NCBI RefSeq assembly: GCF_000025685.1
Contig: NC_013967.1
Coordinates: forward strand, 330,001-362,000
Reading direction: 5' to 3'
Length of the DNA: 32,000 nucleotides
From: Haloferax volcanii DS2
Lineage (GTDB): Archaea > Halobacteriota > Halobacteria > Halobacteriales > Haloferacaceae
In this document: in pieces, positions 1-32,000 of the stretch
How positions within the stretch are numbered: the stretch's first letter is position 1
Layout of the letters: each line of letters starts with the position of its first letter
Program-made: the position numbers and the translations under genes
The notes under the pieces: generated by a model
What the model saw: the letters and a program-made list of their open reading frames with translations, nothing else
What the model was told of the DNA's origin: nothing
The model's database searches: none

Positions 1-2
1 AC

Positions 3-458
3 GGCAAGGAGCGCGGTACTCGTGTCGGCGGGTGCGACTGCAAGGGCTTCGAGTTCCGCGACGACGAGGACTCGCCGTGCGCCCATCTGTGCGTCCTGCG
101 GAAAGCCGAGTGGTCACACAACCACTTCGGAGACGCCGCCGGGCGCGATGTCACCGACGACCCCATCACCGCCCACGACACCGCCGAGCACGTCGCACCG
201 AACGCAACCGAACCCGAGCCCGACCTCGTCGCCGACGGTGGTGAGGATTTCCCGCGCCAGAACTGCCGTCGCTGCGGTGCCGTCTCGCCCGACGGAGAGG
301 CCCCCCCGCCCGCCGAGTGCTCCGAGGGAACGACCGACGACCCTGAGCACGAGTGGACTGACGCGCCCGACCTCGTCGCCGACGGTGGCGACATCGTCGA
401 GGCACCGACCACCGGACACGACGGGCGCGTCTTCGGCCGCCCGGAGGACCAGCTATGA
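3..458 (+). CDS. SWIM zinc-finger domain protein, C-terminal part (5' end outside window)
   Basis: Frame 3 is open from the window edge to TGA 456-458. It is absent from the ORF track because it has no in-window start. The translation GKERGTRVGGCDCKGFEFRDDEDSPCAHLCVLRKAEW shows the CxC...CxH SWIM pattern. It is acidic with GC-rich third positions, unlike the P/T/S/R-rich listed ORFs 22..543 and 32..244 in the other frames. Confidence 0.7.
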   Translation, partial: GKERGTRVGGCDCKGFEFRDDEDSPCAHLCVLRKAEWSHNHFGDAAGRDVTDDPITAHDTAEHVAPNATEPEPDLVADGGEDFPRQNCRRCGAVSPDGEAPPPAECSEGTTDDPEHEWTDAPDLVADGGDIVEAPTTGHDGRVFGRPEDQL

Positions 459-642
459 CCTGCATCACCTACTCCCGAGCACCAGCACCACGAGCCGACC
501 AGCCCCGGCGCTCGCGCGGGCGCGCACACCCCCGCGCGAATAGGCCTCCTCGTACGACCACGGGGGGGCGTACTGCCATACTCCGTATCCCCGCCCCGTC
601 TGCGTATTACGAGTGTGACACGCTGCAGTACAGAGGTGCCCT

Positions 643-1095
643 ATGAGCCGAATGAAGACCGAGCGGACCGAGAGCACGACGGTGACCGTCCGCGTCGACG
701 AGGACCTGAAGGAAGACTACACCAGCGCTCTCGACGGGTCGATAAGCGACGACATCCGGTCCCACATGGAGGAGGTCGCGCGGACCGTTCGAGATGAGTC
801 CGACAACAACCTCCCTGACGATGAGATTCTGCGAGACGGCTACCTCGCGCTCCGACGGACTGCCGAGGCGTACGACCCGAACGGTCGTCGCATCGACGTG
901 ACGACTGCTATCTCGAAGGTCGCCGAGCGAGCAGGAATCCCGAAAGACGCCGTCCGCCGTCGCGTCCTGAAGCCCCTCATCCGAGACGACTACGTCGAGT
1001 TGGACTGGGGGGAAATCATCATCTACCAGCCGGAGGAGGTCAACGCGAGCGCGAATCGGGCCTCCCCGACGAAGGGAAAGAGTACGAGTAGCTAA
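643..1095 (+). CDS. Ribbon-helix-helix domain DNA-binding protein
   Basis: 150 aa acidic ORF. The N-terminus TVTVRVDEDLKEDYTSAL...IRSHMEEV fits an RHH (CopG/Arc-like) beta-strand plus helices. The C-terminal half is helical and may be wHTH-like. Confidence 0.65.
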   Translation: MSRMKTERTESTTVTVRVDEDLKEDYTSALDGSISDDIRSHMEEVARTVRDESDNNLPDDEILRDGYLALRRTAEAYDPNGRRIDVTTAISKVAERAGIPKDAVRRRVLKPLIRDDYVELDWGEIIIYQPEEVNASANRASPTKGKSTSS

Positions 1096-1232
1096 GAAGA
1101 GTCGTCGTCGGTCTTTTTTTGCTGTCCGAACCGCCGCTGTATCTGCGCCTTCAGCACTCCCGAAATCGCCGAGAGTGGGAGCGCCGCGACCGCGAGGAGT
1201 TCCAGCGGACTGAGTGTGACACTACCGTCCAT
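1092..1232 (-). CDS. Small membrane protein (46 aa), last gene of the minus-strand chain
   Basis: Not in the track (under 60 aa). ATG at 1232-1230 overlaps the upstream stop by 11 nt (ATGGACGGTAG). Translation: MDGSVTLSPLELLAVAALPLSAISGVLKAQIQRRFGQQKKTDDDSS, with one hydrophobic helix. Its stop overlaps the convergent stop of 643..1095 by 4 nt. Confidence 0.4.
   Translation of the reverse strand: MDGSVTLSPLELLAVAALPLSAISGVLKAQIQRRFGQQKKTDDDSS
1114..1120 (+). terminator. Oligo-T run (T7) downstream of the 643..1095 stop
   Basis: tcttttttt lies 19 nt after the TAA. Archaeal terminators are commonly oligo-T tracts. The run sits inside the putative opposite-strand ORF 1092..1232 (codons caa aaa aag). 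Confidence 0.35.
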
Positions 1233-1422
1233 CGTCGTCCTCCTCGACGCCGCCGTCGGTAGCTACCGCCCAGTCCTCGACCCGCCGCACGCGCCCACGA
1301 ATGATGCGCAAGTCCTCATGGAGGTCTTGCCGGACCCAGAGAACCAGCGCGGCGACGCCGAGGAGGAGCAGCGCCGTCACCGGGTCGGTCGTCTGCAAGA
1401 TGAGGTCGGTTAGCTCACTCAT
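1222..1422 (-). CDS. Small membrane protein (66 aa)
   Basis: Internal ATG of listed ORF 1222..1503, forming an ATGAGTGA overlap with the stop of the upstream gene. MSELTDLILQTTDPVTALLLLGVAALVLWV is an N-terminal TM helix, followed by an acidic tail. Confidence 0.55.
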   Translation of the reverse strand: MSELTDLILQTTDPVTALLLLGVAALVLWVRQDLHEDLRIIRGRVRRVEDWAVATDGGVEEDDDGR

Positions 1423-1810
1423 CGCCGACCACTCCCGCGATGATTTCGAGCAGCGGACGGAGCAGATACAGGAGCACAAGCCCGACGACGACCGCGACGA
1501 CAATCCACACCTTCGCGGCGAGTCCTGTCCCGCGCGTCGGGTTCGACGCCTGCCCGTCCTGCGGGTCCTCTATCCACGGCGTCCCGCCCGGACCAGCGGT
1601 GTTCCCGGCTTCGTCATCGAACAGCGAGACGAGCCCGCCGACGCCCTCATCGAAGTTGAGCGCGGCGGCGTCCGCTGCGCCCGCGACCGTATCGTACGGG
1701 TCGCGGACGGCCTGACCGGGGTCGCTGACGAAATCGTCGATGCCGCCGAGCCAGTTGTTGGAGCCGTCCCCGAAGGTACCGGTTCCGTTCGTGTCGGGCA
1801 CGTCAGCCAC
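1415..1810 (-). CDS. Acidic tail-anchored protein (131 aa)
   Basis: GTG at 1810 gives a GTGGCTGA start/stop overlap with the upstream gene. The part of listed ORF 1415..1975 upstream of it is R-rich and overlaps the neighbouring gene. The D/G-rich body ends in the TM helix VWIVVAVVVGLVLLYLL. Confidence 0.55.
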   Translation of the reverse strand: MADVPDTNGTGTFGDGSNNWLGGIDDFVSDPGQAVRDPYDTVAGAADAAALNFDEGVGGLVSLFDDEAGNTAGPGGTPWIEDPQDGQASNPTRGTGLAAKVWIVVAVVVGLVLLYLLRPLLEIIAGVVGDE

Positions 1811-2225
1811 CTCCGAAGACGACTGCGCCGATGGCGACCGCGGCGGCCACCCCGAGCGCGATGAAGTTGCGACGTGACCCATCGCCATCGAGGAGCCATC
1901 CGACGCCCGGCGCGTTCTCGGTCGAGTCGTCGGTGTCCGCCGACGGGCTCGACGAGCCGCCCGGCGACGACCCACCGCCGACCGAGGTCTCGCCGTCGTC
2001 GCTCTCGCTCGTCGAGGCGAGCGACGAGTCGATGTCGAAGTAGGTCGACGCGAACGGGTCGCCGTCCATCAGGACCTGCTGGCGGAGGCGACCATCACCG
2101 AGGAGGTGGATGCGGTCGGCGAAGGTGTCGCCGCCGTGCTCGCGGACGGTCGCAAGCACGGCCGGGTCGGACGGGTCCCACTCCTCGGAGTTATCGACCC
2201 AGTCGAGTCCGAGCGGACCGCTCAC
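1803..2225 (-). CDS. Acidic tail-anchored protein (140 aa)
   Basis: GTG start overlaps the upstream stop (GTGA). Acidic composition with an S/G/D low-complexity linker and a C-terminal TM helix NFIALGVAAAVAIGAVVF. Confidence 0.7.
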   Translation of the reverse strand: MSGPLGLDWVDNSEEWDPSDPAVLATVREHGGDTFADRIHLLGDGRLRQQVLMDGDPFASTYFDIDSSLASTSESDDGETSVGGGSSPGGSSSPSADTDDSTENAPGVGWLLDGDGSRRNFIALGVAAAVAIGAVVFGGG

Positions 2226-2788
2226 TTGTCGTCACCTCCCGCGAGGACCGCCGCGCCGATGGCGACGACAACCGCGACGCCAGCCGCGCCAGCCGCGAGA
2301 AGCCCGCCGCTCGACGAGTCGCCGGTCGACTCGCCCATCCCGGTGAGACTTTCGCGGAGGTTGCGAAGTTGCTCCTCCAGAGCGGTGATTTCACCGACTT
2401 GCGGCGTCTCGCTCGACCCGCCGCCGACGATGTTGCGGACCTCGTCGACGACATCCTCGACGCTCTCGTAGCCGCCGCTCAGTCGGTCCTCGTCGATGCT
2501 CACCGATCCGTCGGGGTTGACCGTGACCTCGTCGCCGTCGCTGTTTTCGTTCGGATCGGGGGAGACGGCGTCGTTCGCCGGGTCACCTCCGCCCGGCATC
2601 CCGCTCTCAGAGTTGCCGGGGTCGAGGCCGTCGTCATCGCCGATGGAGCCGTACCCGCCAGTCCCGCCGTCGTCGTCGAGGTAGTCGCCGGTGTCGATGG
2701 TGTTGTCGTCATCATCGTCGGAGTTGCCCGGGATGGACTCGCTGCCTCCGGGGACTCCACCACCGGACTCGTCTGGGTCGATTATCAT
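2222..2788 (-). CDS. Hyperacidic tail-anchored protein with short coiled-coil (188 aa)
   Basis: ATG at 2788 shares one base with the upstream TGA (TGATG). D/G-rich N-terminal half, heptad-like ITALEEQLRNLRESL, and a C-terminal TM helix LLAAGAAGVAVVVAIGAAVLA. Confidence 0.75.
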   Translation of the reverse strand: MIIDPDESGGGVPGGSESIPGNSDDDDDNTIDTGDYLDDDGGTGGYGSIGDDDGLDPGNSESGMPGGGDPANDAVSPDPNENSDGDEVTVNPDGSVSIDEDRLSGGYESVEDVVDEVRNIVGGGSSETPQVGEITALEEQLRNLRESLTGMGESTGDSSSGGLLAAGAAGVAVVVAIGAAVLAGGDDK

Positions 2789-2943
2789 CAATCATCGACC
2801 TCCGTGGTTGTGAGTGTCACGTCTCCATCATCTCCAACCGTCATCTCGATGACTGTCAGATGCTCCGATTCGTCTCCAAACTCGAAGCGGTAAGTCTCTC
2901 CTTCCTCGGCACTCCGTGGTCCGGGAAAATCGGGAATCTCCAT
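2788..2943 (-). CDS. Small acidic protein (51 aa)
   Basis: Not in the track. ATG at 2943 forms a TAATG overlap with the stop of 2943..3431. Translation: MEIPDFPGPRSAEEGETYRFEFGDESEHLTVIEMTVGDDGDVTLTTTEVDD. It fills the gap between neighbours exactly. Confidence 0.5.
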   Translation of the reverse strand: MEIPDFPGPRSAEEGETYRFEFGDESEHLTVIEMTVGDDGDVTLTTTEVDD

Positions 2944-3431
2944 TAGTAGCTGACCTCCTCGAAGACGAATTTGATTTCCCGGTGTCCTGTCTGGTCCGCA
3001 GTCAGATTGTTACCGTTGTAGGTGATGCGGATGCTTTTTGACTCCGTTGCTTTGAGGTTCGTGAGCGCATTCAGCGACGCCGCAGTATCTTGCGGAGCCG
3101 CCGAGTTGACACTCCACGTCGAGTTCCGCCAGTAGACGGCATCGTCGTCCGGGCCGCCTCCGTTCATCATCCGAACGTGGCCCGCGCTCCACACGTAGAA
3201 GAAATGGTCTCCAGAGCCGTCTCCTCCGGGGTTTGGAGCTTCGAGCTCCATCCCGATGACCTTCCAGACCTTGCCCTCTGGAGCGTAGATGTTGGTCGTC
3301 TGCTTCGAACCAGCCGCGACGGTCGCGGTCTGGCCGAACGACTTGGTGACGATGGTTGGTCGGTTGTTCACGGCGAGTGTCTCGCCGCTCCCTTTTGTTC
3401 CGGACTGTCCCCACGGTGCACGACCGGGCAT
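2943..3431 (-). CDS. Beta-rich protein, structural (capsid-like) candidate (162 aa)
   Basis: Clean acidic/polar ORF with alternating-pattern strands (KVWKVIGMELEA, HFFYVWSAGHVRMM, SIRITYNGNNL, EIKFVFEEVSY) and no TM helix. Its start shares one base with the upstream stop. Confidence 0.8.
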   Translation of the reverse strand: MPGRAPWGQSGTKGSGETLAVNNRPTIVTKSFGQTATVAAGSKQTTNIYAPEGKVWKVIGMELEAPNPGGDGSGDHFFYVWSAGHVRMMNGGGPDDDAVYWRNSTWSVNSAAPQDTAASLNALTNLKATESKSIRITYNGNNLTADQTGHREIKFVFEEVSY

Positions 3432-3871
3432 CAGAACACCCCCCCGATGACGCGCCGAATCCCACCGAGGTAATCGACGGTCGGGAGCGCGCGGAAGCGG
3501 TAGGCGTAGTCGGTGCTCTTGTTGTCGGTGATGATGACGATACGGTCACCCTTGCGCATCTCCGCGTTGACGTGGTAGCGGTCGCCGTCGGGCTCACCGG
3601 TCACGAACTGCTCGCCGCCGCCGTAGCTCGGAATGTCGGTATCCTCGGCAGACTCCGGGTTGTCCGGGTCACCCCGGATGCGCCGAATCACTGGTCGCAA
3701 CTGCAGGGCGTCCTCCGACCCGGGGACCGCCCACAGCGACAGCTGCTCGACGGTGCAGTCGGCGGGCGCGACCCACGCGACCTCGTGGCCGGTAGTGTCG
3801 GCCGGGACCTCGTCTTGGATGTGCGGCGTCTCGCGGCGCTCGTCGGTCGTGAGCTTCGATAAAATTCCCAT
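3431..3871 (-). CDS. Beta-rich protein, structural candidate (146 aa)
   Basis: ORF with GC-rich third positions and strand-like segments (HEVAWVAPADCTVEQLSLWAV, DRIVIITDN, YAYRFRALPTVDY). No TM helix and no recognised catalytic motif. Confidence 0.8.
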   Translation of the reverse strand: MGILSKLTTDERRETPHIQDEVPADTTGHEVAWVAPADCTVEQLSLWAVPGSEDALQLRPVIRRIRGDPDNPESAEDTDIPSYGGGEQFVTGEPDGDRYHVNAEMRKGDRIVIITDNKSTDYAYRFRALPTVDYLGGIRRVIGGVF

Positions 3872-3881
3872 GGTGGGACCT

Positions 3882-4388
3882 CTACAGCGAACTCCGGTAC
3901 AGCATCACGTCGCTGTTAGCCGGGTCGATTTCCTTTCCGTCGCTGTTCGAGTCGGCGTCGATGCGGAACTCGATGTGCCGACCCGCCGTCGCGTACGGAG
4001 CGAGCGAGTACATCAGCGGGCGCTCGGTGGGCGACTCGCTGGCATACTCTGCGAGCAGTTCGAGGTCACCGAGCTTGCGCGTGAACATCGCACGGCCGTC
4101 GGAGTCGGTGATGGCCGCGTAGAGCGTGCCGCTGATGGTGTCGCCCTCGGTGCCCGACCCGTTGCCCGTGGCGACGATGTCCGCGTGCATGGGCGAGGAG
4201 TCCGCGCTTTCGCGGTCCTTCCCGCCCGCTCCGAACCAGAGGTCCTTGTCCTGCGGGACCTTCTCGCGGTAGACCGTGACCTCCGCGCCGGCCTTGACCG
4301 TGTCCTGGTCGAGGTCGCTGCCGCGGATGGGTCGCACGTCGCCGTCGAGTTCGGCGAGGTCTTCGTTGTAGCTGAGTGTTCCCGGCAT
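3882..4388 (-). CDS. Beta-rich protein, structural candidate (168 aa)
   Basis: ORF with strand-like segments (AEVTVYREKV, TISGTLYAAITD, RHIEFRIDAD, DVMLYRSSL) and no TM helix. It starts 4 nt after the upstream stop. Confidence 0.8.
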   Translation of the reverse strand: MPGTLSYNEDLAELDGDVRPIRGSDLDQDTVKAGAEVTVYREKVPQDKDLWFGAGGKDRESADSSPMHADIVATGNGSGTEGDTISGTLYAAITDSDGRAMFTRKLGDLELLAEYASESPTERPLMYSLAPYATAGRHIEFRIDADSNSDGKEIDPANSDVMLYRSSL

Positions 4389-4391
4389 CGG

Positions 4392-4589
4392 TTAGACCCC
4401 CGGAATGTTCACGTCATCATCGGTGACGCCGGCCTTCTGCCGTGCGGTGTTGTACAGATACGCTCCTGCTCCGACGACGGCCATCGTGAGGGTGACGCCG
4501 ATAACCCCGAGACCGAGGTTCTGTGCGGATTCACCGGGGTCGTCAGTATCGACCTCGATGCCGAGTAGTTCAAGTGGTACTTTCGTCAT
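4392..4589 (-). CDS. Small membrane protein (65 aa), first gene of the minus-strand chain
   Basis: Single TM helix LGLGVIGVTLTMAVVGAGAYLY. A TATA-like CTTTTTCA (plus-strand 4614-4621) lies about 25-32 nt upstream of the ATG, as expected for a leaderless haloarchaeal mRNA. Confidence 0.7.
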   Translation of the reverse strand: MTKVPLELLGIEVDTDDPGESAQNLGLGVIGVTLTMAVVGAGAYLYNTARQKAGVTDDDVNIPGV

Positions 4590-4640
4590 TCCATTTCCGA
4601 CAACGAGCGATTGTGAAAAAGTTCGAAGTGTAGTGGAATA

Positions 4641-4665
4641 CGCTCAACAATTCAATTATTGAGCG
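4641..4665. promoter_or_regulatory. Palindromic operator candidate between divergent promoters
   Basis: cgctcaa-caattcaatta-ttgagcg has 7-bp perfect arms and contains the inner palindrome tcaat-t-attga (4652-4662). It sits between TATA-like elements at 4614-4621 (minus operon) and 4679-4687 (plus operon). The same 11-mer recurs at 9798-9808. Confidence 0.55.
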
Positions 4666-4718
4666 TCGTACAGCACTCGTTATTTTACATTCACGGTCGA
4701 CTGACTGTTCGACACAGT

Positions 4719-4901
4719 ATGATTGGCTACCCGACACTAGTTCTCGGCACGCTCGTGGCCTATCTCCGGGCTTCGGACGAGACGAGACCATTCGTGAAAG
4801 GAGCGTTCGGAATCGGCATCCTCGGCGAGTGTGGCGCACTCAGCGGTGCAGTACACTTCACTCAGTCGGGCGTCTCGATGCTCGGAGGGCTCATCGCATG
4901 A
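4719..4901 (+). CDS. Small membrane protein (60 aa)
   Basis: Internal ATG of listed ORF 4659..4901. Two hydrophobic segments (YPTLVLGTLVAYL, AFGIGILGECGALSGAV). Its stop overlaps the next start (ATGA). Confidence 0.5.
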   Translation: MIGYPTLVLGTLVAYLRASDETRPFVKGAFGIGILGECGALSGAVHFTQSGVSMLGGLIA

Positions 4902-5359
4902 ACGGCAGTAAAGAGCCTCAGAACCCCACGGACCAGCAATGCGAGCATTGCGGGCTGTTCTACGCGGCGCAGGGAATCCACAACCACCGGCCGGGGTGCC
5001 CGCTTCGAGACTGGGACACGATGATTCAGCCCCTCGACGGCGCTGGTGAGCCAGCCGGCGAGCGCGGTTCAGTCCCCGATAGTGACCCGGCGAACCCGCC
5101 CGAATCGGGGGACATCGAAGTGTCGGACACTCAGAAGGCGATGACCGACGGCGGAAACCCCATCCACGGCGCGCCTGAGCCCGTCACGGACGGCGGCAAG
5201 GACACTGAGGAGGTCGACGGGTGTCCCGACTGCGGGTCGGACGACTACGTCGACGCCGACGCTGTTCTGCGCGCTCGCAACCCGTCCGCGAAGAACACGG
5301 CGGTCCTGACCCAGTACGACCGCGTCTGCATCGAGTGCGGGGAGGCGTACGATGCCTGA
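4898..5359 (+). CDS. Zinc-ribbon protein (153 aa)
   Basis: Start MNGSKEPQ at ATG 4898. Has CEHCG...H...C near the N-terminus and CPDCG...CIECG at the C-terminus, with an acidic linker between them. Confidence 0.75.
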   Translation: MNGSKEPQNPTDQQCEHCGLFYAAQGIHNHRPGCPLRDWDTMIQPLDGAGEPAGERGSVPDSDPANPPESGDIEVSDTQKAMTDGGNPIHGAPEPVTDGGKDTEEVDGCPDCGSDDYVDADAVLRARNPSAKNTAVLTQYDRVCIECGEAYDA

Positions 5360-5792
5360 GGACGGCGAGACACCGTCCCCACCGTCGCCGGGCGACACGT
5401 TCGTCCGTGACGCCGGCGTCCCGAACATGGGCGCTACGGCGAACCACGCGGCTGCTGAGGGTGCGCCCGCGGAGGAGTCGGTGGGGTCGTCGTCGACGCT
5501 CCGCGACATGGTGCTCTCGACAGAACCGAAGCGGTCGCTCGACGAAATCGAATCGCCGTGGGCTCCGGAGCGCGGCGGCCCGAAGCGGGTCTTCCGCGGG
5601 TTCCAGAAGATGGGCGACATCGACGGGATGCCCGCCGGCTTCGACGTAGTCGTCGGGCTCGCCGAGACGGCCGTCCTGATTCTCGACCACGTCGAGGAGC
5701 AGAACGACGGCGACCAGAGCGACGACGCGGGTCAGAACGACGAGGACCTCGACGACGACCTCGCGCCGCTCGCGGGTGTCGGAGGTGCGTGA
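5352..5792 (+). CDS. Acidic hypothetical protein (146 aa)
   Basis: Its start overlaps the upstream stop (ATGCCTGA). One hydrophobic stretch (FDVVVGLAETAVLILD) and a D/E/Q-rich tail. Confidence 0.7.
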   Translation: MPEDGETPSPPSPGDTFVRDAGVPNMGATANHAAAEGAPAEESVGSSSTLRDMVLSTEPKRSLDEIESPWAPERGGPKRVFRGFQKMGDIDGMPAGFDVVVGLAETAVLILDHVEEQNDGDQSDDAGQNDEDLDDDLAPLAGVGGA

Positions 5793-5794
5793 CG

Positions 5795-6409
5795 ATGCAG
5801 GCGTACCACACGGTCGTCACCGGCGACTCCGGCGGCGGGAAGACGACCCTGCTGCGCGAGATGCAAGCCGAGTTCCCCGGTCTGAGTATCTGGGTCAACT
5901 TCACCAACACCGACGGCATCACCGGGCGCGACCTCGACGACGCCGCGACGGTCCGGTCGGTCGGCGAAGCTCGCGCGTCGGACGCGACGCGACTGAACTG
6001 GGTGACCGACTCCCCGCTCGAAACGGCGCGGCAGGCGCGGACGGTCGCCCACGAGTATCACGAGGCGACGGGCTTCCCGACGCAGGTCATCTTCGACGAG
6101 GCGCAGAACGTCCTTCCCGACGGCGAGGTCGAGTCGGACAACCCGGTGAAGCGGATGCTCCACGAGGACCGCGACAAGGGGCTGAAGGTCGTTATCGCCA
6201 CGCAGGACCCCTCGGACCTCGATTACACGCCCATCAAGCAATGCAAGTTCTGGGTGTGGGTCGGTGAGTGGGCCGTGTTCCACGACGGCTTTCTGCGGTA
6301 CTTCTCGATACCGCGCGACGACCTCCCGACCGAGCCGTACCAGTACGTCGTCTTCGACAAGCGGATGAACGTGCTGCACCGCGCGGAGACGCAGGAGGCG
6401 TACGCATGA
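5795..6409 (+). CDS. P-loop NTPase, FtsK/HerA- or A32-like packaging ATPase candidate (204 aa)
   Basis: Walker A is VVTGDSGGGKTT and Walker B is QVIFDEAQ. These are followed by KVVIATQDPSDLDYTPIKQCKFWVWV, which resembles the hhhh-S/T-Q...P..hR.N motif of small viral packaging ATPases. The start is ATG 5795, or GTG 5789 overlapping the upstream stop. Confidence 0.85.
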   Translation: MQAYHTVVTGDSGGGKTTLLREMQAEFPGLSIWVNFTNTDGITGRDLDDAATVRSVGEARASDATRLNWVTDSPLETARQARTVAHEYHEATGFPTQVIFDEAQNVLPDGEVESDNPVKRMLHEDRDKGLKVVIATQDPSDLDYTPIKQCKFWVWVGEWAVFHDGFLRYFSIPRDDLPTEPYQYVVFDKRMNVLHRAETQEAYA

Positions 6410-6630
6410 ACACGCACTTCCGATTCGGCGGGACGCGGGTGTATCTCCAGCCGGTCGAGGACGACGAGACCGATGTCGTTGACGCGCTTCGGACGCTCGC
6501 GGAGTGGCTATCGGAGGACGTCGTCTCGTGGTGGACCTACGACGTGCCGCCAGAGTCGCAGATACAGGACCCCCTGACGACCGACGCGAAGAAGGCACTC
6601 GTCATCTCGTGGGGTGAGTCGCGTGAGTGA
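6406..6630 (+). CDS. Hypothetical protein (74 aa)
   Basis: ATGA overlap with the ATPase stop. Acidic composition; translation begins MNTHFRFGGTRVYLQPVEDDETDVVDALRTLAEW. Confidence 0.65.
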   Translation: MNTHFRFGGTRVYLQPVEDDETDVVDALRTLAEWLSEDVVSWWTYDVPPESQIQDPLTTDAKKALVISWGESRE

Positions 6631-6769
6631 CGACCTCCTCCTTCCACCGCCTGAGCCACCCAGTCCGTCGAGTCGATTGTTCGGCGTCGTCGGAGAGTTG
6701 GTCGGCCTCGCGGCCGCGGTCTACGTCGCGGCGCGCGCGGCTCGTCGAGGATGGAGGGACGGCCGGTGA
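6623..6769 (+). CDS. Small membrane protein (48 aa)
   Basis: Not in the track. GTG 6623 overlaps the upstream stop by 8 nt. Translation: MSDDLLLPPPEPPSPSSRLFGVVGELVGLAAAVYVAARAARRGWRDGR, with one TM helix. Confidence 0.45.
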   Translation: MSDDLLLPPPEPPSPSSRLFGVVGELVGLAAAVYVAARAARRGWRDGR

Positions 6770-6912
6770 CTGCCCCCGTCGTTCCGGCTGACATCGCGTT
6801 TCTCGCGGTCTCAGTCGCGACGACCTTCTCGTTCGTGGCCGGGTTCCTCGGTGGACTGAACGCAGGGATGTCGCTCTACCGACCGATGGTCGACACAGTT
6901 CTCGACCTATGA
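6766..6912 (+). CDS. Small membrane protein (48 aa)
   Basis: Not in the track. GTGA start/stop overlap. Translation: VTAPVVPADIAFLAVSVATTFSFVAGFLGGLNAGMSLYRPMVDTVLDL, which is hydrophobic. Confidence 0.45.
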   Translation: MTAPVVPADIAFLAVSVATTFSFVAGFLGGLNAGMSLYRPMVDTVLDL

Positions 6913-7088
6913 CTTGCACACGACCGCGGCCGACGTGCTACGAGTGCGGGCGTCGTCAATGTGTCCGCTGTGGGCGTTGTTACGAGAACCACATTCAGTT
7001 CGAGCACTACTCCGTTACTCACTCGAAGCGGTGTCCGTCGTACTTGTGCCGTCTTATCAAGCGACTCCGGCCCGCCACGTACTATTGA
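6909..7088 (+). CDS. Cys-rich zinc-finger mini-protein (59 aa)
   Basis: Not in the track. ATGA overlap with the upstream stop. Translation: MTCTRPRPTCYECGRRQCVRCGRCYENHIQFEHYSVTHSKRCPSYLCRLIKRLRPATYY, with CxxC-x4-CxxC plus further C/H residues. The listed ORFs 6914..7192 and 6961..7158 are in other frames. Confidence 0.5.
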   Translation: MTCTRPRPTCYECGRRQCVRCGRCYENHIQFEHYSVTHSKRCPSYLCRLIKRLRPATYY

Positions 7089-7198
7089 CTCTCCGAAAAC
7101 ACCTGAGAGTCGGAAAGAATCGACTCGATTTCAGTCTTCGACACGGGGAAAAGACTAGGATACTGGCGCTATTCTTCCGAGATGTGAGGTAACCGGAA

Positions 7199-7783
7199 AT
7201 GAAGATGCAGGACTACGAGAGCAAGGACGGGAAGAAGGTGTGGCTCAGTCGGAGCGAGGTTGATACACTCCTCGACGTCGCCGACGGGACTGAGCAGCGA
7301 GTCGCGTTCGCCCTCGGTGCGCGATGTGGGCTCCGTGTCGCGGAGGTCGTGGAAGTCACGCCCGACGACGTAGTCGACACGGAGGTCGGGAAGTTCCTCC
7401 GGGTGTGGGAGGGGAAGGGTTCGAAGTACCGAGAGACGCCCATCCCGACTGACCTCGCGGCGACGATCGCGGCGGTCGGCGACTATCGCGACGAGTCGAG
7501 CGATACACCCGTCGTCGACCGGACGACTCGAACCGTACGGAACTGGGTCACCAAGGCTGGCGACCAGCTGGTCGAGGAGACCGAGGACGTTGGCTGGTCG
7601 TTCCTCGGCCCGCACGACCTCCGACGGACGTGGGGGACGCTACTGGTCGGTGCGGAGGTCGAGCCCGGACTGGTGATGGAGTGGGGCGGTTGGGAGGACT
7701 GGGAGACGTTCAGAGAACACTACCTCGGTGCATACAGTCTCGAAGCACAGGCGCGTGGGATGGGCAAAATCGAGTGGTTGTGA
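7199..7783 (+). CDS. Short tyrosine recombinase / integrase (catalytic domain only, 194 aa)
   Basis: The catalytic signature is readable: GLRVAEV (Arg), GKGSKYRETPIP (Lys hairpin), HDLRRTW (H-x-x-R), GGWEDWETF (Trp) and REHYLG (Tyr). Confidence 0.85.
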   Translation: MKMQDYESKDGKKVWLSRSEVDTLLDVADGTEQRVAFALGARCGLRVAEVVEVTPDDVVDTEVGKFLRVWEGKGSKYRETPIPTDLAATIAAVGDYRDESSDTPVVDRTTRTVRNWVTKAGDQLVEETEDVGWSFLGPHDLRRTWGTLLVGAEVEPGLVMEWGGWEDWETFREHYLGAYSLEAQARGMGKIEWL

Positions 7784-7798
7784 GATAGCGCCGTACGG

Positions 7799-8116
7799 CT
7801 ATGCGTCAGCCACCTGCTGCTGTATCTTTACTACTATAAATCTCAATGCTCCGAACGTAACTAATAGCGATACTACGATCACGGAATCACTACTTCCTGG
7901 TATTGCTGACCTCCAGAATCCTGCCACCGTGAATACACAAAGGATGGCGGATTTGAGAATTATATTTAGATCATCTGCGATTATCTGAACAGTCTCGGAT
8001 TGGGACTTAAAGAACATATAGCCGAGTATGATGAGAGTGACACCAGCAATAGCTGCGACCCCCGTATTATCTGTACTTGCTATCGCTGATATTGCTTCGG
8101 CAAAATCAATCTGCAT
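7799..8116 (-). CDS. Membrane protein (105 aa), AT-rich island
   Basis: About three hydrophobic helices (GVAAIAGVTLIILGYMFF, ILCVFTVAGFW, VIVVSLLVTFGALRFIVV). Its start overlaps the upstream stop by 11 nt (ATGCAGATTGA). Confidence 0.65.
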   Translation of the reverse strand: MQIDFAEAISAIASTDNTGVAAIAGVTLIILGYMFFKSQSETVQIIADDLNIILKSAILCVFTVAGFWRSAIPGSSDSVIVVSLLVTFGALRFIVVKIQQQVADA

Positions 8117-8621
8117 AGTGTAGTGCCGTCACTATCAGAATAGCCGCCCCAGCTAAAGCGATAAGAATACTCTGGAGATAGAATGCGAGCATGAACGTCA
8201 CTATACCCAGAGCGTACAGAGTCGCTACTGGGTGGTCCAGTAACGCGATATCTAGCACTCTAGAGAGTGACGATTGAGCAGTCATGTCTACCTCCTCTGT
8301 GTCTGTAACAAGGTCGTGTGGCTGTATATTCTCTCCGATTACCCCAAGTTGTTGCTCACTAAATGATTTAGCGACCTCTGAGTAGAAGTCTGGATTCTGC
8401 ACTTTAGACAAACCAGAGTCCAAAGGATTTACTGCATGAAACAGAACTTCTTCCTTAGCGAGCCTTTCTGAGATCTCTGCGGCAGACATCTCGATTATTT
8501 GCTGCTTGGCTTCTGGAGGGAGATCCTCCCACTCCAACTCGTCTTGTTGGACGCGGAAATTTCCGGATGGTGTATTTCCGAGGCCGCCCTCATCGACCTG
8601 TGGTCCTCCGTTATGAGTCAT
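8106..8621 (-). CDS. Protein with soluble acidic N-domain and two C-terminal TM helices (171 aa), AT-rich island
   Basis: Start chosen at MTHNGGPQ (ATG 8621), which overlaps the upstream stop by 11 nt (ATGACTCATAA). The C-terminus is VATLYALGIVTFMLAFYLQSILIALAGAAILIVTAL. Confidence 0.6.
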   Translation of the reverse strand: MTHNGGPQVDEGGLGNTPSGNFRVQQDELEWEDLPPEAKQQIIEMSAAEISERLAKEEVLFHAVNPLDSGLSKVQNPDFYSEVAKSFSEQQLGVIGENIQPHDLVTDTEEVDMTAQSSLSRVLDIALLDHPVATLYALGIVTFMLAFYLQSILIALAGAAILIVTALHYAD

Positions 8622-9210
8622 CCTTGTGCCCTTCTGACGAAAGTTGGTATAGTTGACGGAGCGATTCATTTTCGTTCACTCTCAGAACTTGGCTGTGTTT
8701 TGCATTCTCTGAGCCGTCGTCGTCCCGGAAACGGAGTCGGTCAACATCATCTGTCGATGGTTGAATCTCTATCTGCATGATTCCATCAACACTCGGGGAA
8801 GGCAAATCGAATTGATATGTGTGACTCTCTCCAGGGACGATCTCTAGTGGTTCGTATTCCGCTGTACTGCTTAACCTCGCGCCGCCAGCAATGTGTTGTG
8901 TCTGTTCTACTCTGTTGAATCCCACCTCAATCGGGTGGTCCCCAGTATACTCAAAAAGGATCTCATAATACCATGGCAAGCCTTCGATTATGTCGCTTCC
9001 AGAAGCTAAATTGACAAAATCAGAAACCGGCTTGAATTTCTCCCAAGTGAGGTCGGTCCCTTTGAGATCTTCCTCAGATATCTCTCGCGCATCTTTCTCT
9101 GCGAAACTTGATGGGACTGTCCCGTATTCAATTCCAAACTCTCCCGGGATGTCTGCCGCATCTCTTATTCGAGGCCCAGCCCGCTTGCCTGTGATCTCTA
9201 AGTATTCCAT
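8611..9210 (-). CDS. Hypothetical soluble protein (199 aa), AT-rich island
   Basis: Unambiguous ORF in low-GC DNA. The C-terminal half has beta-sandwich-like alternation (PIEVGFNRVEQ, EPLEIVPGESHTYQFDL, GIMQIEIQP). No motif recognised. Confidence 0.7.
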   Translation of the reverse strand: MEYLEITGKRAGPRIRDAADIPGEFGIEYGTVPSSFAEKDAREISEEDLKGTDLTWEKFKPVSDFVNLASGSDIIEGLPWYYEILFEYTGDHPIEVGFNRVEQTQHIAGGARLSSTAEYEPLEIVPGESHTYQFDLPSPSVDGIMQIEIQPSTDDVDRLRFRDDDGSENAKHSQVLRVNENESLRQLYQLSSEGHKDDS

Positions 9211-9219
9211 CGTTCTAGT

Positions 9220-9306
9220 TTAGCTGTCGCCAATCTCACGCTTCTGCCGGTCAACTTCCTTTCTGACTGTCGCCTCAATAAGGTCTAGCCGTTCATTCGC
9301 TACCAT
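9220..9306 (-). CDS. Possible 28-aa helical peptide
   Basis: Not in the track. ATG 9306-9304 overlaps the stop of 9300..9581. Translation: MVANERLDLIEATVRKEVDRQKREIGDS. It ends 9 nt before the next gene and fills an otherwise unexplained gap. Confidence 0.3.
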   Translation of the reverse strand: MVANERLDLIEATVRKEVDRQKREIGDS

Positions 9307-9581
9307 GGAGGCGCAGGTCGATTCGCTTCTTCGATCACTTCCATCTGTTCAACGAACCCACTACTCCGCCAGTCTGACCTCGGTTCAGAGTATTTCCCGA
9401 TTTTGTAAATCGGACCAGACTCCTCAACAGAAAACGCCACATCGTCTATTTCCCACCGCGTCCCGTTTCTGTCTTCCAGAGTATCTCCAACCCAGAATTT
9501 GCATGACCGAGATAGCTCCTTCTTCAGGCGGTTTGAGTGCTCCCAGTTAAATTGTCTCACGTATCCTACACCTACGTTCAA
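9300..9581 (-). CDS. Hypothetical protein (93 aa), downstream partner of the RHH gene
   Basis: 4-nt start/stop overlap with the RHH gene. Rich in W/K/R/E; translation begins MNVGVGYVRQFNWEHSNRLKKELSRSCKFWVGDTLEDRNGTRWEIDD. No known toxin motif recognised. Confidence 0.65.
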   Translation of the reverse strand: MNVGVGYVRQFNWEHSNRLKKELSRSCKFWVGDTLEDRNGTRWEIDDVAFSVEESGPIYKIGKYSEPRSDWRSSGFVEQMEVIEEANRPAPPW

Positions 9582-9793
9582 TCCTCGTCTTCTTCGCTGG
9601 CAAGCAGAGACGGGTCCTCAATCGCCATCTTCATCAAACGGCGAATTGCCTCGCTTCGAGACATATCCATGGGTAGCTCCCCGTTTAACTGACCTCTCTT
9701 TATCGCGCGGTCGAAGTCTTCGACGAAGTCGTCGCCCACTTTGAGAGAAATGTTCCGGGAACCGCTTCCGTCCGTATCGTAGGCGGTGCTCAT
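9578..9793 (-). CDS. Ribbon-helix-helix (CopG-like) protein (71 aa)
   Basis: RNISLKVGDDFVEDFDRAI...SRSEAIRRLMKMAI fits the strand-helix-helix pattern. First gene of the AT-rich operon. Palindromic sites lie directly upstream. Confidence 0.75.
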   Translation of the reverse strand: MSTAYDTDGSGSRNISLKVGDDFVEDFDRAIKRGQLNGELPMDMSRSEAIRRLMKMAIEDPSLLASEEDED

Positions 9794-9795
9794 AC

Positions 9796-9822
9796 AATCA
9801 ATTATTGATTCAATGATTGAAT
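9796..9822. promoter_or_regulatory. Two adjacent palindromic operator candidates (TCAAT-N-ATTGA x2)
   Basis: aatcaat-t-attgatt (9796-9810) is a perfect 15-bp palindrome. attcaa-tga-ttgaat (9808-9822) has 6-bp perfect arms around a 3-nt spacer and overlaps the first by 3 nt. They start 3 nt upstream of the RHH ATG (9793), over the expected TATA position. The core is identical to 4652-4662. Confidence 0.6.
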
Positions 9823-9875
9823 ACCTTGGGAAGATACTACCTCGTTGATGTGGTCGCTTAGGGAGTAAGTAATAA

Positions 9876-9887
9876 GTAACTCGTTAC
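9876..9887. promoter_or_regulatory. Short palindrome gtaac-tc-gttac next to TATA-like gtaataag upstream of 9904
   Basis: The TATA-like element at 9869-9876 lies about 30 nt upstream of ATG 9904. The palindrome lies between the TATA element and the start. Confidence 0.3.
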
Positions 9888-9903
9888 AATACTACCAAGC
9901 GCA

Positions 9904-10089
9904 ATGGAAGTCTCAGTAAACGTGAGCATCTCCATGCCGCCGGAGATGCTAGAGAAAATCGACGAAAACGCCCGAGCTCACGGGAAATCGCGTGCGGCGT
10001 ACGTCCGTCACCTCATCCAGCAGGCACCGGACTCACCGTTCGAGACGCCCGAACTCCAACTGACCGACGAACCGCCCGCAGAAGCATGA
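9904..10089 (+). CDS. CopG/RHH family transcriptional regulator (61 aa)
   Basis: VSISMPPEMLEKIDENARAHGKSRAAYVRHLI is a typical RHH signature. The gene is divergent from the other RHH gene. Confidence 0.8.
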   Translation: MEVSVNVSISMPPEMLEKIDENARAHGKSRAAYVRHLIQQAPDSPFETPELQLTDEPPAEA

Positions 10090-10198
10090 ACAGGGGACCG
10101 TCCAAAGCGCCTGCCAGCAACCCGGAGGTCCCCGATTCGGAGCAGTCGCGCGCGGCACGTAAGTCCAGCGTTGCGTACTGCGTCGAGGTGTTCTGACC

Positions 10199-10432
10199 GT
10201 GAGTGACGATTCGTTCGACGTGAAGCTCGTCGTCACCCGCGGCACCGGGTCGCAGGACAAGGAGAAGATGCAGGTCGAGGTCTCGGCCGACTCGCTCGAA
10301 GAACTCGACGAGAAGGTGAACGGTGCCCGCGAGCGACTGCGCGAGTGGGCTGACGACATCCGCACCATCCAGCCGGACGGTCGCCGTCGACACGACGACG
10401 CCCAGACGGAACTCGGAGGTGCCAGCGCGTGA
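10199..10432 (+). CDS. Hypothetical acidic protein (77 aa)
   Basis: Clean acidic ORF; translation begins MSDDSFDVKLVVTRGTGSQDKEKMQVEVSADSLEELDEKV. Its stop overlaps the next start. Confidence 0.7.
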   Translation: MSDDSFDVKLVVTRGTGSQDKEKMQVEVSADSLEELDEKVNGARERLREWADDIRTIQPDGRRRHDDAQTELGGASA

Positions 10433-10620
10433 GCGCCCAGACGAACCTCGGGACGTTTACCGCCGGACTCTCGCCCGCGGAGACCGACGCCTATCTCGCC
10501 GTCGACGAGGGCGACGAGACGCCGACCGAGTTCGCACGCCGGACCGGACGTGACCCGTCGACTGTGCGGACGCTCCTGTACCGCGCTCGGCGCAAGCTCG
10601 ACAAGCGGGGTGGAGCGTGA
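10429..10620 (+). CDS. Small HTH protein (sigma-70 region-4-like helix-turn-helix, 63 aa)
   Basis: TPTEFARRTGRDPSTVRTLLYRARRKL resembles the region-4/LuxR-type HTH pattern (xxEiAxxxGxSxxTVxxxLxRARxKL). Confidence 0.65.
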   Translation: MSAQTNLGTFTAGLSPAETDAYLAVDEGDETPTEFARRTGRDPSTVRTLLYRARRKLDKRGGA

Positions 10621-10787
10621 CCGACCTCGAAATCATCGCTCAAATCGGTGAAGCGTGGGATTCAGAAACCGCCAGAGAGGTCAACAACAACCTCGACGAC
10701 GACGACCTCGGCATCATCCACGACATCAGCCGTAGCGGCGCGCACTACCTCGTTCGGTGGCCTGACGAAACGGAGGGAGACGAGTGA
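10617..10787 (+). CDS. Small acidic protein (56 aa)
   Basis: Not in the track. GTGA overlaps at both ends. Translation: MTDLEIIAQIGEAWDSETAREVNNNLDDDDLGIIHDISRSGAHYLVRWPDETEGDE. The listed R-rich ORF 10648..11928 is an off-frame artefact. Confidence 0.5.
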   Translation: MTDLEIIAQIGEAWDSETAREVNNNLDDDDLGIIHDISRSGAHYLVRWPDETEGDE

Positions 10788-11785
10788 CCGACCTCGAACC
10801 GCTCTCCCCCGAGGAGGGCGTCACGCGCTTCCTGCGTCACCGCGAACCGAGCGTCCGCGACTCGACCCTGCAGAACTCGCGCACTCGGCTGAACCACTTC
10901 CTCGACTGGTGCGAGGAGGTCGGCATCGAGAACCTGAACGACCTGTCCGGCCGCGACCTCGCCGACTTCGTCGCGTGGCGCCGAGGCGACATCGCGCCCA
11001 TCACGCTCCAGAAGCAACTGAGCACCGTGCGGGCGGCGCTCGGTTTCTGGGCCGACATCGAGGGCGTCGAGGACGGCCTTCGCGAGCGCGTTCACGCGCC
11101 GGAGCTTCCCGACGGTGCCGAGGCGCGCGACGTCCACCTGTCGGCGGACCGCGCCGAATCGATTCTCGACTACCTCGACCGCTACCAGTACGCCAGCCGC
11201 GAGCACGTCATCATGGCGTTGCTCTGGCGAACCGGAATGCGTCGGGGTGCGCTTCGGGCGCTCGATGTCGGCGACCTGCACGCCGACGACCACGCCGTCG
11301 AGTTGGTCCATCGGCCGGAGACCGATACCGCTCTGAAGAACGGCACGAAGGGCGAGCGGTGGGTCTACCTCGGTCCCGAGTGGTTCGAGGTCGTCGACGA
11401 GTACGCCGCGACGAACCGGCACGATGTCGTCGACGACCACGGCCGCCGCCCGCTGATAACGTCGAAGTACGGCCGTCCGACCGGCGATACCATCTACAAG
11501 TGGGTCGGGAAGCTGACGCGCCCCTGCGAGTACGGCGACTGTCCGCACGACCGCGAGCGAGCGACGTGCGACGCGGTCGGGTCAGACGGCTATCCGAGTC
11601 GGTGCCCGTCGTCGCGGTCGCCCCACGCCGTTCGTCGAGGACACATCACGGCCTACCTGAACCGCGAGGTCTCGCCGGAGACGATTTCGGAGCGGTCGGA
11701 CGTGTCGCTCGACATCCTGTACCAGCACTACGACGCGCGGACCCCGCGCGAGAAGATGAACGTTCGAATCCAGAACCTGCCATGA
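10784..11785 (+). CDS. Tyrosine recombinase / phage-type integrase (333 aa)
   Basis: N-terminal SAM-like core-binding region (VRDSTLQNSRTRLNHFLDWCE). Catalytic motifs: TGMRRGA (Arg), HAVRRGH (H-x-x-R) and ILYQHYD (Tyr). A Cys/His-rich insert CEYGDCPHDRERATCDAVGSDGYPSRCP precedes the HxxR. Confidence 0.9.
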   Translation: MTDLEPLSPEEGVTRFLRHREPSVRDSTLQNSRTRLNHFLDWCEEVGIENLNDLSGRDLADFVAWRRGDIAPITLQKQLSTVRAALGFWADIEGVEDGLRERVHAPELPDGAEARDVHLSADRAESILDYLDRYQYASREHVIMALLWRTGMRRGALRALDVGDLHADDHAVELVHRPETDTALKNGTKGERWVYLGPEWFEVVDEYAATNRHDVVDDHGRRPLITSKYGRPTGDTIYKWVGKLTRPCEYGDCPHDRERATCDAVGSDGYPSRCPSSRSPHAVRRGHITAYLNREVSPETISERSDVSLDILYQHYDARTPREKMNVRIQNLP

Positions 11786-11832
11786 GTCACAACACTACCT
11801 GCCAGCCGCACAGCCCCGTGCGATTCCCGACC

Positions 11833-11925
11833 GGGACCTTCCCCGCGAGTCCACTACCATTTTCGCGACGCAACTCAGCGAGTCGTGACTCCGCGAGGAG
11901 TCCGACGAGTACCTCCTGCGTCGCG
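11833..11925. repeat. Direct repeat copy 1 (about 90 bp)
   Basis: gggaccttccccgcgagtccactaccattttcgcgacgcaac...gagtcgtgactcc...ctgcgtcgcg is repeated at 12154-12243, by eye about 80-85 percent identical. It contains a 9-bp inverted repeat cgcgacgca/tgcgtcgcg enclosing smaller hairpins. Confidence 0.75.
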
Positions 11926-11944
11926 TGATGTAGTGCCTGTTTGA

Positions 11945-12022
11945 GCGGGGATTTGAATCAGGGAACGAGAGGTGAGCGAGCAGCGCGAGCGAACGGGAGT
12001 GACCGTGGTTCAATATCCCCGC
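11945..12022. repeat. Imperfect inverted repeat (about 15-bp arms) with T-loop-like sequence
   Basis: gcggggatttgaatc (11945-11959) pairs with ggttcaatatccccgc (12007-12022). The arms resemble a tRNA T-loop/3' end (TTCAAATCCCCGC), but no cloverleaf can be folded. Confidence 0.55.
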
Positions 12023-12121
12023 GAGTCCATTTCCTTCCGTCACTTCGTTCCGTCAGTCACTGGACTCGCTTGCCCCCACTCGCTTCGTCTGCGAGCGACC
12101 CGTGAGTCGCCCGCATGGCCA

Positions 12122-12144
12122 GCGAGACGACACGGTCGTCTCGC
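12122..12144. other. Perfect 10-bp stem hairpin gcgagacgac-acg-gtcgtctcgc
   Basis: Read directly from the sequence. It lies 10 nt upstream of repeat copy 2. Confidence 0.6.
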
Positions 12145-12153
12145 ACTGCTCGT

Positions 12154-12243
12154 GGGGACCCCGCAAGTCCACTACCATTTTCGCGACGCAACACGACGAG
12201 TCGTGACTCCGTCAGGAGCCCTGCGAGTATCAACTGCGTCGCG
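12154..12243. repeat. Direct repeat copy 2 (about 90 bp)
   Basis: ggggaccccgcaagtccactaccattttcgcgacgcaac...gagtcgtgactcc...ctgcgtcgcg. See copy 1. The outer 9-bp inverted repeat is conserved. Confidence 0.75.
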
Positions 12244-12264
12244 AACAGATGTACGTCCCGTTTC

Positions 12265-12510
12265 TCATTGCCGTCCAATGCCGAGTTGATATGCCGCGAA
12301 GTACGAACTGAACATCGATATGGCAAGTAGAGTGCAGTACGTGCTTATAAAATAGAGAAGTTCAACGATTGAATTCGGTGAGCTGATACCAAGAAATCGA
12401 GATACGACCGCAGCGAATCCAATCGAAGGAAACGAAACAATCACCAGTACAGATCTACTGGACCATGCGCTGGACCGCCCCAGCATGAAGTCTTTTGGAG
12501 GGACGTCCAT
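12265..12510 (-). CDS. Small membrane protein (81 aa) in AT-rich DNA
   Basis: Hydrophobic segments VLVIVSFPSIGFAAVV and LLYFISTYCTLLAISMFSSYFAAY. The palindromic TATA-like attttaaaat (12534-12543) is centred about 28 nt upstream of the ATG. Confidence 0.5.
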   Translation of the reverse strand: MDVPPKDFMLGRSSAWSSRSVLVIVSFPSIGFAAVVSRFLGISSPNSIVELLYFISTYCTLLAISMFSSYFAAYQLGIGRQ

Positions 12511-12533
12511 AGTCTCATCGTACGCAGAGAATT

Positions 12534-12543
12534 ATTTTAAAAT
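12534..12543 (-). promoter_or_regulatory. TATA-box-like palindrome attttaaaat
   Basis: Its position relative to ATG 12510 fits a leaderless haloarchaeal promoter. Confidence 0.45.
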
Positions 12544-12849
12544 TGTCATTTCTGCACAGTACCTCACAGCCTAGGCTACCGCTGTTTTTGTGACGCTTCC
12601 CACCGTGGTGAATACTGAGTCGTCGCGCTCTACGACTACACAATCGCGACCCGAACGAAGTACCACTCCCCGTCGTACCGGACGAGCTCGGGCCGGTCAG
12701 CGTTGCTGAACGAAAACCGGCTTTGTTCGTCGTCCGAGCGTGACTCGGCCGTCGAGCGCGCTCGGAAACATCGTTCACTTCCGCCGAACCCGACACTTTC
12801 ACCCCGCTCATGGCGGACCCTCTTACCGTCTCGCTCCGAGGGCGTCGGT

Positions 12850-13224
12850 ATGGAAACACGACGAGGCGAACCCCCGTCGGACCCGACGGCCCTCTTTCGA
12901 GCAATCGTCTCGAAACTCCGCGAGACGCGCCGCGGGGTCCACCAACACCGGATGGCGCAGGCGTTGCTCCAGAGAGACGCCAACGGCTCGCGGCTGGTCG
13001 GACTCGCCGCGGACACCCAGCGGGCGGTCTTCTTCAACCCCGCGTCGCGGACGCTCGAACTGATACCGTTCGACCGGGAGGGAACGCACGAGGAGCGCGC
13101 GGAGGTGCTGTCGCGTCGGCTGAGCGACCCGTCGTCGTGGGTCGAGGCCAACGCCGCGGGGCTGTCGTGGGTGCACCCGCACTTCCGGTGGGTCTGCGGG
13201 CTGGACGACGCTGGACGGTCGTGA
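12850..13224 (+). CDS. Hypothetical protein (124 aa)
   Basis: Internal ATG of listed ORF 12703..13224. From METRRGEPPSDPTALFRAIV onward, third positions are strongly GC-rich and the composition is protein-like. The competing minus-strand ORFs are S/R-rich. Confidence 0.55.
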   Translation: METRRGEPPSDPTALFRAIVSKLRETRRGVHQHRMAQALLQRDANGSRLVGLAADTQRAVFFNPASRTLELIPFDREGTHEERAEVLSRRLSDPSSWVEANAAGLSWVHPHFRWVCGLDDAGRS

Positions 13225-13272
13225 GCCGGCAGTCGCGAGTCGGCAATCCGCTGTCACGTCCGACCGTGACCG

Positions 13273-13560
13273 ATGTCCGACCGTGAAGAATTATACGCAC
13301 GCCGCGCGCACAACACGTCCATGAACGACGAGGAACTCGACGAACTCCGGTCGTCGCTCACGCCCTACGAGTCCAACGGCGGCGTCACCACCTACCAAAA
13401 CACCGTCTCTATCGCCTGTCCGGCGTGCGAGAAGCCGTTCGACGACTTGGTCGTCTGCGAGAACGACTACAACAGCCTCGAACTGAGCATGATGCTCGAC
13501 CTCTGTGTGACCCAACACGACGGCGACGTGCTCCTGTTCACGCACAAACAAGAGGAGTAA
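13273..13560 (+). CDS. Small conserved-type acidic protein with CPAC motif (95 aa)
   Basis: Clean acidic ORF containing SIACPACEKPFDDLVVCEN. No function recognised. Confidence 0.7.
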   Translation: MSDREELYARRAHNTSMNDEELDELRSSLTPYESNGGVTTYQNTVSIACPACEKPFDDLVVCENDYNSLELSMMLDLCVTQHDGDVLLFTHKQEE

Positions 13561-13698
13561 GCGGTCGTGGCGGTCGGACGCGGGCCACCGTTTCAGCCTC
13601 CCGGTTACGAGTCCGTCACTCCGCGCCCGTCTCGCCAGTCGCGGCCGGTGGATTCTCGTCGGCCAAAAACAAGTGGTCGAACGGGAGCGACCGCCGGG

Positions 13699-15018
13699 TT
13701 ATTCCTGCGGCGGGAGGCCGTTTTCGTCGATGACCTCGCCGTCGTCGTCGACGGTGACGATGCCGCGGTTGTTGACCGCGTAGGGGTCCAAGCCGACCTC
13801 TTGGAGGAACTGCTTGTAGAGTCGCTCGGCCGTCTCGGCGTCTTTCTGGCGGTCCGAGGCGCGGTCGCAGAGTTCGACGAGGTCTTCGGGTACGTCGTTT
13901 TCGTGGACGATCCAGTGGTTGATGAGGTCCGACAGCCGGCGGATTGGCGAGGTGAAGTGGCCGTAGATGTCGAAGTTGAGCGCGTAGTGGCCGCCGAAGG
14001 GGTCGTTCATGTACTTCGCGCGGGGCATGACCTTCAGCACGGCGCGCTGAATCTTGTTGAGCGTGCGGGAGTTCGCGCTCTCCAAGGCGTCGTTGACGGC
14101 CTTTCGGGGCTCGTCCCACGACGTAGACTGGATGCTCACGCCGTCGAGTTCGGTGATTTCGCGGAGCGCCTTGTCCCACTGGTCGGGAGTCGGCTGCGGG
14201 TGGACGCGGTACATCGCCTCGACGCCGCGGTTCCACATGAGTTCGTGCGTGACGGCCTTGTTCGCCTTCAGCATGCACTCCTCGATGATGGTGTGGGCGC
14301 GGTCGCGGCTCGGGTTGAGGACGAGCGAGCCGTCTTCCTTGCGCTGTTCGTGGAGTTGGTCCGCGAGGTCGAAGACCAGCGCGTTCTCCTCGTGGAGGGG
14401 GAGGTCGGGGTCTTCCAGCCGGTTTTCACACTGCGTGTAGGTGAGCCGTTCGTTGGAGTGGATGACGGACTTGTAGATGTCGATAGACTCGAACGAGAGC
14501 GTGTCCTTCTTGATTTCCATCTCGACGGTGTGGGCGAGGCGGTCCTCCTCGGGGACGAGAGAACAGACCGTCTCGGCCAGCGCCGGCGGGAGCATGTGGA
14601 TGGTGTAGGCGGGGAGGTAGACGGTGTTGCCGCGCTTGACGGCCTCGGCCCACATCTCCGAGCCGGGGTGGACGTAGTGGGTCACGTCGGCGATGTGGAC
14701 CCACAGCGTGTACGTCTCCTCGTTCTCGCGGATGCTCAGGGCGTCGTCGAAGTCCTGGGCGTCGACGGGGTCGGTCGTCCACGTCGTGAGGTCGCGGAGG
14801 TCTTTGCGGTGTTCGAGTTCGTCTTCGATCTCCTCGTGGACGCCGTCGGTGCGCGCACGCGCCTCCGAGAGGACTTCCGGCGGGAACGCGTCACGAATCT
14901 CGAACTCCTCGAACAGTTCCTCGCGCTTGTTCTGGAGGTGTCGCGCGAGTTCGGCGTCTATCTCCACCGGTCCTTGCCCTTCGGCGGTCCCGGCGTACGC
15001 CTGCGCGTCGTCTGACAT
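13699..15018 (-). CDS. rnr: RNase R / RNase II family exoribonuclease (RNB domain only, 439 aa)
   Basis: RNB motifs are readable: DPVDAQDFDDALS, LWVHIADVTHYV, TVYLPAYTIHMLP and FTSPIRRLSDLINH. Start taken at MSDDAQAY (ATG 15018). A GTG at 15060 is an alternative. Confidence 0.85.
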   Translation of the reverse strand: MSDDAQAYAGTAEGQGPVEIDAELARHLQNKREELFEEFEIRDAFPPEVLSEARARTDGVHEEIEDELEHRKDLRDLTTWTTDPVDAQDFDDALSIRENEETYTLWVHIADVTHYVHPGSEMWAEAVKRGNTVYLPAYTIHMLPPALAETVCSLVPEEDRLAHTVEMEIKKDTLSFESIDIYKSVIHSNERLTYTQCENRLEDPDLPLHEENALVFDLADQLHEQRKEDGSLVLNPSRDRAHTIIEECMLKANKAVTHELMWNRGVEAMYRVHPQPTPDQWDKALREITELDGVSIQSTSWDEPRKAVNDALESANSRTLNKIQRAVLKVMPRAKYMNDPFGGHYALNFDIYGHFTSPIRRLSDLINHWIVHENDVPEDLVELCDRASDRQKDAETAERLYKQFLQEVGLDPYAVNNRGIVTVDDDGEVIDENGLPPQE

Positions 15019-15138
15019 AGCCCCGACTAGACGGGGCAGGGAGAAATGAGTGTCGGGCACGAGCTGCGACGTACGAGAATCGATATCACTCGTCGGCGCG
15101 CGTTTGTGTGGCCCGGCGACGGGCCGCCGAACCCGTCT

Positions 15139-15441
15139 TCAGCGACCGCGCTCGCCGGGCGATTCGTACCGCTCTTTGACCGCGTCGAAGTAGCGAAGCA
15201 GGAACTCCTCGTCGGAGATGCCGCGTTCTTCGATGTCGCCGAGGAGGCCTTCGAGTTCCTCGCGGGGCTGGTGGCAGAGTCCCCGGTAACAGGACTTACA
15301 GAGGTGTTCGAACCGCTTGCCGTGTCGTTCCCAGCGGTTCCCCTCTTTGTCGTACTCGCGCGCCGCCGACCGGAGGACCGCGTCACCGCATGCGATGCAC
15401 ACGACACGATTCCGGTCCCGGTTCGTCCGGGAGCGCCACAT
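15139..15441 (-). CDS. Zinc-ribbon protein (100 aa)
   Basis: Contains CIACGD...CKSCYRGLC, with an acidic C-terminal half. Confidence 0.75.
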   Translation of the reverse strand: MWRSRTNRDRNRVVCIACGDAVLRSAAREYDKEGNRWERHGKRFEHLCKSCYRGLCHQPREELEGLLGDIEERGISDEEFLLRYFDAVKERYESPGERGR

Positions 15442-15602
15442 ATGAGGGGAGTGGACCCAGTCGTACTTAGCAGTTTATCCTGTTACAGTCTGACGCGCGC
15501 CCGACGCCAACGCGGTTCGCTCTCGACCGGCCGCCGTGGGACATCACCGACCACTCGACGCGGAGCGGTCGATTTATCGGCCGTGAGCGTCCACGACCCG
15601 GT

Positions 15603-16082
15603 ATGAAGGTCAAGTCCCGCCACCACCTCCGAAGCGACGAGATCGACGCGCTGTGCGACTCCATCGAATCGTCCCTCGGCGTCGCCCTCGCTGGCGACGC
15701 GTTCGAGGCGGTCGAGTTCGCGGACGCCGACTACGAGGTCGTCCTCGTCGACGGCGAGCCGGCGGTCATGTACGTCGACGACCAGCCGTTTCTCACGGTC
15801 AAGGGCGCGAACCAGTTCCCGCCGACGACGAACGTCGTCACGGTCGACGCTGGCGCGGTCTCGTTCGTCTCCAGCGGGGCCGACGTGATGCGCCCCGGCA
15901 TCACCGAGGCCGACGAGTCCATCGAGGCGGGCGATCTGGTGGTCATCGCGGAGGAGACCCACGGCAAGGTGCTCGCCGTGGGTCGCGCGCTCGAAGACGG
16001 GGCCGACCTCGTCGGTGACTCCGGCAAGGTCGTCGAATCCATCCACCACGTCGGCGACGACCTCTTCGAGTTCTCGGTCTGA
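15603..16082 (+). CDS. PUA-domain RNA-binding protein (159 aa)
   Basis: The C-terminal VDAGAVSFVSSGADVMRPGI...GDLVVIAEETHGKVLAVGRAL matches the PUA pattern. Confidence 0.8.
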   Translation: MKVKSRHHLRSDEIDALCDSIESSLGVALAGDAFEAVEFADADYEVVLVDGEPAVMYVDDQPFLTVKGANQFPPTTNVVTVDAGAVSFVSSGADVMRPGITEADESIEAGDLVVIAEETHGKVLAVGRALEDGADLVGDSGKVVESIHHVGDDLFEFSV

Positions 16083-16124
16083 GCCGACCGCCGCGGTCTC
16101 AGGATCGGCGTGCGCTCCGCCCGG

Positions 16125-16805
16125 CTACGCTTCGGCGTACTTCTCCAGCGCCGCCTCGTACCCCTCCCGCGCCATCGAGAACGTCTCCCGCAGGTCGCGC
16201 AGCGGCGTCTCCGTCGCGTCGACGCGGAGGTCGTTGTAGTACGGCTCCATCTCGCGGTCCTCGGTCGAAGTCACGACGACGGCCGCGCTCTGGATGGCGA
16301 GGTCGTCGCGCTTGTCGCCGCCCGCGGCGTGCCCCGAGCCGAGCGCGTCGATGAGTCGTTTCGCGAGCGGCTCGTCGCCGCCGGCGGTCCGCTCGTACGC
16401 GTCGGCGGTGGCGTCGACGACCGCCTCGCCCGTGAGCAGGTTGCCCGCGACGGTGTAGGCGTCGCCCTCGCGGTGGCCCGCCCAGCCGAGGCAGTCGTCG
16501 CCGGTGAAAGCGAACGTCGCCTCGGAACCGACGCCGTGGAGCTGTCGTTCCGCCCGGCCGTCGTCGGCGTTCAACAGCGCCTGTAAGGCGTCGTCGACGG
16601 CGAGGCCGTCTTCGAGGTAGTCCATGCCTTTTCCCCCGAGTCCGACGTTCGTCAGCGCCTGTGTCGCCACCGCGCCGTGTTCGGTTGCGAACGGGCAGAG
16701 CGCGCCGACGCCCGGCAGGCGGGTCGTCACGGCGACGCCGAAGCGGTGCTGGTCGTCGCCGTCGGCGTCGACGTACGGCTCGCGGACGCAGATGCTGAAG
16801 GTCAT
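16125..16805 (-). CDS. DUF1028 family (Ntn-hydrolase-fold) protein (226 aa)
   Basis: Starts MTFSICVRE. Also has GAVATQALTN and RQLHGVGSEATFAFTG...TVAGNLL, typical of DUF1028. The upstream part of listed ORF 16125..17036 is R-rich non-coding. Confidence 0.8.
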   Translation of the reverse strand: MTFSICVREPYVDADGDDQHRFGVAVTTRLPGVGALCPFATEHGAVATQALTNVGLGGKGMDYLEDGLAVDDALQALLNADDGRAERQLHGVGSEATFAFTGDDCLGWAGHREGDAYTVAGNLLTGEAVVDATADAYERTAGGDEPLAKRLIDALGSGHAAGGDKRDDLAIQSAAVVVTSTEDREMEPYYNDLRVDATETPLRDLRETFSMAREGYEAALEKYAEA

Positions 16806-17025
16806 CGTGTTCGTCTGCCCCCGCGCGCCGCTGGCTAAAAACACCCGGCGAAACGCCGCGACCGCCCCGCGCGCGTCGGACGCCCGTTGGAACCGCCGAC
16901 TCCACGGTCGCACGCGCTCGCGGCGGTTCTGCCGGCGATTCGGCGCGTCGTCGGGGCGAGACCTGTCTGAAATCAGACAATCGTCTGACGTAAGAACTAA
17001 CCCCGTTGTGGCCTCTCTACGTCCT

Positions 17026-17382
17026 ATGGGTATCATGAGTAAGATTCTCGGTGGTGGTGGTTCCCGAACGACCGAGGACTACGTCGAACTCGACCTCGAC
17101 GACTTCGACACCGCTCGCGGCGACGCCGGCCTCTCGGTTCATATCGCCGAAATCGGCGGCCAGCAGGACGTTATCGCCATCAAGGACGCCGTCTACGACG
17201 GCAACCTGGTCATCGCGGACATCACCCGCCACACGACCTCCGACAGCACGATGGAGCACATCATCGACGATCTCCGACAGGTCGCGCGCGAGGTCGACGG
17301 CGACATCGTCCAGAAAGGCGACGACCAAATCGTCATCACGCCCACGGGCATCTCTATCTCGCGGCAGAAGCTCAACGGCTGA
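17026..17382 (+). CDS. sepF: Archaeal SepF cell-division protein (118 aa)
   Basis: MGIMSKILGGGGS forms an N-terminal amphipathic/linker segment. It is followed by a DUF552-like core (DVIAIKDAVYDGNLVIADI...IIDDLRQVAREVDGDIV...IVITP). Lying directly upstream of uvrA matches my memory of Haloferax volcanii. Confidence 0.8.
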   Translation: MGIMSKILGGGGSRTTEDYVELDLDDFDTARGDAGLSVHIAEIGGQQDVIAIKDAVYDGNLVIADITRHTTSDSTMEHIIDDLRQVAREVDGDIVQKGDDQIVITPTGISISRQKLNG

Positions 17383-17501
17383 CGACGGCGGACGACACCC
17401 GCTTACGCTCCGATTTCTCCCCGACTCGCAGCCGCGAGCGATGCGGCTCGAACGGCCCGAATCGATGGCTATTCGGTCCTCTCGTTCCTAGAGTCGTCCG
17501 A

Positions 17502-20453
17502 ATGAGCAAGGACTACATCGAGGTTCGCGGTGCCGAAGAGCACAACCTCAAGAACCTCGACGTTCGCATCCCCCGCGAGACGTTCACCGTCGTCACCGGC
17601 CTGTCGGGGTCAGGCAAGTCCTCCCTCGCGTTCGACACCGTCTACGCGGAGGGCCAGCGGCGGTACATCGAGTCGCTTTCGGCCTACGCGCGGAACTTCC
17701 TCGGGCAGATGGACAAGCCGAAAGTCGAGGCCGTCGAGGGCCTCTCGCCCGCCATCTCCATCGACCAGAAGAACGGGGCCAACAACCCCCGGTCGACCGT
17801 CGGGACCGTCACCGAACTCCACGACTACCTCCGCCTCCTGTACGCCCGCGTGGGCACCCAGTACGACCCCATCACGGGCGCGGAGGTCGGCGAGCAGTCC
17901 GCACAGGACATGGTCGACCAGATTCTCGAACTCCCCGAAGGGACCCGCGCGAAGGTCGTCGCGCCGGTCGTCCGCGACCAGAAAGGCGAGTTCAAAGACC
18001 TGTTTTCGGACCTCGTCTCCGAGGGCTACGCCCGCGTCGAGGTCGACGGCGAGGAGTTCGACCTCTCGTTCGAGACGCCCGACCTCGACAAGAACTACGA
18101 CCACACCATCGACGTGGTGGTCGACCGCGTGAAAGTCGCGCCCGAGGCGCGCTCCCGCATCGCCGACTCCGTCGAGACCGCGCTTGAGGAGGCCGGCGGC
18201 GTCCTCAAACTCATCGTCCCCGACCCGCCGGCGGACCTGCCCTTCGCCTCCAACACCCGGTCGACCGGGTCGCTCGCGGGCGAGGGCGACGACCGCCTCG
18301 TCGTCGAGTTCTCCGAGGAACTCGGCAACCCGAACTCGTCGTTCCGATTCTCCGAAATCGAGACGCGCTCGTTCTCGTTCAACAGCCCCCACGGGGCCTG
18401 CCCGGAGTGTGAGGGCCTCGGCAAGGCCAAGGAGGTCGACCCCGACCTCGTCGTCACCGACCCCTCGAAGCCGCTGAAGCACGTCTTCGAGCCGTGGAGC
18501 TACAACCGGACGTACTACCGCCGCCAGCTCGACAACGTCGCGGACCACTTCGGCGTCAGCGTCGACACGCCGTTCGAGGAACTTTCCGACGAGGTGCAGG
18601 ACGCCTTCCTGTTCGGCACGAGCGAGGACGTGGTGTTCGAGTGGACGACGAAAAACGGCACGCGCCACAAGGAACACCCCTTCGAGGGCGTCGTCGGCAA
18701 CCTCGAACGCCGTCACGTCGAGACGGACTCCGACCGGACGCGCGACCACATCGAGGAGTTCATGGCCGTCACGACCTGCCCCGACTGCAACGGCTCGCGG
18801 CTCAAAGAGCAGTCCCGGCACGTCCGCGTCGGCGGCACGACGCTCCCCGAGGTCAACCGCATGACCATCGCGGGCGCGCTCGAACACTTCGAGGGCCTCG
18901 AAGCCGACCTCTCGGAGCGCCACCGGACCATCGCACAGGAGATTCTCAAGGAGATTCGCGCCCGCCTCGGCTTCATGACCGAAGTCGGCCTCGAATACCT
19001 CACCTTGGACCGCGAGGCCGCCACGCTCTCGGGCGGCGAGTCCCAGCGCATCCGCCTCGCCACGCAGGTCGGCTCCGGCCTCGTGGGCGTCCTCTACGTC
19101 CTCGACGAGCCGTCCATCGGCCTCCACCAGCGCGACAACGACAAGCTGCTCAACACGCTCGAAGGCCTCCGCGACCTCGGTAACACGCTCATCGTCGTCG
19201 AACACGACGAGGAGACGATGCGCCGGGCCGACGAAATCATCGACATGGGTCCCGGTCCGGGCAAGCGCGGCGGCGAGGTCGTCGCGCAGGGCGACTTCGA
19301 CGACATCGTCGCGGCCGACGACTCCATCACGGCCGACTACCTCTCGGGCCGCAAGGACATCGACGTGCCCGAGAGCCGCCGCGAGGGCGACGGCGAACTC
19401 GTCGTCCGCGGCGCGCGCCAGCACAACCTCGACGACCTCGACGTGCCGATTCCCCTCGAGACGTTCACGGCCGTCACCGGCGTCTCGGGGTCGGGCAAGT
19501 CCACCCTGATGCACGAGATTCTCTACAAGGGGCTCGCCCGTCGGATGAACGACAACACCTCCGTCGACCCCGGCGAGCACGACGCCATCGAGGGCTACGA
19601 CGACATCGAGACGGTGCGGCTCATCGACCAGTCGCCCATCGGCCGCACCCCGCGGTCGAACCCGGCGACGTACACCGGCGTCTTCGACTACGTCCGCGAG
19701 CTGTTCGCGGAGACGAAGCTCTCGAAACAGCGCGGCTACGAGAAGGGGCGGTTCTCCTTCAACGTCAAGGGCGGCCGCTGTGAGGCCTGCAAGGGACAGG
19801 GCAACGTCAAAATCGAGATGAACTTCCTCTCGGACGTGTACGTGCCCTGCGAGGAGTGCAACGGCGCGCGCTACAACGCCGAGACGCTCGACGTGACGTA
19901 CAAGGACAAGACCATCGCCGACGTGCTCGACATGGAAGTCGACGAGGCGCTCGACTTCTTCGAGGCGAACTCGCAGATTCGCCGCCGCCTCCAACTGCTC
20001 CACGACGTGGGCCTCGGCTACATGCAGCTCGGCCAGCCGTCGACCACGCTCTCCGGCGGCGAGGCCCAGCGCGTCAAACTCGCGGAAGAACTCGGCAAGA
20101 AGCAGACCGGCGACACGCTGTATCTGCTCGACGAGCCGACGACGGGTCTCCACAAGGAAGACGAGCGGAAGCTCATCGAGGTGCTCCAGCGCCTCGTCGA
20201 CAACGGCAACACCGTGCTCGTGGTCGAACACGAACTCGACCTCGTGAAGAACGCCGACCACATCGTCGACCTCGGCCCCGAGGGCGGCGCGGGCGGCGGC
20301 ACGATTGTCGCCAGCGGCACGCCCGAGGAAATCGCCGCGAACCCCGACTCCCACACGGGCCGGTACCTCCGCGACTACCTCCCCGACGTGGACGAGGAGG
20401 GGCCGCGGTCGGACCGCCGCAAGCCCGCGAAAGTGACGAACGACGACGACTGA
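17502..20453 (+). CDS. uvrA: Excinuclease ABC subunit A
   Basis: 983 aa with two ABC modules (GLSGSGKSSLAFDT, GVSGSGKSTL; LSGGE signatures twice) and zinc-finger CxxC pairs (CPECEG, CPDCNG, CEACKGQG, CEECNG). Confidence 0.97.
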   Translation: MSKDYIEVRGAEEHNLKNLDVRIPRETFTVVTGLSGSGKSSLAFDTVYAEGQRRYIESLSAYARNFLGQMDKPKVEAVEGLSPAISIDQKNGANNPRSTVGTVTELHDYLRLLYARVGTQYDPITGAEVGEQSAQDMVDQILELPEGTRAKVVAPVVRDQKGEFKDLFSDLVSEGYARVEVDGEEFDLSFETPDLDKNYDHTIDVVVDRVKVAPEARSRIADSVETALEEAGGVLKLIVPDPPADLPFASNTRSTGSLAGEGDDRLVVEFSEELGNPNSSFRFSEIETRSFSFNSPHGACPECEGLGKAKEVDPDLVVTDPSKPLKHVFEPWSYNRTYYRRQLDNVADHFGVSVDTPFEELSDEVQDAFLFGTSEDVVFEWTTKNGTRHKEHPFEGVVGNLERRHVETDSDRTRDHIEEFMAVTTCPDCNGSRLKEQSRHVRVGGTTLPEVNRMTIAGALEHFEGLEADLSERHRTIAQEILKEIRARLGFMTEVGLEYLTLDREAATLSGGESQRIRLATQVGSGLVGVLYVLDEPSIGLHQRDNDKLLNTLEGLRDLGNTLIVVEHDEETMRRADEIIDMGPGPGKRGGEVVAQGDFDDIVAADDSITADYLSGRKDIDVPESRREGDGELVVRGARQHNLDDLDVPIPLETFTAVTGVSGSGKSTLMHEILYKGLARRMNDNTSVDPGEHDAIEGYDDIETVRLIDQSPIGRTPRSNPATYTGVFDYVRELFAETKLSKQRGYEKGRFSFNVKGGRCEACKGQGNVKIEMNFLSDVYVPCEECNGARYNAETLDVTYKDKTIADVLDMEVDEALDFFEANSQIRRRLQLLHDVGLGYMQLGQPSTTLSGGEAQRVKLAEELGKKQTGDTLYLLDEPTTGLHKEDERKLIEVLQRLVDNGNTVLVVEHELDLVKNADHIVDLGPEGGAGGGTIVASGTPEEIAANPDSHTGRYLRDYLPDVDEEGPRSDRRKPAKVTNDDD

Positions 20454-20584
20454 GCCGCGCGTCGCCGTAACCGCGACGTTTCGTTTTCACGCTCGGGTCG
20501 GCCGACGGCCGCTCGCCGGGCGAGACGCTTTCGCCAATCAAACTACTCCGGGGAAAGACATTTCCGACCGTTTCGCGTCTCTCC

Positions 20585-21007
20585 ATGTGTATGTCACGCA
20601 TACTCAAAACGTCGGGGTTCCTCGGGCTCGCGACGATGATGGTGGTGGGACTGTACCAGTACACGCTGCTGGAATCTGGGGGCGTGCCGTCGTGGCTGGT
20701 GGGCGGCCACGCGCACTTGGGTGTGCTGTCGATTCTCGCGGTCGTGATGGGGTTCGCGGTGGACGCGTTCGCACTCACGGGGAGACTCCGGGCGGCGGTG
20801 AGCGGGCTGTTCGTCGTCGGGCAGTGGCTGTTACCGCTCACCATCTGGGTCGGCGTCGGGTTCGGGCTGACGTTCCTGATTCCGACGACGTTCCTGTGGG
20901 GGGTCTGTCTCATCGTCTCCATGCTCATCATGGCGTGGCAGGCGTGGGTCAGCGAGCCGACGACGCCCGGGGAGATGCCGGGCCCCGCGTCGCCGGCCGA
21001 CGACTGA
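20585..21007 (+). CDS. Integral membrane protein (140 aa, about 4 TM)
   Basis: Four hydrophobic helices and an acidic/proline-rich tail. Confidence 0.7.
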   Translation: MCMSRILKTSGFLGLATMMVVGLYQYTLLESGGVPSWLVGGHAHLGVLSILAVVMGFAVDAFALTGRLRAAVSGLFVVGQWLLPLTIWVGVGFGLTFLIPTTFLWGVCLIVSMLIMAWQAWVSEPTTPGEMPGPASPADD

Positions 21008-21177
21008 GCGTCCGCGGACTTTTTTCAGCATCGACCGTCCTTCAGCGCCGCCGGTACCACCAGTAGCCGACGCCCGCGAGCGCGAGGGCCACGACGAGCG
21101 CCGGGACCTGTCGTCGTCGCTCCCACCGCGACTCACCCCGCACCCGCGTTTTTCATCCCCGAGCGCCTACGTCCCCC

Positions 21178-22194
21178 ATGCAGCTCTACGCCGCCGCCAA
21201 CGGCGCGGTCCTCGCGGTCGCGGGGTCGCCCGACGACTCGACCACCCGCCGGCGACTCGGCGAGCACCGAATCGAGTGCGTCGCGGCCGACCCACGCGCG
21301 CCGGACCGGGCGTTCTGCGGGACCTTCGACGCCGGCGTCTTCCGCACGACCGACGGCGGGGCGTCGTGGCACGCGGTCGGCACCGACGCGCTCCCCGAGT
21401 CGGTGACGAGCCTCGCCGTCTCTCCGGCCGCCCCCGACGTGGTCTACGCCGGCACCGAGCCCTCGGCCGTCTTCCGCTCCCGCGACGGCGGCGAGACGTG
21501 GGCCGAACTCGCGCCGCTTTCGGCCCTCGATTCGGCGTCGTCGTGGGCGTTCCCGCCCCGCCCCCACACCCACCACGTCCGCTGGATAGAGCCGGACCCG
21601 ACCGACGCCGACCGACTGTTCGTCGCGGTCGAAGCCGGGGCGCTCGTCCGCTCTTTCGACGGCGGGGAGACGTGGCAAGACCGCGTGGCGTCGAGCAAGC
21701 GAGACACGCACTCGATGGCGACGCACCTCGACCGGCCGGGTCGCGTCTGGGTCGCCGCGGGCGACGGCTACGCCGAGACCGACGACGCGGGCGAGACGTG
21801 GACGACGCCGACCGCGGGGCTCGGCCACGGCTACTGCTGGAGCGTCGCCATCGACCCCGCGGACCCGGAGTCGGTGCTTCTGACGGCCGCCTCCGGGCCG
21901 ATGCGCGCTCACCGAGTCGAGTCGGCGGCGGCGTACCTCTACCGCAGGCGGGACTCGCCGGACGACGAGGGCGACGGCGACGAGTCGTGGGACCGACTCG
22001 ACGAGACCGGCCTGCCGACCGGGTCGGGCGCGACCCGCGCGGTCTTGGCCGCCGGGCGAACCGGCGGCGAGTGCTACGCTGCGAACGACCGCGGTCTCTA
22101 TCGGACGACCGATTTCGGTGACTCGTGGGACCGAATCGAAGTCCCGTGGGACGGGACGCGGCGGACCGCGGCGGGGCTGGCGGTCGTCGCGTAG
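21178..22194 (+). CDS. BNR/Asp-box repeat beta-propeller protein (338 aa)
   Basis: Repeated S/T-x-D-x-G-x-S/T-W motifs: TTDGGASW, SRDGGETW, SFDGGETW, TDDAGETW and TTDFGDSW. Confidence 0.8.
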   Translation: MQLYAAANGAVLAVAGSPDDSTTRRRLGEHRIECVAADPRAPDRAFCGTFDAGVFRTTDGGASWHAVGTDALPESVTSLAVSPAAPDVVYAGTEPSAVFRSRDGGETWAELAPLSALDSASSWAFPPRPHTHHVRWIEPDPTDADRLFVAVEAGALVRSFDGGETWQDRVASSKRDTHSMATHLDRPGRVWVAAGDGYAETDDAGETWTTPTAGLGHGYCWSVAIDPADPESVLLTAASGPMRAHRVESAAAYLYRRRDSPDDEGDGDESWDRLDETGLPTGSGATRAVLAAGRTGGECYAANDRGLYRTTDFGDSWDRIEVPWDGTRRTAAGLAVVA

Positions 22195-22269
22195 TCGGGC
22201 GGTTTCCATCGGGGCGGTTCCCTCGTCCGAAGCGAGAAGATTCATGGGTCGGCGCGGCGACGCCCAACC

Positions 22270-23352
22270 ATGTACGATTTCGCCGTCGTCGGCGTCGGTC
22301 CCGCCGGCGCGCGGTTCGCCCGCCGCGCGGCCGACGCGGGCTACGACGTGCTCGCGCTGGAGAAAGGCGAGGTCGGGACGCCCCTCGCGTGCTCCGGCCA
22401 CGTCAGCACCGACATCTGGGAGTACGTCCCCGACGAGGCGCGCGACCGCCTGTTTCAGAACCGCATCTACGGGGCGAACTTCCGCGTCGGCGGCCCGAAC
22501 TCCAAGGCATACCCGTTCTACAAGCAAAGCGAGGTCTCGAACGTCATCGACCGCGTCGAACTCGACCGCACCCTCGCCGACTGCGCCCGCGACGCCGGCG
22601 CTGACGTGCGCGAGGGCCACACCGTCACCGCCGTCGAGGAACTCGACGACCGTGTCCGACTGACCGTGAGCGTGGCCGGCGAGGCCGGCACCGTCCAGTT
22701 CGAGGCGAAGATGGTTGCCGGGTGCGACGGCCCCACCTCGCGTGTCCGCCGGGCGCTCGACCTCCCCGAACCGTCGGAGACGCTCCACGGCGTCCTCGCG
22801 TTCGACCCCGACCCGGACGACGGCGACTTCGTGGACGTGCACCTCACGGTCCCGCGCTTTTTCGCGTGGCGCATCCCCCGCGGCGACGCCGGCGTCGAGT
22901 ACGGCCTCGCGGCCCCGCCGGGCGCTGAGGTCAACGAGATGTTCGACGCGCTCACGAGCACCTACGACGTGGAGACGGAACATTTCTGTTCGGGAGCCAT
23001 TCCCATCGGCCCGCCGGACCGGACGACGACCCGGCGGGCGTTCCTCGTCGGCGACGCGGCCGCGCAGACCAAGCCGTTCACCGGCGGCGGCATCCTCTAC
23101 GGGATGACCGCGGCCGACATCGCCGCGTCGACCATCGACCCCGACGACCCCGAGACGCTGTCGGCCTACGAGTCGGCGTGGCGCGACGAACTCTCGCGGG
23201 AGATTCGGCTGGGCCACCTCGTGCGCCGGTGTTACTCCTTCCCCGAGTGGCTCCAACGGGTCGGCCTCCGGTCGCTGTCGGGCGAAATCGGCGTCCACAT
23301 GGACAAGCCGAGCTCGTTCTTCTCGCGCGAGCACCTGAAGAAACTGCTCTGA
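22270..23352 (+). CDS. FAD-dependent oxidoreductase, geranylgeranyl reductase family (360 aa)
   Basis: N-terminal dinucleotide-binding YDFAVVGVGPAGARFA...LALEK, then later GCDGPTSRVRR and LVGDAAAQTKPFTGGGI. Confidence 0.85.
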   Translation: MYDFAVVGVGPAGARFARRAADAGYDVLALEKGEVGTPLACSGHVSTDIWEYVPDEARDRLFQNRIYGANFRVGGPNSKAYPFYKQSEVSNVIDRVELDRTLADCARDAGADVREGHTVTAVEELDDRVRLTVSVAGEAGTVQFEAKMVAGCDGPTSRVRRALDLPEPSETLHGVLAFDPDPDDGDFVDVHLTVPRFFAWRIPRGDAGVEYGLAAPPGAEVNEMFDALTSTYDVETEHFCSGAIPIGPPDRTTTRRAFLVGDAAAQTKPFTGGGILYGMTAADIAASTIDPDDPETLSAYESAWRDELSREIRLGHLVRRCYSFPEWLQRVGLRSLSGEIGVHMDKPSSFFSREHLKKLL

Positions 23353-23382
23353 GACGCCCGGGAGCCGCCAAGCACACCGAGT

Positions 23383-24480
23383 CTAGTTCTCGCCCGGATA
23401 CGTCGGCAGCCGCGCCGACACCGCGCTCCCCTCGACGAACGGGAGCGACTCGCGGGTCGCCTCGACGCGGTCGCCGTCGACCGCGACTTTCAGGGCGTCG
23501 GTATCGAGGCCGTAGTCGACGAGCGCGAAGCCGATGGGCGCGTCGAGCATCGGGCTCTCGACGGCGCGGGTGACGGTGCCGACCGACTCGCCGTCCGCCG
23601 AGACCTCGGCACCCGAGTCGGGGAGGGCGTCGGCGCGGAAGCCGACGAGCCGGCGCGAGGGTCGCCCGCGGTTTTCTATCTTCGAGACGAGTTCCTGCCC
23701 GACGAAACAGCCCTTATCGAAGTCCAGCGCGTTGCGGACGCCGGCGACGTTCGGGACGTTGCCGCGGAGTTCCGACTCGAAAAGCGGCGTGCCGGCCTCG
23801 GCGGTGAGACTGTCCCACGTCCGATAGCCCACGGGGACCGAGGGGTTGCCGTAGAACAGGAGCGCGTCGAGCACGTCTTCGGCGTCCTTCGCGCGGCAGA
23901 TGACGTCGTAGCCCTCCTCGCCGGTCGGGTTGTCGGAGGCGACGACCGTGACGCCGAGTTCGCCGCCGATGGAGCCGCGGACGAAGGAGAGCTCCGGCTC
24001 CGGCGCGCCCGCCCCCGAGAGGATGCTCGCCACCTTCTCGGTCGACTGGGGGCCGTGGACGCCGAAGACGCCGAACTCGTCGGAGGCGTCGCGTATCTTG
24101 ACGCGCTGGAGGAACGTCTTCGAGCCCCACTCCTCGACGAGCGGTTCGGCGCGGTCCCGCGGGGTGAAAATCAGCAGGCGCTCGCCCGCGTTGTAGACGT
24201 ACATCTCCGTCTCGATGCGGCCGTCGGGGTCGAGAAGCAGGGCGTAGACGCCCTCTCCGTCCTCGTCGGGGACGGTGTCCGTCACCGCGTTGTCGACGTA
24301 GTCGACCCGGTCTTCGCCCTCGACGACGACCACGCCGTAGCCGTGTTCGATGACGCCGACGCCGTTTCTGACGGCGCGGTGGGTCCGCCCGGGGCGGCCG
24401 TAGTGGCTCACGACCTCGATTCCGCCGCGCGTCTCGAACGTCGCACCGTGTGCCTCGTGGATGTCGGCGACGAGTGTCAT
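23383..24480 (-). CDS. GcvT-family aminomethyltransferase-like folate-binding protein (365 aa)
   Basis: Start at MTLVADIHEAHGATF (ATG 24480). Overall GcvT/YgfZ-like pattern (HRAVRNGVGVIE..., FDKGCFVGQELVSKIENRG). Confidence 0.75.
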   Translation of the reverse strand: MTLVADIHEAHGATFETRGGIEVVSHYGRPGRTHRAVRNGVGVIEHGYGVVVVEGEDRVDYVDNAVTDTVPDEDGEGVYALLLDPDGRIETEMYVYNAGERLLIFTPRDRAEPLVEEWGSKTFLQRVKIRDASDEFGVFGVHGPQSTEKVASILSGAGAPEPELSFVRGSIGGELGVTVVASDNPTGEEGYDVICRAKDAEDVLDALLFYGNPSVPVGYRTWDSLTAEAGTPLFESELRGNVPNVAGVRNALDFDKGCFVGQELVSKIENRGRPSRRLVGFRADALPDSGAEVSADGESVGTVTRAVESPMLDAPIGFALVDYGLDTDALKVAVDGDRVEATRESLPFVEGSAVSARLPTYPGEN

Positions 24481-24645
24481 TACTCCTCGTTTCGCCTTCG
24501 GCGCGTAAAACCCTCCCACTCCCGGACGACACCCCCGGCTTTTGGTTCGGGGCCGTCCCGGTTTTCGGTCGCGGGGTCGACCCGGCGTCGGTCGCGGGCC
24601 GGCGGGCGGGTAGTCACAACGAGTCTGTGCTCCGCGTCGCCGCGC

Positions 24646-24945
24646 TCAGAGCCCGAACCGCTCGCGGAGTCTCTCGAACAGCGACGCGTCCTCTTCGACG
24701 GCTTCGCTCGGGTCCGGAACGACGCGCTCGTCGGCGTGAATGAGGACCCCCGTGTCGGCCTCTTCGACCACGATGAGGCTCTCGTCTTTCAGCGCCGACA
24801 GCGCCTCTTCGATGGTGTCGATGTCGGCGTCCACGGCGGCACGGAGTTCGAACACCGTCATCCCCTCGTCGTGGCGGTCGACGAGCGCGTCGAGCACCGC
24901 GACCTCGATGTCGCGGCGGTTCCGAAACTCCCGCCTCGCTCTCAT
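24646..24945 (-). CDS. Small winged-helix DNA-binding protein (99 aa)
   Basis: IEVAVLDALVDRHDEGMTVFELRAAVDADIDTIEEALSALKDESLIVVEE is wHTH-like. Confidence 0.65.
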   Translation of the reverse strand: MRARREFRNRRDIEVAVLDALVDRHDEGMTVFELRAAVDADIDTIEEALSALKDESLIVVEEADTGVLIHADERVVPDPSEAVEEDASLFERLRERFGL

Positions 24946-25049
24946 AGCGGGTACATCGTTCGCCTCCTGTTTACTTGTACCGCCCGTCTGACGGGCGTCC
25001 GACAGGCAGGGGGTAGCTTTTTGTTTCCGAATCCCGGAATCCTCGCGTA

Positions 25050-26090
25050 ATGGGACTTACTTGCCGTCTTCTCGGGCACTCCTACGGAGACGCCGAGACG
25101 GAACGGGAGCGCGAGGAACGCGGCGACGAGGTGGTCGTCTCGATTCGGGAGATACAGGTCTGCTCGCGGTGCGGACACGAACAGGTCATCAGCGAGAACA
25201 AGGAGGTCACGGCCATCCGAACGCCCGAGGAGGTCGGGATGACGGAGGGCGAAGTCGAGACCGCGGCCGCCGGCTTCGAGCCGGCGGACCCGCAGCCCGG
25301 CGTCTCCGACGCCGAGGACGCCGCCATCGAGACGGCTCCGGACGCGGAGACGCGGGCCGAAGCCGACGCCGCAACCGCCGCTGAGACGGACGCGGACGCC
25401 ACCCCGGGCCCCGCGGCGAAACAGCCGACCGAGGCCGCGAGCGCGGATACGCCCGACGCCCAGCCGGCCGACCAACCCGGCGACCAGCCGGCCGCGAGCG
25501 CCGACGCCGGCACTGCTGACGCCGGGACCGCCGACGCGCCGCCCGTGACCGACGACGGCATCATCCTCGACGACGACGAAGAGCAGTCGGCCACCCGCGA
25601 CCGAACGCAGTGGCCCGACGAGGTCGACGAGGTCGAGACCGACGACCCGACGCCGCCGGCCGACGGCGACGACGCGGAGTTCATCGACGCGGACGCCGAG
25701 GCGGGCGTCGAGACCGACGCCGAGGCGGAGCCCGAAGGGAGCCAGACCCGCGAACGCGGCGCGTGGCCCGACGCGCCGGGCGACGACGAGGGTTGGAACG
25801 CCCAGCCAGACGACGGCGAGCCCGTCTCGGTCTCGTTCGGCGGCGGTCTGACGCCCGAGAACAACGGCTCGTCGAGCCAGCAGGCCAACGGGCAGTACGT
25901 CGAGGCGGAGGGCGAAGACGACTTCGTCCGGGCCGACGAGTCGAACGTCGGCAACGAAGCCCCCGACGACGCCGTCGAGTACTACTGTCCGAACTGCGGC
26001 CACGCCCGCGGCGCGTCCTCGTCGTCGATGCGGGCCGGCGACATCTGCCCCGAGTGTAAAAAGGGCTACATAGCCGAGCGGGAGTCCTGA
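25050..26090 (+). CDS. Acidic low-complexity protein with N- and C-terminal zinc ribbons (346 aa)
   Basis: CRLLGH...CSRCGH at the N-terminus and CPNCGH...CPECKKG at the C-terminus, with a long A/D/E/T/P-rich middle. Confidence 0.75.
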   Translation: MGLTCRLLGHSYGDAETEREREERGDEVVVSIREIQVCSRCGHEQVISENKEVTAIRTPEEVGMTEGEVETAAAGFEPADPQPGVSDAEDAAIETAPDAETRAEADAATAAETDADATPGPAAKQPTEAASADTPDAQPADQPGDQPAASADAGTADAGTADAPPVTDDGIILDDDEEQSATRDRTQWPDEVDEVETDDPTPPADGDDAEFIDADAEAGVETDAEAEPEGSQTRERGAWPDAPGDDEGWNAQPDDGEPVSVSFGGGLTPENNGSSSQQANGQYVEAEGEDDFVRADESNVGNEAPDDAVEYYCPNCGHARGASSSSMRAGDICPECKKGYIAERES

Positions 26091-26160
26091 CCGCGGCACG
26101 CCCTCGCAGGCGTCGCGGAGTCGCGAAACAGGTAAACCATACCCTGTCGAAAAGGCGTCC

Positions 26161-26541
26161 ATGAAGGAGTACAAGATGCGTCGTGGGGAGACGCTCGAAG
26201 AGCGAATTCCGGACATGGAAGCGACGGTCGAAGACTACTTCGGCCCCATCACCGGCACCGAGGAGTTCAAAGGCAGCGACCTCTACGTCGTCGGCGAGCC
26301 CAAGAACCCCGTGTTCACCCGCATCGTCGCCGGCGCGGTCAAGTACAGCGGCAAGAAAGACAAACTCGCGGTCAACTTCGAGGAGGCCGACCCGGCCGAC
26401 CTCGCTCCCGAAGACCTCGAAGCCGCCGGCGAGGCCGTCAGCGCGAAAAACGACTTCCTCCTGGAGGCGACGGGCCGCGACGCGAAGTCCCGCCGCGATT
26501 CGATGAAGCGCGCGGTCGAAGACGACGCGCCCGACGTCTGA
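26161..26541 (+). CDS. Hypothetical conserved-type acidic protein (126 aa)
   Basis: Clean acidic ORF. The start is ambiguous (M1 or M6). Confidence 0.7.
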   Translation: MKEYKMRRGETLEERIPDMEATVEDYFGPITGTEEFKGSDLYVVGEPKNPVFTRIVAGAVKYSGKKDKLAVNFEEADPADLAPEDLEAAGEAVSAKNDFLLEATGRDAKSRRDSMKRAVEDDAPDV

Positions 26542-26667
26542 GCCGTCCGACGTGGTCCGGATTTTCTCACACAGTCGCCCGCCGAGCGGCCGCGCTGCCA
26601 GCGAAACGCACATATCGCTCCCTCGTGACACACTCAGTGCGAGCGACCGTAACACGGTCGAATATGA

Positions 26668-26693
26668 ATTTTTACTTCGGTTCGAGTAAAAAT
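26668..26693. promoter_or_regulatory. 9-bp-stem inverted repeat upstream of the usp gene
   Basis: atttttact-tcggttcg-agtaaaaat lies 41-66 nt upstream of ATG 26734, just upstream of a TATA-like gttaagtg. Confidence 0.35.
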
Positions 26694-26733
26694 CTCCGGC
26701 ACGGTTAAGTGATACCGGGACGAACGGACTGGT

Positions 26734-27192
26734 ATGGCTATCGAAACTATCCTGCTCGCGGTCGGCGCGGGCGACGCCGAGCGCATCGACAGACTCGCCG
26801 AGGAGACAATCGACGTGGCCGGGCCGACCGGCGCGACGGTCGTCATCGGGCACGTCTTCACGAAAGACGAGTACGACGACGCGCTCGACAACCTCGATTT
26901 CGATATCACGGCCGAGGAGGTTTCGGCGGACGACGTGGCCCGACGACACGCCACCGTCCGCGAACTCACGCGCCGCTTCGACGACGCAGACATCGACTAC
27001 GTCATCCACGGCCGGGTCGGCCACCACGGCGAGAAACTCGTCGAACTCGCGGGCGAGGTCGACGCCGACCGCCTCGTCGTCGGCGGTCGGAAGCGCTCGC
27101 CGACCGGCAAGGCCGTCTTCGGGAGCGTCGCACAGGAGGTCATGCTCGAAGCGTCGTGCCCCGTGACGTTCGTCCGCGCGGACACCAAGTGA
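26734..27192 (+). CDS. Universal stress protein (UspA family, 152 aa)
   Basis: ILLAVGAGD...ADRLVVGGRKRSPTGKAVFGSVAQEVMLEASCPV is a typical Usp ATP-binding C-terminal pattern. Confidence 0.85.
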   Translation: MAIETILLAVGAGDAERIDRLAEETIDVAGPTGATVVIGHVFTKDEYDDALDNLDFDITAEEVSADDVARRHATVRELTRRFDDADIDYVIHGRVGHHGEKLVELAGEVDADRLVVGGRKRSPTGKAVFGSVAQEVMLEASCPVTFVRADTK

Positions 27193-27269
27193 CGGGTCGC
27201 GGCGGCACGGTCGCCGGAACGACCGGTTTCGCAGGCAACTACATATCTTAGCGCGCCGTCAGCTCCCGC

Positions 27270-27947
27270 ATGGACCACACCATCGACTACCGCCCGTCGT
27301 TCGCCCTCCTCACCGTCTCGCTCGACGAGGGCGAGTCGCTCCGGTCGGAGGCCGGCGCGATGGTCAGCTACTCCGACGGCATCGACATCGAGACGAACGC
27401 GAAAGGCGGCCTGTTCGGGTCGCTCAAGCGGAGCGTCCTCGGCGGCGAGTCGTTCTTCCAGAACACGTTCAGCGCGCGGCAGGCGGGGGAGGTCTCCTTC
27501 GCGCCCCCGCTGCCGGGCGACATCGTCCACCACGGTCTCGAAGACGAGACCCTGTACGTGCAGTCCGGGTCGTACATCGCCTCCGACCCCGCGCTCGACC
27601 TCGACACCTCCTTCGGCGGGGCGAAGACCTTCTTCGGGAGCGAGGGGCTGTTCCTGCTCAAACTGACCGGCACCGGTGACAGCTTCCTGTCGAGCTACGG
27701 GGCCATCCACGAGGTCGAACTCGGTGAGGGCGAACGCTACACGGTCGACACCGGCCACATCGTCGCCTTCGACGAAACCACGAGTTTCTCCGTCGAGCGC
27801 GTCGGCGGCCTGAAGTCCACCCTGTTCAGCGGCGAGGGCCTCGTCTGTACGTTCACCGGCCCGGGAACCGTCTGGATACAGTCGCGCAGCATGGACTCGT
27901 TCCTCTCGTGGCTCATCCCCAAACTCCCGACCAACAACTCCGCGTAA
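27270..27947 (+). CDS. TIGR00266 / AIM24 (DUF124) family protein (225 aa)
   Basis: Contains EAGAMVSYSDGIDIET...GGESFFQNTF...GSEGLFLLKLTGTGDSFLSSYGAI...GEGLVCTFTGPGTVWIQSR. Confidence 0.8.
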   Translation: MDHTIDYRPSFALLTVSLDEGESLRSEAGAMVSYSDGIDIETNAKGGLFGSLKRSVLGGESFFQNTFSARQAGEVSFAPPLPGDIVHHGLEDETLYVQSGSYIASDPALDLDTSFGGAKTFFGSEGLFLLKLTGTGDSFLSSYGAIHEVELGEGERYTVDTGHIVAFDETTSFSVERVGGLKSTLFSGEGLVCTFTGPGTVWIQSRSMDSFLSWLIPKLPTNNSA

Positions 27948-28022
27948 CCCCGACCCGGGAGTTACATCGCCGCGAGTAAATCTACCGAAAATCCCGCTTA
28001 GTTAAGTGGTGGGCGCATCCCT

Positions 28023-29000
28023 ATGGGAACGATGGCGTACTACGTGGGCGTCGACTTGGGGGCGACGAACGTCCGTTCCGTGGTCGGCGACGACGATGGA
28101 ACCGTCCTCGGAGAGGCCCGTGACAACACTCCGCGCGGCCCGACGGGAATCGCGGTCACCGAGGCGGTCCTCGGCGTCGTCCGCGAGGCGTGTGCCGAGG
28201 CGGGCATCGACCCGAGCGACGCGGTCGCGGCCGGTATCGGTGCAATCGGCCCGCTCGACTTGGCCGAGGGCGCGGTCGAAAACCCGGCGAACCTCCCGGA
28301 CACCATCGACCGCATCCCGCTGACCGGTCCCCTTTCGGTGCTGTTGGAGACGGACGAGGTGTACCTGCACAACGACACGAACGCCGGCGTCATCGGCGAG
28401 CGGTTCCACTCCGACCGCAACCCCGACGACATGGTGTACCTCACCATCTCCTCCGGTATCGGCGCGGGGGTCTGCGTCGACGGGCACGTCCTCGCCGGCT
28501 GGGACGGCAACGCCGGCGAGGTCGGCCACCTGACGCTCGACCCGCACGGCTTCATGACGTGCGGCTGCGGCCACAACGGTCACTGGGAGGGCTACTGCTC
28601 GGGGAACAACATCCCGAAGTACGCCCGCGAACTCCACGAGGAAGACCCGGTCGACACCGCGCTCCCCATCTCCGACCCCGACTTCTCCGCGGTCGACGTG
28701 TTCGAACACGCCGGCGACGACGAGTTCGCAGACCACATCATCAGCCAACTGGGCCACTGGAACGCGATGGGCGTCGCCAACATCGTCCACGCGTACGCGC
28801 CGCTTATCATCTACGTCGGCGGCGCGGTCGCGCTCAACAACCCGGACCTCGTGTTGGAGCCCATCCGCGAACAGATGAGCGAGATGGTCATGTCGAACAT
28901 CCCCGAGATTCAACTGACGACGCTGGGCGACGAGGTCGTGGTCGAGGGGGCGTTGGCGAGCGCGATGACCGGTGGAACTGGCGACCGCTCGCGGCTGTGA
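28023..29000 (+). CDS. ROK family sugar kinase (325 aa)
   Basis: N-terminal YYVGVDLGATNVR, a GAGV...G.AGEVGH segment and the ROK zinc motif CGCGHNGHWEGYCSG. The start may instead be M4 (28032). Confidence 0.85.
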   Translation: MGTMAYYVGVDLGATNVRSVVGDDDGTVLGEARDNTPRGPTGIAVTEAVLGVVREACAEAGIDPSDAVAAGIGAIGPLDLAEGAVENPANLPDTIDRIPLTGPLSVLLETDEVYLHNDTNAGVIGERFHSDRNPDDMVYLTISSGIGAGVCVDGHVLAGWDGNAGEVGHLTLDPHGFMTCGCGHNGHWEGYCSGNNIPKYARELHEEDPVDTALPISDPDFSAVDVFEHAGDDEFADHIISQLGHWNAMGVANIVHAYAPLIIYVGGAVALNNPDLVLEPIREQMSEMVMSNIPEIQLTTLGDEVVVEGALASAMTGGTGDRSRL

Positions 29001-29242
29001 GGCCGCGAGGATTCGCCAGTTTCAGCGCAGGTGGCACCGGTGACCGCTCGGGGCTGCGACGCGGCACTTCCTGTCACCACAATCGAATTATCTCGATTGA
29101 TACTCGGTGGCGCAGTCTTATAACTCCGGTCGAGAAACGCGATGACGTGCACCCGACGACGCCGAGTCGTTCGGCGTGCCGGTCGGCGCGTTCCCGTTCT
29201 CGTCGAACCGCACGGTGCACGGGCGTTCCACCGGATGCCTAG

Positions 29243-31420
<2,178 letters not shown>

Positions 31421-31426
31421 CCCACC

Positions 31427-31459
31427 TTTTTTCGCGGGATCCTCGGCAACGTCGTTGCC
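31427..31459. terminator. T6 run plus short hairpin after the nfu-like stop
   Basis: tttttt (31427-31432) is followed by ggcaac-gtc-gttgcc (31445-31459). A6 runs at 31472-31477 and 31486-31491 are T-runs on the minus strand. Confidence 0.4.
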
Positions 31460-31645
31460 TCGAACCCCGCCAAAAAATCTGGACCAAAAAAGGCGGCTAC
31501 TCCCTCCGGTCGTAGCCGTACGGTTCCCTCCAACACTCGCACCCTGTTCCGCGGTTCTCAGTACGTATTTTCGACGACTCCCGCCACCACGACGTCTGAG
31601 TCCTCCCCGGCAACGACGACTGACCGTCTTCCGGAGTTGCGACGC

Positions 31646-32000
31646 CTACCCCGACAGCGCCGACTCCAGACTCGACGCCACCGACCGCGCCTTCTCGGCC
31701 AGTTCCTCGGAGATGTGGCCGGCCTCGACGGCCTCGTCGAGTTCGTCGTCGTCGACCCGCTCGACCGTCCCGTCGGCGTGTTTCACCACGTCCACGTGGA
31801 GGTCGACGTACCGAATCTGGTCGGGGAAGCACTCGACGGGCGTGCAGATGTTGACGTAGGTCCCCTTGACACCGCCGTCGGCGTCGCGGTACACCGTCGG
31901 GTACCACCAGCGCCCCTCGCGGAACTTCGTGACCGCCACGTCCCCGGACTCGCGGTCGACGCCGAGGGCGTCGTAGGTACCGCCGCCGGTCATGCCGCGC
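31646..32000 (-). CDS. DUF402 domain protein (FAU-1 / RNase G/E-associated type), C-terminal part; 5' end outside window
   Basis: KGTYVNICTPVECFPDQIRYVDLHVDVV fits DUF402. The reading frame remains open upstream of M at 31993 to the window edge. Confidence 0.65.
   Translation of the reverse strand, partial: RGMTGGGTYDALGVDRESGDVAVTKFREGRWWYPTVYRDADGGVKGTYVNICTPVECFPDQIRYVDLHVDVVKHADGTVERVDDDELDEAVEAGHISEELAEKARSVASSLESALSG

Follow-up and report, generated by a model that had tools for sequence, protein, structure and literature searches.

Gene content and possible virion type of Halfvol2, an integrated virus-like element of Haloferax volcanii DS2

Background

The families of the Halopanivirales (Sphaerolipoviridae, Simuloviridae and Matsushitaviridae; SH1, PH1, HHIV-2, SNJ1 and P23-77) have genomes of 16-31 kb. 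These encode an FtsK/HerA packaging ATPase of the A32-like type, many small membrane proteins, large spike-complex proteins (VP2, VP3, VP6) and, after a small membrane protein, two adjacent beta-barrel proteins of ~150-230 aa. The ATPase operon of SH1 diverges from VP12-VP7-VP4, i.e. from the genes for a small transmembrane (TM) protein and two major capsid proteins (MCPs). The Pleolipoviridae (Harhisp1, SNJ2, HHPV4, HRPV9, and Halfvol1 and Halfvol3 in Haloferax volcanii itself) integrate at tRNA genes with the order integrase, attP, CxxC zinc protein, and swap replication modules throughout the family, including a protein-primed polymerase (pPolB) of the His2 type. A preprint has recently proposed a further family of small (13.6 kb) tailless icosahedral haloarchaeal viruses, the 'Halicoviridae' (DHIV-1), whose MCPs resemble those of simuloviruses in profile-profile comparisons only (bioRxiv 10.1101/2025.02.15.638363).

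In Hfx. volcanii, an integrative element or provirus (Hvol-IV1/HFIV1) was recognised in 2015, and CRISPR spacers of three Haloferax species were reported to target its genes HVO_0372 and HVO_0375 (Maier et al., PMC4390866). It was recovered in 2021 from a virus stock as a 12,275-bp circular contig with 165x coverage and named a 'novel virus group' (Dyall-Smith et al., PMC7911831), and in 2025 it was deleted and its excision demonstrated (Di Cianni et al., PMC12091111). Its attP and attB sites have also been published, as has the finding of its circular DNA in supernatants of cultures and in virus stocks. The literature describes the element, Halfvol2, as a "novel group" with no capsid protein identified.

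Results

Identity, boundaries and mobility

The window analysed here comprises 32,000 nt (nt 330001-362000 of the Hfx. volcanii DS2 chromosome) and is 100% identical to Hfx. volcanii contigs. Its left ~12 kb very probably represent the provirus Halfvol2 (synonym Hvol-IV1), a 12,275-bp temperate virus-like element at the 3' end of tRNA-Ala(CGC). This identification is based on the contig identity, on exact protein matches (HVO_0370, HVO_0371 and HVO_0372, with the ATPase falling in the HVO_0377 cluster) and on the published values, which were recovered exactly: length (12,275 bp), GC content (0.6222; 62.2%), tRNA, 14-nt att repeat and two tyrosine recombinases. Both published ends (329565-341853) fit one offset, 330000. 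Every feature tested is the same as in Halfvol2 of DS2; only the first 435 nt lie outside the window. The first-pass annotation had suggested an undescribed membrane-containing provirus or vesicle-forming plasmid lineage. We do find a virus-like, integrated, mobile element rich in membrane proteins, but it is already known and published as Halfvol2.

The right end of the element is attR (TCCCCGCGAGTCCA, 11840..11853, plus strand), a copy of the last 14 nt of tRNA-Ala(CGC). The identical 14-mer at the tRNA 3' end, attL, was located on an identical contig at window positions -435 to -422, which gives an attL-attR spacing of 12,275 nt. The element thus starts 435 nt left of window position 1, and attL and the tRNA-Ala gene lie outside the window. 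The DNA after 11853 is the DNA that follows the tRNA in insert-free genomes, and the junctions are exact. Window 11854-12630 is host DNA that insert-free genomes also carry, so that the span of 1-12630 assigned earlier was too short on the left and included ~780 nt of host sequence on the right. The repeat-rich tract with which the regulator/integrase module had been said to end likewise belongs to the host, although the module itself is real (9904-11785). This tract (11854..12243) contains relic att sequences: the tRNA 3' end recurs at 12015-12030 and 12158-12176, and 85 nt of the att flank are duplicated (11841-11925 versus 12159-12243, 86%). Three genomes with an empty site have the relic copies as well.

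Among related strains, the site at this tRNA is either empty or occupied, by variants of the element or by a different one. Together with the exact junctions and the published excision, attP and attB, these empty, occupied and differently occupied sites establish mobility. That the region is an immobile, vertically inherited part of the chromosome that merely looks foreign has nothing more in its favour than that many H. volcanii assemblies stably carry it, and is practically impossible: in near relatives the site is cleanly empty, with a junction precisely at the 14-nt repeat, other genomes hold variants or a different element there, and excision is on record. The empty-site comparison thus refutes this reading. 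Such an alignment with insert-free genomes had been proposed at the outset, as had att definition, outward PCR, electron microscopy and proteomics, most of which is already in the literature.

Gene map

Genes were mapped by GC3, and the map agrees with the gene calls on identical public contigs. It bears out the four modules recognised before: a SWIM-like/regulator region, two divergent operons, an AT-rich block and a regulator/integrase block. Outside the AT-rich block, most element genes have a GC content of 0.58-0.71 (exception: 2788-2943, 0.53).

The left end carries the 3' part (1..458, plus strand) of an ORF of 200 aa whose start lies 144 nt outside the window, to its left, as translated from an identical contig. 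It has acidic repeats and a SWIM-like motif, C-x-C-x12-C-x-H, but no Pfam match, and is 30-32% conserved in two distant relatives. When the element is circular, attP and a 34-aa ORF matching zinc-ribbon Pfam families lie upstream of it. The 150-aa acidic protein that follows (643..1095, plus strand) is found in Haloferax versions of the element only. It had been called an RHH regulator; the weak Pfam hints (RelB 0.046, AsnC HTH 0.078) allow for a possible RHH/HTH regulator.

The two operons are divergent and tightly coupled, as described earlier, with ten genes on the minus strand (1092-4589) and seven to eight on the plus strand (4719-7088, then 7199-7783); successive genes overlap at their start and stop codons or are separated by 1-10 nt. 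Contents of the kinds predicted were also recovered: three beta-rich proteins, three acidic tail-anchored proteins, tiny TM proteins, zinc-ribbon proteins and a 204-aa P-loop ATPase. The gap between the operons (4590..4718) contains a palindrome read directly from the sequence, ACGCTCAA-N11-TTGAGCGT (4640-4666), which may be an operator.

The first gene of the minus-strand operon encodes a 65-aa single-TM protein (4392..4589; TM at residues 25-43), and all relatives have a small-TM gene ahead of their HVO_0372 homologue. The distal half of the operon (1092..2943, minus strand) encodes two tiny TM proteins (46 and 66 aa), a 51-aa protein and three proteins of 128, 140 and 188 aa that are very acidic (pI ~4.1) and C-terminally anchored according to a hydropathy scan. 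None of these distal proteins belongs to a Pfam or PHROG family, and they are poorly conserved outside Haloferax.

Capsid candidates

The proximal half encodes three proteins that are soluble and beta-rich (HVO_0370, 162 aa, 2943..3431; HVO_0371, 146 aa, 3431..3871; HVO_0372, 168 aa, 3882..4388; all minus strand). HVO_0370 is the variable member of the trio: between sister elements that are otherwise 93-100% identical it is only 28-33% identical, being replaced by versions of 165 or 176 aa, and it may be a host-recognition or vertex protein. HVO_0372, the reported CRISPR target (PMC4390866), is the most conserved gene of the operon, is kept in all distant relatives and has 46 representative clusters among 1.84 billion proteins.

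AlphaFold2 (AF2) models of HVO_0371 (pLDDT 75.7, pTM 0.70, eight strands) and HVO_0372 (pLDDT 74, pTM 0.73), built on shallow alignments of 11-12 sequences, are jelly-roll-like beta-sandwiches with confident cores. The best Foldseek matches of HVO_0371 are jelly-roll folds (nucleoplasmin core, GOLD, IBDV VP2, and picornavirus, STMV and PLRV coat proteins; all E 3e-3 to 2e-2), non-viral ones included. For HVO_0372 they are IBDV VP2 (5e-3) and the small MCP VP16 of P23-77 (1.3e-2 to 3.6e-2, TM 0.46-0.52). No structural match of either protein reaches E 1e-3, in agreement with a published Foldseek analysis, and TM-scores to capsid proteins are only 0.4-0.5. Neither protein has sequence or profile similarity to SH1 VP7/VP4 or to the other. 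The beta-rich proteins had first been described as capsid-like; the two modelled folds are jelly-roll-like, but their capsid matches stay below threshold. HVO_0372 is the best candidate for a major capsid protein, and HVO_0371 is a candidate second one.

ATPase operon and second recombinase

Three genes precede the ATPase (4719..5792, plus strand), encoding a 60-aa protein, the 153-aa CPxCG zinc-finger protein HVO_0375 (PMC4390866) and a 146-aa acidic protein; the latter two are 41-53% conserved across genera. HVO_0377 itself (204 aa, 5795..6409, plus strand) is a P-loop ATPase of the FtsK/HerA superfamily (A32-like) with a putative role in genome packaging. It matches Pfam AAA_22 (4e-8), phrog_2666 (2e-11) and, in profile searches against the PDB, HerA (1e-6) and STIV B204 (2.5e-3). 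Comparison with the SH1 packaging ATPase ORF17 by hhalign gave a probability of 93.8% (E 1.7e-7). Published Foldseek matches are PH1 gp13 and STIV2 B204, and we found 82 homologues.

Small accessory ORFs follow (6406..7088, plus strand; 74 aa, 53 aa with a TM, and an uncertain Cys-rich 59 aa), where relatives have a PDDEXK_16 nuclease-like gene. Only one integrase had been listed before; a second tyrosine recombinase of 194 aa (7199..7783, plus strand; Pfam Phage_integrase 3.9e-16) had been missed. It consists of the catalytic domain only and is 48-69% conserved across genera, while sister elements have a serine resolvase in its place. This second 'integrase' is likely a resolvase or accessory recombinase.

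Putative cargo block, regulators and integrase

The AT-rich block read earlier as a cargo operon was confirmed (7799..9793, minus strand; gene GC 0.43-0.54). It encodes a 105-aa protein with three TMs, a 171-aa protein with two C-terminal TMs, a soluble 199-aa protein, a 71-aa RHH-like protein and a doubtful 93-aa ORF, none of which belongs to a Pfam or PADLOC family. The 171- and 199-aa proteins correspond to late-added DS2 accessions (AOP12808/AOP12809) and are therefore probably HVO_0379A/B; in published CsCl bands, mass spectrometry found no Halfvol2 proteins other than HVO_0379A/B. The regulator set (9904..10787, plus strand) comprises a 61-aa RHH protein (3.5e-7), a 77-aa DUF7389 protein (2.9e-11), a 63-aa Sigma70_r4_2-like HTH protein (1.9e-7) and a 56-aa protein. 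Adjoining the att site, a 333-aa XerC/D-like integrase of the SNJ2/pleolipovirus type (10784..11785, plus strand), with Pfam SAM-like and catalytic domains, is 65.6% identical to that of Harhisp1 and 40-45% to those of HHPV4, SNJ2, HRPV9, Halfgib1 and LSV-48N.

Relatives of the element

HVO_0372 and the ATPase form the cross-genus core of the relatives, around which replication and integration modules are swapped, a pattern typical of virus morphogenesis modules. In two metagenomic relatives with inverted termini, the integrases are replaced by a 663-aa pPolB that is 46.5% identical to that of His1 (Halspiviridae) and 41% to that of His2 (gammapleolipovirus). Halfvol2 differs from both viruses in being circular, integrative and without a polymerase, and the morphogenesis modules are unrelated. 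As noted before, no terminase, portal, tape measure, large spike or Rep was detected with Pfam and PHROGs. The layout could not be assigned to a known family either: searches of the phage and plasmid collections (72,556 plasmid records) with the morphogenesis genes gave no match at the DNA or protein level.

Discussion

We propose, with a probability of about 50%, that Halfvol2 forms a small, tailless, icosahedral, membrane-containing particle of the Halopanivirales/Singelaviria kind. Its capsid would be built from HVO_0372 and HVO_0371, whose genes follow that of a small membrane protein, and HVO_0370, the variable one of the trio, would decorate vertices or the membrane together with the acidic tail-anchored proteins. 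DNA would be pumped into the particle by HVO_0377, encoded on a divergent operon exactly as in SH1, where VP12 has the position of the 65-aa TM protein. Multimers would be resolved by the 194-aa recombinase, replication would depend on host functions or an unrecognised protein, and the AT-rich genes would constitute an exchangeable cargo cassette that the lysogen expresses.

The proposal is based on the ATPase profile match, the jelly-roll neighbours, the SH1-like divergent layout, the conserved core and the module swapping. Kinship with sphaerolipoviruses had been doubted on the grounds that their ATPase is co-oriented with the capsid genes; this is wrong for SH1, and the argument fails. However, the proposal is weakened by the subthreshold structural matches, the low TM-scores, the lack of similarity to VP7/VP4 and the shallow alignments, and also by the mass spectrometry data, since the detected proteins probably derive from the cargo block and are not the proposed capsid proteins. 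Halfvol2 further differs from the Halopanivirales in its smaller genome (12.3 kb), in having no large spike-complex proteins and in integrating chromosomally via a tyrosine integrase. No virion of Halfvol2 is on record: published work ties no particle to the element, and attempts at re-infection failed.

A capsid-less, lipid-enveloped pleomorphic particle, as suggested by the 2021 authors (PMC7911831), is a doubtful alternative. A host-derived vesicle with the small membrane and tail-anchored acidic proteins would then carry the circular genome, and the beta-sandwich proteins would serve as its spikes or matrix in place of a shell. This would suit the ~ten predicted membrane proteins (also noted in PMC7911831), the subthreshold capsid matches and the pleolipovirus-type integrase, attP and CxxC arrangement. 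Halfvol2 and the Pleolipoviridae also have in common a similar genome size, integration at a tRNA gene and the swapping of replication modules among relatives. However, Halfvol2 has no VP4-like spike, VP3-like membrane or matrix protein or VP8-like NTPase, and neither its ATPase nor HVO_0372 matches anything in a phage collection that includes pleolipoviruses. The ATPase is from another superfamily branch than theirs, the FtsK/HerA packaging type known from capsid-forming viruses with internal membranes, and the gene layout parallels SH1. Rather improbable, in our view, is a non-autonomous integrative plasmid or satellite-like element whose release would rely on extracellular vesicles or on Halfvol1 or Halfvol3 particles, with its ATPase serving DNA transfer or partition. 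DNA-containing vesicles are known from H. volcanii, all three circular proviral DNAs co-banded in published gradients in which Halfvol2 was represented by presumed cargo proteins only, and the absence of Rep, of a proven capsid protein and of demonstrable infection fits as well. Against this stand the spacers from three Haloferax species, the 165x coverage in the virus stock and the absence of matches among the plasmid records. Moreover, related elements occur in genera and contigs where no pleolipovirus genes are nearby, and the core is found in metagenomes as self-contained genomes of 11-13 kb with their own pPolB and inverted termini.

The 'Halicoviridae' may provide a further lead. The preprint makes no mention of Halfvol2, and the likeness is by description only; a genome of this size and MCPs this remote are in keeping with a Halfvol2-like virus.

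Identity of the element

The left part of the window is the provirus Halfvol2 (synonym Hvol-IV1) of Haloferax volcanii DS2, an element that already has a name, a map, a deletion strain and demonstrated excision. The published Halfvol2 (CP001956 nt 329565-341853) has 12,275 bp, 62.2% GC, tRNA-Ala-CGC as target, a 14-nt repeat and two integrases (PMC7911831, PMC12091111). Length, GC, tRNA target, repeat and integrase number were all matched exactly here, and both published ends fit one relation, window = genome - 330000. Exact look-ups returned HVO_0370 (162 aa; 2943..3431), HVO_0371 (146 aa; 3431..3871) and HVO_0372 (168 aa; 3882..4388), all on the minus strand, and placed the ATPase (5795..6409, plus strand) in the HVO_0377 cluster. 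For CRISPR spacer C-14, the target position reported in HVO_0372 (nt 333928-333984) lies inside the 168-aa ORF of the window. The first-pass annotation had proposed an undescribed lineage; this has to be withdrawn, since the element is a named and experimentally studied one (PMC4390866, PMC7911831, PMC12091111), and its detection here is no new finding.

A ~12-kb integrative provirus, Hvol-IV1/HFIV1, was reported in 2015 as a target of spacers of three Haloferax species (PMC4390866). In 2021 a circular contig at 165x coverage was recovered from a virus stock and ascribed to a “novel virus group”, probably lipid-enveloped (PMC7911831). Work published in 2025 deleted Halfvol2, followed its excision by attP/attB PCR and qPCR, especially at 30 °C, and found circular Halfvol2 DNA in CsCl bands; no particle could be assigned to it and re-infection failed (PMC12091111). 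Circularised Halfvol2 DNA has also been published as occurring in supernatants; the empty sites described below are comparative evidence of mobility. The particle type of Halfvol2 is an acknowledged question in the literature, and H. volcanii is the main haloarchaeal model organism.

Boundaries and integration site

The window is 100% identical to two public contigs, L017 and L009, and L017 supplies the missing left flank. A tRNA scan of the window gave no tRNA; the target lies just beyond the window edge and was located on L017, where tRNA-Ala(CGC) occupies -493..-422 and ends 422 nt before position 1. Its last 14 nt, TCCCCGCGAGTCCA (-435..-422), recur as a perfect direct repeat at 11840-11853, and the sequence downstream of 11853 is identical to that following the tRNA in empty-site genomes. 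Therefore, attL lies outside the window and attR is 11840-11853. The repeats are 12,275 nt apart, and the GC content of the element is 0.6222. Comparison with insert-free genomes, the check proposed in the first-pass annotation, thus puts the junction at the 14-nt repeat and confirms an element of 12,275 bp. The first-pass description thus holds for the most part, but its boundaries do not; its supposed end, a “repeat-rich tract” (11854-12243), is host DNA that is also present in empty-site genomes. Within this tract, the 3' end of tRNA-Ala recurs as two more relics, at 12015-12030 and at 12158-12176, and 85 nt of the att flank are duplicated (86% identical); all of this occurs in empty-site genomes too. 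These copies are scars of earlier, repeated insertions at a hot-spot tRNA.

For the comparison of sites, Haloferax genomes were retrieved by exact-sequence look-up of a conserved downstream PUA protein (15603-16082). Among the genomes returned, the site was found in four states: empty (rpS10, tRNA-Ala, ~1 kb, then a 124-aa gene), with the same element, with variants of it, or with an unrelated integrase-bearing element. One Haloferax sequence (L010:1-6200, GCA_045033415.1) has at this site a different element with two integrases of ~335-340 aa and a DUF6338 protein; ARAGORN detected no intact tRNA-Ala within that stretch. To the right of the element, window 12850-32000 is ordinary chromosome, encoding RNB (RNase R-like), PUA, DUF1028, SepF, UvrA, BNR-repeat, FAD-binding and glycine-cleavage T proteins, and the Haloferax genomes compared all share its order of genes.

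Gene map

With a regional GC content of 58-70%, raw ORF lists are crowded with shadow ORFs. The gene map was built from third-position GC and cross-checked against the genes called on identical public contigs, which yielded ~30 genes in window 1-11,800. The four modules described in the first-pass annotation are all present in this map. At the left edge, a 200-aa ORF truncated by the window carries a SWIM-like C-x-C...C-x-H motif, accompanied by a protein of 150 aa with a weak likeness to RHH proteins. Next come two divergent operons, each translationally coupled, with 10 genes on the minus strand (1092-4589) and 7 on the plus strand (4719-7088). In the minus-strand operon, a 65-aa TM protein comes first, followed by three soluble beta-rich proteins (168, 146 and 162 aa) and one protein of 51 aa; after these come three very acidic proteins with a C-terminal anchor (188, 140 and 128 aa) and, at the end, a pair of tiny TM proteins. 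Among the plus-strand products are zinc-ribbon proteins and the 204-aa P-loop ATPase. The operons are separated by 129 nt, in which the palindrome ACGCTCAA-N11-TTGAGCGT (4640-4666) is a candidate operator. An AT-rich block on the minus strand (7799-9793, gene GC 0.43-0.54) and a regulator/integrase block (9904-11785) complete the element. The latter had been recognized before, but a second tyrosine recombinase of 194 aa (7199-7783, plus strand; Pfam 3.9e-16) had been overlooked; Pfam finds two Phage_integrase proteins in the element.

Two ORFs of the map are doubtful: one of 93 aa (9300-9581, minus), missing from a collection of 15 billion proteins, and a Cys-rich basic one of 59 aa (6909-7088, plus), uncalled on identical public contigs. 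Searches of the whole window against Rfam returned no family. PADLOC assigned no defence family to the cargo and accessory proteins, and the ATPase gave generic HerA/mad8 P-loop matches only.

Comparison with known viruses and plasmids

The 333-aa integrase shares 65.6% identity with that of Harhisp1, a betapleolipovirus provirus also located at a tRNA-Ala, and 40-45% with those of HHPV4, SNJ2, HRPV9 and Halfgib1. In Halfvol2, attP is followed by a zinc ribbon of 34 aa, which gives the same order of integrase, attP and CxxC protein as in integrative Pleolipoviridae of the SNJ2 type (cf. the Harhisp1 annotation). Because this order and the sequence identity are of pleolipovirus type, Halfvol2 is a mosaic, in which an integration module of that type is combined with a morphogenesis module unrelated to it. 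A pleolipovirus was rejected: no cluster of VP4-like spike, VP3-like membrane protein and VP8-like NTPase was found, the largest protein of the structural operon has 188 aa, PHROGs and Pfam gave no hit, and tblastn with the ATPase and HVO_0372 against a collection containing pleolipoviruses gave no matches. Published work is in line with this (PMC12091111).

Pfam and PHROGs also bear out the earlier statement that terminase, portal, tape measure, large spike and Rep are absent from the element proteins. A head-tail provirus (Caudoviricetes) was rejected as no terminase, portal, HK97-fold capsid or tail genes were detected with these profiles; the one 'terminase' match (phrog_2666) is confined to the P-loop region of a 555-position profile. 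A plasmid, vesicle-forming plasmids included, was rejected as well: neither megablast nor tblastn matched any of 72,556 plasmid records, and no domain of the Rep or Orc type was detected. Megablast and tblastn against phages and plasmids gave no match for the element, the ATPase and HVO_0372, and single-protein searches of viral contigs with the ATPase and with HVO_0370 yielded no confirmed match. By these comparisons, Halfvol2 does not belong to the Pleolipoviridae, the Caudoviricetes or any plasmid family compared.

Packaging ATPase and SH1-like layout

In published work, HVO_0377 matched the PH1 and STIV2 packaging ATPases (PMC12091111). A profile of 26 homologues, searched against the PDB, hit HerA hexameric translocases (1e-6) and STIV B204 (2.5e-3), and hhalign of the family with the SH1 packaging ATPase ORF17 gave a probability of 93.8% (E 1.7e-7). 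By profile similarity, HVO_0377 is assigned to the FtsK/HerA A32-like class and not to the pleolipovirus VP8 class. Directly after the ATPase, most relatives (L001, L002, L004, L005) have a PDDEXK_16 nuclease-like gene, whereas Halfvol2 has only a 74-aa ORF without detectable similarity to it.

In the SH1 record (AY950802, 8400-13102), the ATPase ORF17 is the last gene of the minus-strand operon ORF22-17, which is divergent from VP12 (a small membrane protein), VP7 and VP4. In Halfvol2, the genes for 60-, 153- and 146-aa proteins and the ATPase are likewise divergent from those for the 65-aa TM protein and the 168- and 146-aa proteins. The arrangement is thus the same as the core layout of Halopanivirales: ATPase, small membrane protein and two major capsid protein (MCP) genes. 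The orientation of the ATPase had been put forward as the main difference from sphaerolipovirus-type genomes; this premise is wrong for SH1, and the layout counts as a similarity to it. Membership in the Halopanivirales is unproven: ATPase and layout agree with it, and the structure matches that bear on a jelly-roll capsid fold fall short of the 1e-3 threshold, but sequence profiles showed no relation of HVO_0371 or HVO_0372 to SH1 VP7/VP4, and BLASTP of all Halfvol2 proteins against SH1 core proteins returned noise only.

Capsid candidates and particle type

AlphaFold2 models built from alignments of 11-12 sequences show beta-sandwiches for both HVO_0372 (pLDDT 74, pTM 0.73) and HVO_0371 (pLDDT 76, pTM 0.70). 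The best PDB neighbours of HVO_0372 were the IBDV jelly-roll capsid protein VP2 (5e-3) and next P23-77 VP16 (1.3e-2 to 3.6e-2, TM 0.46-0.52), the small major capsid protein of a sphaerolipovirus-like phage. Those of HVO_0371 were mixed jelly rolls (nucleoplasmin, GOLD, IBDV VP2, plant and picornavirus coat proteins). Neither model had a structure match below 1e-3, and in BFVD the HVO_0372 model gave generic beta-sandwich matches only and no haloarchaeal MCP. The search thus repeats the published negative, in which no capsid protein was found by BLASTP or Foldseek (E < 1e-3) (PMC12091111); the signal of the models is weak and points towards jelly rolls. Family profiles of HVO_0372 and HVO_0371 had no match among PDB sequences, and hhalign between the two families gave no sign of paralogy.

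We put the probability at about 50% that Halfvol2 forms a very small icosahedral virus with an internal membrane, in which two jelly-roll proteins would build the capsid and the A32-like ATPase would package the DNA. The layout shared with SH1, the ATPase class and the direction of the structural signal are consistent with such a particle. A capsid-less enveloped virus, compatible with the missing capsid match and the probably lipid-enveloped nature proposed in 2021, is less likely, and slightly less likely again is an element carried by vesicles or a helper. The only Halfvol2 proteins detected by mass spectrometry in the CsCl gradient bands are HVO_0379A and HVO_0379B (PMC12091111). Two ORFs of the AT-rich block, of 171 and 199 aa (7799-9210, minus), carry AOP12808 and AOP12809, two successive DS2 accessions that were added late, and are placed directly after the 194-aa recombinase; for these reasons they are very probably HVO_0379A/B. 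Should this mapping hold, mass spectrometry detected products of the cargo block instead of the proposed capsid proteins, which would fit either a low particle yield or a release without capsid. If a very small internal-membrane icosahedral virus is indeed what the SH1-like layout, the packaging ATPase and the jelly-roll-like pair HVO_0371/0372 mark, H. volcanii would carry a genetically tractable resident of a new Singelaviria-like family. A possible likeness is to 'Halicoviridae' (DHIV-1, 13.6 kb), proposed in 2025 as a new Singelaviria family with only remotely similar MCPs (bioRxiv 10.1101/2025.02.15.638363).

Conserved core and relatives with a protein-primed polymerase

When relatives from Haloplanus and from hypersaline metagenomes were searched by tblastn and with profiles, the core shared across genera comprised HVO_0372, the CPxCG protein, the 146-aa acidic protein, the ATPase, both recombinases and the SWIM-like protein. 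Two Logan metagenomic contigs, L022 (11,530 nt; SRR28149497_373297) and L026 (11,270 nt; SRR27869039_530697), have a Halfvol2-type core with the HVO_0372-like gene (E 1e-9 and 8e-8) and the ATPase (E 1e-88 and 1e-90) on divergent operons. No integrase was found in either contig; both encode a 663-aa protein-primed family-B polymerase (pPolB; Pfam 3.7e-7), 46.5% identical to that of His1 and 41% to that of His2/Hardyhisp2. The contig ends are exact inverted matches of 30 nt. This length equals k-1 for an assembler with k=31, as in Logan assemblies, and the ends thus mark a unique region between inverted repeats that are 30 nt or longer, and not the true termini. Such ends are expected of a linear genome with inverted terminal repeats, which would be longer than 30 nt if their length is, as is probable, set by the assembler.

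Somewhat more tentatively than for the particle, we propose that Halfvol2-like elements are miniature viruses (11-13 kb) with an internal membrane, similar to Singelaviria/Halopanivirales, and would make up a lineage at family level. Single jelly-roll capsid proteins of the HVO_0372/HVO_0371 type and the HVO_0377 ATPase would constitute a portable morphogenesis core. At least two alternative genome types would have been joined to it, one circular and integrative with a pleolipovirus-type integrase (Halfvol2), the other linear with a protein-primed His1-type polymerase (L022, L026). In the published accounts of Halfvol2 we found no mention of pPolB-bearing members or of the SH1-like synteny. 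If the particle is indeed of this kind, the pPolB-bearing relatives would be a third morphotype in the network of viruses sharing the His1/His2 polymerase, which bears on module recombination among archaeal viruses.

Exchangeable genes

HVO_0370 is hypervariable, with 28-33% identity even between near-identical elements, and may serve in host recognition. Sister elements at the same att site carry a serine-resolvase cassette (L004:12091-12744, L018:17948-18610) in place of the 194-aa recombinase and the AT-rich block. This swap argues that the 194-aa recombinase is a resolvase-type accessory and not the integrase, and suggests that it forms an exchangeable resolution/cargo module with the AT-rich block. 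The cargo proteins of Haloferax sp. AS1 share only 36-55% identity with those of Halfvol2, against 99-100% for the flanking genes.

Follow-up and report, generated by a model that had tools for sequence, protein, structure and literature searches.

A ten-gene operon of provirus Halfvol2 in Haloferax volcanii as a candidate virion module

The minus-strand operon and its place in Halfvol2

The chain of ten minus-strand genes that runs from position 4589 down to 1092 of the window, the 32,000-nt stretch of Haloferax volcanii DS2 DNA analyzed here, is an operon of the chromosomal provirus Halfvol2 (Hvol-IV1), with which its proteins are identical. Halfvol2, of the Hvol-IV1/HFIV1 group, has 12,275 bp (CP001956 nt 329,565-341,853). 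Published work describes it as a temperate element that excises and is targeted by CRISPR, assigns it to a “novel group”, and calls it “probably lipid enveloped” (Maier et al. 2015, PMC4390866; Dyall-Smith et al. 2021, PMC7911831; Di Cianni et al. 2025, PMC12091111). The element itself and the idea of a lipid-containing virion are, in other words, already in the literature and not new here. Window position 1 falls inside the provirus, whose left end and tRNA-Ala lie upstream according to published coordinates (PMC7911831); no tRNA gene was found in the window. At the right end, the nucleotide-level match with the provirus of H. marisrubri stops at 11853.

4392-4589, minus strand: g1 (HVO_0373), 65 aa, opens the operon, single hydrophobic segment at its center
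3882-4388, minus strand: g2 (HVO_0372), 168 aa, predicted β-sandwich, published CRISPR target
3431-3871, minus strand: g3 (HVO_0371), 146 aa, predicted eight-strand β-sandwich
2943-3431, minus strand: g4 (HVO_0370), 162 aa, soluble, opens a variable cassette
2788-2943, minus strand: g5 (HVO_0369), 51 aa, 31% Asp+Glu
2222-2788, minus strand: g6 (HVO_0368 by position), 188 aa, N-terminal part rich in Asp/Gly, heptad-like segment, C-terminal membrane anchor
1803-2225, minus strand: g7 (HVO_0367), 140 aa, acidic, C-terminal anchor
1415-1810, minus strand: g8 (HVO_0366 by position), 131 aa (128 or 131 aa in annotations), acidic, hydrophobic C-terminal region
1222-1422, minus strand: g9, 66 aa, one N-proximal membrane segment
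1092-1232, minus strand: g10 (HVO_0363), last gene, 46 aa, one membrane segment
11840-11853, no strand: att copy at the right end of Halfvol2, TCCCCGCGAGTCCA, found again at 12016-12029; a sequence match that marks the provirus end

All ten ORFs are present where the original prediction had placed them, and their junctions are indeed gaps of 3 and 10 nt followed by overlaps of 1, 1, 1, 4, 8, 8, and 11 nt; the stop codon of g10 also overlaps that of the convergent gene at 643-1095 on the plus strand by 4 nt. Exact public H. volcanii entries (HVO_0373 down to HVO_0363) exist for nine of the products, the sole exception being g6 read from ATG 2788, whose start is uncertain (TTG 2791 or ATG 2788). 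The predicted composition was likewise confirmed: a single hydrophobic segment occurs in each of the mini-proteins g1, g9, and g10, g2-g4 are soluble, with all-β structure predicted for g2 and g3, g5 is rich in acidic residues, and g6, g7, and g8 are acidic (15-23% Asp+Glu, 3-4% Lys+Arg) with hydrophobic C-terminal anchors. Searches of Pfam, PHROGs, and NCBIfam gave no significant match for any of the ten products.

When ORFs of at least 45 aa were chained with overlaps of up to 11 nt and gaps of up to 10 nt, the 10-ORF chain came out as the longest minus-strand chain in the window, and the longest chains in 40 order-2 Markov simulations contained 5-9 ORFs. Chain geometry alone is weakly beyond chance in 65% GC DNA, and the main support for the genes is evolutionary, not geometric. 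The dN/dS values against orthologs were 0.16-0.42 for g1, g2, g3, g4, g6, g8, g9, and g10, which indicates purifying selection on the genes that could be tested; GC3 was 0.83-0.89 in six of the ten, and an operon layout with recurring -1, -4, -8, and -11 junctions was found in seven related elements. The least supported genes are g5, with a GC3 of 0.54, and the orthologless g7, though both are publicly annotated.

A conserved core and a variable cassette

We compared 11 related elements, comprising integrated copies, circular forms of 11–12 kb, and one linear genome of 10.2 kb with 124-bp ITRs and a protein-primed DNA polymerase (pPolB). The only genes common to all or nearly all of them are g2 (11 of 11), g3 (10 of 11, every time directly after g2), and an FtsK-HerA ATPase (11 of 11; single-domain, 204-230 aa). 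This core persists across elements with unrelated replication and integration modules, as is expected of a virion module. Homologs of g1 stand before g2 in eight of the elements (dN/dS 0.20 against H. mucosum). Later in the operon, equivalent acidic anchored proteins and mini-proteins with a membrane segment fill the corresponding slots in other elements. CRISPR spacers from three Haloferax species match g2 and HVO_0375 (PMC4390866).

The g2 family has 46 representatives among 1.84 billion proteins. Its AF2 model (pLDDT 74) gave IBDV VP2 (E 5e-3) and P23-77 VP16 (E 1.3e-2 to 3.6e-2, TM 0.46-0.52) as top Foldseek matches and nothing significant in BFVD, while the g3 model (pLDDT 75.7, 8 strands) resembled generic jelly rolls, namely the nucleoplasmin core, GOLD, IBDV VP2, and the STMV and PLRV coat proteins, all at E >= 2.9e-3. 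The fold search thus returned jelly-roll-like β-sandwiches for both products, but capsid matches stayed below significance: none reached E < 1e-3, and the β-sandwich matches were generic, with FlgD also among them. g2 is a candidate small major capsid protein (MCP) and g3 a candidate second one. At 146 aa, g3 is far below the known large MCPs (232-291 aa).

The middle of the operon behaves differently. Between proviruses that are otherwise 91-98% identical, g4 to g7 show no detectable nucleotide similarity, and in the Halomarina element the slot is occupied by an LVIVD β-propeller protein. Only three homologs of g4 were found in 5.8 billion clusters, plus one in the related element L012; identity to the H. 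marisrubri provirus is 45% for this protein against 93% for g2, and other elements carry an unrelated gene of 109-115 aa in its place. A single ortholog of g5 was found (L005, 37-40% identity), the weakest coding support in the chain, whereas g6 has one in H. mucosum (58-70% identity, dN/dS 0.38). No ortholog of g7, which lies within the nonconserved block 1849-3357, was detected in the other elements compared. These comparisons identify g4-g7 as a swapped, hypervariable cassette, a pattern typical of receptor-binding modules, in which g4 is possibly a vertex or penton protein. Conservation returns in the tail genes: g8 is 94-95% identical in H. marisrubri (dN/dS 0.20), g9 (dN/dS 0.16) has homologs in L006, L002, and L012, and g10 is 84% identical in H. 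mucosum (dN/dS 0.20).

The divergent ATPase operon and sphaerolipovirus-like gene order

The morphogenesis set extends beyond the ten-gene chain, because the ATPase is encoded in a divergent plus-strand operon.

4590-4718, no strand: divergent region with a putative promoter function, read from the sequence
4719-6630, plus strand: divergent companion operon that includes the zinc-finger and ATPase genes
4719-4901, plus strand: small membrane ORF (presumably HVO_0374, by numbering)
4898-5359, plus strand: HVO_0375, CPxCG zinc-finger protein (u1)
5352-5792, plus strand: HVO_0376
5795-6409, plus strand: HVO_0377, FtsK-HerA ATPase
6406-6630, plus strand: 74-aa ORF

At 4621-4613 the minus strand of the intergenic region carries a T-rich, TATA-like box, CTTTTTCAC. 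The box precedes the g1 ATG by 24-32 nt, a distance that predicts a leaderless or very short-leader operon mRNA. The region also contains the palindrome ACGCTCAA-N11-TTGAGCGT at 4640-4666 and, upstream of the plus-strand operon, TTATTTTACA at 4680-4689; both box and palindrome are conserved in the proviruses of H. marisrubri and H. mucosum.

In hhalign comparisons the HVO_0377 family matched the ATPases of sphaerolipoviruses (SH1, PH1, HCIV-1, HHIV-2, SNJ1; 98.2%, E 5e-14), those of simuloviruses (96.4%, E 1e-9), and HerA in PDB (E 2.8e-6), in agreement with published Foldseek matches of the Halfvol2 ATPase to PH1 gp13 and STIV2 B204. The HVO_0375 family matched that of SH1 ORF22 (72.9%, E 3e-5). 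In the alphasphaerolipoviruses SH1, PH1, HCIV-1, and HHIV-2 (Sphaerolipoviridae, Halopanivirales), which have this homologous packaging ATPase, VP12-VP7-VP4 stand beside a divergent operon running from ORF22 to the ATPase, a layout like that of Halfvol2. One operon leads from a CxxC protein to the ATPase in both; the other, mirrored in Halfvol2, consists of a small membrane protein, two adjacent β-barrel capsid genes, and then membrane or spike proteins. By this synteny g1 would be the positional analog of the small virion membrane proteins SH1 VP12 and SNJ1 VP6, although hhalign of g1 against VP12 and simulovirus VP6 was not significant. The differences are also considerable. Halfvol2 is 12 kb and circular or integrating, whereas the alphasphaerolipoviruses are 28-31 kb and linear; it has no homologs of their VP1, VP2, or VP3/VP6, their VP4 (232 aa) is longer than g3, and the ATPases of Halfvol2 and the known families are far more diverged (E 5e-14) than those of the two known families are from each other (7e-58). 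Sequence similarity of alphasphaerolipovirus MCPs to Halfvol2 proteins was undetectable, and the profiles of g2 and g3 did not match those of VP7/VP4 or the simulovirus MCPs. As a control, VP7 against the simulovirus small MCP scored 85.9%, which suggests that g2 was not beyond the reach of the method, while the large-MCP control failed (2.8%).

The genomes of the haloarchaeal Simuloviridae (SNJ1, HJIV1, NVIV1) are also small (16-19 kb) and circular and are temperate or plasmid-like, and their order of ATPase, small structural membrane protein (VP6), small MCP (158-163 aa), and large MCP resembles that of Halfvol2. Their ATPase gene, however, lies on the strand of the MCP genes and not divergently, they use an RCR Rep where Halfvol2 has two tyrosine integrases, and their MCP profiles did not match g2 or g3. 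A published parallel is DHIV-1 of the proposed family “Halicoviridae”, a 13.6-kb, 68% GC virus of Halobacteriales (bioRxiv 2025.02.15.638363), whose ORF table reads integrase, PD-(D/E)XK, x, FtsK-HerA ATPase, x, x, zinc finger, x, x, SJR MCP1, putative MCP2, TNF-like jelly-roll protein, and seven small ORFs (bioRxiv 2025.02.15.638363 supplement). The order in DHIV-1 (PQ827550) equals that of Halfvol2, as judged from this ORF table; the Halopelagius element is the closest to it, with the PD-(D/E)XK gene adjoining the ATPase in both. MCP1 of DHIV-1 is detectable against SNJ1 by HHsearch (96%), but the g2 profile is not.

The papers on Halfvol2 (PMC4390866, PMC7911831, PMC12091111) contain no capsid assignment, operon description, or sphaerolipovirus synteny and no mention of linear pPolB relatives or a variable g4-g7 cassette. 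The 11-element comparison, the family homology of the ATPase, the SH1/SNJ1-like gene order, the g2 and g3 models, and the swapped cassette are new here.

Virion architecture and alternative readings

The layout, together with a DNA-packaging ATPase, suggests a small icosahedral virus whose membrane is internal, and we give roughly an even chance to the reading that the ten genes form the virion module of such a miniature virus. The data establish the genes, their conservation, their synteny, and the homology of the ATPase; from these, the part of each product in a virion, the membrane inside it, and its icosahedral form are inferred. The original prediction of a lipid-containing virion or vesicle module agrees with the virus or mobile-element context, that is, an excising provirus, a CRISPR-targeted g2, and a core with a packaging-type ATPase, while the subsignificant capsid fold matches and a published mass spectrometry (MS) table without chain products leave its structural part less secure. 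Its lipid component accords with six membrane-anchored products and with the published suggestion; the vesicle alternative is less favored.

It is unlikely, but conceivable, that Halfvol2 forms a pleomorphic enveloped virion or vesicle with no protein capsid, in which membrane proteins would cover a budded vesicle and g2-g4 would serve as matrix, nucleoprotein, or spike subunits. That is the published guess, and it suits the membrane segments in six of the ten products and the ten TM proteins counted over the whole element (PMC7911831), capsid fold matches that were never significant here or in PMC12091111, and transmission electron microscopy of supernatants, which revealed round structured particles of ~80 nm and no clear icosahedra (PMC12091111). 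The Pleolipoviridae (HRPV-1, HFPV-1, His2), two proviruses of which (Halfvol1 and Halfvol3) reside in H. volcanii, similarly have small temperate or chronic haloarchaeal genomes with many membrane proteins, and, as in the Halfvol2 group, their virion module is conserved while the replication module joined to it varies (circular Rep or integrase versus linear pPolB). Against this, homologs of pleolipovirus VP3, VP4, and VP8 are absent, no ORF of at least 400 aa that might encode a fusogen was found, the ATPase is a different superfamily member from VP8, homologous to those of capsid-forming membrane viruses, and the gene order copies that of sphaerolipoviruses. On balance, the evidence speaks more for a sphaerolipovirus-type capsid with an internal membrane than for a vesicle or a pleomorphic envelope.

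Still less probable is a nonviral integrative plasmid whose membrane operon and FtsK-HerA ATPase would form a device for DNA export or cell-to-cell transfer, either vesicle-mediated, as in pR1SE, or conjugation-like (TraB/FtsK). Free copies of the elements are deposited in databases as plasmids, linear plasmids also carry pPolB with ITRs, FtsK, VirB4, and Zot-type ATPases are among the weaker matches, and attempts at infection were without success (PMC12091111). The only Halfvol2 proteins that the main MS table for the CsCl band contains are HVO_0379A/B (PMC12091111), which probably map to 8106-9210, outside the chain. The ATPase, however, is without membrane or DNA-binding extensions and is best matched by viral packaging ATPases, and known transfer systems offer no role for the two conserved, soluble β-sandwich proteins. 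A cell-free stock contained circular Halfvol2 DNA at 165x coverage (PMC7911831), and excision and DNA in supernatant and CsCl bands have been reported (PMC12091111); the DNA was recovered from filtered virus stocks as well as from the bands. Protein queries with g2 and the ATPase found a single plasmid relative, the 11.6-kb Hbt. litoreum element, and a DNA query matched integrase genes only.

That g5, g7, the g8 start, g9, and g10 are chance ORFs in GC-rich DNA, leaving fewer real genes, is very improbable: simulated chains do reach nine ORFs, g5 and g7 are poorly conserved, and the g6 and g8 starts vary between annotations, but g9 and g10 are kept in H. mucosum at dN/dS 0.16-0.20, g7, with a GC3 of 0.88, is an annotated gene in several strains, and equivalent proteins occupy the same slots elsewhere. 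Several Halfvol2 proteins are cited as detected in ArcPP (PMC7911831).

For the preferred virion with a capsid and an internal membrane, a course of events can be proposed. Upon induction the 12.3-kb element excises and circularizes, a step already shown in the literature. The operon would be transcribed as one mRNA from the TATA-like box, and its overlapping stop and start codons might couple translation and thereby fix the ratios of the proteins. The jelly-roll-like g2 and g3 would build a capsid shell around a host-derived lipid vesicle in which g1, g9, and g10 would sit as small membrane proteins beside the anchored g6-g8, and HVO_0377 would pump DNA through a vertex into the particle, a route also proposed for SH1, PH1, SNJ1, and STIV2. 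The hypervariable block g4-g7 may provide vertex, spike, or host-recognition functions.

Provirus Halfvol2 and its minus-strand gene chain

The ten-gene chain of the minus strand (g1-g10) is a conserved candidate structural-gene operon of a provirus, Halfvol2, that was itself already known. Exact-sequence look-ups, running from HVO_0373 (g1) down to HVO_0363 (g10) and including HVO_0376 and HVO_0377 among the divergent genes, showed that the products are identical to HVO_0363-HVO_0377 of Halfvol2; exact products of nine of the ten chain genes are annotated in public records, and g3 and g4 match Haloferax volcanii proteins at 100% identity. The provirus, first noted as Hvol-IV1/HFIV1 (PMC4390866), has been described as a 12,275-bp element at CP001956 nt 329,565-341,853 and called a "novel group" (PMC7911831, PMC12091111). 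The features discussed here are as follows.

643-1095, plus strand: 150-aa gene convergent on the chain, its stop overlapping the g10 stop by 4 nt
4589-1092, minus strand: chain g1-g10, from ATG to stop
4640-4666: perfect 8+8 palindrome ACGCTCAA-N11-TTGAGCGT, central in the putative divergent promoter region
4719-6630, plus strand: divergent operon with u1 (zinc-finger protein, HVO_0375), the following gene u2 and the ATPase (HVO_0377)
7199-7783: tyrosine recombinase of 194 aa, mid-element, beside the low-GC island
7782-9299: low-GC island
8106-8669 and 8611-9210, both minus strand: ORFs of the island
10784-11785: tyrosine recombinase of 333 aa, at the right end of Halfvol2, beside att
11840-11853, repeated at 12016: att 14-mer TCCCCGCGAGTCCA, derived from tRNA-Ala

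Re-reading and translation of minus-strand positions 4800 to 1000 reproduced all ten ORFs of the original prediction, with the junctions (gaps of 3 and 10 nt, then overlaps of 1, 1, 1, 4, 8, 8 and 11 nt) and the order of products that it had described, i.e., a TM mini-protein, three soluble proteins, an acidic 51-aa protein, three anchored acidic proteins and two TM mini-proteins. The largest product has 188 aa, and none of the ten gave a significant match in Pfam, PHROGs or NCBIfam.

Table. Chain products, with protein identity to the provirus of Haloferax marisrubri and occurrence of homologues in eleven related elements
g1 (HVO_0373): 65 aa, single hydrophobic segment; identity 100%; 8 of 11 elements
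g2 (HVO_0372): 168 aa, soluble; identity 93%; 11 of 11 elements
g3 (HVO_0371): 146 aa, soluble; identity 80%; 10 of 11 elements
g4: 162 aa, soluble; identity 45%
g5: 51 aa, Asp+Glu 31%; identity about 40%
g6 and g7: acidic, hydrophobic anchor at the C-terminus; identity about 35% or none
g8: acidic, hydrophobic anchor at the C-terminus; identity 94%
g9 and g10: mini-proteins with one membrane segment apiece

In DNA of 65% GC, chain geometry by itself is weak evidence. The g1-g10 chain (10 ORFs) is the longest that a chain finder returned on the minus strand of the window, and order-2 Markov simulations of the window gave longest chains of 5-9 ORFs. Eight chain genes have dN/dS values of 0.16-0.42, six have GC3 values of 0.83-0.89, and the same operon layout, including the -1, -4, -8 and -11 junctions, is seen again in related elements. 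The "10-ORF chain" found on the plus strand also includes shadow frames (4405-4662, 5785-6267), and long Arg-rich ORFs of up to 339 aa, which are typical shadow-ORF noise of GC-rich DNA, lie antisense to g6-g7 (1874-2893 on the plus strand and other frames). The convergent gene at 643-1095 is conserved in four relatives; its product, likely a regulator, matches PHROG 22505, of unknown function, at E 1.3e-8 and shows weak signals of RelB/RHH and AsnC-HTH.

The window starts inside Halfvol2, with a CxxC ORF running past its left end, and no tRNA lies within it, the tRNA-Ala of the Halfvol2 att being outside. On the right, alignment with the nucleotide sequence of the H. marisrubri provirus ends at 11853. 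A repeat of 27 nt, at 11848-11874 and 12166-12192, lies near the two att copies, and together with these it agrees with the published "two partial tRNA-Ala copies"; the repeats between 11840 and 12192 hint at the scar of an earlier or tandem integration. The stretch from 12000 to 32000, for which the analysis comprised an ORF list, is host chromosome downstream of the provirus. The 194-aa recombinase is 97-99% conserved in relatives. The neighboring island, with 48-50% GC against about 65%, is absent from the H. marisrubri and H. mucosum relatives and is possibly cargo or a nested element. Its two ORFs, for which Pfam, PHROGs and PADLOC gave no match, are probably HVO_0379A/B, outside the chain, as judged from late-added AOP accessions and position.

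Halfvol2 excises and circularises (PMC7911831, PMC12091111), and its DNA is abundant in cell-free virus stock (PMC7911831) and present in CsCl bands (PMC12091111). Attempted infection with Halfvol2 failed, and no homologues of virus proteins were reported on it (PMC12091111). CRISPR spacers of H. volcanii (C-14) and H. denitrificans target homologues of HVO_0372, and one spacer from another Haloferax targets HVO_0375 (PMC4390866).

A constant module and a variable slot

A word-indexed search found 11 relatives of g2, and 46 representatives were found among 1.84 billion proteins; g2 occurs in four GTDB species, and a scan of IMG/VR with its profile returned no relative and no contig. Eleven elements were collected for comparison with Halfvol2, and gene sharing across them was determined by iterative searches. 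They include integrated copies in Haloferax marisrubri, H. mucosum, Halomarina oriensis and Halobacterium sp. KA-4, an 11.6-kb circular "plasmid" of Halobacterium litoreum, and two contigs whose direct terminal overlaps imply circularity, one of 12 kb from Halopelagius (48-bp overlap) and one of 11 kb from a metagenome, with an integrase (30-bp overlap). The contig L011 (JGI metagenome 3300031732; 10,195 bp) looks like a complete linear genome; its inverted terminal repeats are about 124 bp long and 94% identical, and it encodes a protein-primed family B DNA polymerase (pPolB). Its low GC (47.6%) suggests a different host group. L011 carries the core of g1-g2-g3 and zinc finger-u2-ATPase; a second related contig, L009, also has pPolB.

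The ATPase, like g2, has homologues in all eleven elements, u1 in eight and u2 in seven, and the order is constant: the zinc-finger gene, u2 and, further on, the ATPase gene diverge from g1, g2, g3 and the genes that follow. Constancy of a module amid changing integrases, pPolB and genome topology is the kind of trait by which a group of viruses is defined. The combination of one virion module with several replication modules is known from pleolipoviruses, and the linear pPolB relatives of Halfvol2 extend this pattern. No paralogy was detectable by hhalign among the g2, g3 and g4 families, and no relatives were found in sequence searches of the PDB with profiles of g2 (12 and 43 sequences), g3 and g4, in PHROGs with the wider g2 family (43 members), in PADLOC with the genes neighboring the chain, or by tblastn of the ATPase and g4 against 50,697 phage records.

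The two operons are separated by 129 bp. A T-rich box, a putative promoter element, lies 24-32 nt upstream of the g1 ATG, a distance that predicts a leaderless transcript, and TTATTTTACA lies upstream of the 60-aa membrane ORF at 4719. The T-rich box and the palindrome at 4640-4666 are conserved in Haloferax relatives (two related proviruses), and the palindrome may be an operator that coordinates the two operons. HVO_0373 is transcribed in wild-type cells, according to a published RNA-seq table (PMC11899642). A sigma-70 promoter scan was set aside because archaeal promoters differ.

Most of Halfvol2 is 91-98% identical in nucleotide sequence to the H. marisrubri provirus; no identity could be detected across 1039-1414, across 1849-3357 (from g7 into most of g4) or across a further three blocks. 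Unrelated proteins of 108-348 aa occupy the post-g3 slot of other elements, and in the Halomarina oriensis provirus (L004, 11232-12275) the gene in this slot encodes LVIVD β-propeller repeats (E 1.1e-11), which fits a receptor-binding role. Variation of this kind is what modules for host recognition or vertices show, and it has a parallel in the spike-gene replacement between SH1 and HHIV-2 that is visible in their annotations.

Comparison with icosahedral internal-membrane haloviruses

In SH1, PH1, HCIV-1 and HHIV-2, a leftward operon with the CxxC protein ORF22 first and the packaging ATPase last, strikingly similar to the divergent operon of Halfvol2, diverges from a rightward operon of VP12 (small membrane protein), VP7 (small major capsid protein, MCP) and VP4 (large MCP), then membrane and spike proteins; in SNJ1, HJIV1 and NVIV1, the ATPase is followed by VP6 and the small and large MCPs (PB7, PB2). 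The g1-g2-g3 layout matches this gene order of the Halopanivirales, i.e., small membrane protein, small MCP and large MCP near an ATPase. HVO_0377 has been likened to the packaging ATPases PH1 gp13 and STIV2 B204 (PMC7911831, PMC12091111). In our comparisons the HMM of the Halfvol2-family ATPases scored 45 bits against SH1 ORF17, and hhalign gave 98.2% (E 5e-14, 161 columns) with the sphaerolipovirus ATPases and 96.4% (E 1e-9) with those of simuloviruses, so that HVO_0377 is, by sequence, a predicted FtsK-HerA (A32-like) packaging-type ATPase homologous to SH1 ORF17 and SNJ1 gp23. The relationship of u1, a zinc ribbon, to the SH1 ORF22 family (72.9%, E 3e-5) is suggestive only.

Comparison of g1, g2 and g3 with VP12, VP7 and VP4 or the simulovirus equivalents gave at most 2% by hhalign, and that of g2 and g3 with the MCPs VP7/VP4 or PB7/PB2 at most 1.7%, values that are informative for g2 as a small MCP only, because the control comparison of VP7 with the simulovirus small MCP reached 85.9% but that of VP4 with the large MCP reached 2.8%. 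The ATPases of sphaerolipoviruses and simuloviruses matched each other with E 7e-58, and the profile comparisons place the Halfvol2 lineage far more distant from both families than those are from each other. A scan of IMG/VR with the SNJ1 small MCP found SNJ1 itself only. The published gene table of DHIV-1, of the proposed "Halicoviridae", gives the Halfvol2 order plus a single-jelly-roll (SJR) MCP1 call, and this likeness, compared by gene table alone, suggests that the Halfvol2 group may just have been named independently under that name.

The AF2 model of g2 (12-sequence MSA; pLDDT 74, pTM 0.73) consists of β-strands and a single helix behind a disordered N-terminal arm. Its Foldseek matches in the PDB are led by IBDV VP2 (E 5e-3) and the small MCP VP16 of P23-77 (E 1.3e-2 to 3.6e-2, TM 0.46-0.52, probability 0.99), and include FlgD and GOLD domains as well. 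Against BFVD, g2 matched C1q-like proteins and IBDV VP2, with no match below E 1e-3 and no sphaerolipovirus MCP among the top 50. The g3 model (pLDDT 75.7) is a β-sandwich of eight strands, matching the nucleoplasmin core, GOLD, IBDV VP2, the coat proteins of STMV and PLRV, and the furin P domain. The structural check proposed for the chain products thus yielded, for g2 and g3, jelly-roll-like sandwiches with viral proteins among the matches, but none was significant: every E value was at least 2.9e-3, and non-viral sandwiches scored as well as viral jelly rolls. The models allow g2 and g3 to be described as jelly-roll-like β-sandwiches, and the description stops there. These weak matches reproduce the published search for a Halfvol2 capsid protein by BLASTp or Foldseek, in which none was found and no match was better than E 1e-3 (PMC12091111).

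Nature of the Halfvol2 particle

The original prediction of a virion or vesicle structural module is supported by genomic context rather than by direct virion data, and it agrees with a published suggestion. HVO_0379A/B are the only Halfvol2 proteins listed from MS of the CsCl band (PMC12091111). We consider the chances about even that Halfvol2 encodes a miniature sphaerolipovirus-type virus whose capsid encloses an internal membrane; g2 and g3 would form that capsid, and HVO_0377 would be the packaging motor. More tentatively, Halfvol2-type elements might constitute a distinct lineage, of family rank, of tailless icosahedral viruses with an internal membrane in the Singelaviria/Helvetiavirae, possibly the "Halicoviridae".

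A capsid-less enveloped particle is rather unlikely, set beside the gene order shared with the Halopanivirales; a lipid-enveloped virion was suggested for Halfvol2 from its ten TM proteins (PMC7911831). A non-viral transfer plasmid is less likely still. When 72,556 plasmids were searched by tblastn with g2 and the ATPase, the 11.6-kb Hbt. litoreum element was the only match, with nothing for the ATPase query, and blastn gave integrase matches only; neither search showed similarity to known transfer proteins of vesicle-transferred or conjugative (pR1SE-like) plasmids. It is very improbable that the chain, whose least supported genes are g5 and g7, is partly annotation noise. The main support for the chain genes is evolutionary (annotation, dN/dS, GC3 and recurring layout).

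Two other virus modules were rejected. The hallmarks of pleolipoviruses, a VP3-like membrane protein and a VP4-like spike/fusogen, were not found among the chain products in Pfam and PHROGs; nor was a VP8-like NTPase of Pleolipoviridae found in the two operons of 1092-6630, where the sole ATPase detected, HVO_0377, groups with HerA/FtsK and sphaerolipovirus ATPases. For a tailed-phage module, the sole hint was a weak tape-measure PHROG match on g6 (E 0.004), due to its low-complexity and coiled-coil region.

If the family-level lineage is real, its genomes, at 10-12 kb, would be the smallest in the realm, and its single-jelly-roll capsid proteins, of about 165 and 140 aa, would be unusually small. 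Its virion module would be joined to at least two types of genome, one circular and bearing an integrase, the other linear and bearing inverted terminal repeats and pPolB, and one member would be active in the genetically tractable H. volcanii. No other archaeon is so widely used as a genetic model, and a strain of it without any of the four proviruses exists. Naming HVO_0372 and HVO_0371 as capsid candidates and HVO_0377 as the packaging ATPase turns a "novel group" into a testable hypothesis and opens the particle type of this provirus to direct tests in a model archaeon. If the capsid hypothesis is true, Halfvol2 would provide a minimal, tractable archaeal system for the assembly of membrane-containing icosahedral viruses.

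Follow-up and report, generated by a model that had tools for sequence, protein, structure and literature searches.

Two adjacent small proteins with predicted beta-sandwich folds as candidate capsid proteins of Halfvol2, a temperate provirus of Haloferax volcanii

Gene content of Halfvol2 and its relatives

The window analyzed here is a 32,000-nt stretch (nt 330,001–362,000) of the Haloferax volcanii DS2 chromosome, of which bases 1–11,853 belong to the provirus Halfvol2 (Table 1). Window positions are offset from CP001956 by exactly 330,000, and the published right end of Halfvol2 lies at nt 341,853 of CP001956 (PMC7911831). The 14-nt sequence of the right attachment site recurs as a further perfect copy at 12016–12029 and as a degenerate copy at 12158–12171. 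Halfvol2 is one of four proviruses in H. volcanii, the main archaeal genetic model; it is temperate, existing as a 12.3-kb circle that integrates into the DS2 chromosome. Excision, circularization, and presence in cell-free stocks and CsCl bands have been reported (PMC7911831, PMC12091111). The CsCl band used as the mass-spectrometry sample was mixed and had a low Halfvol2 titre. Among the H. volcanii proviruses, only Halfvol1 and Halfvol3 have been classed in the literature as pleolipoviruses; Halfvol2 was placed in a "novel group" in the 2025 Halfvol2 deletion study (PMC12091111).

Table 1. Features of Halfvol2 in the window (TM, transmembrane).
Feature	Position	Strand	Remarks
93-aa protein	1222–1503	-	one TM segment
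About 186-aa protein, start uncertain	1415–1975	-	one TM segment
140-aa protein	1803–2225	-	one TM segment
189-aa protein	2222–2791	-	one TM segment
51-aa acidic protein	2788–2943	-	downstream part of structural operon (1222..2943)
Protein C, 162 aa, probably HVO_0370	2943..3431	-	variable third structural-operon protein
Protein B, 146 aa, probably HVO_0371	3431..3871	-	second capsid-protein candidate
Protein A, 168 aa, HVO_0372 (by coordinate mapping)	3882..4388	-	best capsid-protein candidate
65-aa protein, probably HVO_0373	4392..4589	-	first structural-operon gene; TM segment 25–43
CPxCG zinc-finger protein HVO_0375	4829–5359	+	divergent operon 4829..6409
146-aa protein	5352–5792	+	divergent operon 4829..6409
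Packaging-type ATPase HVO_0377	about 5786–6409	+	Walker A GDSGGGKT; phrog_2666; Pfam AAA_22
Small tyrosine recombinase HVO_0379	7199..7783	+	Pfam Phage_integrase 3.9e-16; named in PMC3460438
Phage_integrase-domain gene	10784..11785	+	Pfam Phage_integrase and SAM-like N-terminal domain; named in PMC3460438
Right attachment site	11840..11853	+	14-nt copy of tRNA-Ala 3' end, TCCCCGCGAGTCCA; Halfvol2 terminus

A first-pass annotation had described A, B, and C as three directly adjacent, beta-rich proteins lacking TM helices, and had proposed that they may be single jelly-roll capsid proteins. The three open reading frames are present exactly as claimed, and their adjacency was confirmed: 10 nt separate A from B, and B and C share one base (TGATG); C in turn overlaps the next downstream gene in TAATG. 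The absence of TM helices also held, as no hydrophobic segment in A, B, or C reaches the TM threshold. All three are real genes rather than GC-rich chance reading frames, on the evidence that their GC3 (0.89, 0.87, and 0.74, respectively) exceeds that of the overlapping alternative frames (0.56–0.71), that homologues were found in a word-indexed search (11, 11, and 3), and that many synonymous codon changes occur among the substitutions between DS2 and Hfx. marisrubri. The A family comprises 46 representative clusters in an exhaustive search, nearly all of 150–185 aa. A, B, and C gave no family match in Pfam, PHROG, NCBIfam, or PADLOC, and nothing was found among GenBank phages or among PDB sequences, the latter searched with single sequences and with profiles, one of which was built from 47 A sequences. 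A scan of IMG/VR with the A alignment gave 69 pattern hits, none of which was confirmed, and no relative of A.

The structural operon opens with the 65-aa TM protein, which is identical (100%) in one related locus (L011) and 78% identical in another (L012). Each of the 12 related loci likewise carries a gene of approximately 63–78 aa immediately before A, and eight of the nine products tested have a TM segment. In 13 elements of about 8.3–12.7 kb, the same arrangement is seen again: a TM protein gene followed by A and B, opposite small genes that end in an ATPase. A is present in 12/12 scanned loci and in the plasmid L020, and B (129–162 aa) lies beside it in 10/12 and in L020. No other soluble protein of the structural operon is conserved. 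The TM proteins encoded downstream are candidate virion membrane proteins. Between DS2 and Hfx. marisrubri there are 11 nonsynonymous codons in A and 28 in B, versus one in the ATPase. A is a CRISPR target in several Haloferax, the match of spacer C-14 being at genome positions 333,928–333,984 (window 3928–3984) (PMC4390866).

On the opposite strand, HVO_0377 matches phrog_2666 (E = 4.3e-11, profile positions 320–480), a family that is also matched by the ATPases of SH1 (ORF17, 3e-76), SNJ1 (gp23, 1.7e-25), P23-77 (ORF13, 2e-38), PM2 (P9, 2.6e-50), and PRD1 (P9, 1.1e-64). Halfvol2 thus encodes a PRD1 P9-type packaging ATPase of the FtsK/HerA superfamily, the type that marks the tailless icosahedral, membrane-containing dsDNA viruses of the Varidnaviria/Singelaviria assemblage. 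Among the ATPases of related elements, 5/10 match phrog_2666, and all have the P-loop. Structural similarity of HVO_0377 to PH1 gp13 and STIV2 B204 has been reported from Foldseek (PMC12091111). A tblastn search of phages with the ATPase returned nothing.

Predicted folds and comparison with known capsid proteins

AlphaFold2 models of A (pLDDT 74.1, pTM 0.73) and B (pLDDT 75.6, pTM 0.70) are eight-stranded beta-sandwiches, by which the description as beta-rich stands for these two proteins. Both are predicted, from these moderately confident models, to fold as jelly-roll-like sandwiches. In Foldseek searches against the PDB, the top match of A was VP2 of IBDV (E = 1.8e-3), and P23-77 VP16 was matched at E = 6.9e-3 with TM-scores of 0.48/0.50 over 155 columns. 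B matched generic jelly rolls, all with E ≥ 1.9e-3, which included the GOLD domain, nucleoplasmin, the furin P domain, the coat proteins of PLRV and STMV, and IBDV VP2. No Foldseek match of A or B reached E < 1e-3, and none was specific. Against BFVD, the matches of A were confined to generic domains of the jelly-roll, TNF/C1q, and tail-fibre types, with no capsid protein of a sphaerolipovirus among them. In the PDB search, neither P23-77 VP17 nor SH1 VP4 was among the best 50 matches of B. Matches such as these might be obtained with any small eight-stranded sandwich.

When the families of A, B, and C were compared with the capsid proteins of the SNJ1 type, SH1 (VP7/VP4), and P23-77 (VP16/VP17) by hmmsearch and hhalign, the probabilities were ≤1% in the final runs. 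Two low scores were set aside as noise: B against SNJ1 PB7 alone (hhalign 8%), which dropped to <1% once a five-sequence simulovirus profile was used, and C against P23-77 VP17 (hmmsearch, 7 bits). The reference capsid families have no PHROG in common, by which the missing similarity could have been regarded as uninformative; this argument was dropped because in an hhalign positive control the simulovirus profiles find SH1 VP7 (92%), SH1 VP4 (74%), and P23-77 VP16 (24%). As the reference families detect each other, the negative result for A, B, and C is real evidence against close membership. Paralogy, also raised by the first-pass annotation, was not supported: hhalign probabilities for A–B, A–C, and B–C were 0.1–0.9%, with small and enlarged alignments alike, and by profile comparison the three are not detectable paralogues.

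The jelly-roll capsid proposal is therefore upheld in part. In its favor are the jelly-roll-like models of A and B beside a packaging ATPase; against it are the lack of any Foldseek match with E < 1e-3 and the negative capsid profiles. The models of A and B gave no fold other than a jelly-roll-like one, and no confident homology to cellular proteins was found.

Comparison with tailless icosahedral viruses

SH1 (Sphaerolipoviridae), a virus of Haloarcula, resembles Halfvol2 in having a haloarchaeal host and a packaging ATPase (ORF17) in phrog_2666. Its layout is also alike, with an operon of small genes that ends in the ATPase and is divergent from VP12-VP7-VP4 and further structural genes; the earlier view of the divergent ATPase as a variant of the sphaerolipovirus theme is therefore superseded, since SH1 is arranged in this way as well. 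Like A and B, the SH1 capsid proteins have no TM segment. The SH1 genome is linear and 31 kb, whereas Halfvol2 is a 12.3-kb integrating circle, and VP7 and VP4 (185 and 232 aa) are longer than A and B (168 and 146 aa). There is no sequence or profile similarity between VP7/VP4 and A/B, yet simulovirus profiles detect both SH1 proteins.

The Simuloviridae (SNJ1, HJIV1, NVIV1) share with Halfvol2 a temperate lifestyle, small circular dsDNA genomes, and plasmid-like carriage, although their genomes (16–19 kb) are larger than those of Halfvol2-like elements (8–12.7 kb). In SNJ1, the ATPase gene precedes VP6 (TM), after which come the small (158 aa) and then the large capsid protein, an order shared with Halfvol2. 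In the Simuloviridae, however, the ATPase and capsid genes are co-directional rather than divergent, a large capsid protein of about 240 aa is encoded, and the capsid profiles are unmatched by those of A, B, and C (probability <1%). P23-77 (Matshushitaviridae), a phage of Thermus, likewise has the ATPase followed by VP15 (TM), VP16 (small), and VP17 (large capsid protein). VP16 (173 aa) is a single jelly roll and has the highest TM-score to model A among the listed matches, but its E-value lies above the usual threshold and BFVD did not return this match; P23-77 further differs in its bacterial host and in its VP17 of 291 aa with a tower domain. In position, the 65-aa TM protein of Halfvol2 is the counterpart of SH1 VP12, SNJ1 VP6, and P23-77 VP15, each of which has one TM segment.

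PM2 (Corticoviridae) and PRD1 (Tectiviridae) also have the ATPase in phrog_2666, small genomes (10–15 kb), and many small membrane proteins, and small genes separate the ATPase gene from the capsid gene. They encode one double-jelly-roll capsid protein of 269–395 aa, and the structural operon of Halfvol2 has no reading frame long enough for such a protein. Of the features of the Halopanivirales, the two vertical single-jelly-roll capsid proteins have a possible counterpart in the adjacent A and B, with eight-stranded models (pLDDT 74 and 76) and structural matches of E > 1e-3; homology to the capsid proteins was not detected for A, B, or C by hmmsearch or hhalign. The module of ATPase ... small membrane protein, small capsid protein, and large capsid protein is matched in gene order in the window and in 12 related loci. 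B, at 146 aa, is much shorter than the known "large" capsid proteins (232–291 aa), which carry an additional tower or insertion. A link between Halfvol2 and the PRD1/SH1-type packaging-ATPase viruses is supported by the ATPase family and gene order.

From its description, the metagenomic DHIV-1 (13.6 kb; proposed "Halicoviridae"), a tailless icosahedral haloarchaeal virus with a small genome, may be comparable to Halfvol2, and its capsid proteins resemble those of simuloviruses by profile–profile comparison only (bioRxiv 10.1101/2025.02.15.638363). The "Halicoviridae" preprint makes no mention of Halfvol2 or H. volcanii proviruses (bioRxiv 10.1101/2025.02.15.638363). LSV-48N, a lemon-shaped Haloferax virus of 24 kb, was considered as a relative and rejected, there being no link in its published description.

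A putative two-protein shell and the variable protein C

We regard A and B as probable capsid proteins of Halfvol2, a judgment that is close to evenly balanced and for which gene context is stronger evidence than the fold matches. Capsid function, a vertical orientation of the jelly rolls, an internal membrane, and a role for C are what we infer. A, B, and C lie in the proposed virion (structural) operon, in which A and B would be two shell-forming proteins, each a single jelly roll, that build pseudo-hexameric capsomers above an inner membrane after the pattern of SH1, SNJ1, and P23-77. Embedded in this membrane would be the 65-aa protein and the downstream single-pass proteins, and the HVO_0377 ATPase would pump circular dsDNA into the procapsid. 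C would be an exchangeable third component rather than a third capsid paralogue; its N-terminal 25 residues may dock to the particle while the variable body faces the host, possibly in a vertex, penton, or receptor-binding role.

Capsid proteins are expected to dominate a virion preparation, and the absence of HVO_0372 and HVO_0371 from the listed proteins of the CsCl band therefore counts against a capsid role, although the Halfvol2 titre was low. In the published account of that mass spectrometry, HVO_0379A and HVO_0379B are the only Halfvol2 proteins listed (PMC12091111). By gene numbering, these two apparently fall in a low-GC cassette (7799–9300) in which two of the three reading frames encode membrane proteins and which the near-identical proviruses of Hfx. 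marisrubri and Hfx. mucosum lack; for these reasons, they are unlikely to be the true capsid proteins.

The same omission of A and B from the listed proteins would be in keeping with a lipid-enveloped, non-icosahedral particle (pleomorphic or vesicle-like; Dyall-Smith et al.), into which the ATPase would translocate DNA and in which A and B would be matrix, nucleoid-associated, or accessory proteins. Halfvol2 has ten annotated TM-domain proteins and has been called "probably lipid enveloped" (PMC7911831, Dyall-Smith et al.), many proteins of the operon are single-pass, and a significant capsid match for A or B is lacking here, as it was in the published BLASTp and Foldseek (E < 1e-3) searches, which gave no capsid protein for Halfvol2 (PMC12091111). 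However, among the viruses tested, the ATPase family is carried by PRD1, PM2, SH1, SNJ1, and P23-77, which are tailless, icosahedral, and membrane-containing, and it is with icosahedral viruses that the gene order agrees. HVO_0377 lies outside the pleolipovirus VP8 family (HRPV-1 VP8 matches phrog_1979 instead), none of the 10 scanned Halfvol2 proteins matches phrog_1979 (HRPV-1 VP8) or phrog_5952 (HRPV-1 ORF7), and PHROGs reveal no pleolipovirus-type spike-like protein (signal peptide plus anchor). Moreover, published electron microscopy of the same band shows spherical particles that are uniform and have a core and a halo. Overall, we judge an enveloped, non-icosahedral particle to be rather unlikely.

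It is less probable again that A and B have no place in the virion and are instead intracellular beta-sandwich proteins of a plasmid-like element, such as assembly chaperones of the nucleoplasmin/GOLD type or anti-defence proteins. GOLD domains and nucleoplasmin-type chaperones are among the top structural matches of B, one relative of Halfvol2 is annotated as a plasmid, and the ATPase has weak similarity to VirB4/TrbE/HerA. Against this, A and B are maintained across 13 elements in an operon that couples them to membrane proteins and lies opposite a packaging ATPase, the A family is uniform in length (150–185 aa), A changes rapidly and is a CRISPR target, and Halfvol2 DNA is exported from cells in a cell-free, filterable, CsCl-banding form (PMC7911831, PMC12091111).

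With A and B as a putative capsid pair, Halfvol2-like elements may, more tentatively, constitute a new lineage of archaeal viruses, tailless, icosahedral, and membrane-containing, that is deeply divergent and of family rank. Their shell would be formed by the smallest known single-jelly-roll pair (about 168 + 146 aa) and an exchangeable third protein would be docked by a conserved N-terminal peptide. At least 13 such elements, integrated or episomal, occur in Haloferax, Halobacterium, Halopelagius, Halomarina, and hypersaline metagenomes, one of them being a closed circular 11.6-kb Halobacterium episome and another, Halfvol2 itself, being naturally active in the genetically tractable H. volcanii. 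Current catalogues appear to have overlooked this family, given that the IMG/VR scan yielded no relative of A and one member is filed as a plasmid. If the proposal is correct, a minimal two-jelly-roll virus (8–12 kb) would join a lineage that is central to the debate on the origin of the double jelly roll, and a tractable host–virus pair would be available for the study of archaeal internal-membrane capsid assembly. HVO_0372 and HVO_0371, as the candidate capsid pair, are testable targets for knock-out and proteomics.

A shell formed jointly by A, B, and C as three paralogous major capsid proteins of the single-jelly-roll type, to which their similar sizes, their tight coupling in one operon, and the eight-stranded models of A and B might point, is very improbable, because pairwise profile similarity is absent even when the family alignments are enlarged (probability <1%), C is atypical in composition (pI 6.3), the C family occurs in only 4/12 scanned loci (an unrelated protein of 109–118 aa occupies its position in six others), and the body of C lies within a recombination-replaced block. 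C thus lies at a recombination hot spot and shows mosaic variation. The segment 1848–3358 has no DNA homology to the Hfx. marisrubri provirus, which is otherwise 91–98% identical. In the C alignment, overall identity is 41–45% and the body is divergent, whereas residues 1–25 are almost invariant; the DNA homology to Hfx. marisrubri ends at window position 3358, immediately past the codons for these 25 residues.

Extent of Halfvol2 and its structural operon

A perfect 14-nt copy of the tRNA-Ala end (TCCCCGCGAGTCCA) lies at 11840-11853, downstream of a XerC/D integrase, and coincides, at an offset of exactly 330,000, with the right end published for Halfvol2 (CP001956 nt 341,853; PMC7911831). 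Thus, positions 1-11853 of the window represent nearly the whole of the Haloferax volcanii DS2 provirus Halfvol2, which the literature describes as circular dsDNA of 12,275 bp belonging to a 'novel group' (PMC12091111, PMC7911831). The same tRNA-Ala 3' end recurs as a second perfect copy (12016-12029) and a degenerate copy (12158-12171), with a ~20-nt motif (CTACCATTTTCGCGACGCAAC) directly after the first and third copies; these copies suggest leftovers of repeated integrations at this tRNA. In Hfx. marisrubri and Hfx. mucosum the regulatory cluster at 9578-10620 shows 74-100% conservation; it is likely a lysogeny switch.

Proteins A, B, and C are encoded exactly where the first-pass annotation had placed three adjacent possible capsid genes, in one tightly packed minus-strand operon: 3 nt separate the stop of the upstream 65-aa gene from the start of A, 10 nt separate A from B, and B and C overlap by one base. 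C is followed by an overlapping 51-aa gene and then four genes whose products have one hydrophobic segment each. All three are genuine genes, with GC3 of 0.89 (A), 0.87 (B), and 0.74 (C) vs. 0.56-0.71 in overlapping alternative frames, and with homologues found for each. As had been noted, none has a transmembrane-grade hydrophobic stretch; none matches any model in Pfam, PHROG, NCBIfam, or PADLOC, and no ORF within the operon has the length needed for a double-jelly-roll capsid protein. Relatives of A are matched by H. volcanii CRISPR spacer C-14 and one Hfx. denitrificans spacer (PMC4390866).

Features of Halfvol2 and insertion-bearing ATPases of related loci (L-handles)
Feature	Coordinates	Strand	Details
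A	3882-4388	minus	168 aa; HVO_0372 by coordinates
B	3431-3871	minus	146 aa
C	2943-3431	minus	162 aa
65-aa gene	4392-4589	minus	TM segment; upstream of A
Zinc-finger gene	4829-5359		HVO_0375 by coordinates
Integrase	7199-7783		HVO_0379 (PMC3460438)
Cassette ORFs	7799-9300	minus	105 aa, 3 TM; 187 aa, 2 C-terminal TM; 199 aa, soluble
Ribbon-helix-helix protein	9578-9793	minus	
Ribbon-helix-helix protein	9904-10089	plus	faces the preceding one
DUF7389 protein	10199-10432		
Sigma-70 region-4-like HTH protein	10429-10620		
Non-homologous block 1	1848-3358		starts right after first 25 codons of C; spans next three genes
Non-homologous block 2	7781-9300		low-GC cassette
L001 ATPase	6189-6869		Walker A insertion
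L003 ATPase	4930-5586		Walker A insertion
L005 ATPase	5799-6464		Walker A insertion
L019 ATPase	1171-1833		Walker A insertion
L020 ATPase	3516-4208		Walker A insertion

Packaging ATPase, gene order, and related elements

We regard A and B as the strongest candidates for the Halfvol2 capsid proteins that had been missing, acting like the single-jelly-roll pairs of SH1, SNJ1, and P23-77, a reading to which we give an even chance; the genomic context (ATPase and gene order) is the strongest evidence. Opposite to A, B, and C, a divergent operon encodes a zinc finger protein, a 146-aa protein, and an ATPase, in that order. The ATPase, a 207-aa P-loop protein, matches phrog_2666 (4.3e-11), which among the reference proteins scanned also contains SH1 ORF17, SNJ1 gp23, P23-77 ORF13, PM2 P9, and PRD1 P9; pleolipovirus VP8, scanned against PHROGs, falls outside this family. 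Published work reports that this ATPase (HVO_0377) resembles those used for packaging by PH1 and STIV2 (PMC12091111). A small membrane protein precedes the capsid gene(s) of SH1, SNJ1, and P23-77, as the 65-aa TM protein precedes A and B, and in PM2 and PRD1, too, small genes sit between the ATPase gene and the capsid gene. SH1 is likewise divergent (one strand carries ORF22 through the ORF17 ATPase, the other VP12-VP7-VP4); thus, the divergent ATPase beside A and B is borne out, but what had been read as a variant of the sphaerolipovirus theme is the alphasphaerolipovirus layout itself.

An exhaustive profile search recovered relatives of A in 46 representative clusters, nearly all of 150-185 aa with full-length matches, many of them carried on contigs of 8-11 kb. 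Loci were retrieved from Hfx. marisrubri, Hfx. mucosum, Halomarina oriensis, Halobacterium sp. KA-4, a 12-kb Halopelagius contig, six metagenomic contigs, and an 11,599-bp circle of Halobacterium litoreum. In all of them a small protein is followed by A, a B-sized protein, and variable genes, opposite small ORFs that lead to the ATPase, and eight of the nine small proteins tested upstream of A have a TM segment. By HMM iteration over 12 scanned loci, A was found in 12, B in 10 plus the Halobacterium litoreum plasmid, and C in four; in six other elements an unrelated 109-118-aa protein occupies the third position. Of the soluble proteins in the structural operon, A and B thus form the conserved core; C does not belong to it.

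Halfvol2 has the ATPase and gene order of Halopanivirales, and shows neither sequence homology to known capsid proteins nor a 'large' second capsid protein; membership of this order is not established. A further haloarchaeal family with very divergent capsid proteins ('Halicoviridae'; DHIV-1, 13.6 kb) was proposed in a 2025 preprint (bioRxiv 10.1101/2025.02.15.638363).

Five Halfvol2-like ATPases carry a five-residue insertion within the Walker A loop (GITGSxxxMGGKT) and fall short of the PHROG threshold; canonical-loop relatives match phrog_2666. L020 (Halobacterium litoreum 'plasmid unnamed1', NZ_CP089467.1), a closed circle on which every gene is annotated as hypothetical, lacks an integrase but shows the complete Halfvol2 arrangement (a small protein, A, B, and a third gene, with the ATPase divergent). 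It is probably the genome of an episomal virus deposited as a plasmid, as happened with SNJ1/pHH205.

Predicted folds and sequence relationships

AlphaFold2, run on shallow alignments, gave usable models for A (pLDDT 74.1, pTM 0.73; eight strands and one short helix) and B (pLDDT 75.6, pTM 0.70; eight strands). Neither model had a Foldseek match in the PDB at E<1e-3, the same outcome as a published negative structural search for the Halfvol2 capsid (PMC12091111), although the upper part of both lists is filled with eight-stranded jelly rolls. Matches to A include IBDV VP2 (1.8e-3) and the P23-77 small capsid protein VP16 (6.9e-3; TM 0.48/0.50 over 155 columns), which has the top TM-score among the matches listed; those to B include GOLD domains, nucleoplasmin cores, furin P domain, luteovirus and STMV coat proteins, and IBDV VP2. 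Against BFVD, the only matches to model A were generic domains of jelly-roll, TNF/C1q, and tail-fibre type; no capsid protein of a sphaerolipovirus was among them. These models lend reasonable support to a jelly-roll-like sandwich as the fold class of A and B, two of the three proteins proposed as single jelly-roll capsid proteins, but not to any specific structural relationship with known capsid proteins.

The A, B, and C families also had no match to SH1 VP7/VP4, P23-77 VP16/VP17, or a five-genome simulovirus profile. With the same tool, simulovirus small and large capsid profiles found SH1 VP7 (92%), SH1 VP4 (74%), and, weakly, P23-77 VP16 (24%); because known capsid families are thus detected across one another, the null result for A and B carries information. 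If A and B are capsid proteins of this type, their divergence would exceed that between recognised archaeal families. Three paralogous capsid genes are likewise not supported, since profile-profile comparison relates A, B, and C at a probability of <1%, with first and enlarged family alignments alike, and C is replaced in six other elements.

Compared with DS2, amino-acid identity in Hfx. marisrubri is 99% for the ATPase, 93% for A, 80% for B, and 44-45% for C, and in Hfx. mucosum 89%, 57%, and 24%, with C replaced. This divergence between close relatives climbs along the operon, which suggests modular exchange of distal structural genes. Nonsynonymous codon differences between DS2 and Hfx. 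marisrubri number 11 in A and 28 in B vs. one in the ATPase; both A and B evolve faster than the ATPase.

Particle proteins, the low-GC cassette, and protein C

HVO_0379A and HVO_0379B are the only Halfvol2 proteins listed for a published CsCl band (PMC12091111), and the absence of A and B from this list is a genuine point against the capsid model. Because HVO_0379 is the integrase, both should by gene numbering sit in the adjacent cassette (GC 48-50%), which has the small integrase on one side and the regulatory genes on the other. None of its three ORFs matches Pfam, PHROG, NCBIfam, or PADLOC. Neither the Hfx. marisrubri and Hfx. mucosum proviruses, which are otherwise nearly identical, nor any other relative carries this cassette, and it looks like strain-specific cargo (a moron). 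HVO_0379A and HVO_0379B are unlikely to be conserved capsid proteins, given this absence and that two of the three ORFs encode membrane proteins; they are more likely lysogen-expressed cargo co-carried with membranes. The uniform spherical particles with core and halo in the same band (PMC12091111) fit A and B as capsid proteins, without proving it.

Outside the two non-homologous blocks, the DS2 and Hfx. marisrubri proviruses share 91-98% DNA identity. Among C homologues the N-terminal 25 residues (MPGRAPWGQSGTKGSGETLAVNNRP) are invariant and the body is 41-45% identical. Its invariant, putatively docking N-terminus, its exchangeable body, and its replacement by another family make C resemble a component for the vertex or for host recognition more than one of the shell, and C would be better accounted for as a third structural component that can be exchanged. 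The products of the alternative third genes have, by eye, a similar start (MG.xQF...G.GGTL); hhalign did not support homology, such that the similar start is a lead only. For a haloarchaeal protein, C is also unusually poor in acidic residues (pI 6.3), with D+E of 9% vs. 17-31% in most other structural-operon genes (12-31% overall).

Follow-up and report, generated by a model that had tools for sequence, protein, structure and literature searches.

The window analysed here is a 32,000-nt stretch of Haloferax volcanii DS2 (contig NC_013967.1, positions 330,001 to 362,000), and all coordinates below refer to it. Between 7790 and 9900 the GC content is 48.1%, compared with 66.7% across the rest of the 32 kb, and this is the lowest-GC 2.1-kb stretch of the window (mean 0.654, s.d. 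0.049). A first-pass annotation made from the sequence had reported this sharp drop, and its flanking samples were reproduced exactly (0.650 at 7381-7440 and 0.633 at 9961-10020). Both edges of the island are sharp, the left one at ~7780, at the stop codon (7783) of a 194-aa integrase gene, and the right one at ~9940, within the first codons of a divergent ribbon-helix-helix (RHH) gene, RHH61. Six minus-strand ORFs fill the island, with overlaps of 4, 7, 11 and 11 nt and a gap of 9 nt, which is the layout originally claimed when checked against the ORF list. The products of the island have acidic pI values of 4.2-4.4, in agreement with a halophile origin. The GC3 of the last three genes, hereafter the trio, is 0.42-0.47, compared with 0.81-0.92 in neighbouring provirus genes, confirming that the base composition is foreign-looking.

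The island is a variable accessory region of Halfvol2, a known active provirus of H. volcanii, so that its early description as cargo within a mobile element was correct. In the published reports, Halfvol2 is a circularising element of 12,275 bp at tRNA-Ala-CGC, with 14-nt tRNA-derived repeats, two integrases and many transmembrane (TM) proteins (PMC12091111, PMC7911831), and its spontaneous excision is reported (PMC12091111). The right att repeat, TCCCCGCGAGTCCA, is a 14-nt copy of the 3' end of tRNA-Ala-CGC at 11840-11853 on the plus strand, and the left end of the element, with the tRNA, lies ~0.4 kb beyond the window, leftward. The internal tyrosine recombinase HVO_0379 (7199-7783, plus strand, 194 aa; Pfam Phage_integrase, E 3.9e-16), named 'phage type integrase' in PMC3460438, is 97-99% identical in Haloferax sp. 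AS1, H. mucosum and H. marisrubri. Homology among the four Halfvol2-like elements stops exactly at its stop codon, which forms the left edge of a variable slot that ends at the switch region described below. On the far side, RHH61 (HVO_0381; 9904-10089, plus strand) is a confident, divergently oriented CopG-type RHH gene (Pfam RHH_1, E 3.5e-7) whose allele type varies, with 98% identity to H. mucosum and only 70-74% to AS1 and H. marisrubri, and the DUF7389 gene that follows it is 95-100% identical among the elements.

The first gene of the minus-strand unit encodes RHH71 (HVO_0380; 9578-9793, 71 aa), a probable RHH regulator. Its match to Pfam RHH_1 (19.1 bits, E 1.3e-3) falls below the 20.5-bit cut-off and covers helix 2 only, and no PDB sequence matches it. 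Comparison with the RHH61 family by hhalign gave E 1.1e-3 over the entire strand-helix-helix, with an 8-residue loop insertion, and the H. marisrubri orthologue is named an RHH protein by NCBI. The following gene, p93 (9300-9581, minus strand), encodes a small acidic protein of 93 aa from a TTG, or of 86 aa from a GTG at 9560, the latter being the likelier start. This protein has no match in Pfam, PHROG, PADLOC, NCBIfam or PDB sequences; its counterparts in H. marisrubri and H. mucosum are 97% and 76% identical, AS1 lacks it, and it is partnered with RHH71 in three proviruses. In the divergent intergenic region (9794-9903), two abutting perfect 13-nt palindromes, ATCAATtATTGAT (9797-9809) and TTCAATgATTGAA (9809-9821), can be read 4 nt from the RHH71 start codon, and a separate repeat report partly recovered this inverted repeat. 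The region is near-identical in H. mucosum and H. marisrubri, with the palindromes conserved, and different in AS1. RHH71 and p93 form a pair, led by the probable regulator, in the switch region of this provirus lineage, and the palindromes, as judged from sequence, are a candidate RHH71 operator at its own promoter.

The trio encodes one soluble protein and two proteins with predicted TM segments. The first, p199 (8611-9210, minus strand, 199 aa), is acidic and is probably HVO_0379B (AOP12809). Its AlphaFold (AF2) model (pLDDT 73.5, pTM 0.63) has strands at residues 80-178 and a conserved C-terminal helix at 182-193, predicting a generic Ig-like beta-sandwich of the kind suspected beforehand for the C-terminal half. 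The best Foldseek matches in the PDB are sandwiches of the ApaG, arrestin-N and PDE-delta types, all at E >= 1.1e-3, and the search against BFVD gave nothing viral at E < 1e-3. An exhaustive HMM search found homologues only in AS1, in the protein P0037 (E 1e-12), which is encoded on a 1.1-kb contig too short to show partner genes, and in P0038 of Halobacterium noricense (E 3e-5). The second protein, p171 (8106-8621, minus strand, 171 aa, or 187 aa from an upstream ATG), probably HVO_0379A (AOP12808), is acidic in its N-terminal region and carries a two-helix TM hairpin at its C-terminus; AF2 models it with low confidence (pLDDT 53.8) and places C-terminal helices at residues 115-170. Its AS1 orthologue has 167 aa and shares 53-55% identity with it, the hairpin being almost invariant, and among 5.8 billion proteins the p171 family is confined to these Haloferax lineages. 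The third, TM105 (7799-8116, minus strand, 105 aa), has three predicted TM segments (17-38, 45-68 and 76-99), a GC3 of 0.42 and 36-40% identity to a 107-aa orthologue in AS1. Hydropathy agrees with the two C-terminal and three TM helices first assigned to p171 and TM105, and none of the trio proteins, TM105 included, matches Pfam, PHROG, PADLOC or NCBIfam, which agrees with the initial failure to recognise them. Relative to AS1, dN/dS is 0.10 for p199, 0.12 for p171 and 0.23 for TM105, and the trio is thus under purifying selection. Both 11-nt overlaps of the trio, including that of TM105 with its upstream gene, are conserved in AS1, and the sense strand contains no T-run of at least six.

Between p93 and p199 lies a 28-aa ORF, p28 (9220-9306, minus strand), which had been listed as a possible peptide gene and proved to be a chimera created at a junction. 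The end of p93 supplies its ATG (CCATGGTAG), and residues 4-28, the last 25, correspond to the end of a 78-aa leader gene, which AS1 has in intact form and which matches phrog_30270 (E 4.6e-8); p28 is 72% identical to residues 54-78 of the AS1 leader (tblastn). In a four-way DNA alignment, the recombination junction that separates the RHH71-p93 and trio modules falls at 9293-9302: H. volcanii is of the H. marisrubri type as far as the p93 stop codon and of the AS1 type thereafter, and the blastn match to AS1 stops at 9293. The alignment indicates that recombination brought the two modules together no more than ~10 nt from the p93 stop codon.

The distribution of the genes among related elements separates the same two parts. 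In H. mucosum and H. marisrubri, the sister proviruses are intact and have RHH71 and p93 but no trio, and AS1 has the trio but neither RHH71 nor p93. What had been taken for a single operon with a dedicated repressor is thus two separable modules, each found alone in sister elements. Of the four Halfvol2-like elements, two carry the trio (H. volcanii and AS1). Since the H. mucosum and H. marisrubri elements, which lack it, retain the ATPase, the two integrases and the 14-nt att repeat at either end, the trio is accessory and dispensable for the virus lineage; backbone genes are 70-100% identical among syntenic elements with and without it. The H. marisrubri slot contains an unrelated 168-aa N-terminally anchored protein, and in the equivalent slot of a distant element, on a Haladaptatus plasmid (L004), a MazE/MazF pair directly follows the homologue of the internal integrase (Int194). 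The trio therefore behaves as accessory cargo (a 'moron'), showing presence and absence among syntenic elements and a distinct composition at the module boundary. A holin-endolysin lysis cassette was also considered and rejected: small TM proteins are present, but p199 and p171 have no hydrolase domain, and the genes are absent from the sister viruses.

A distant trio-like, AT-rich islet was found directly after tRNA-Ile in the chromosome of H. noricense, among housekeeping genes and with no virus genes nearby. It encodes a soluble protein of 192 aa, a 135-aa protein with an acidic N-terminus and two C-terminal TMs, and a 76-aa protein with two TMs; only the first is detectably homologous to its counterpart, hhalign giving E 0.056 and 0.44 for the second and third. 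The trio is very rare, with about four lineages among billions of proteins, too few for co-occurrence statistics, and is AT-rich wherever found. The Halfvol2-like backbone shows 96-100% protein identity with dS of 0.06-0.16, as against 36-55% and dS of 2.5-3.5 for the trio, so that the trio alleles greatly predate the provirus backbones (dS ~3 versus ~0.1). Their low GC has been kept in three separate hosts of 65-70% GC over a divergence with saturated synonymous sites. The earlier suggestion of acquisition from a low-GC lineage was right about the foreign-looking composition, but a recent acquisition of this kind is too simple. Taken together, the island is a composite of the RHH71-p93 pair and a self-contained, horizontally exchanged three-gene module, which is very probably an accessory, swappable membrane module of Halfvol2. 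The available text of PMC7911831 and PMC12091111 annotates HVO_0379A and HVO_0379B as conserved hypothetical proteins and leaves them uncharacterised; the composite nature of the island, the dispensability and swapping of the trio, the junction ORF and the H. noricense relative are not described there.

According to PMC12091111, HVO_0379A and HVO_0379B are the only Halfvol2 proteins detected by mass spectrometry (MS) in supernatant preparations (Table 5), with equal spectral counts of 19 and 19. The CsCl band containing them contained mostly membrane-associated proteins (section 29), together with Halfvol4 proteins that are not part of virions, among them an RM system and Avs2, and excision was rare in the cultures concerned (PMC12091111). 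In cultures made up largely of lysogens, the trio appears to be expressed. A virion protein would be detected in a virus-enriched fraction as well.

We regard the trio as most likely a lysogen-expressed, membrane-associated accessory module, with exclusion or defence as the leading candidate function. This guess is favoured because the trio is dispensable, occupies a variable slot, is apparently lysogen-expressed and membrane-associated, and has MazEF as a counterpart in the equivalent slot. The exclusion or defence function itself is tentative, and the full statement, a swappable accessory membrane module of Halfvol2 with such a role, falls somewhat short of an even chance. In lysogens, transcription from the RHH71 promoter would read through into the trio, this promoter probably being autoregulated via the two palindromes, and translational coupling would yield the three proteins. 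These may form a complex at the membrane in which p199 docks on the cytoplasmic portion of p171, and the complex would serve the lysogen and not the virion. Its likeliest role would be superinfection exclusion, by interfering with competing membrane-interacting viruses as they enter, assemble or leave the cell; alternatively, it might act as a membrane-directed abortive-infection effector. A bolder and more doubtful version is that the trio represents an archaeal anti-virus system of three components that has so far escaped notice, working through exclusion or membrane-directed abortive infection, built from orphan families and carried as a ~1.5-kb AT-rich mini-cassette swapped between provirus cargo slots and tRNA-adjacent haloarchaeal chromosomal sites.

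The profile and structure searches by which the exclusion, defence or toxin idea of the first-pass annotation was to be checked assigned the cassette proteins to no known defence, virion, lysis or toxin family. No known defence, exclusion or toxin family was matched in PADLOC, Pfam, NCBIfam or PHROGs, and the six cassette proteins had no match in PADLOC-DB v2 at E <= 1. The AS1, H. noricense and alternative-cargo proteins gave only chance-level matches to PADLOC-DB v2, and no defence genes flank the trio at any occurrence.

Three other functions were weighed, and we consider each of them unlikely. The trio could be a virion or egress module of Halfvol2 (envelope, capsid-associated or exchangeable host-range), its divergence reflecting adaptation to host surfaces. 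The provirus reports predict a lipid envelope and many TM proteins for Halfvol2 and identify no capsid protein (PMC7911831, PMC12091111), HVO_0379A and HVO_0379B are its sole proteins in the CsCl virus-enriched band, and HVO_0377, its ATPase, is similar to the packaging ATPases found in icosahedral viruses that contain a membrane (PMC12091111), which have beta-sandwich capsids, the fold modelled for p199. However, the syntenic, att-flanked elements of H. mucosum and H. marisrubri lack the trio, the H. noricense islet has no virus genes, and p199 has no signal peptide and no capsid or spike match by Foldseek in BFVD or the PDB (best E >= 1e-3). The dN/dS values of 0.1-0.2 show no diversifying selection, and because the MS fraction also contained cytoplasmic Halfvol4 proteins, presence there is no proof of virion membership. 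PHROG and Pfam gave no similarity to virion proteins (pleolipovirus VP3/VP4, jelly-roll capsids), and the Foldseek analysis published in PMC12091111 was likewise negative. An addiction or toxin-antitoxin (TA)-like stabiliser is a similarly improbable explanation, in which TM105 and/or the p171 hairpin would be toxic and neutralised by the soluble partner and, separately or additionally, RHH71 and p93 would form a type II TA pair. The trio is missing from sister elements that nevertheless persist, all four proviruses were deleted with no difficulty reported (PMC12091111), and a three-gene architecture under purifying selection is unusual for TA. An RHH gene followed by a close small ORF is the classic layout of type II systems with RHH antitoxins (CopG/RelB/ParD), and the palindromic candidate operator and mobile-element context fit as well, but p93 matches no toxin family or solved structure, RHH71 is below the Pfam threshold and the trio has no TA-like homology. 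Small multi-TM proteins are typical of membrane toxins, MazEF lies beside the Int194 homologue in L004, and the reported spontaneous excision (PMC12091111) would make a stabiliser useful.

That the island is decaying foreign DNA with functionless ORFs is strongly disfavoured and very improbable. Its composition is atypical, its genes have no homologues of known function, and p28 is a chimeric remnant, but the dN/dS of 0.10-0.23 over saturated synonymous divergence and the MS detection of two proteins (PMC12091111) indicate that the ORFs are truly coding; in addition, the overlaps are conserved and all products are acidic. There is also a low probability that the trio is a host-benefit moron unrelated to viruses (ion or stress homeostasis, cell surface), kept by raising lysogen fitness. 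The strain freed of its proviruses is altered in motility, cell shape and H2O2 resistance (PMC12091111), but only the quadruple provirus deletion is characterised there, so that these phenotypes are not assignable to Halfvol2 specifically. The H. noricense copy is chromosomal, amid housekeeping genes, and the weak best fold matches include ApaG-type domains; those matches are not significant, however, and such extreme rarity and unvarying AT-richness suit a mobilome gene more than a physiological one.

Phages and prophages are known to carry superinfection-exclusion and abortive-infection morons next to their immunity regions, as in lambda cI-rexA-rexB, T4 Imm and Sp, and P22 SieA and SieB. 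The trio resembles them in lying beside a repressor or switch region, downstream of a regulator gene, in combining a soluble protein with small membrane proteins, and in being dispensable and variable between related elements. It differs in having no sequence or fold similarity to them and in being archaeal, composed of three genes, and a candidate for exclusion. In H. volcanii itself, the Halfvol3 provirus limits HFPV-1 infection (PMC9436352), which is likewise a case of an integrated provirus modulating another virus; Halfvol3, however, is an alphapleolipovirus, and the agent proposed there is a repressor-like HTH protein and not a membrane module. The A32/FtsK-type packaging ATPases that the Halfvol2 ATPase resembles (PMC12091111) are those of the sphaerolipoviruses PH1 and SH1 and of STIV2, which have small beta-sandwich capsid proteins and small membrane proteins. 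In contrast, the p199 model matches no such capsid, and the trio lies on the opposite strand, is separated from the ATPase gene by the integrase, and is absent from sister elements.

H. volcanii is the main genetic model for archaea, and to our knowledge very few archaeal virus-exclusion or defence mechanisms have been worked out beyond CRISPR and RM. Here, a 2.1-kb 'hypothetical' island is narrowed to a defined, dispensable three-gene unit that is apparently expressed, kept by purifying selection and exchanged between elements. The trio is a small, clean target, for which a provirus-free strain, HFPV-1, HFTV1 and induced proviruses already exist. The published MS data can also be read differently, the two Halfvol2 proteins being probably accessory cargo and not the missing structural proteins of a 'novel group' virus; if so, the Halfvol2 capsid is to be sought elsewhere. 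Even with a mundane function, the locus documents the refilling by recombination of cargo slots beside an internal integrase in haloarchaeal proviruses.

The window takes in Halfvol2, a provirus already described in the literature. This 12,275-bp element (CP001956 nt 329565-341853) is integrated at tRNA-Ala-CGC, has two integrases, was termed a 'novel group' and is probably lipid-enveloped; its excision and circularisation have been demonstrated (PMC7911831, PMC12091111). Sources including PMC3460438 allowed us to map the locus tags: HVO_0377 is the ATPase gene (5795-6409), HVO_0379 the gene for the 194-aa integrase (7199-7783, plus strand), HVO_0381 the divergent RHH gene RHH61 (9904-10089, plus strand), HVO_0382 encodes a DUF7389 protein and HVO_0385 the 333-aa integrase. 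By elimination and tag order, HVO_0380 is probably the RHH gene RHH71 (9578-9793). The later-added accessions AOP12808 and AOP12809 correspond to the 171-aa and 199-aa proteins, which are almost certainly HVO_0379A and HVO_0379B, since no other later-added gene lies between HVO_0379 and HVO_0380; the assignment of each tag to its protein was inferred from gene order.

The right att repeat of Halfvol2 (TCCCCGCGAGTCCA) lies at 11840-11853. The tRNA-Ala gene is located about 0.4 kb beyond the left end of the window, so the search for tRNAs there came up empty, and an Rfam search of 6000-13000 returned no RNA family. To the right of HVO_0385, the tRNA-Ala 3' end recurs in three att-like copies, at 11840-11853 (14 nt), 12016-12029 and about 12160, comprising a 14-nt, a 15-nt and a degenerate type. 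Two of them lie within direct repeats of about 85 bp (11842-11925 and 12159-12243), and the copies suggest remnants of serial integrations at the tRNA-Ala site. In the left part of the window, the Halfvol2 gene HVO_0372 has a sequence that CRISPR spacer C-14 of H. volcanii resembles, identical except for a 9-nt stretch (PMC3460438).

The AT-rich island reported in the first-pass annotation was confirmed: the GC content is 48.1% at 7790-9900 vs 66.7% in the rest of the window, making it the lowest-GC 2.1-kb stretch in the 32 kb, and the earlier flank counts (65.0% and 63.3%) were reproduced exactly. Its left edge is the stop codon of the 194-aa integrase (7783), and its right edge is near 9940. 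The six minus-strand ORFs have the claimed lengths and overlaps of 4, 7, 11 and 11 nt, and every product is acidic (pI 4.2-4.4). The three distal genes, p199 (199 aa, 8611-9210), p171 (171 aa, 8106-8621) and TM105 (105 aa, 7799-8116), hereafter the trio, have a GC3 of 0.42-0.47, vs 0.81-0.92 in neighbouring genes. Hydropathy agreed with the proposed transmembrane (TM) segments, two at the C-terminus of p171 and three in TM105. The stop codons of TM105 (7799) and HVO_0379 (7783) converge, 15 nt apart with no obvious terminator, and read-through from the cassette past 7799 would be antisense to the integrase gene. Minor GC dips (0.53-0.56) also occur in or beside the provirus at about 2800-3200, 4400-4800, 6800-7200 and 12000-12800; at 4400-4800 and 6800-7200 the dip falls on a divergent-promoter or intergenic region, and the one at 2943-3431 coincides with a gene only 36-45% identical (tblastn) to its counterparts in Haloferax sp. 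AS1 and H. marisrubri.

We compared four Halfvol2-type elements, from H. volcanii, Haloferax sp. AS1, H. mucosum and H. marisrubri. The AS1 element carries a 78-aa leader gene followed by 199-, 167- and 107-aa genes, without RHH71 or the adjacent p93 (93 aa; 9300-9581 in H. volcanii). In H. mucosum, RHH71 and p93 directly abut the integrase without the trio, and H. marisrubri has RHH71 and p93 with the slot filled by an unrelated protein of 168 aa, anchored at its N-terminus. Only in H. volcanii are RHH71-p93 and the trio both present. The integrase stop codon marks the end of DNA homology across all four elements, and a DNA alignment revealed that the H. volcanii sequence is of the H. marisrubri type up to the p93 stop codon (CCATGGTAG, 9300-9302) and of the AS1 type thereafter. 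The possible 28-aa peptide gene (9220-9306) was accordingly not borne out as a standalone gene: since the sequence type switches at the p93 stop, it is a chimeric ORF, with its ATG derived from the end of p93 and residues 4-28 forming the tail of an AS1-type leader (72% identical). The AS1 leader itself belongs to phrog_30270.

The trio is cargo at the distal end of the RHH71-p93 transcription unit. The trio-less elements retain both att copies, both integrases and the backbone genes, and therefore the virus lineage does not need the trio. RHH71 goes with p93 as part of the divergent switch region of the provirus, contrary to the proposal that it is a dedicated repressor of the membrane proteins. 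Co-transcription of the trio with RHH71-p93 is plausible, because no T-run of at least 6 was found in the sense strand. From its sequence, RHH71 is a probable RHH regulator; its Pfam score is just under threshold, and hhalign matched it to RHH61 across the whole fold (E 1.1e-3). Two abutting perfect palindromes (9797-9821) adjoin its start codon and are kept in the sister elements. RHH61 alleles in this region have been shuffled as well: the H. mucosum copy is 98% identical, those of AS1 and H. marisrubri only 70-74%.

Trio and backbone differ sharply in allele age. Backbone proteins of H. volcanii and AS1 are 96-100% identical, with dS of 0.06-0.16, vs 55%, 55% and 36% identity for p199, p171 and TM105 in the global alignments from which dN/dS was calculated (TM105 reaches 40% in a tblastn local alignment). 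The trio dS is saturated at 2.5-3.5, and dN/dS is 0.10 for p199, 0.12 for p171 and 0.23 for TM105, indicating that a long-diverged allele was swapped in. Given the saturated dS and low dN/dS, we rejected both diversifying selection and divergence in place as explanations. The AS1 trio has the same 11-nt overlaps and is as AT-rich (0.44-0.48 GC).

The p199 model, of moderate confidence (pLDDT 73.5, pTM 0.63), runs from an N-terminal strand through short helices and a beta-sandwich (residues 80-178) to a C-terminal helix (182-193), the best-conserved segment in the family. Its fold matches were generic Ig-like sandwiches (ApaG, arrestin-N, PDE-delta and Fn3-like), all with E >= 1.1e-3, and no viral fold matched below 1e-3. 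The fold searches and the absence of p199 from sister elements led us to reject a capsid jelly-roll. The AF2 model of p171 was poor (pLDDT 53.8); it shows an acidic region, disordered or helical, leading into long C-terminal helices, and the p171 TM hairpin hardly differs between alleles.

Profile searching was exhaustive across 1.84 billion representative proteins and recovered only two more p199 relatives, P0037 (E 1e-12, on a 1.1-kb contig) and P0038 (E 3e-5, from Halobacterium noricense), and word-index protein searches returned the same four lineages only. The P0038 gene is the first of three tightly packed genes that share the H. volcanii architecture and encode, in order, a soluble protein of 192 aa, one of 135 aa that has an acidic N-terminus and a C-terminal pair of TM helices, and one of 76 aa with two TM helices. 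The likeness of the second and third proteins to p171 and TM105 is architectural only, as hhalign was not significant. This islet (L012 9755-11230; 0.50-0.57 GC within a 0.70 GC chromosome) begins directly after tRNA-Ile-GAT and adjoins fxsA; no integrase or virus genes were found near it, nor was a tRNA-Ile 3'-end repeat of at least 10 nt at its far edge. In PLSDB plasmids and INPHARED phages, blastn and tblastn detected integrases only, with no match to p199, p171, p93 or the AS1 leader. No loci emerged when p199 and p171 alignments were scanned against IMG/VR and JGI metagenomes or the 194-aa integrase against IMG/VR, and Pfam, PHROGs, PADLOC and NCBIfam gave nothing past weak RHH signals for any cassette protein. 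The trio families are orphans, confined to about four lineages among billions of sequences.

HVO_0379A and HVO_0379B were the only Halfvol2 proteins detected by mass spectrometry (MS), with equal counts, in a CsCl band of culture supernatant that was dominated by membrane-associated cellular proteins and also held Halfvol4 proteins of the cytoplasm, among them an RM system and Avs2 (PMC12091111). Co-banding might suggest that the trio acts in the virion or in egress. Because of the membrane-associated cellular proteins and the cytoplasmic Halfvol4 proteins in the band, the detection indicates expression in a mostly lysogenic culture rather than virion membership, and both proteins are probably membrane-associated; set beside the elements that dispense with the trio, we regard a virion or egress role as unlikely. 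That the island is non-functional DNA is highly improbable, considering this expression and the low dN/dS.

On the plasmid unnamed5 of Haladaptatus halobius, a MazE/MazF (PemK) pair (L004 10733-11322) comes directly after a homologue (58% identical) of the 194-aa integrase, the equivalent of where Halfvol2 has its cargo slot. An addiction or toxin-like role for the trio, to which this pair might point, has a low probability, and we likewise doubt a host-fitness role unrelated to viruses, with which the H. noricense copy would be compatible. An accessory module serving the lysogen fits the dispensability of the trio, the exchange of cassettes, the H. noricense copy without virus genes and the MazE/MazF pair. 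Phage morons sit beside immunity regions, and by this analogy superinfection exclusion or a membrane-directed abortive response would be our leading, still tentative, reading of trio function, which is directly testable in a model archaeon.

The locus itself is not new, as the provirus and its ORFs were already published. Relative to the available portions of the published Halfvol2 papers, several points appear new: the two-module dissection, the junction ORF, the evidence for the MS-detected proteins being dispensable cargo and not structural, the contrast in allele age between trio and backbone, and the H. noricense relative.

Other sites in these elements also vary. AS1 has a second AT-rich island (L001 12001-14000, GC 0.39-0.51; 139-aa and 220-aa genes with no family assigned) across the 194-aa integrase from the first; H. 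volcanii lacks it (window 6409-7089), and variable cargo therefore lies to both sides of the internal integrase. The small genes between those for DUF7389 and the 333-aa integrase are mosaic (10429-10787; L001 8763-9121; L005 12074-12304): in H. volcanii, HTH63 precedes a 56-aa gene; in AS1, HTH63 follows a different gene of 56 aa; and H. marisrubri lacks both. A second hypervariable gene, GC-normal and just upstream of the packaging-type ATPase gene (5352-5792, plus strand, 146 aa), shares only about 49-53% identity with the corresponding AS1 and H. marisrubri genes (dN/dS about 0.87); its neighbours are 97-100% identical.
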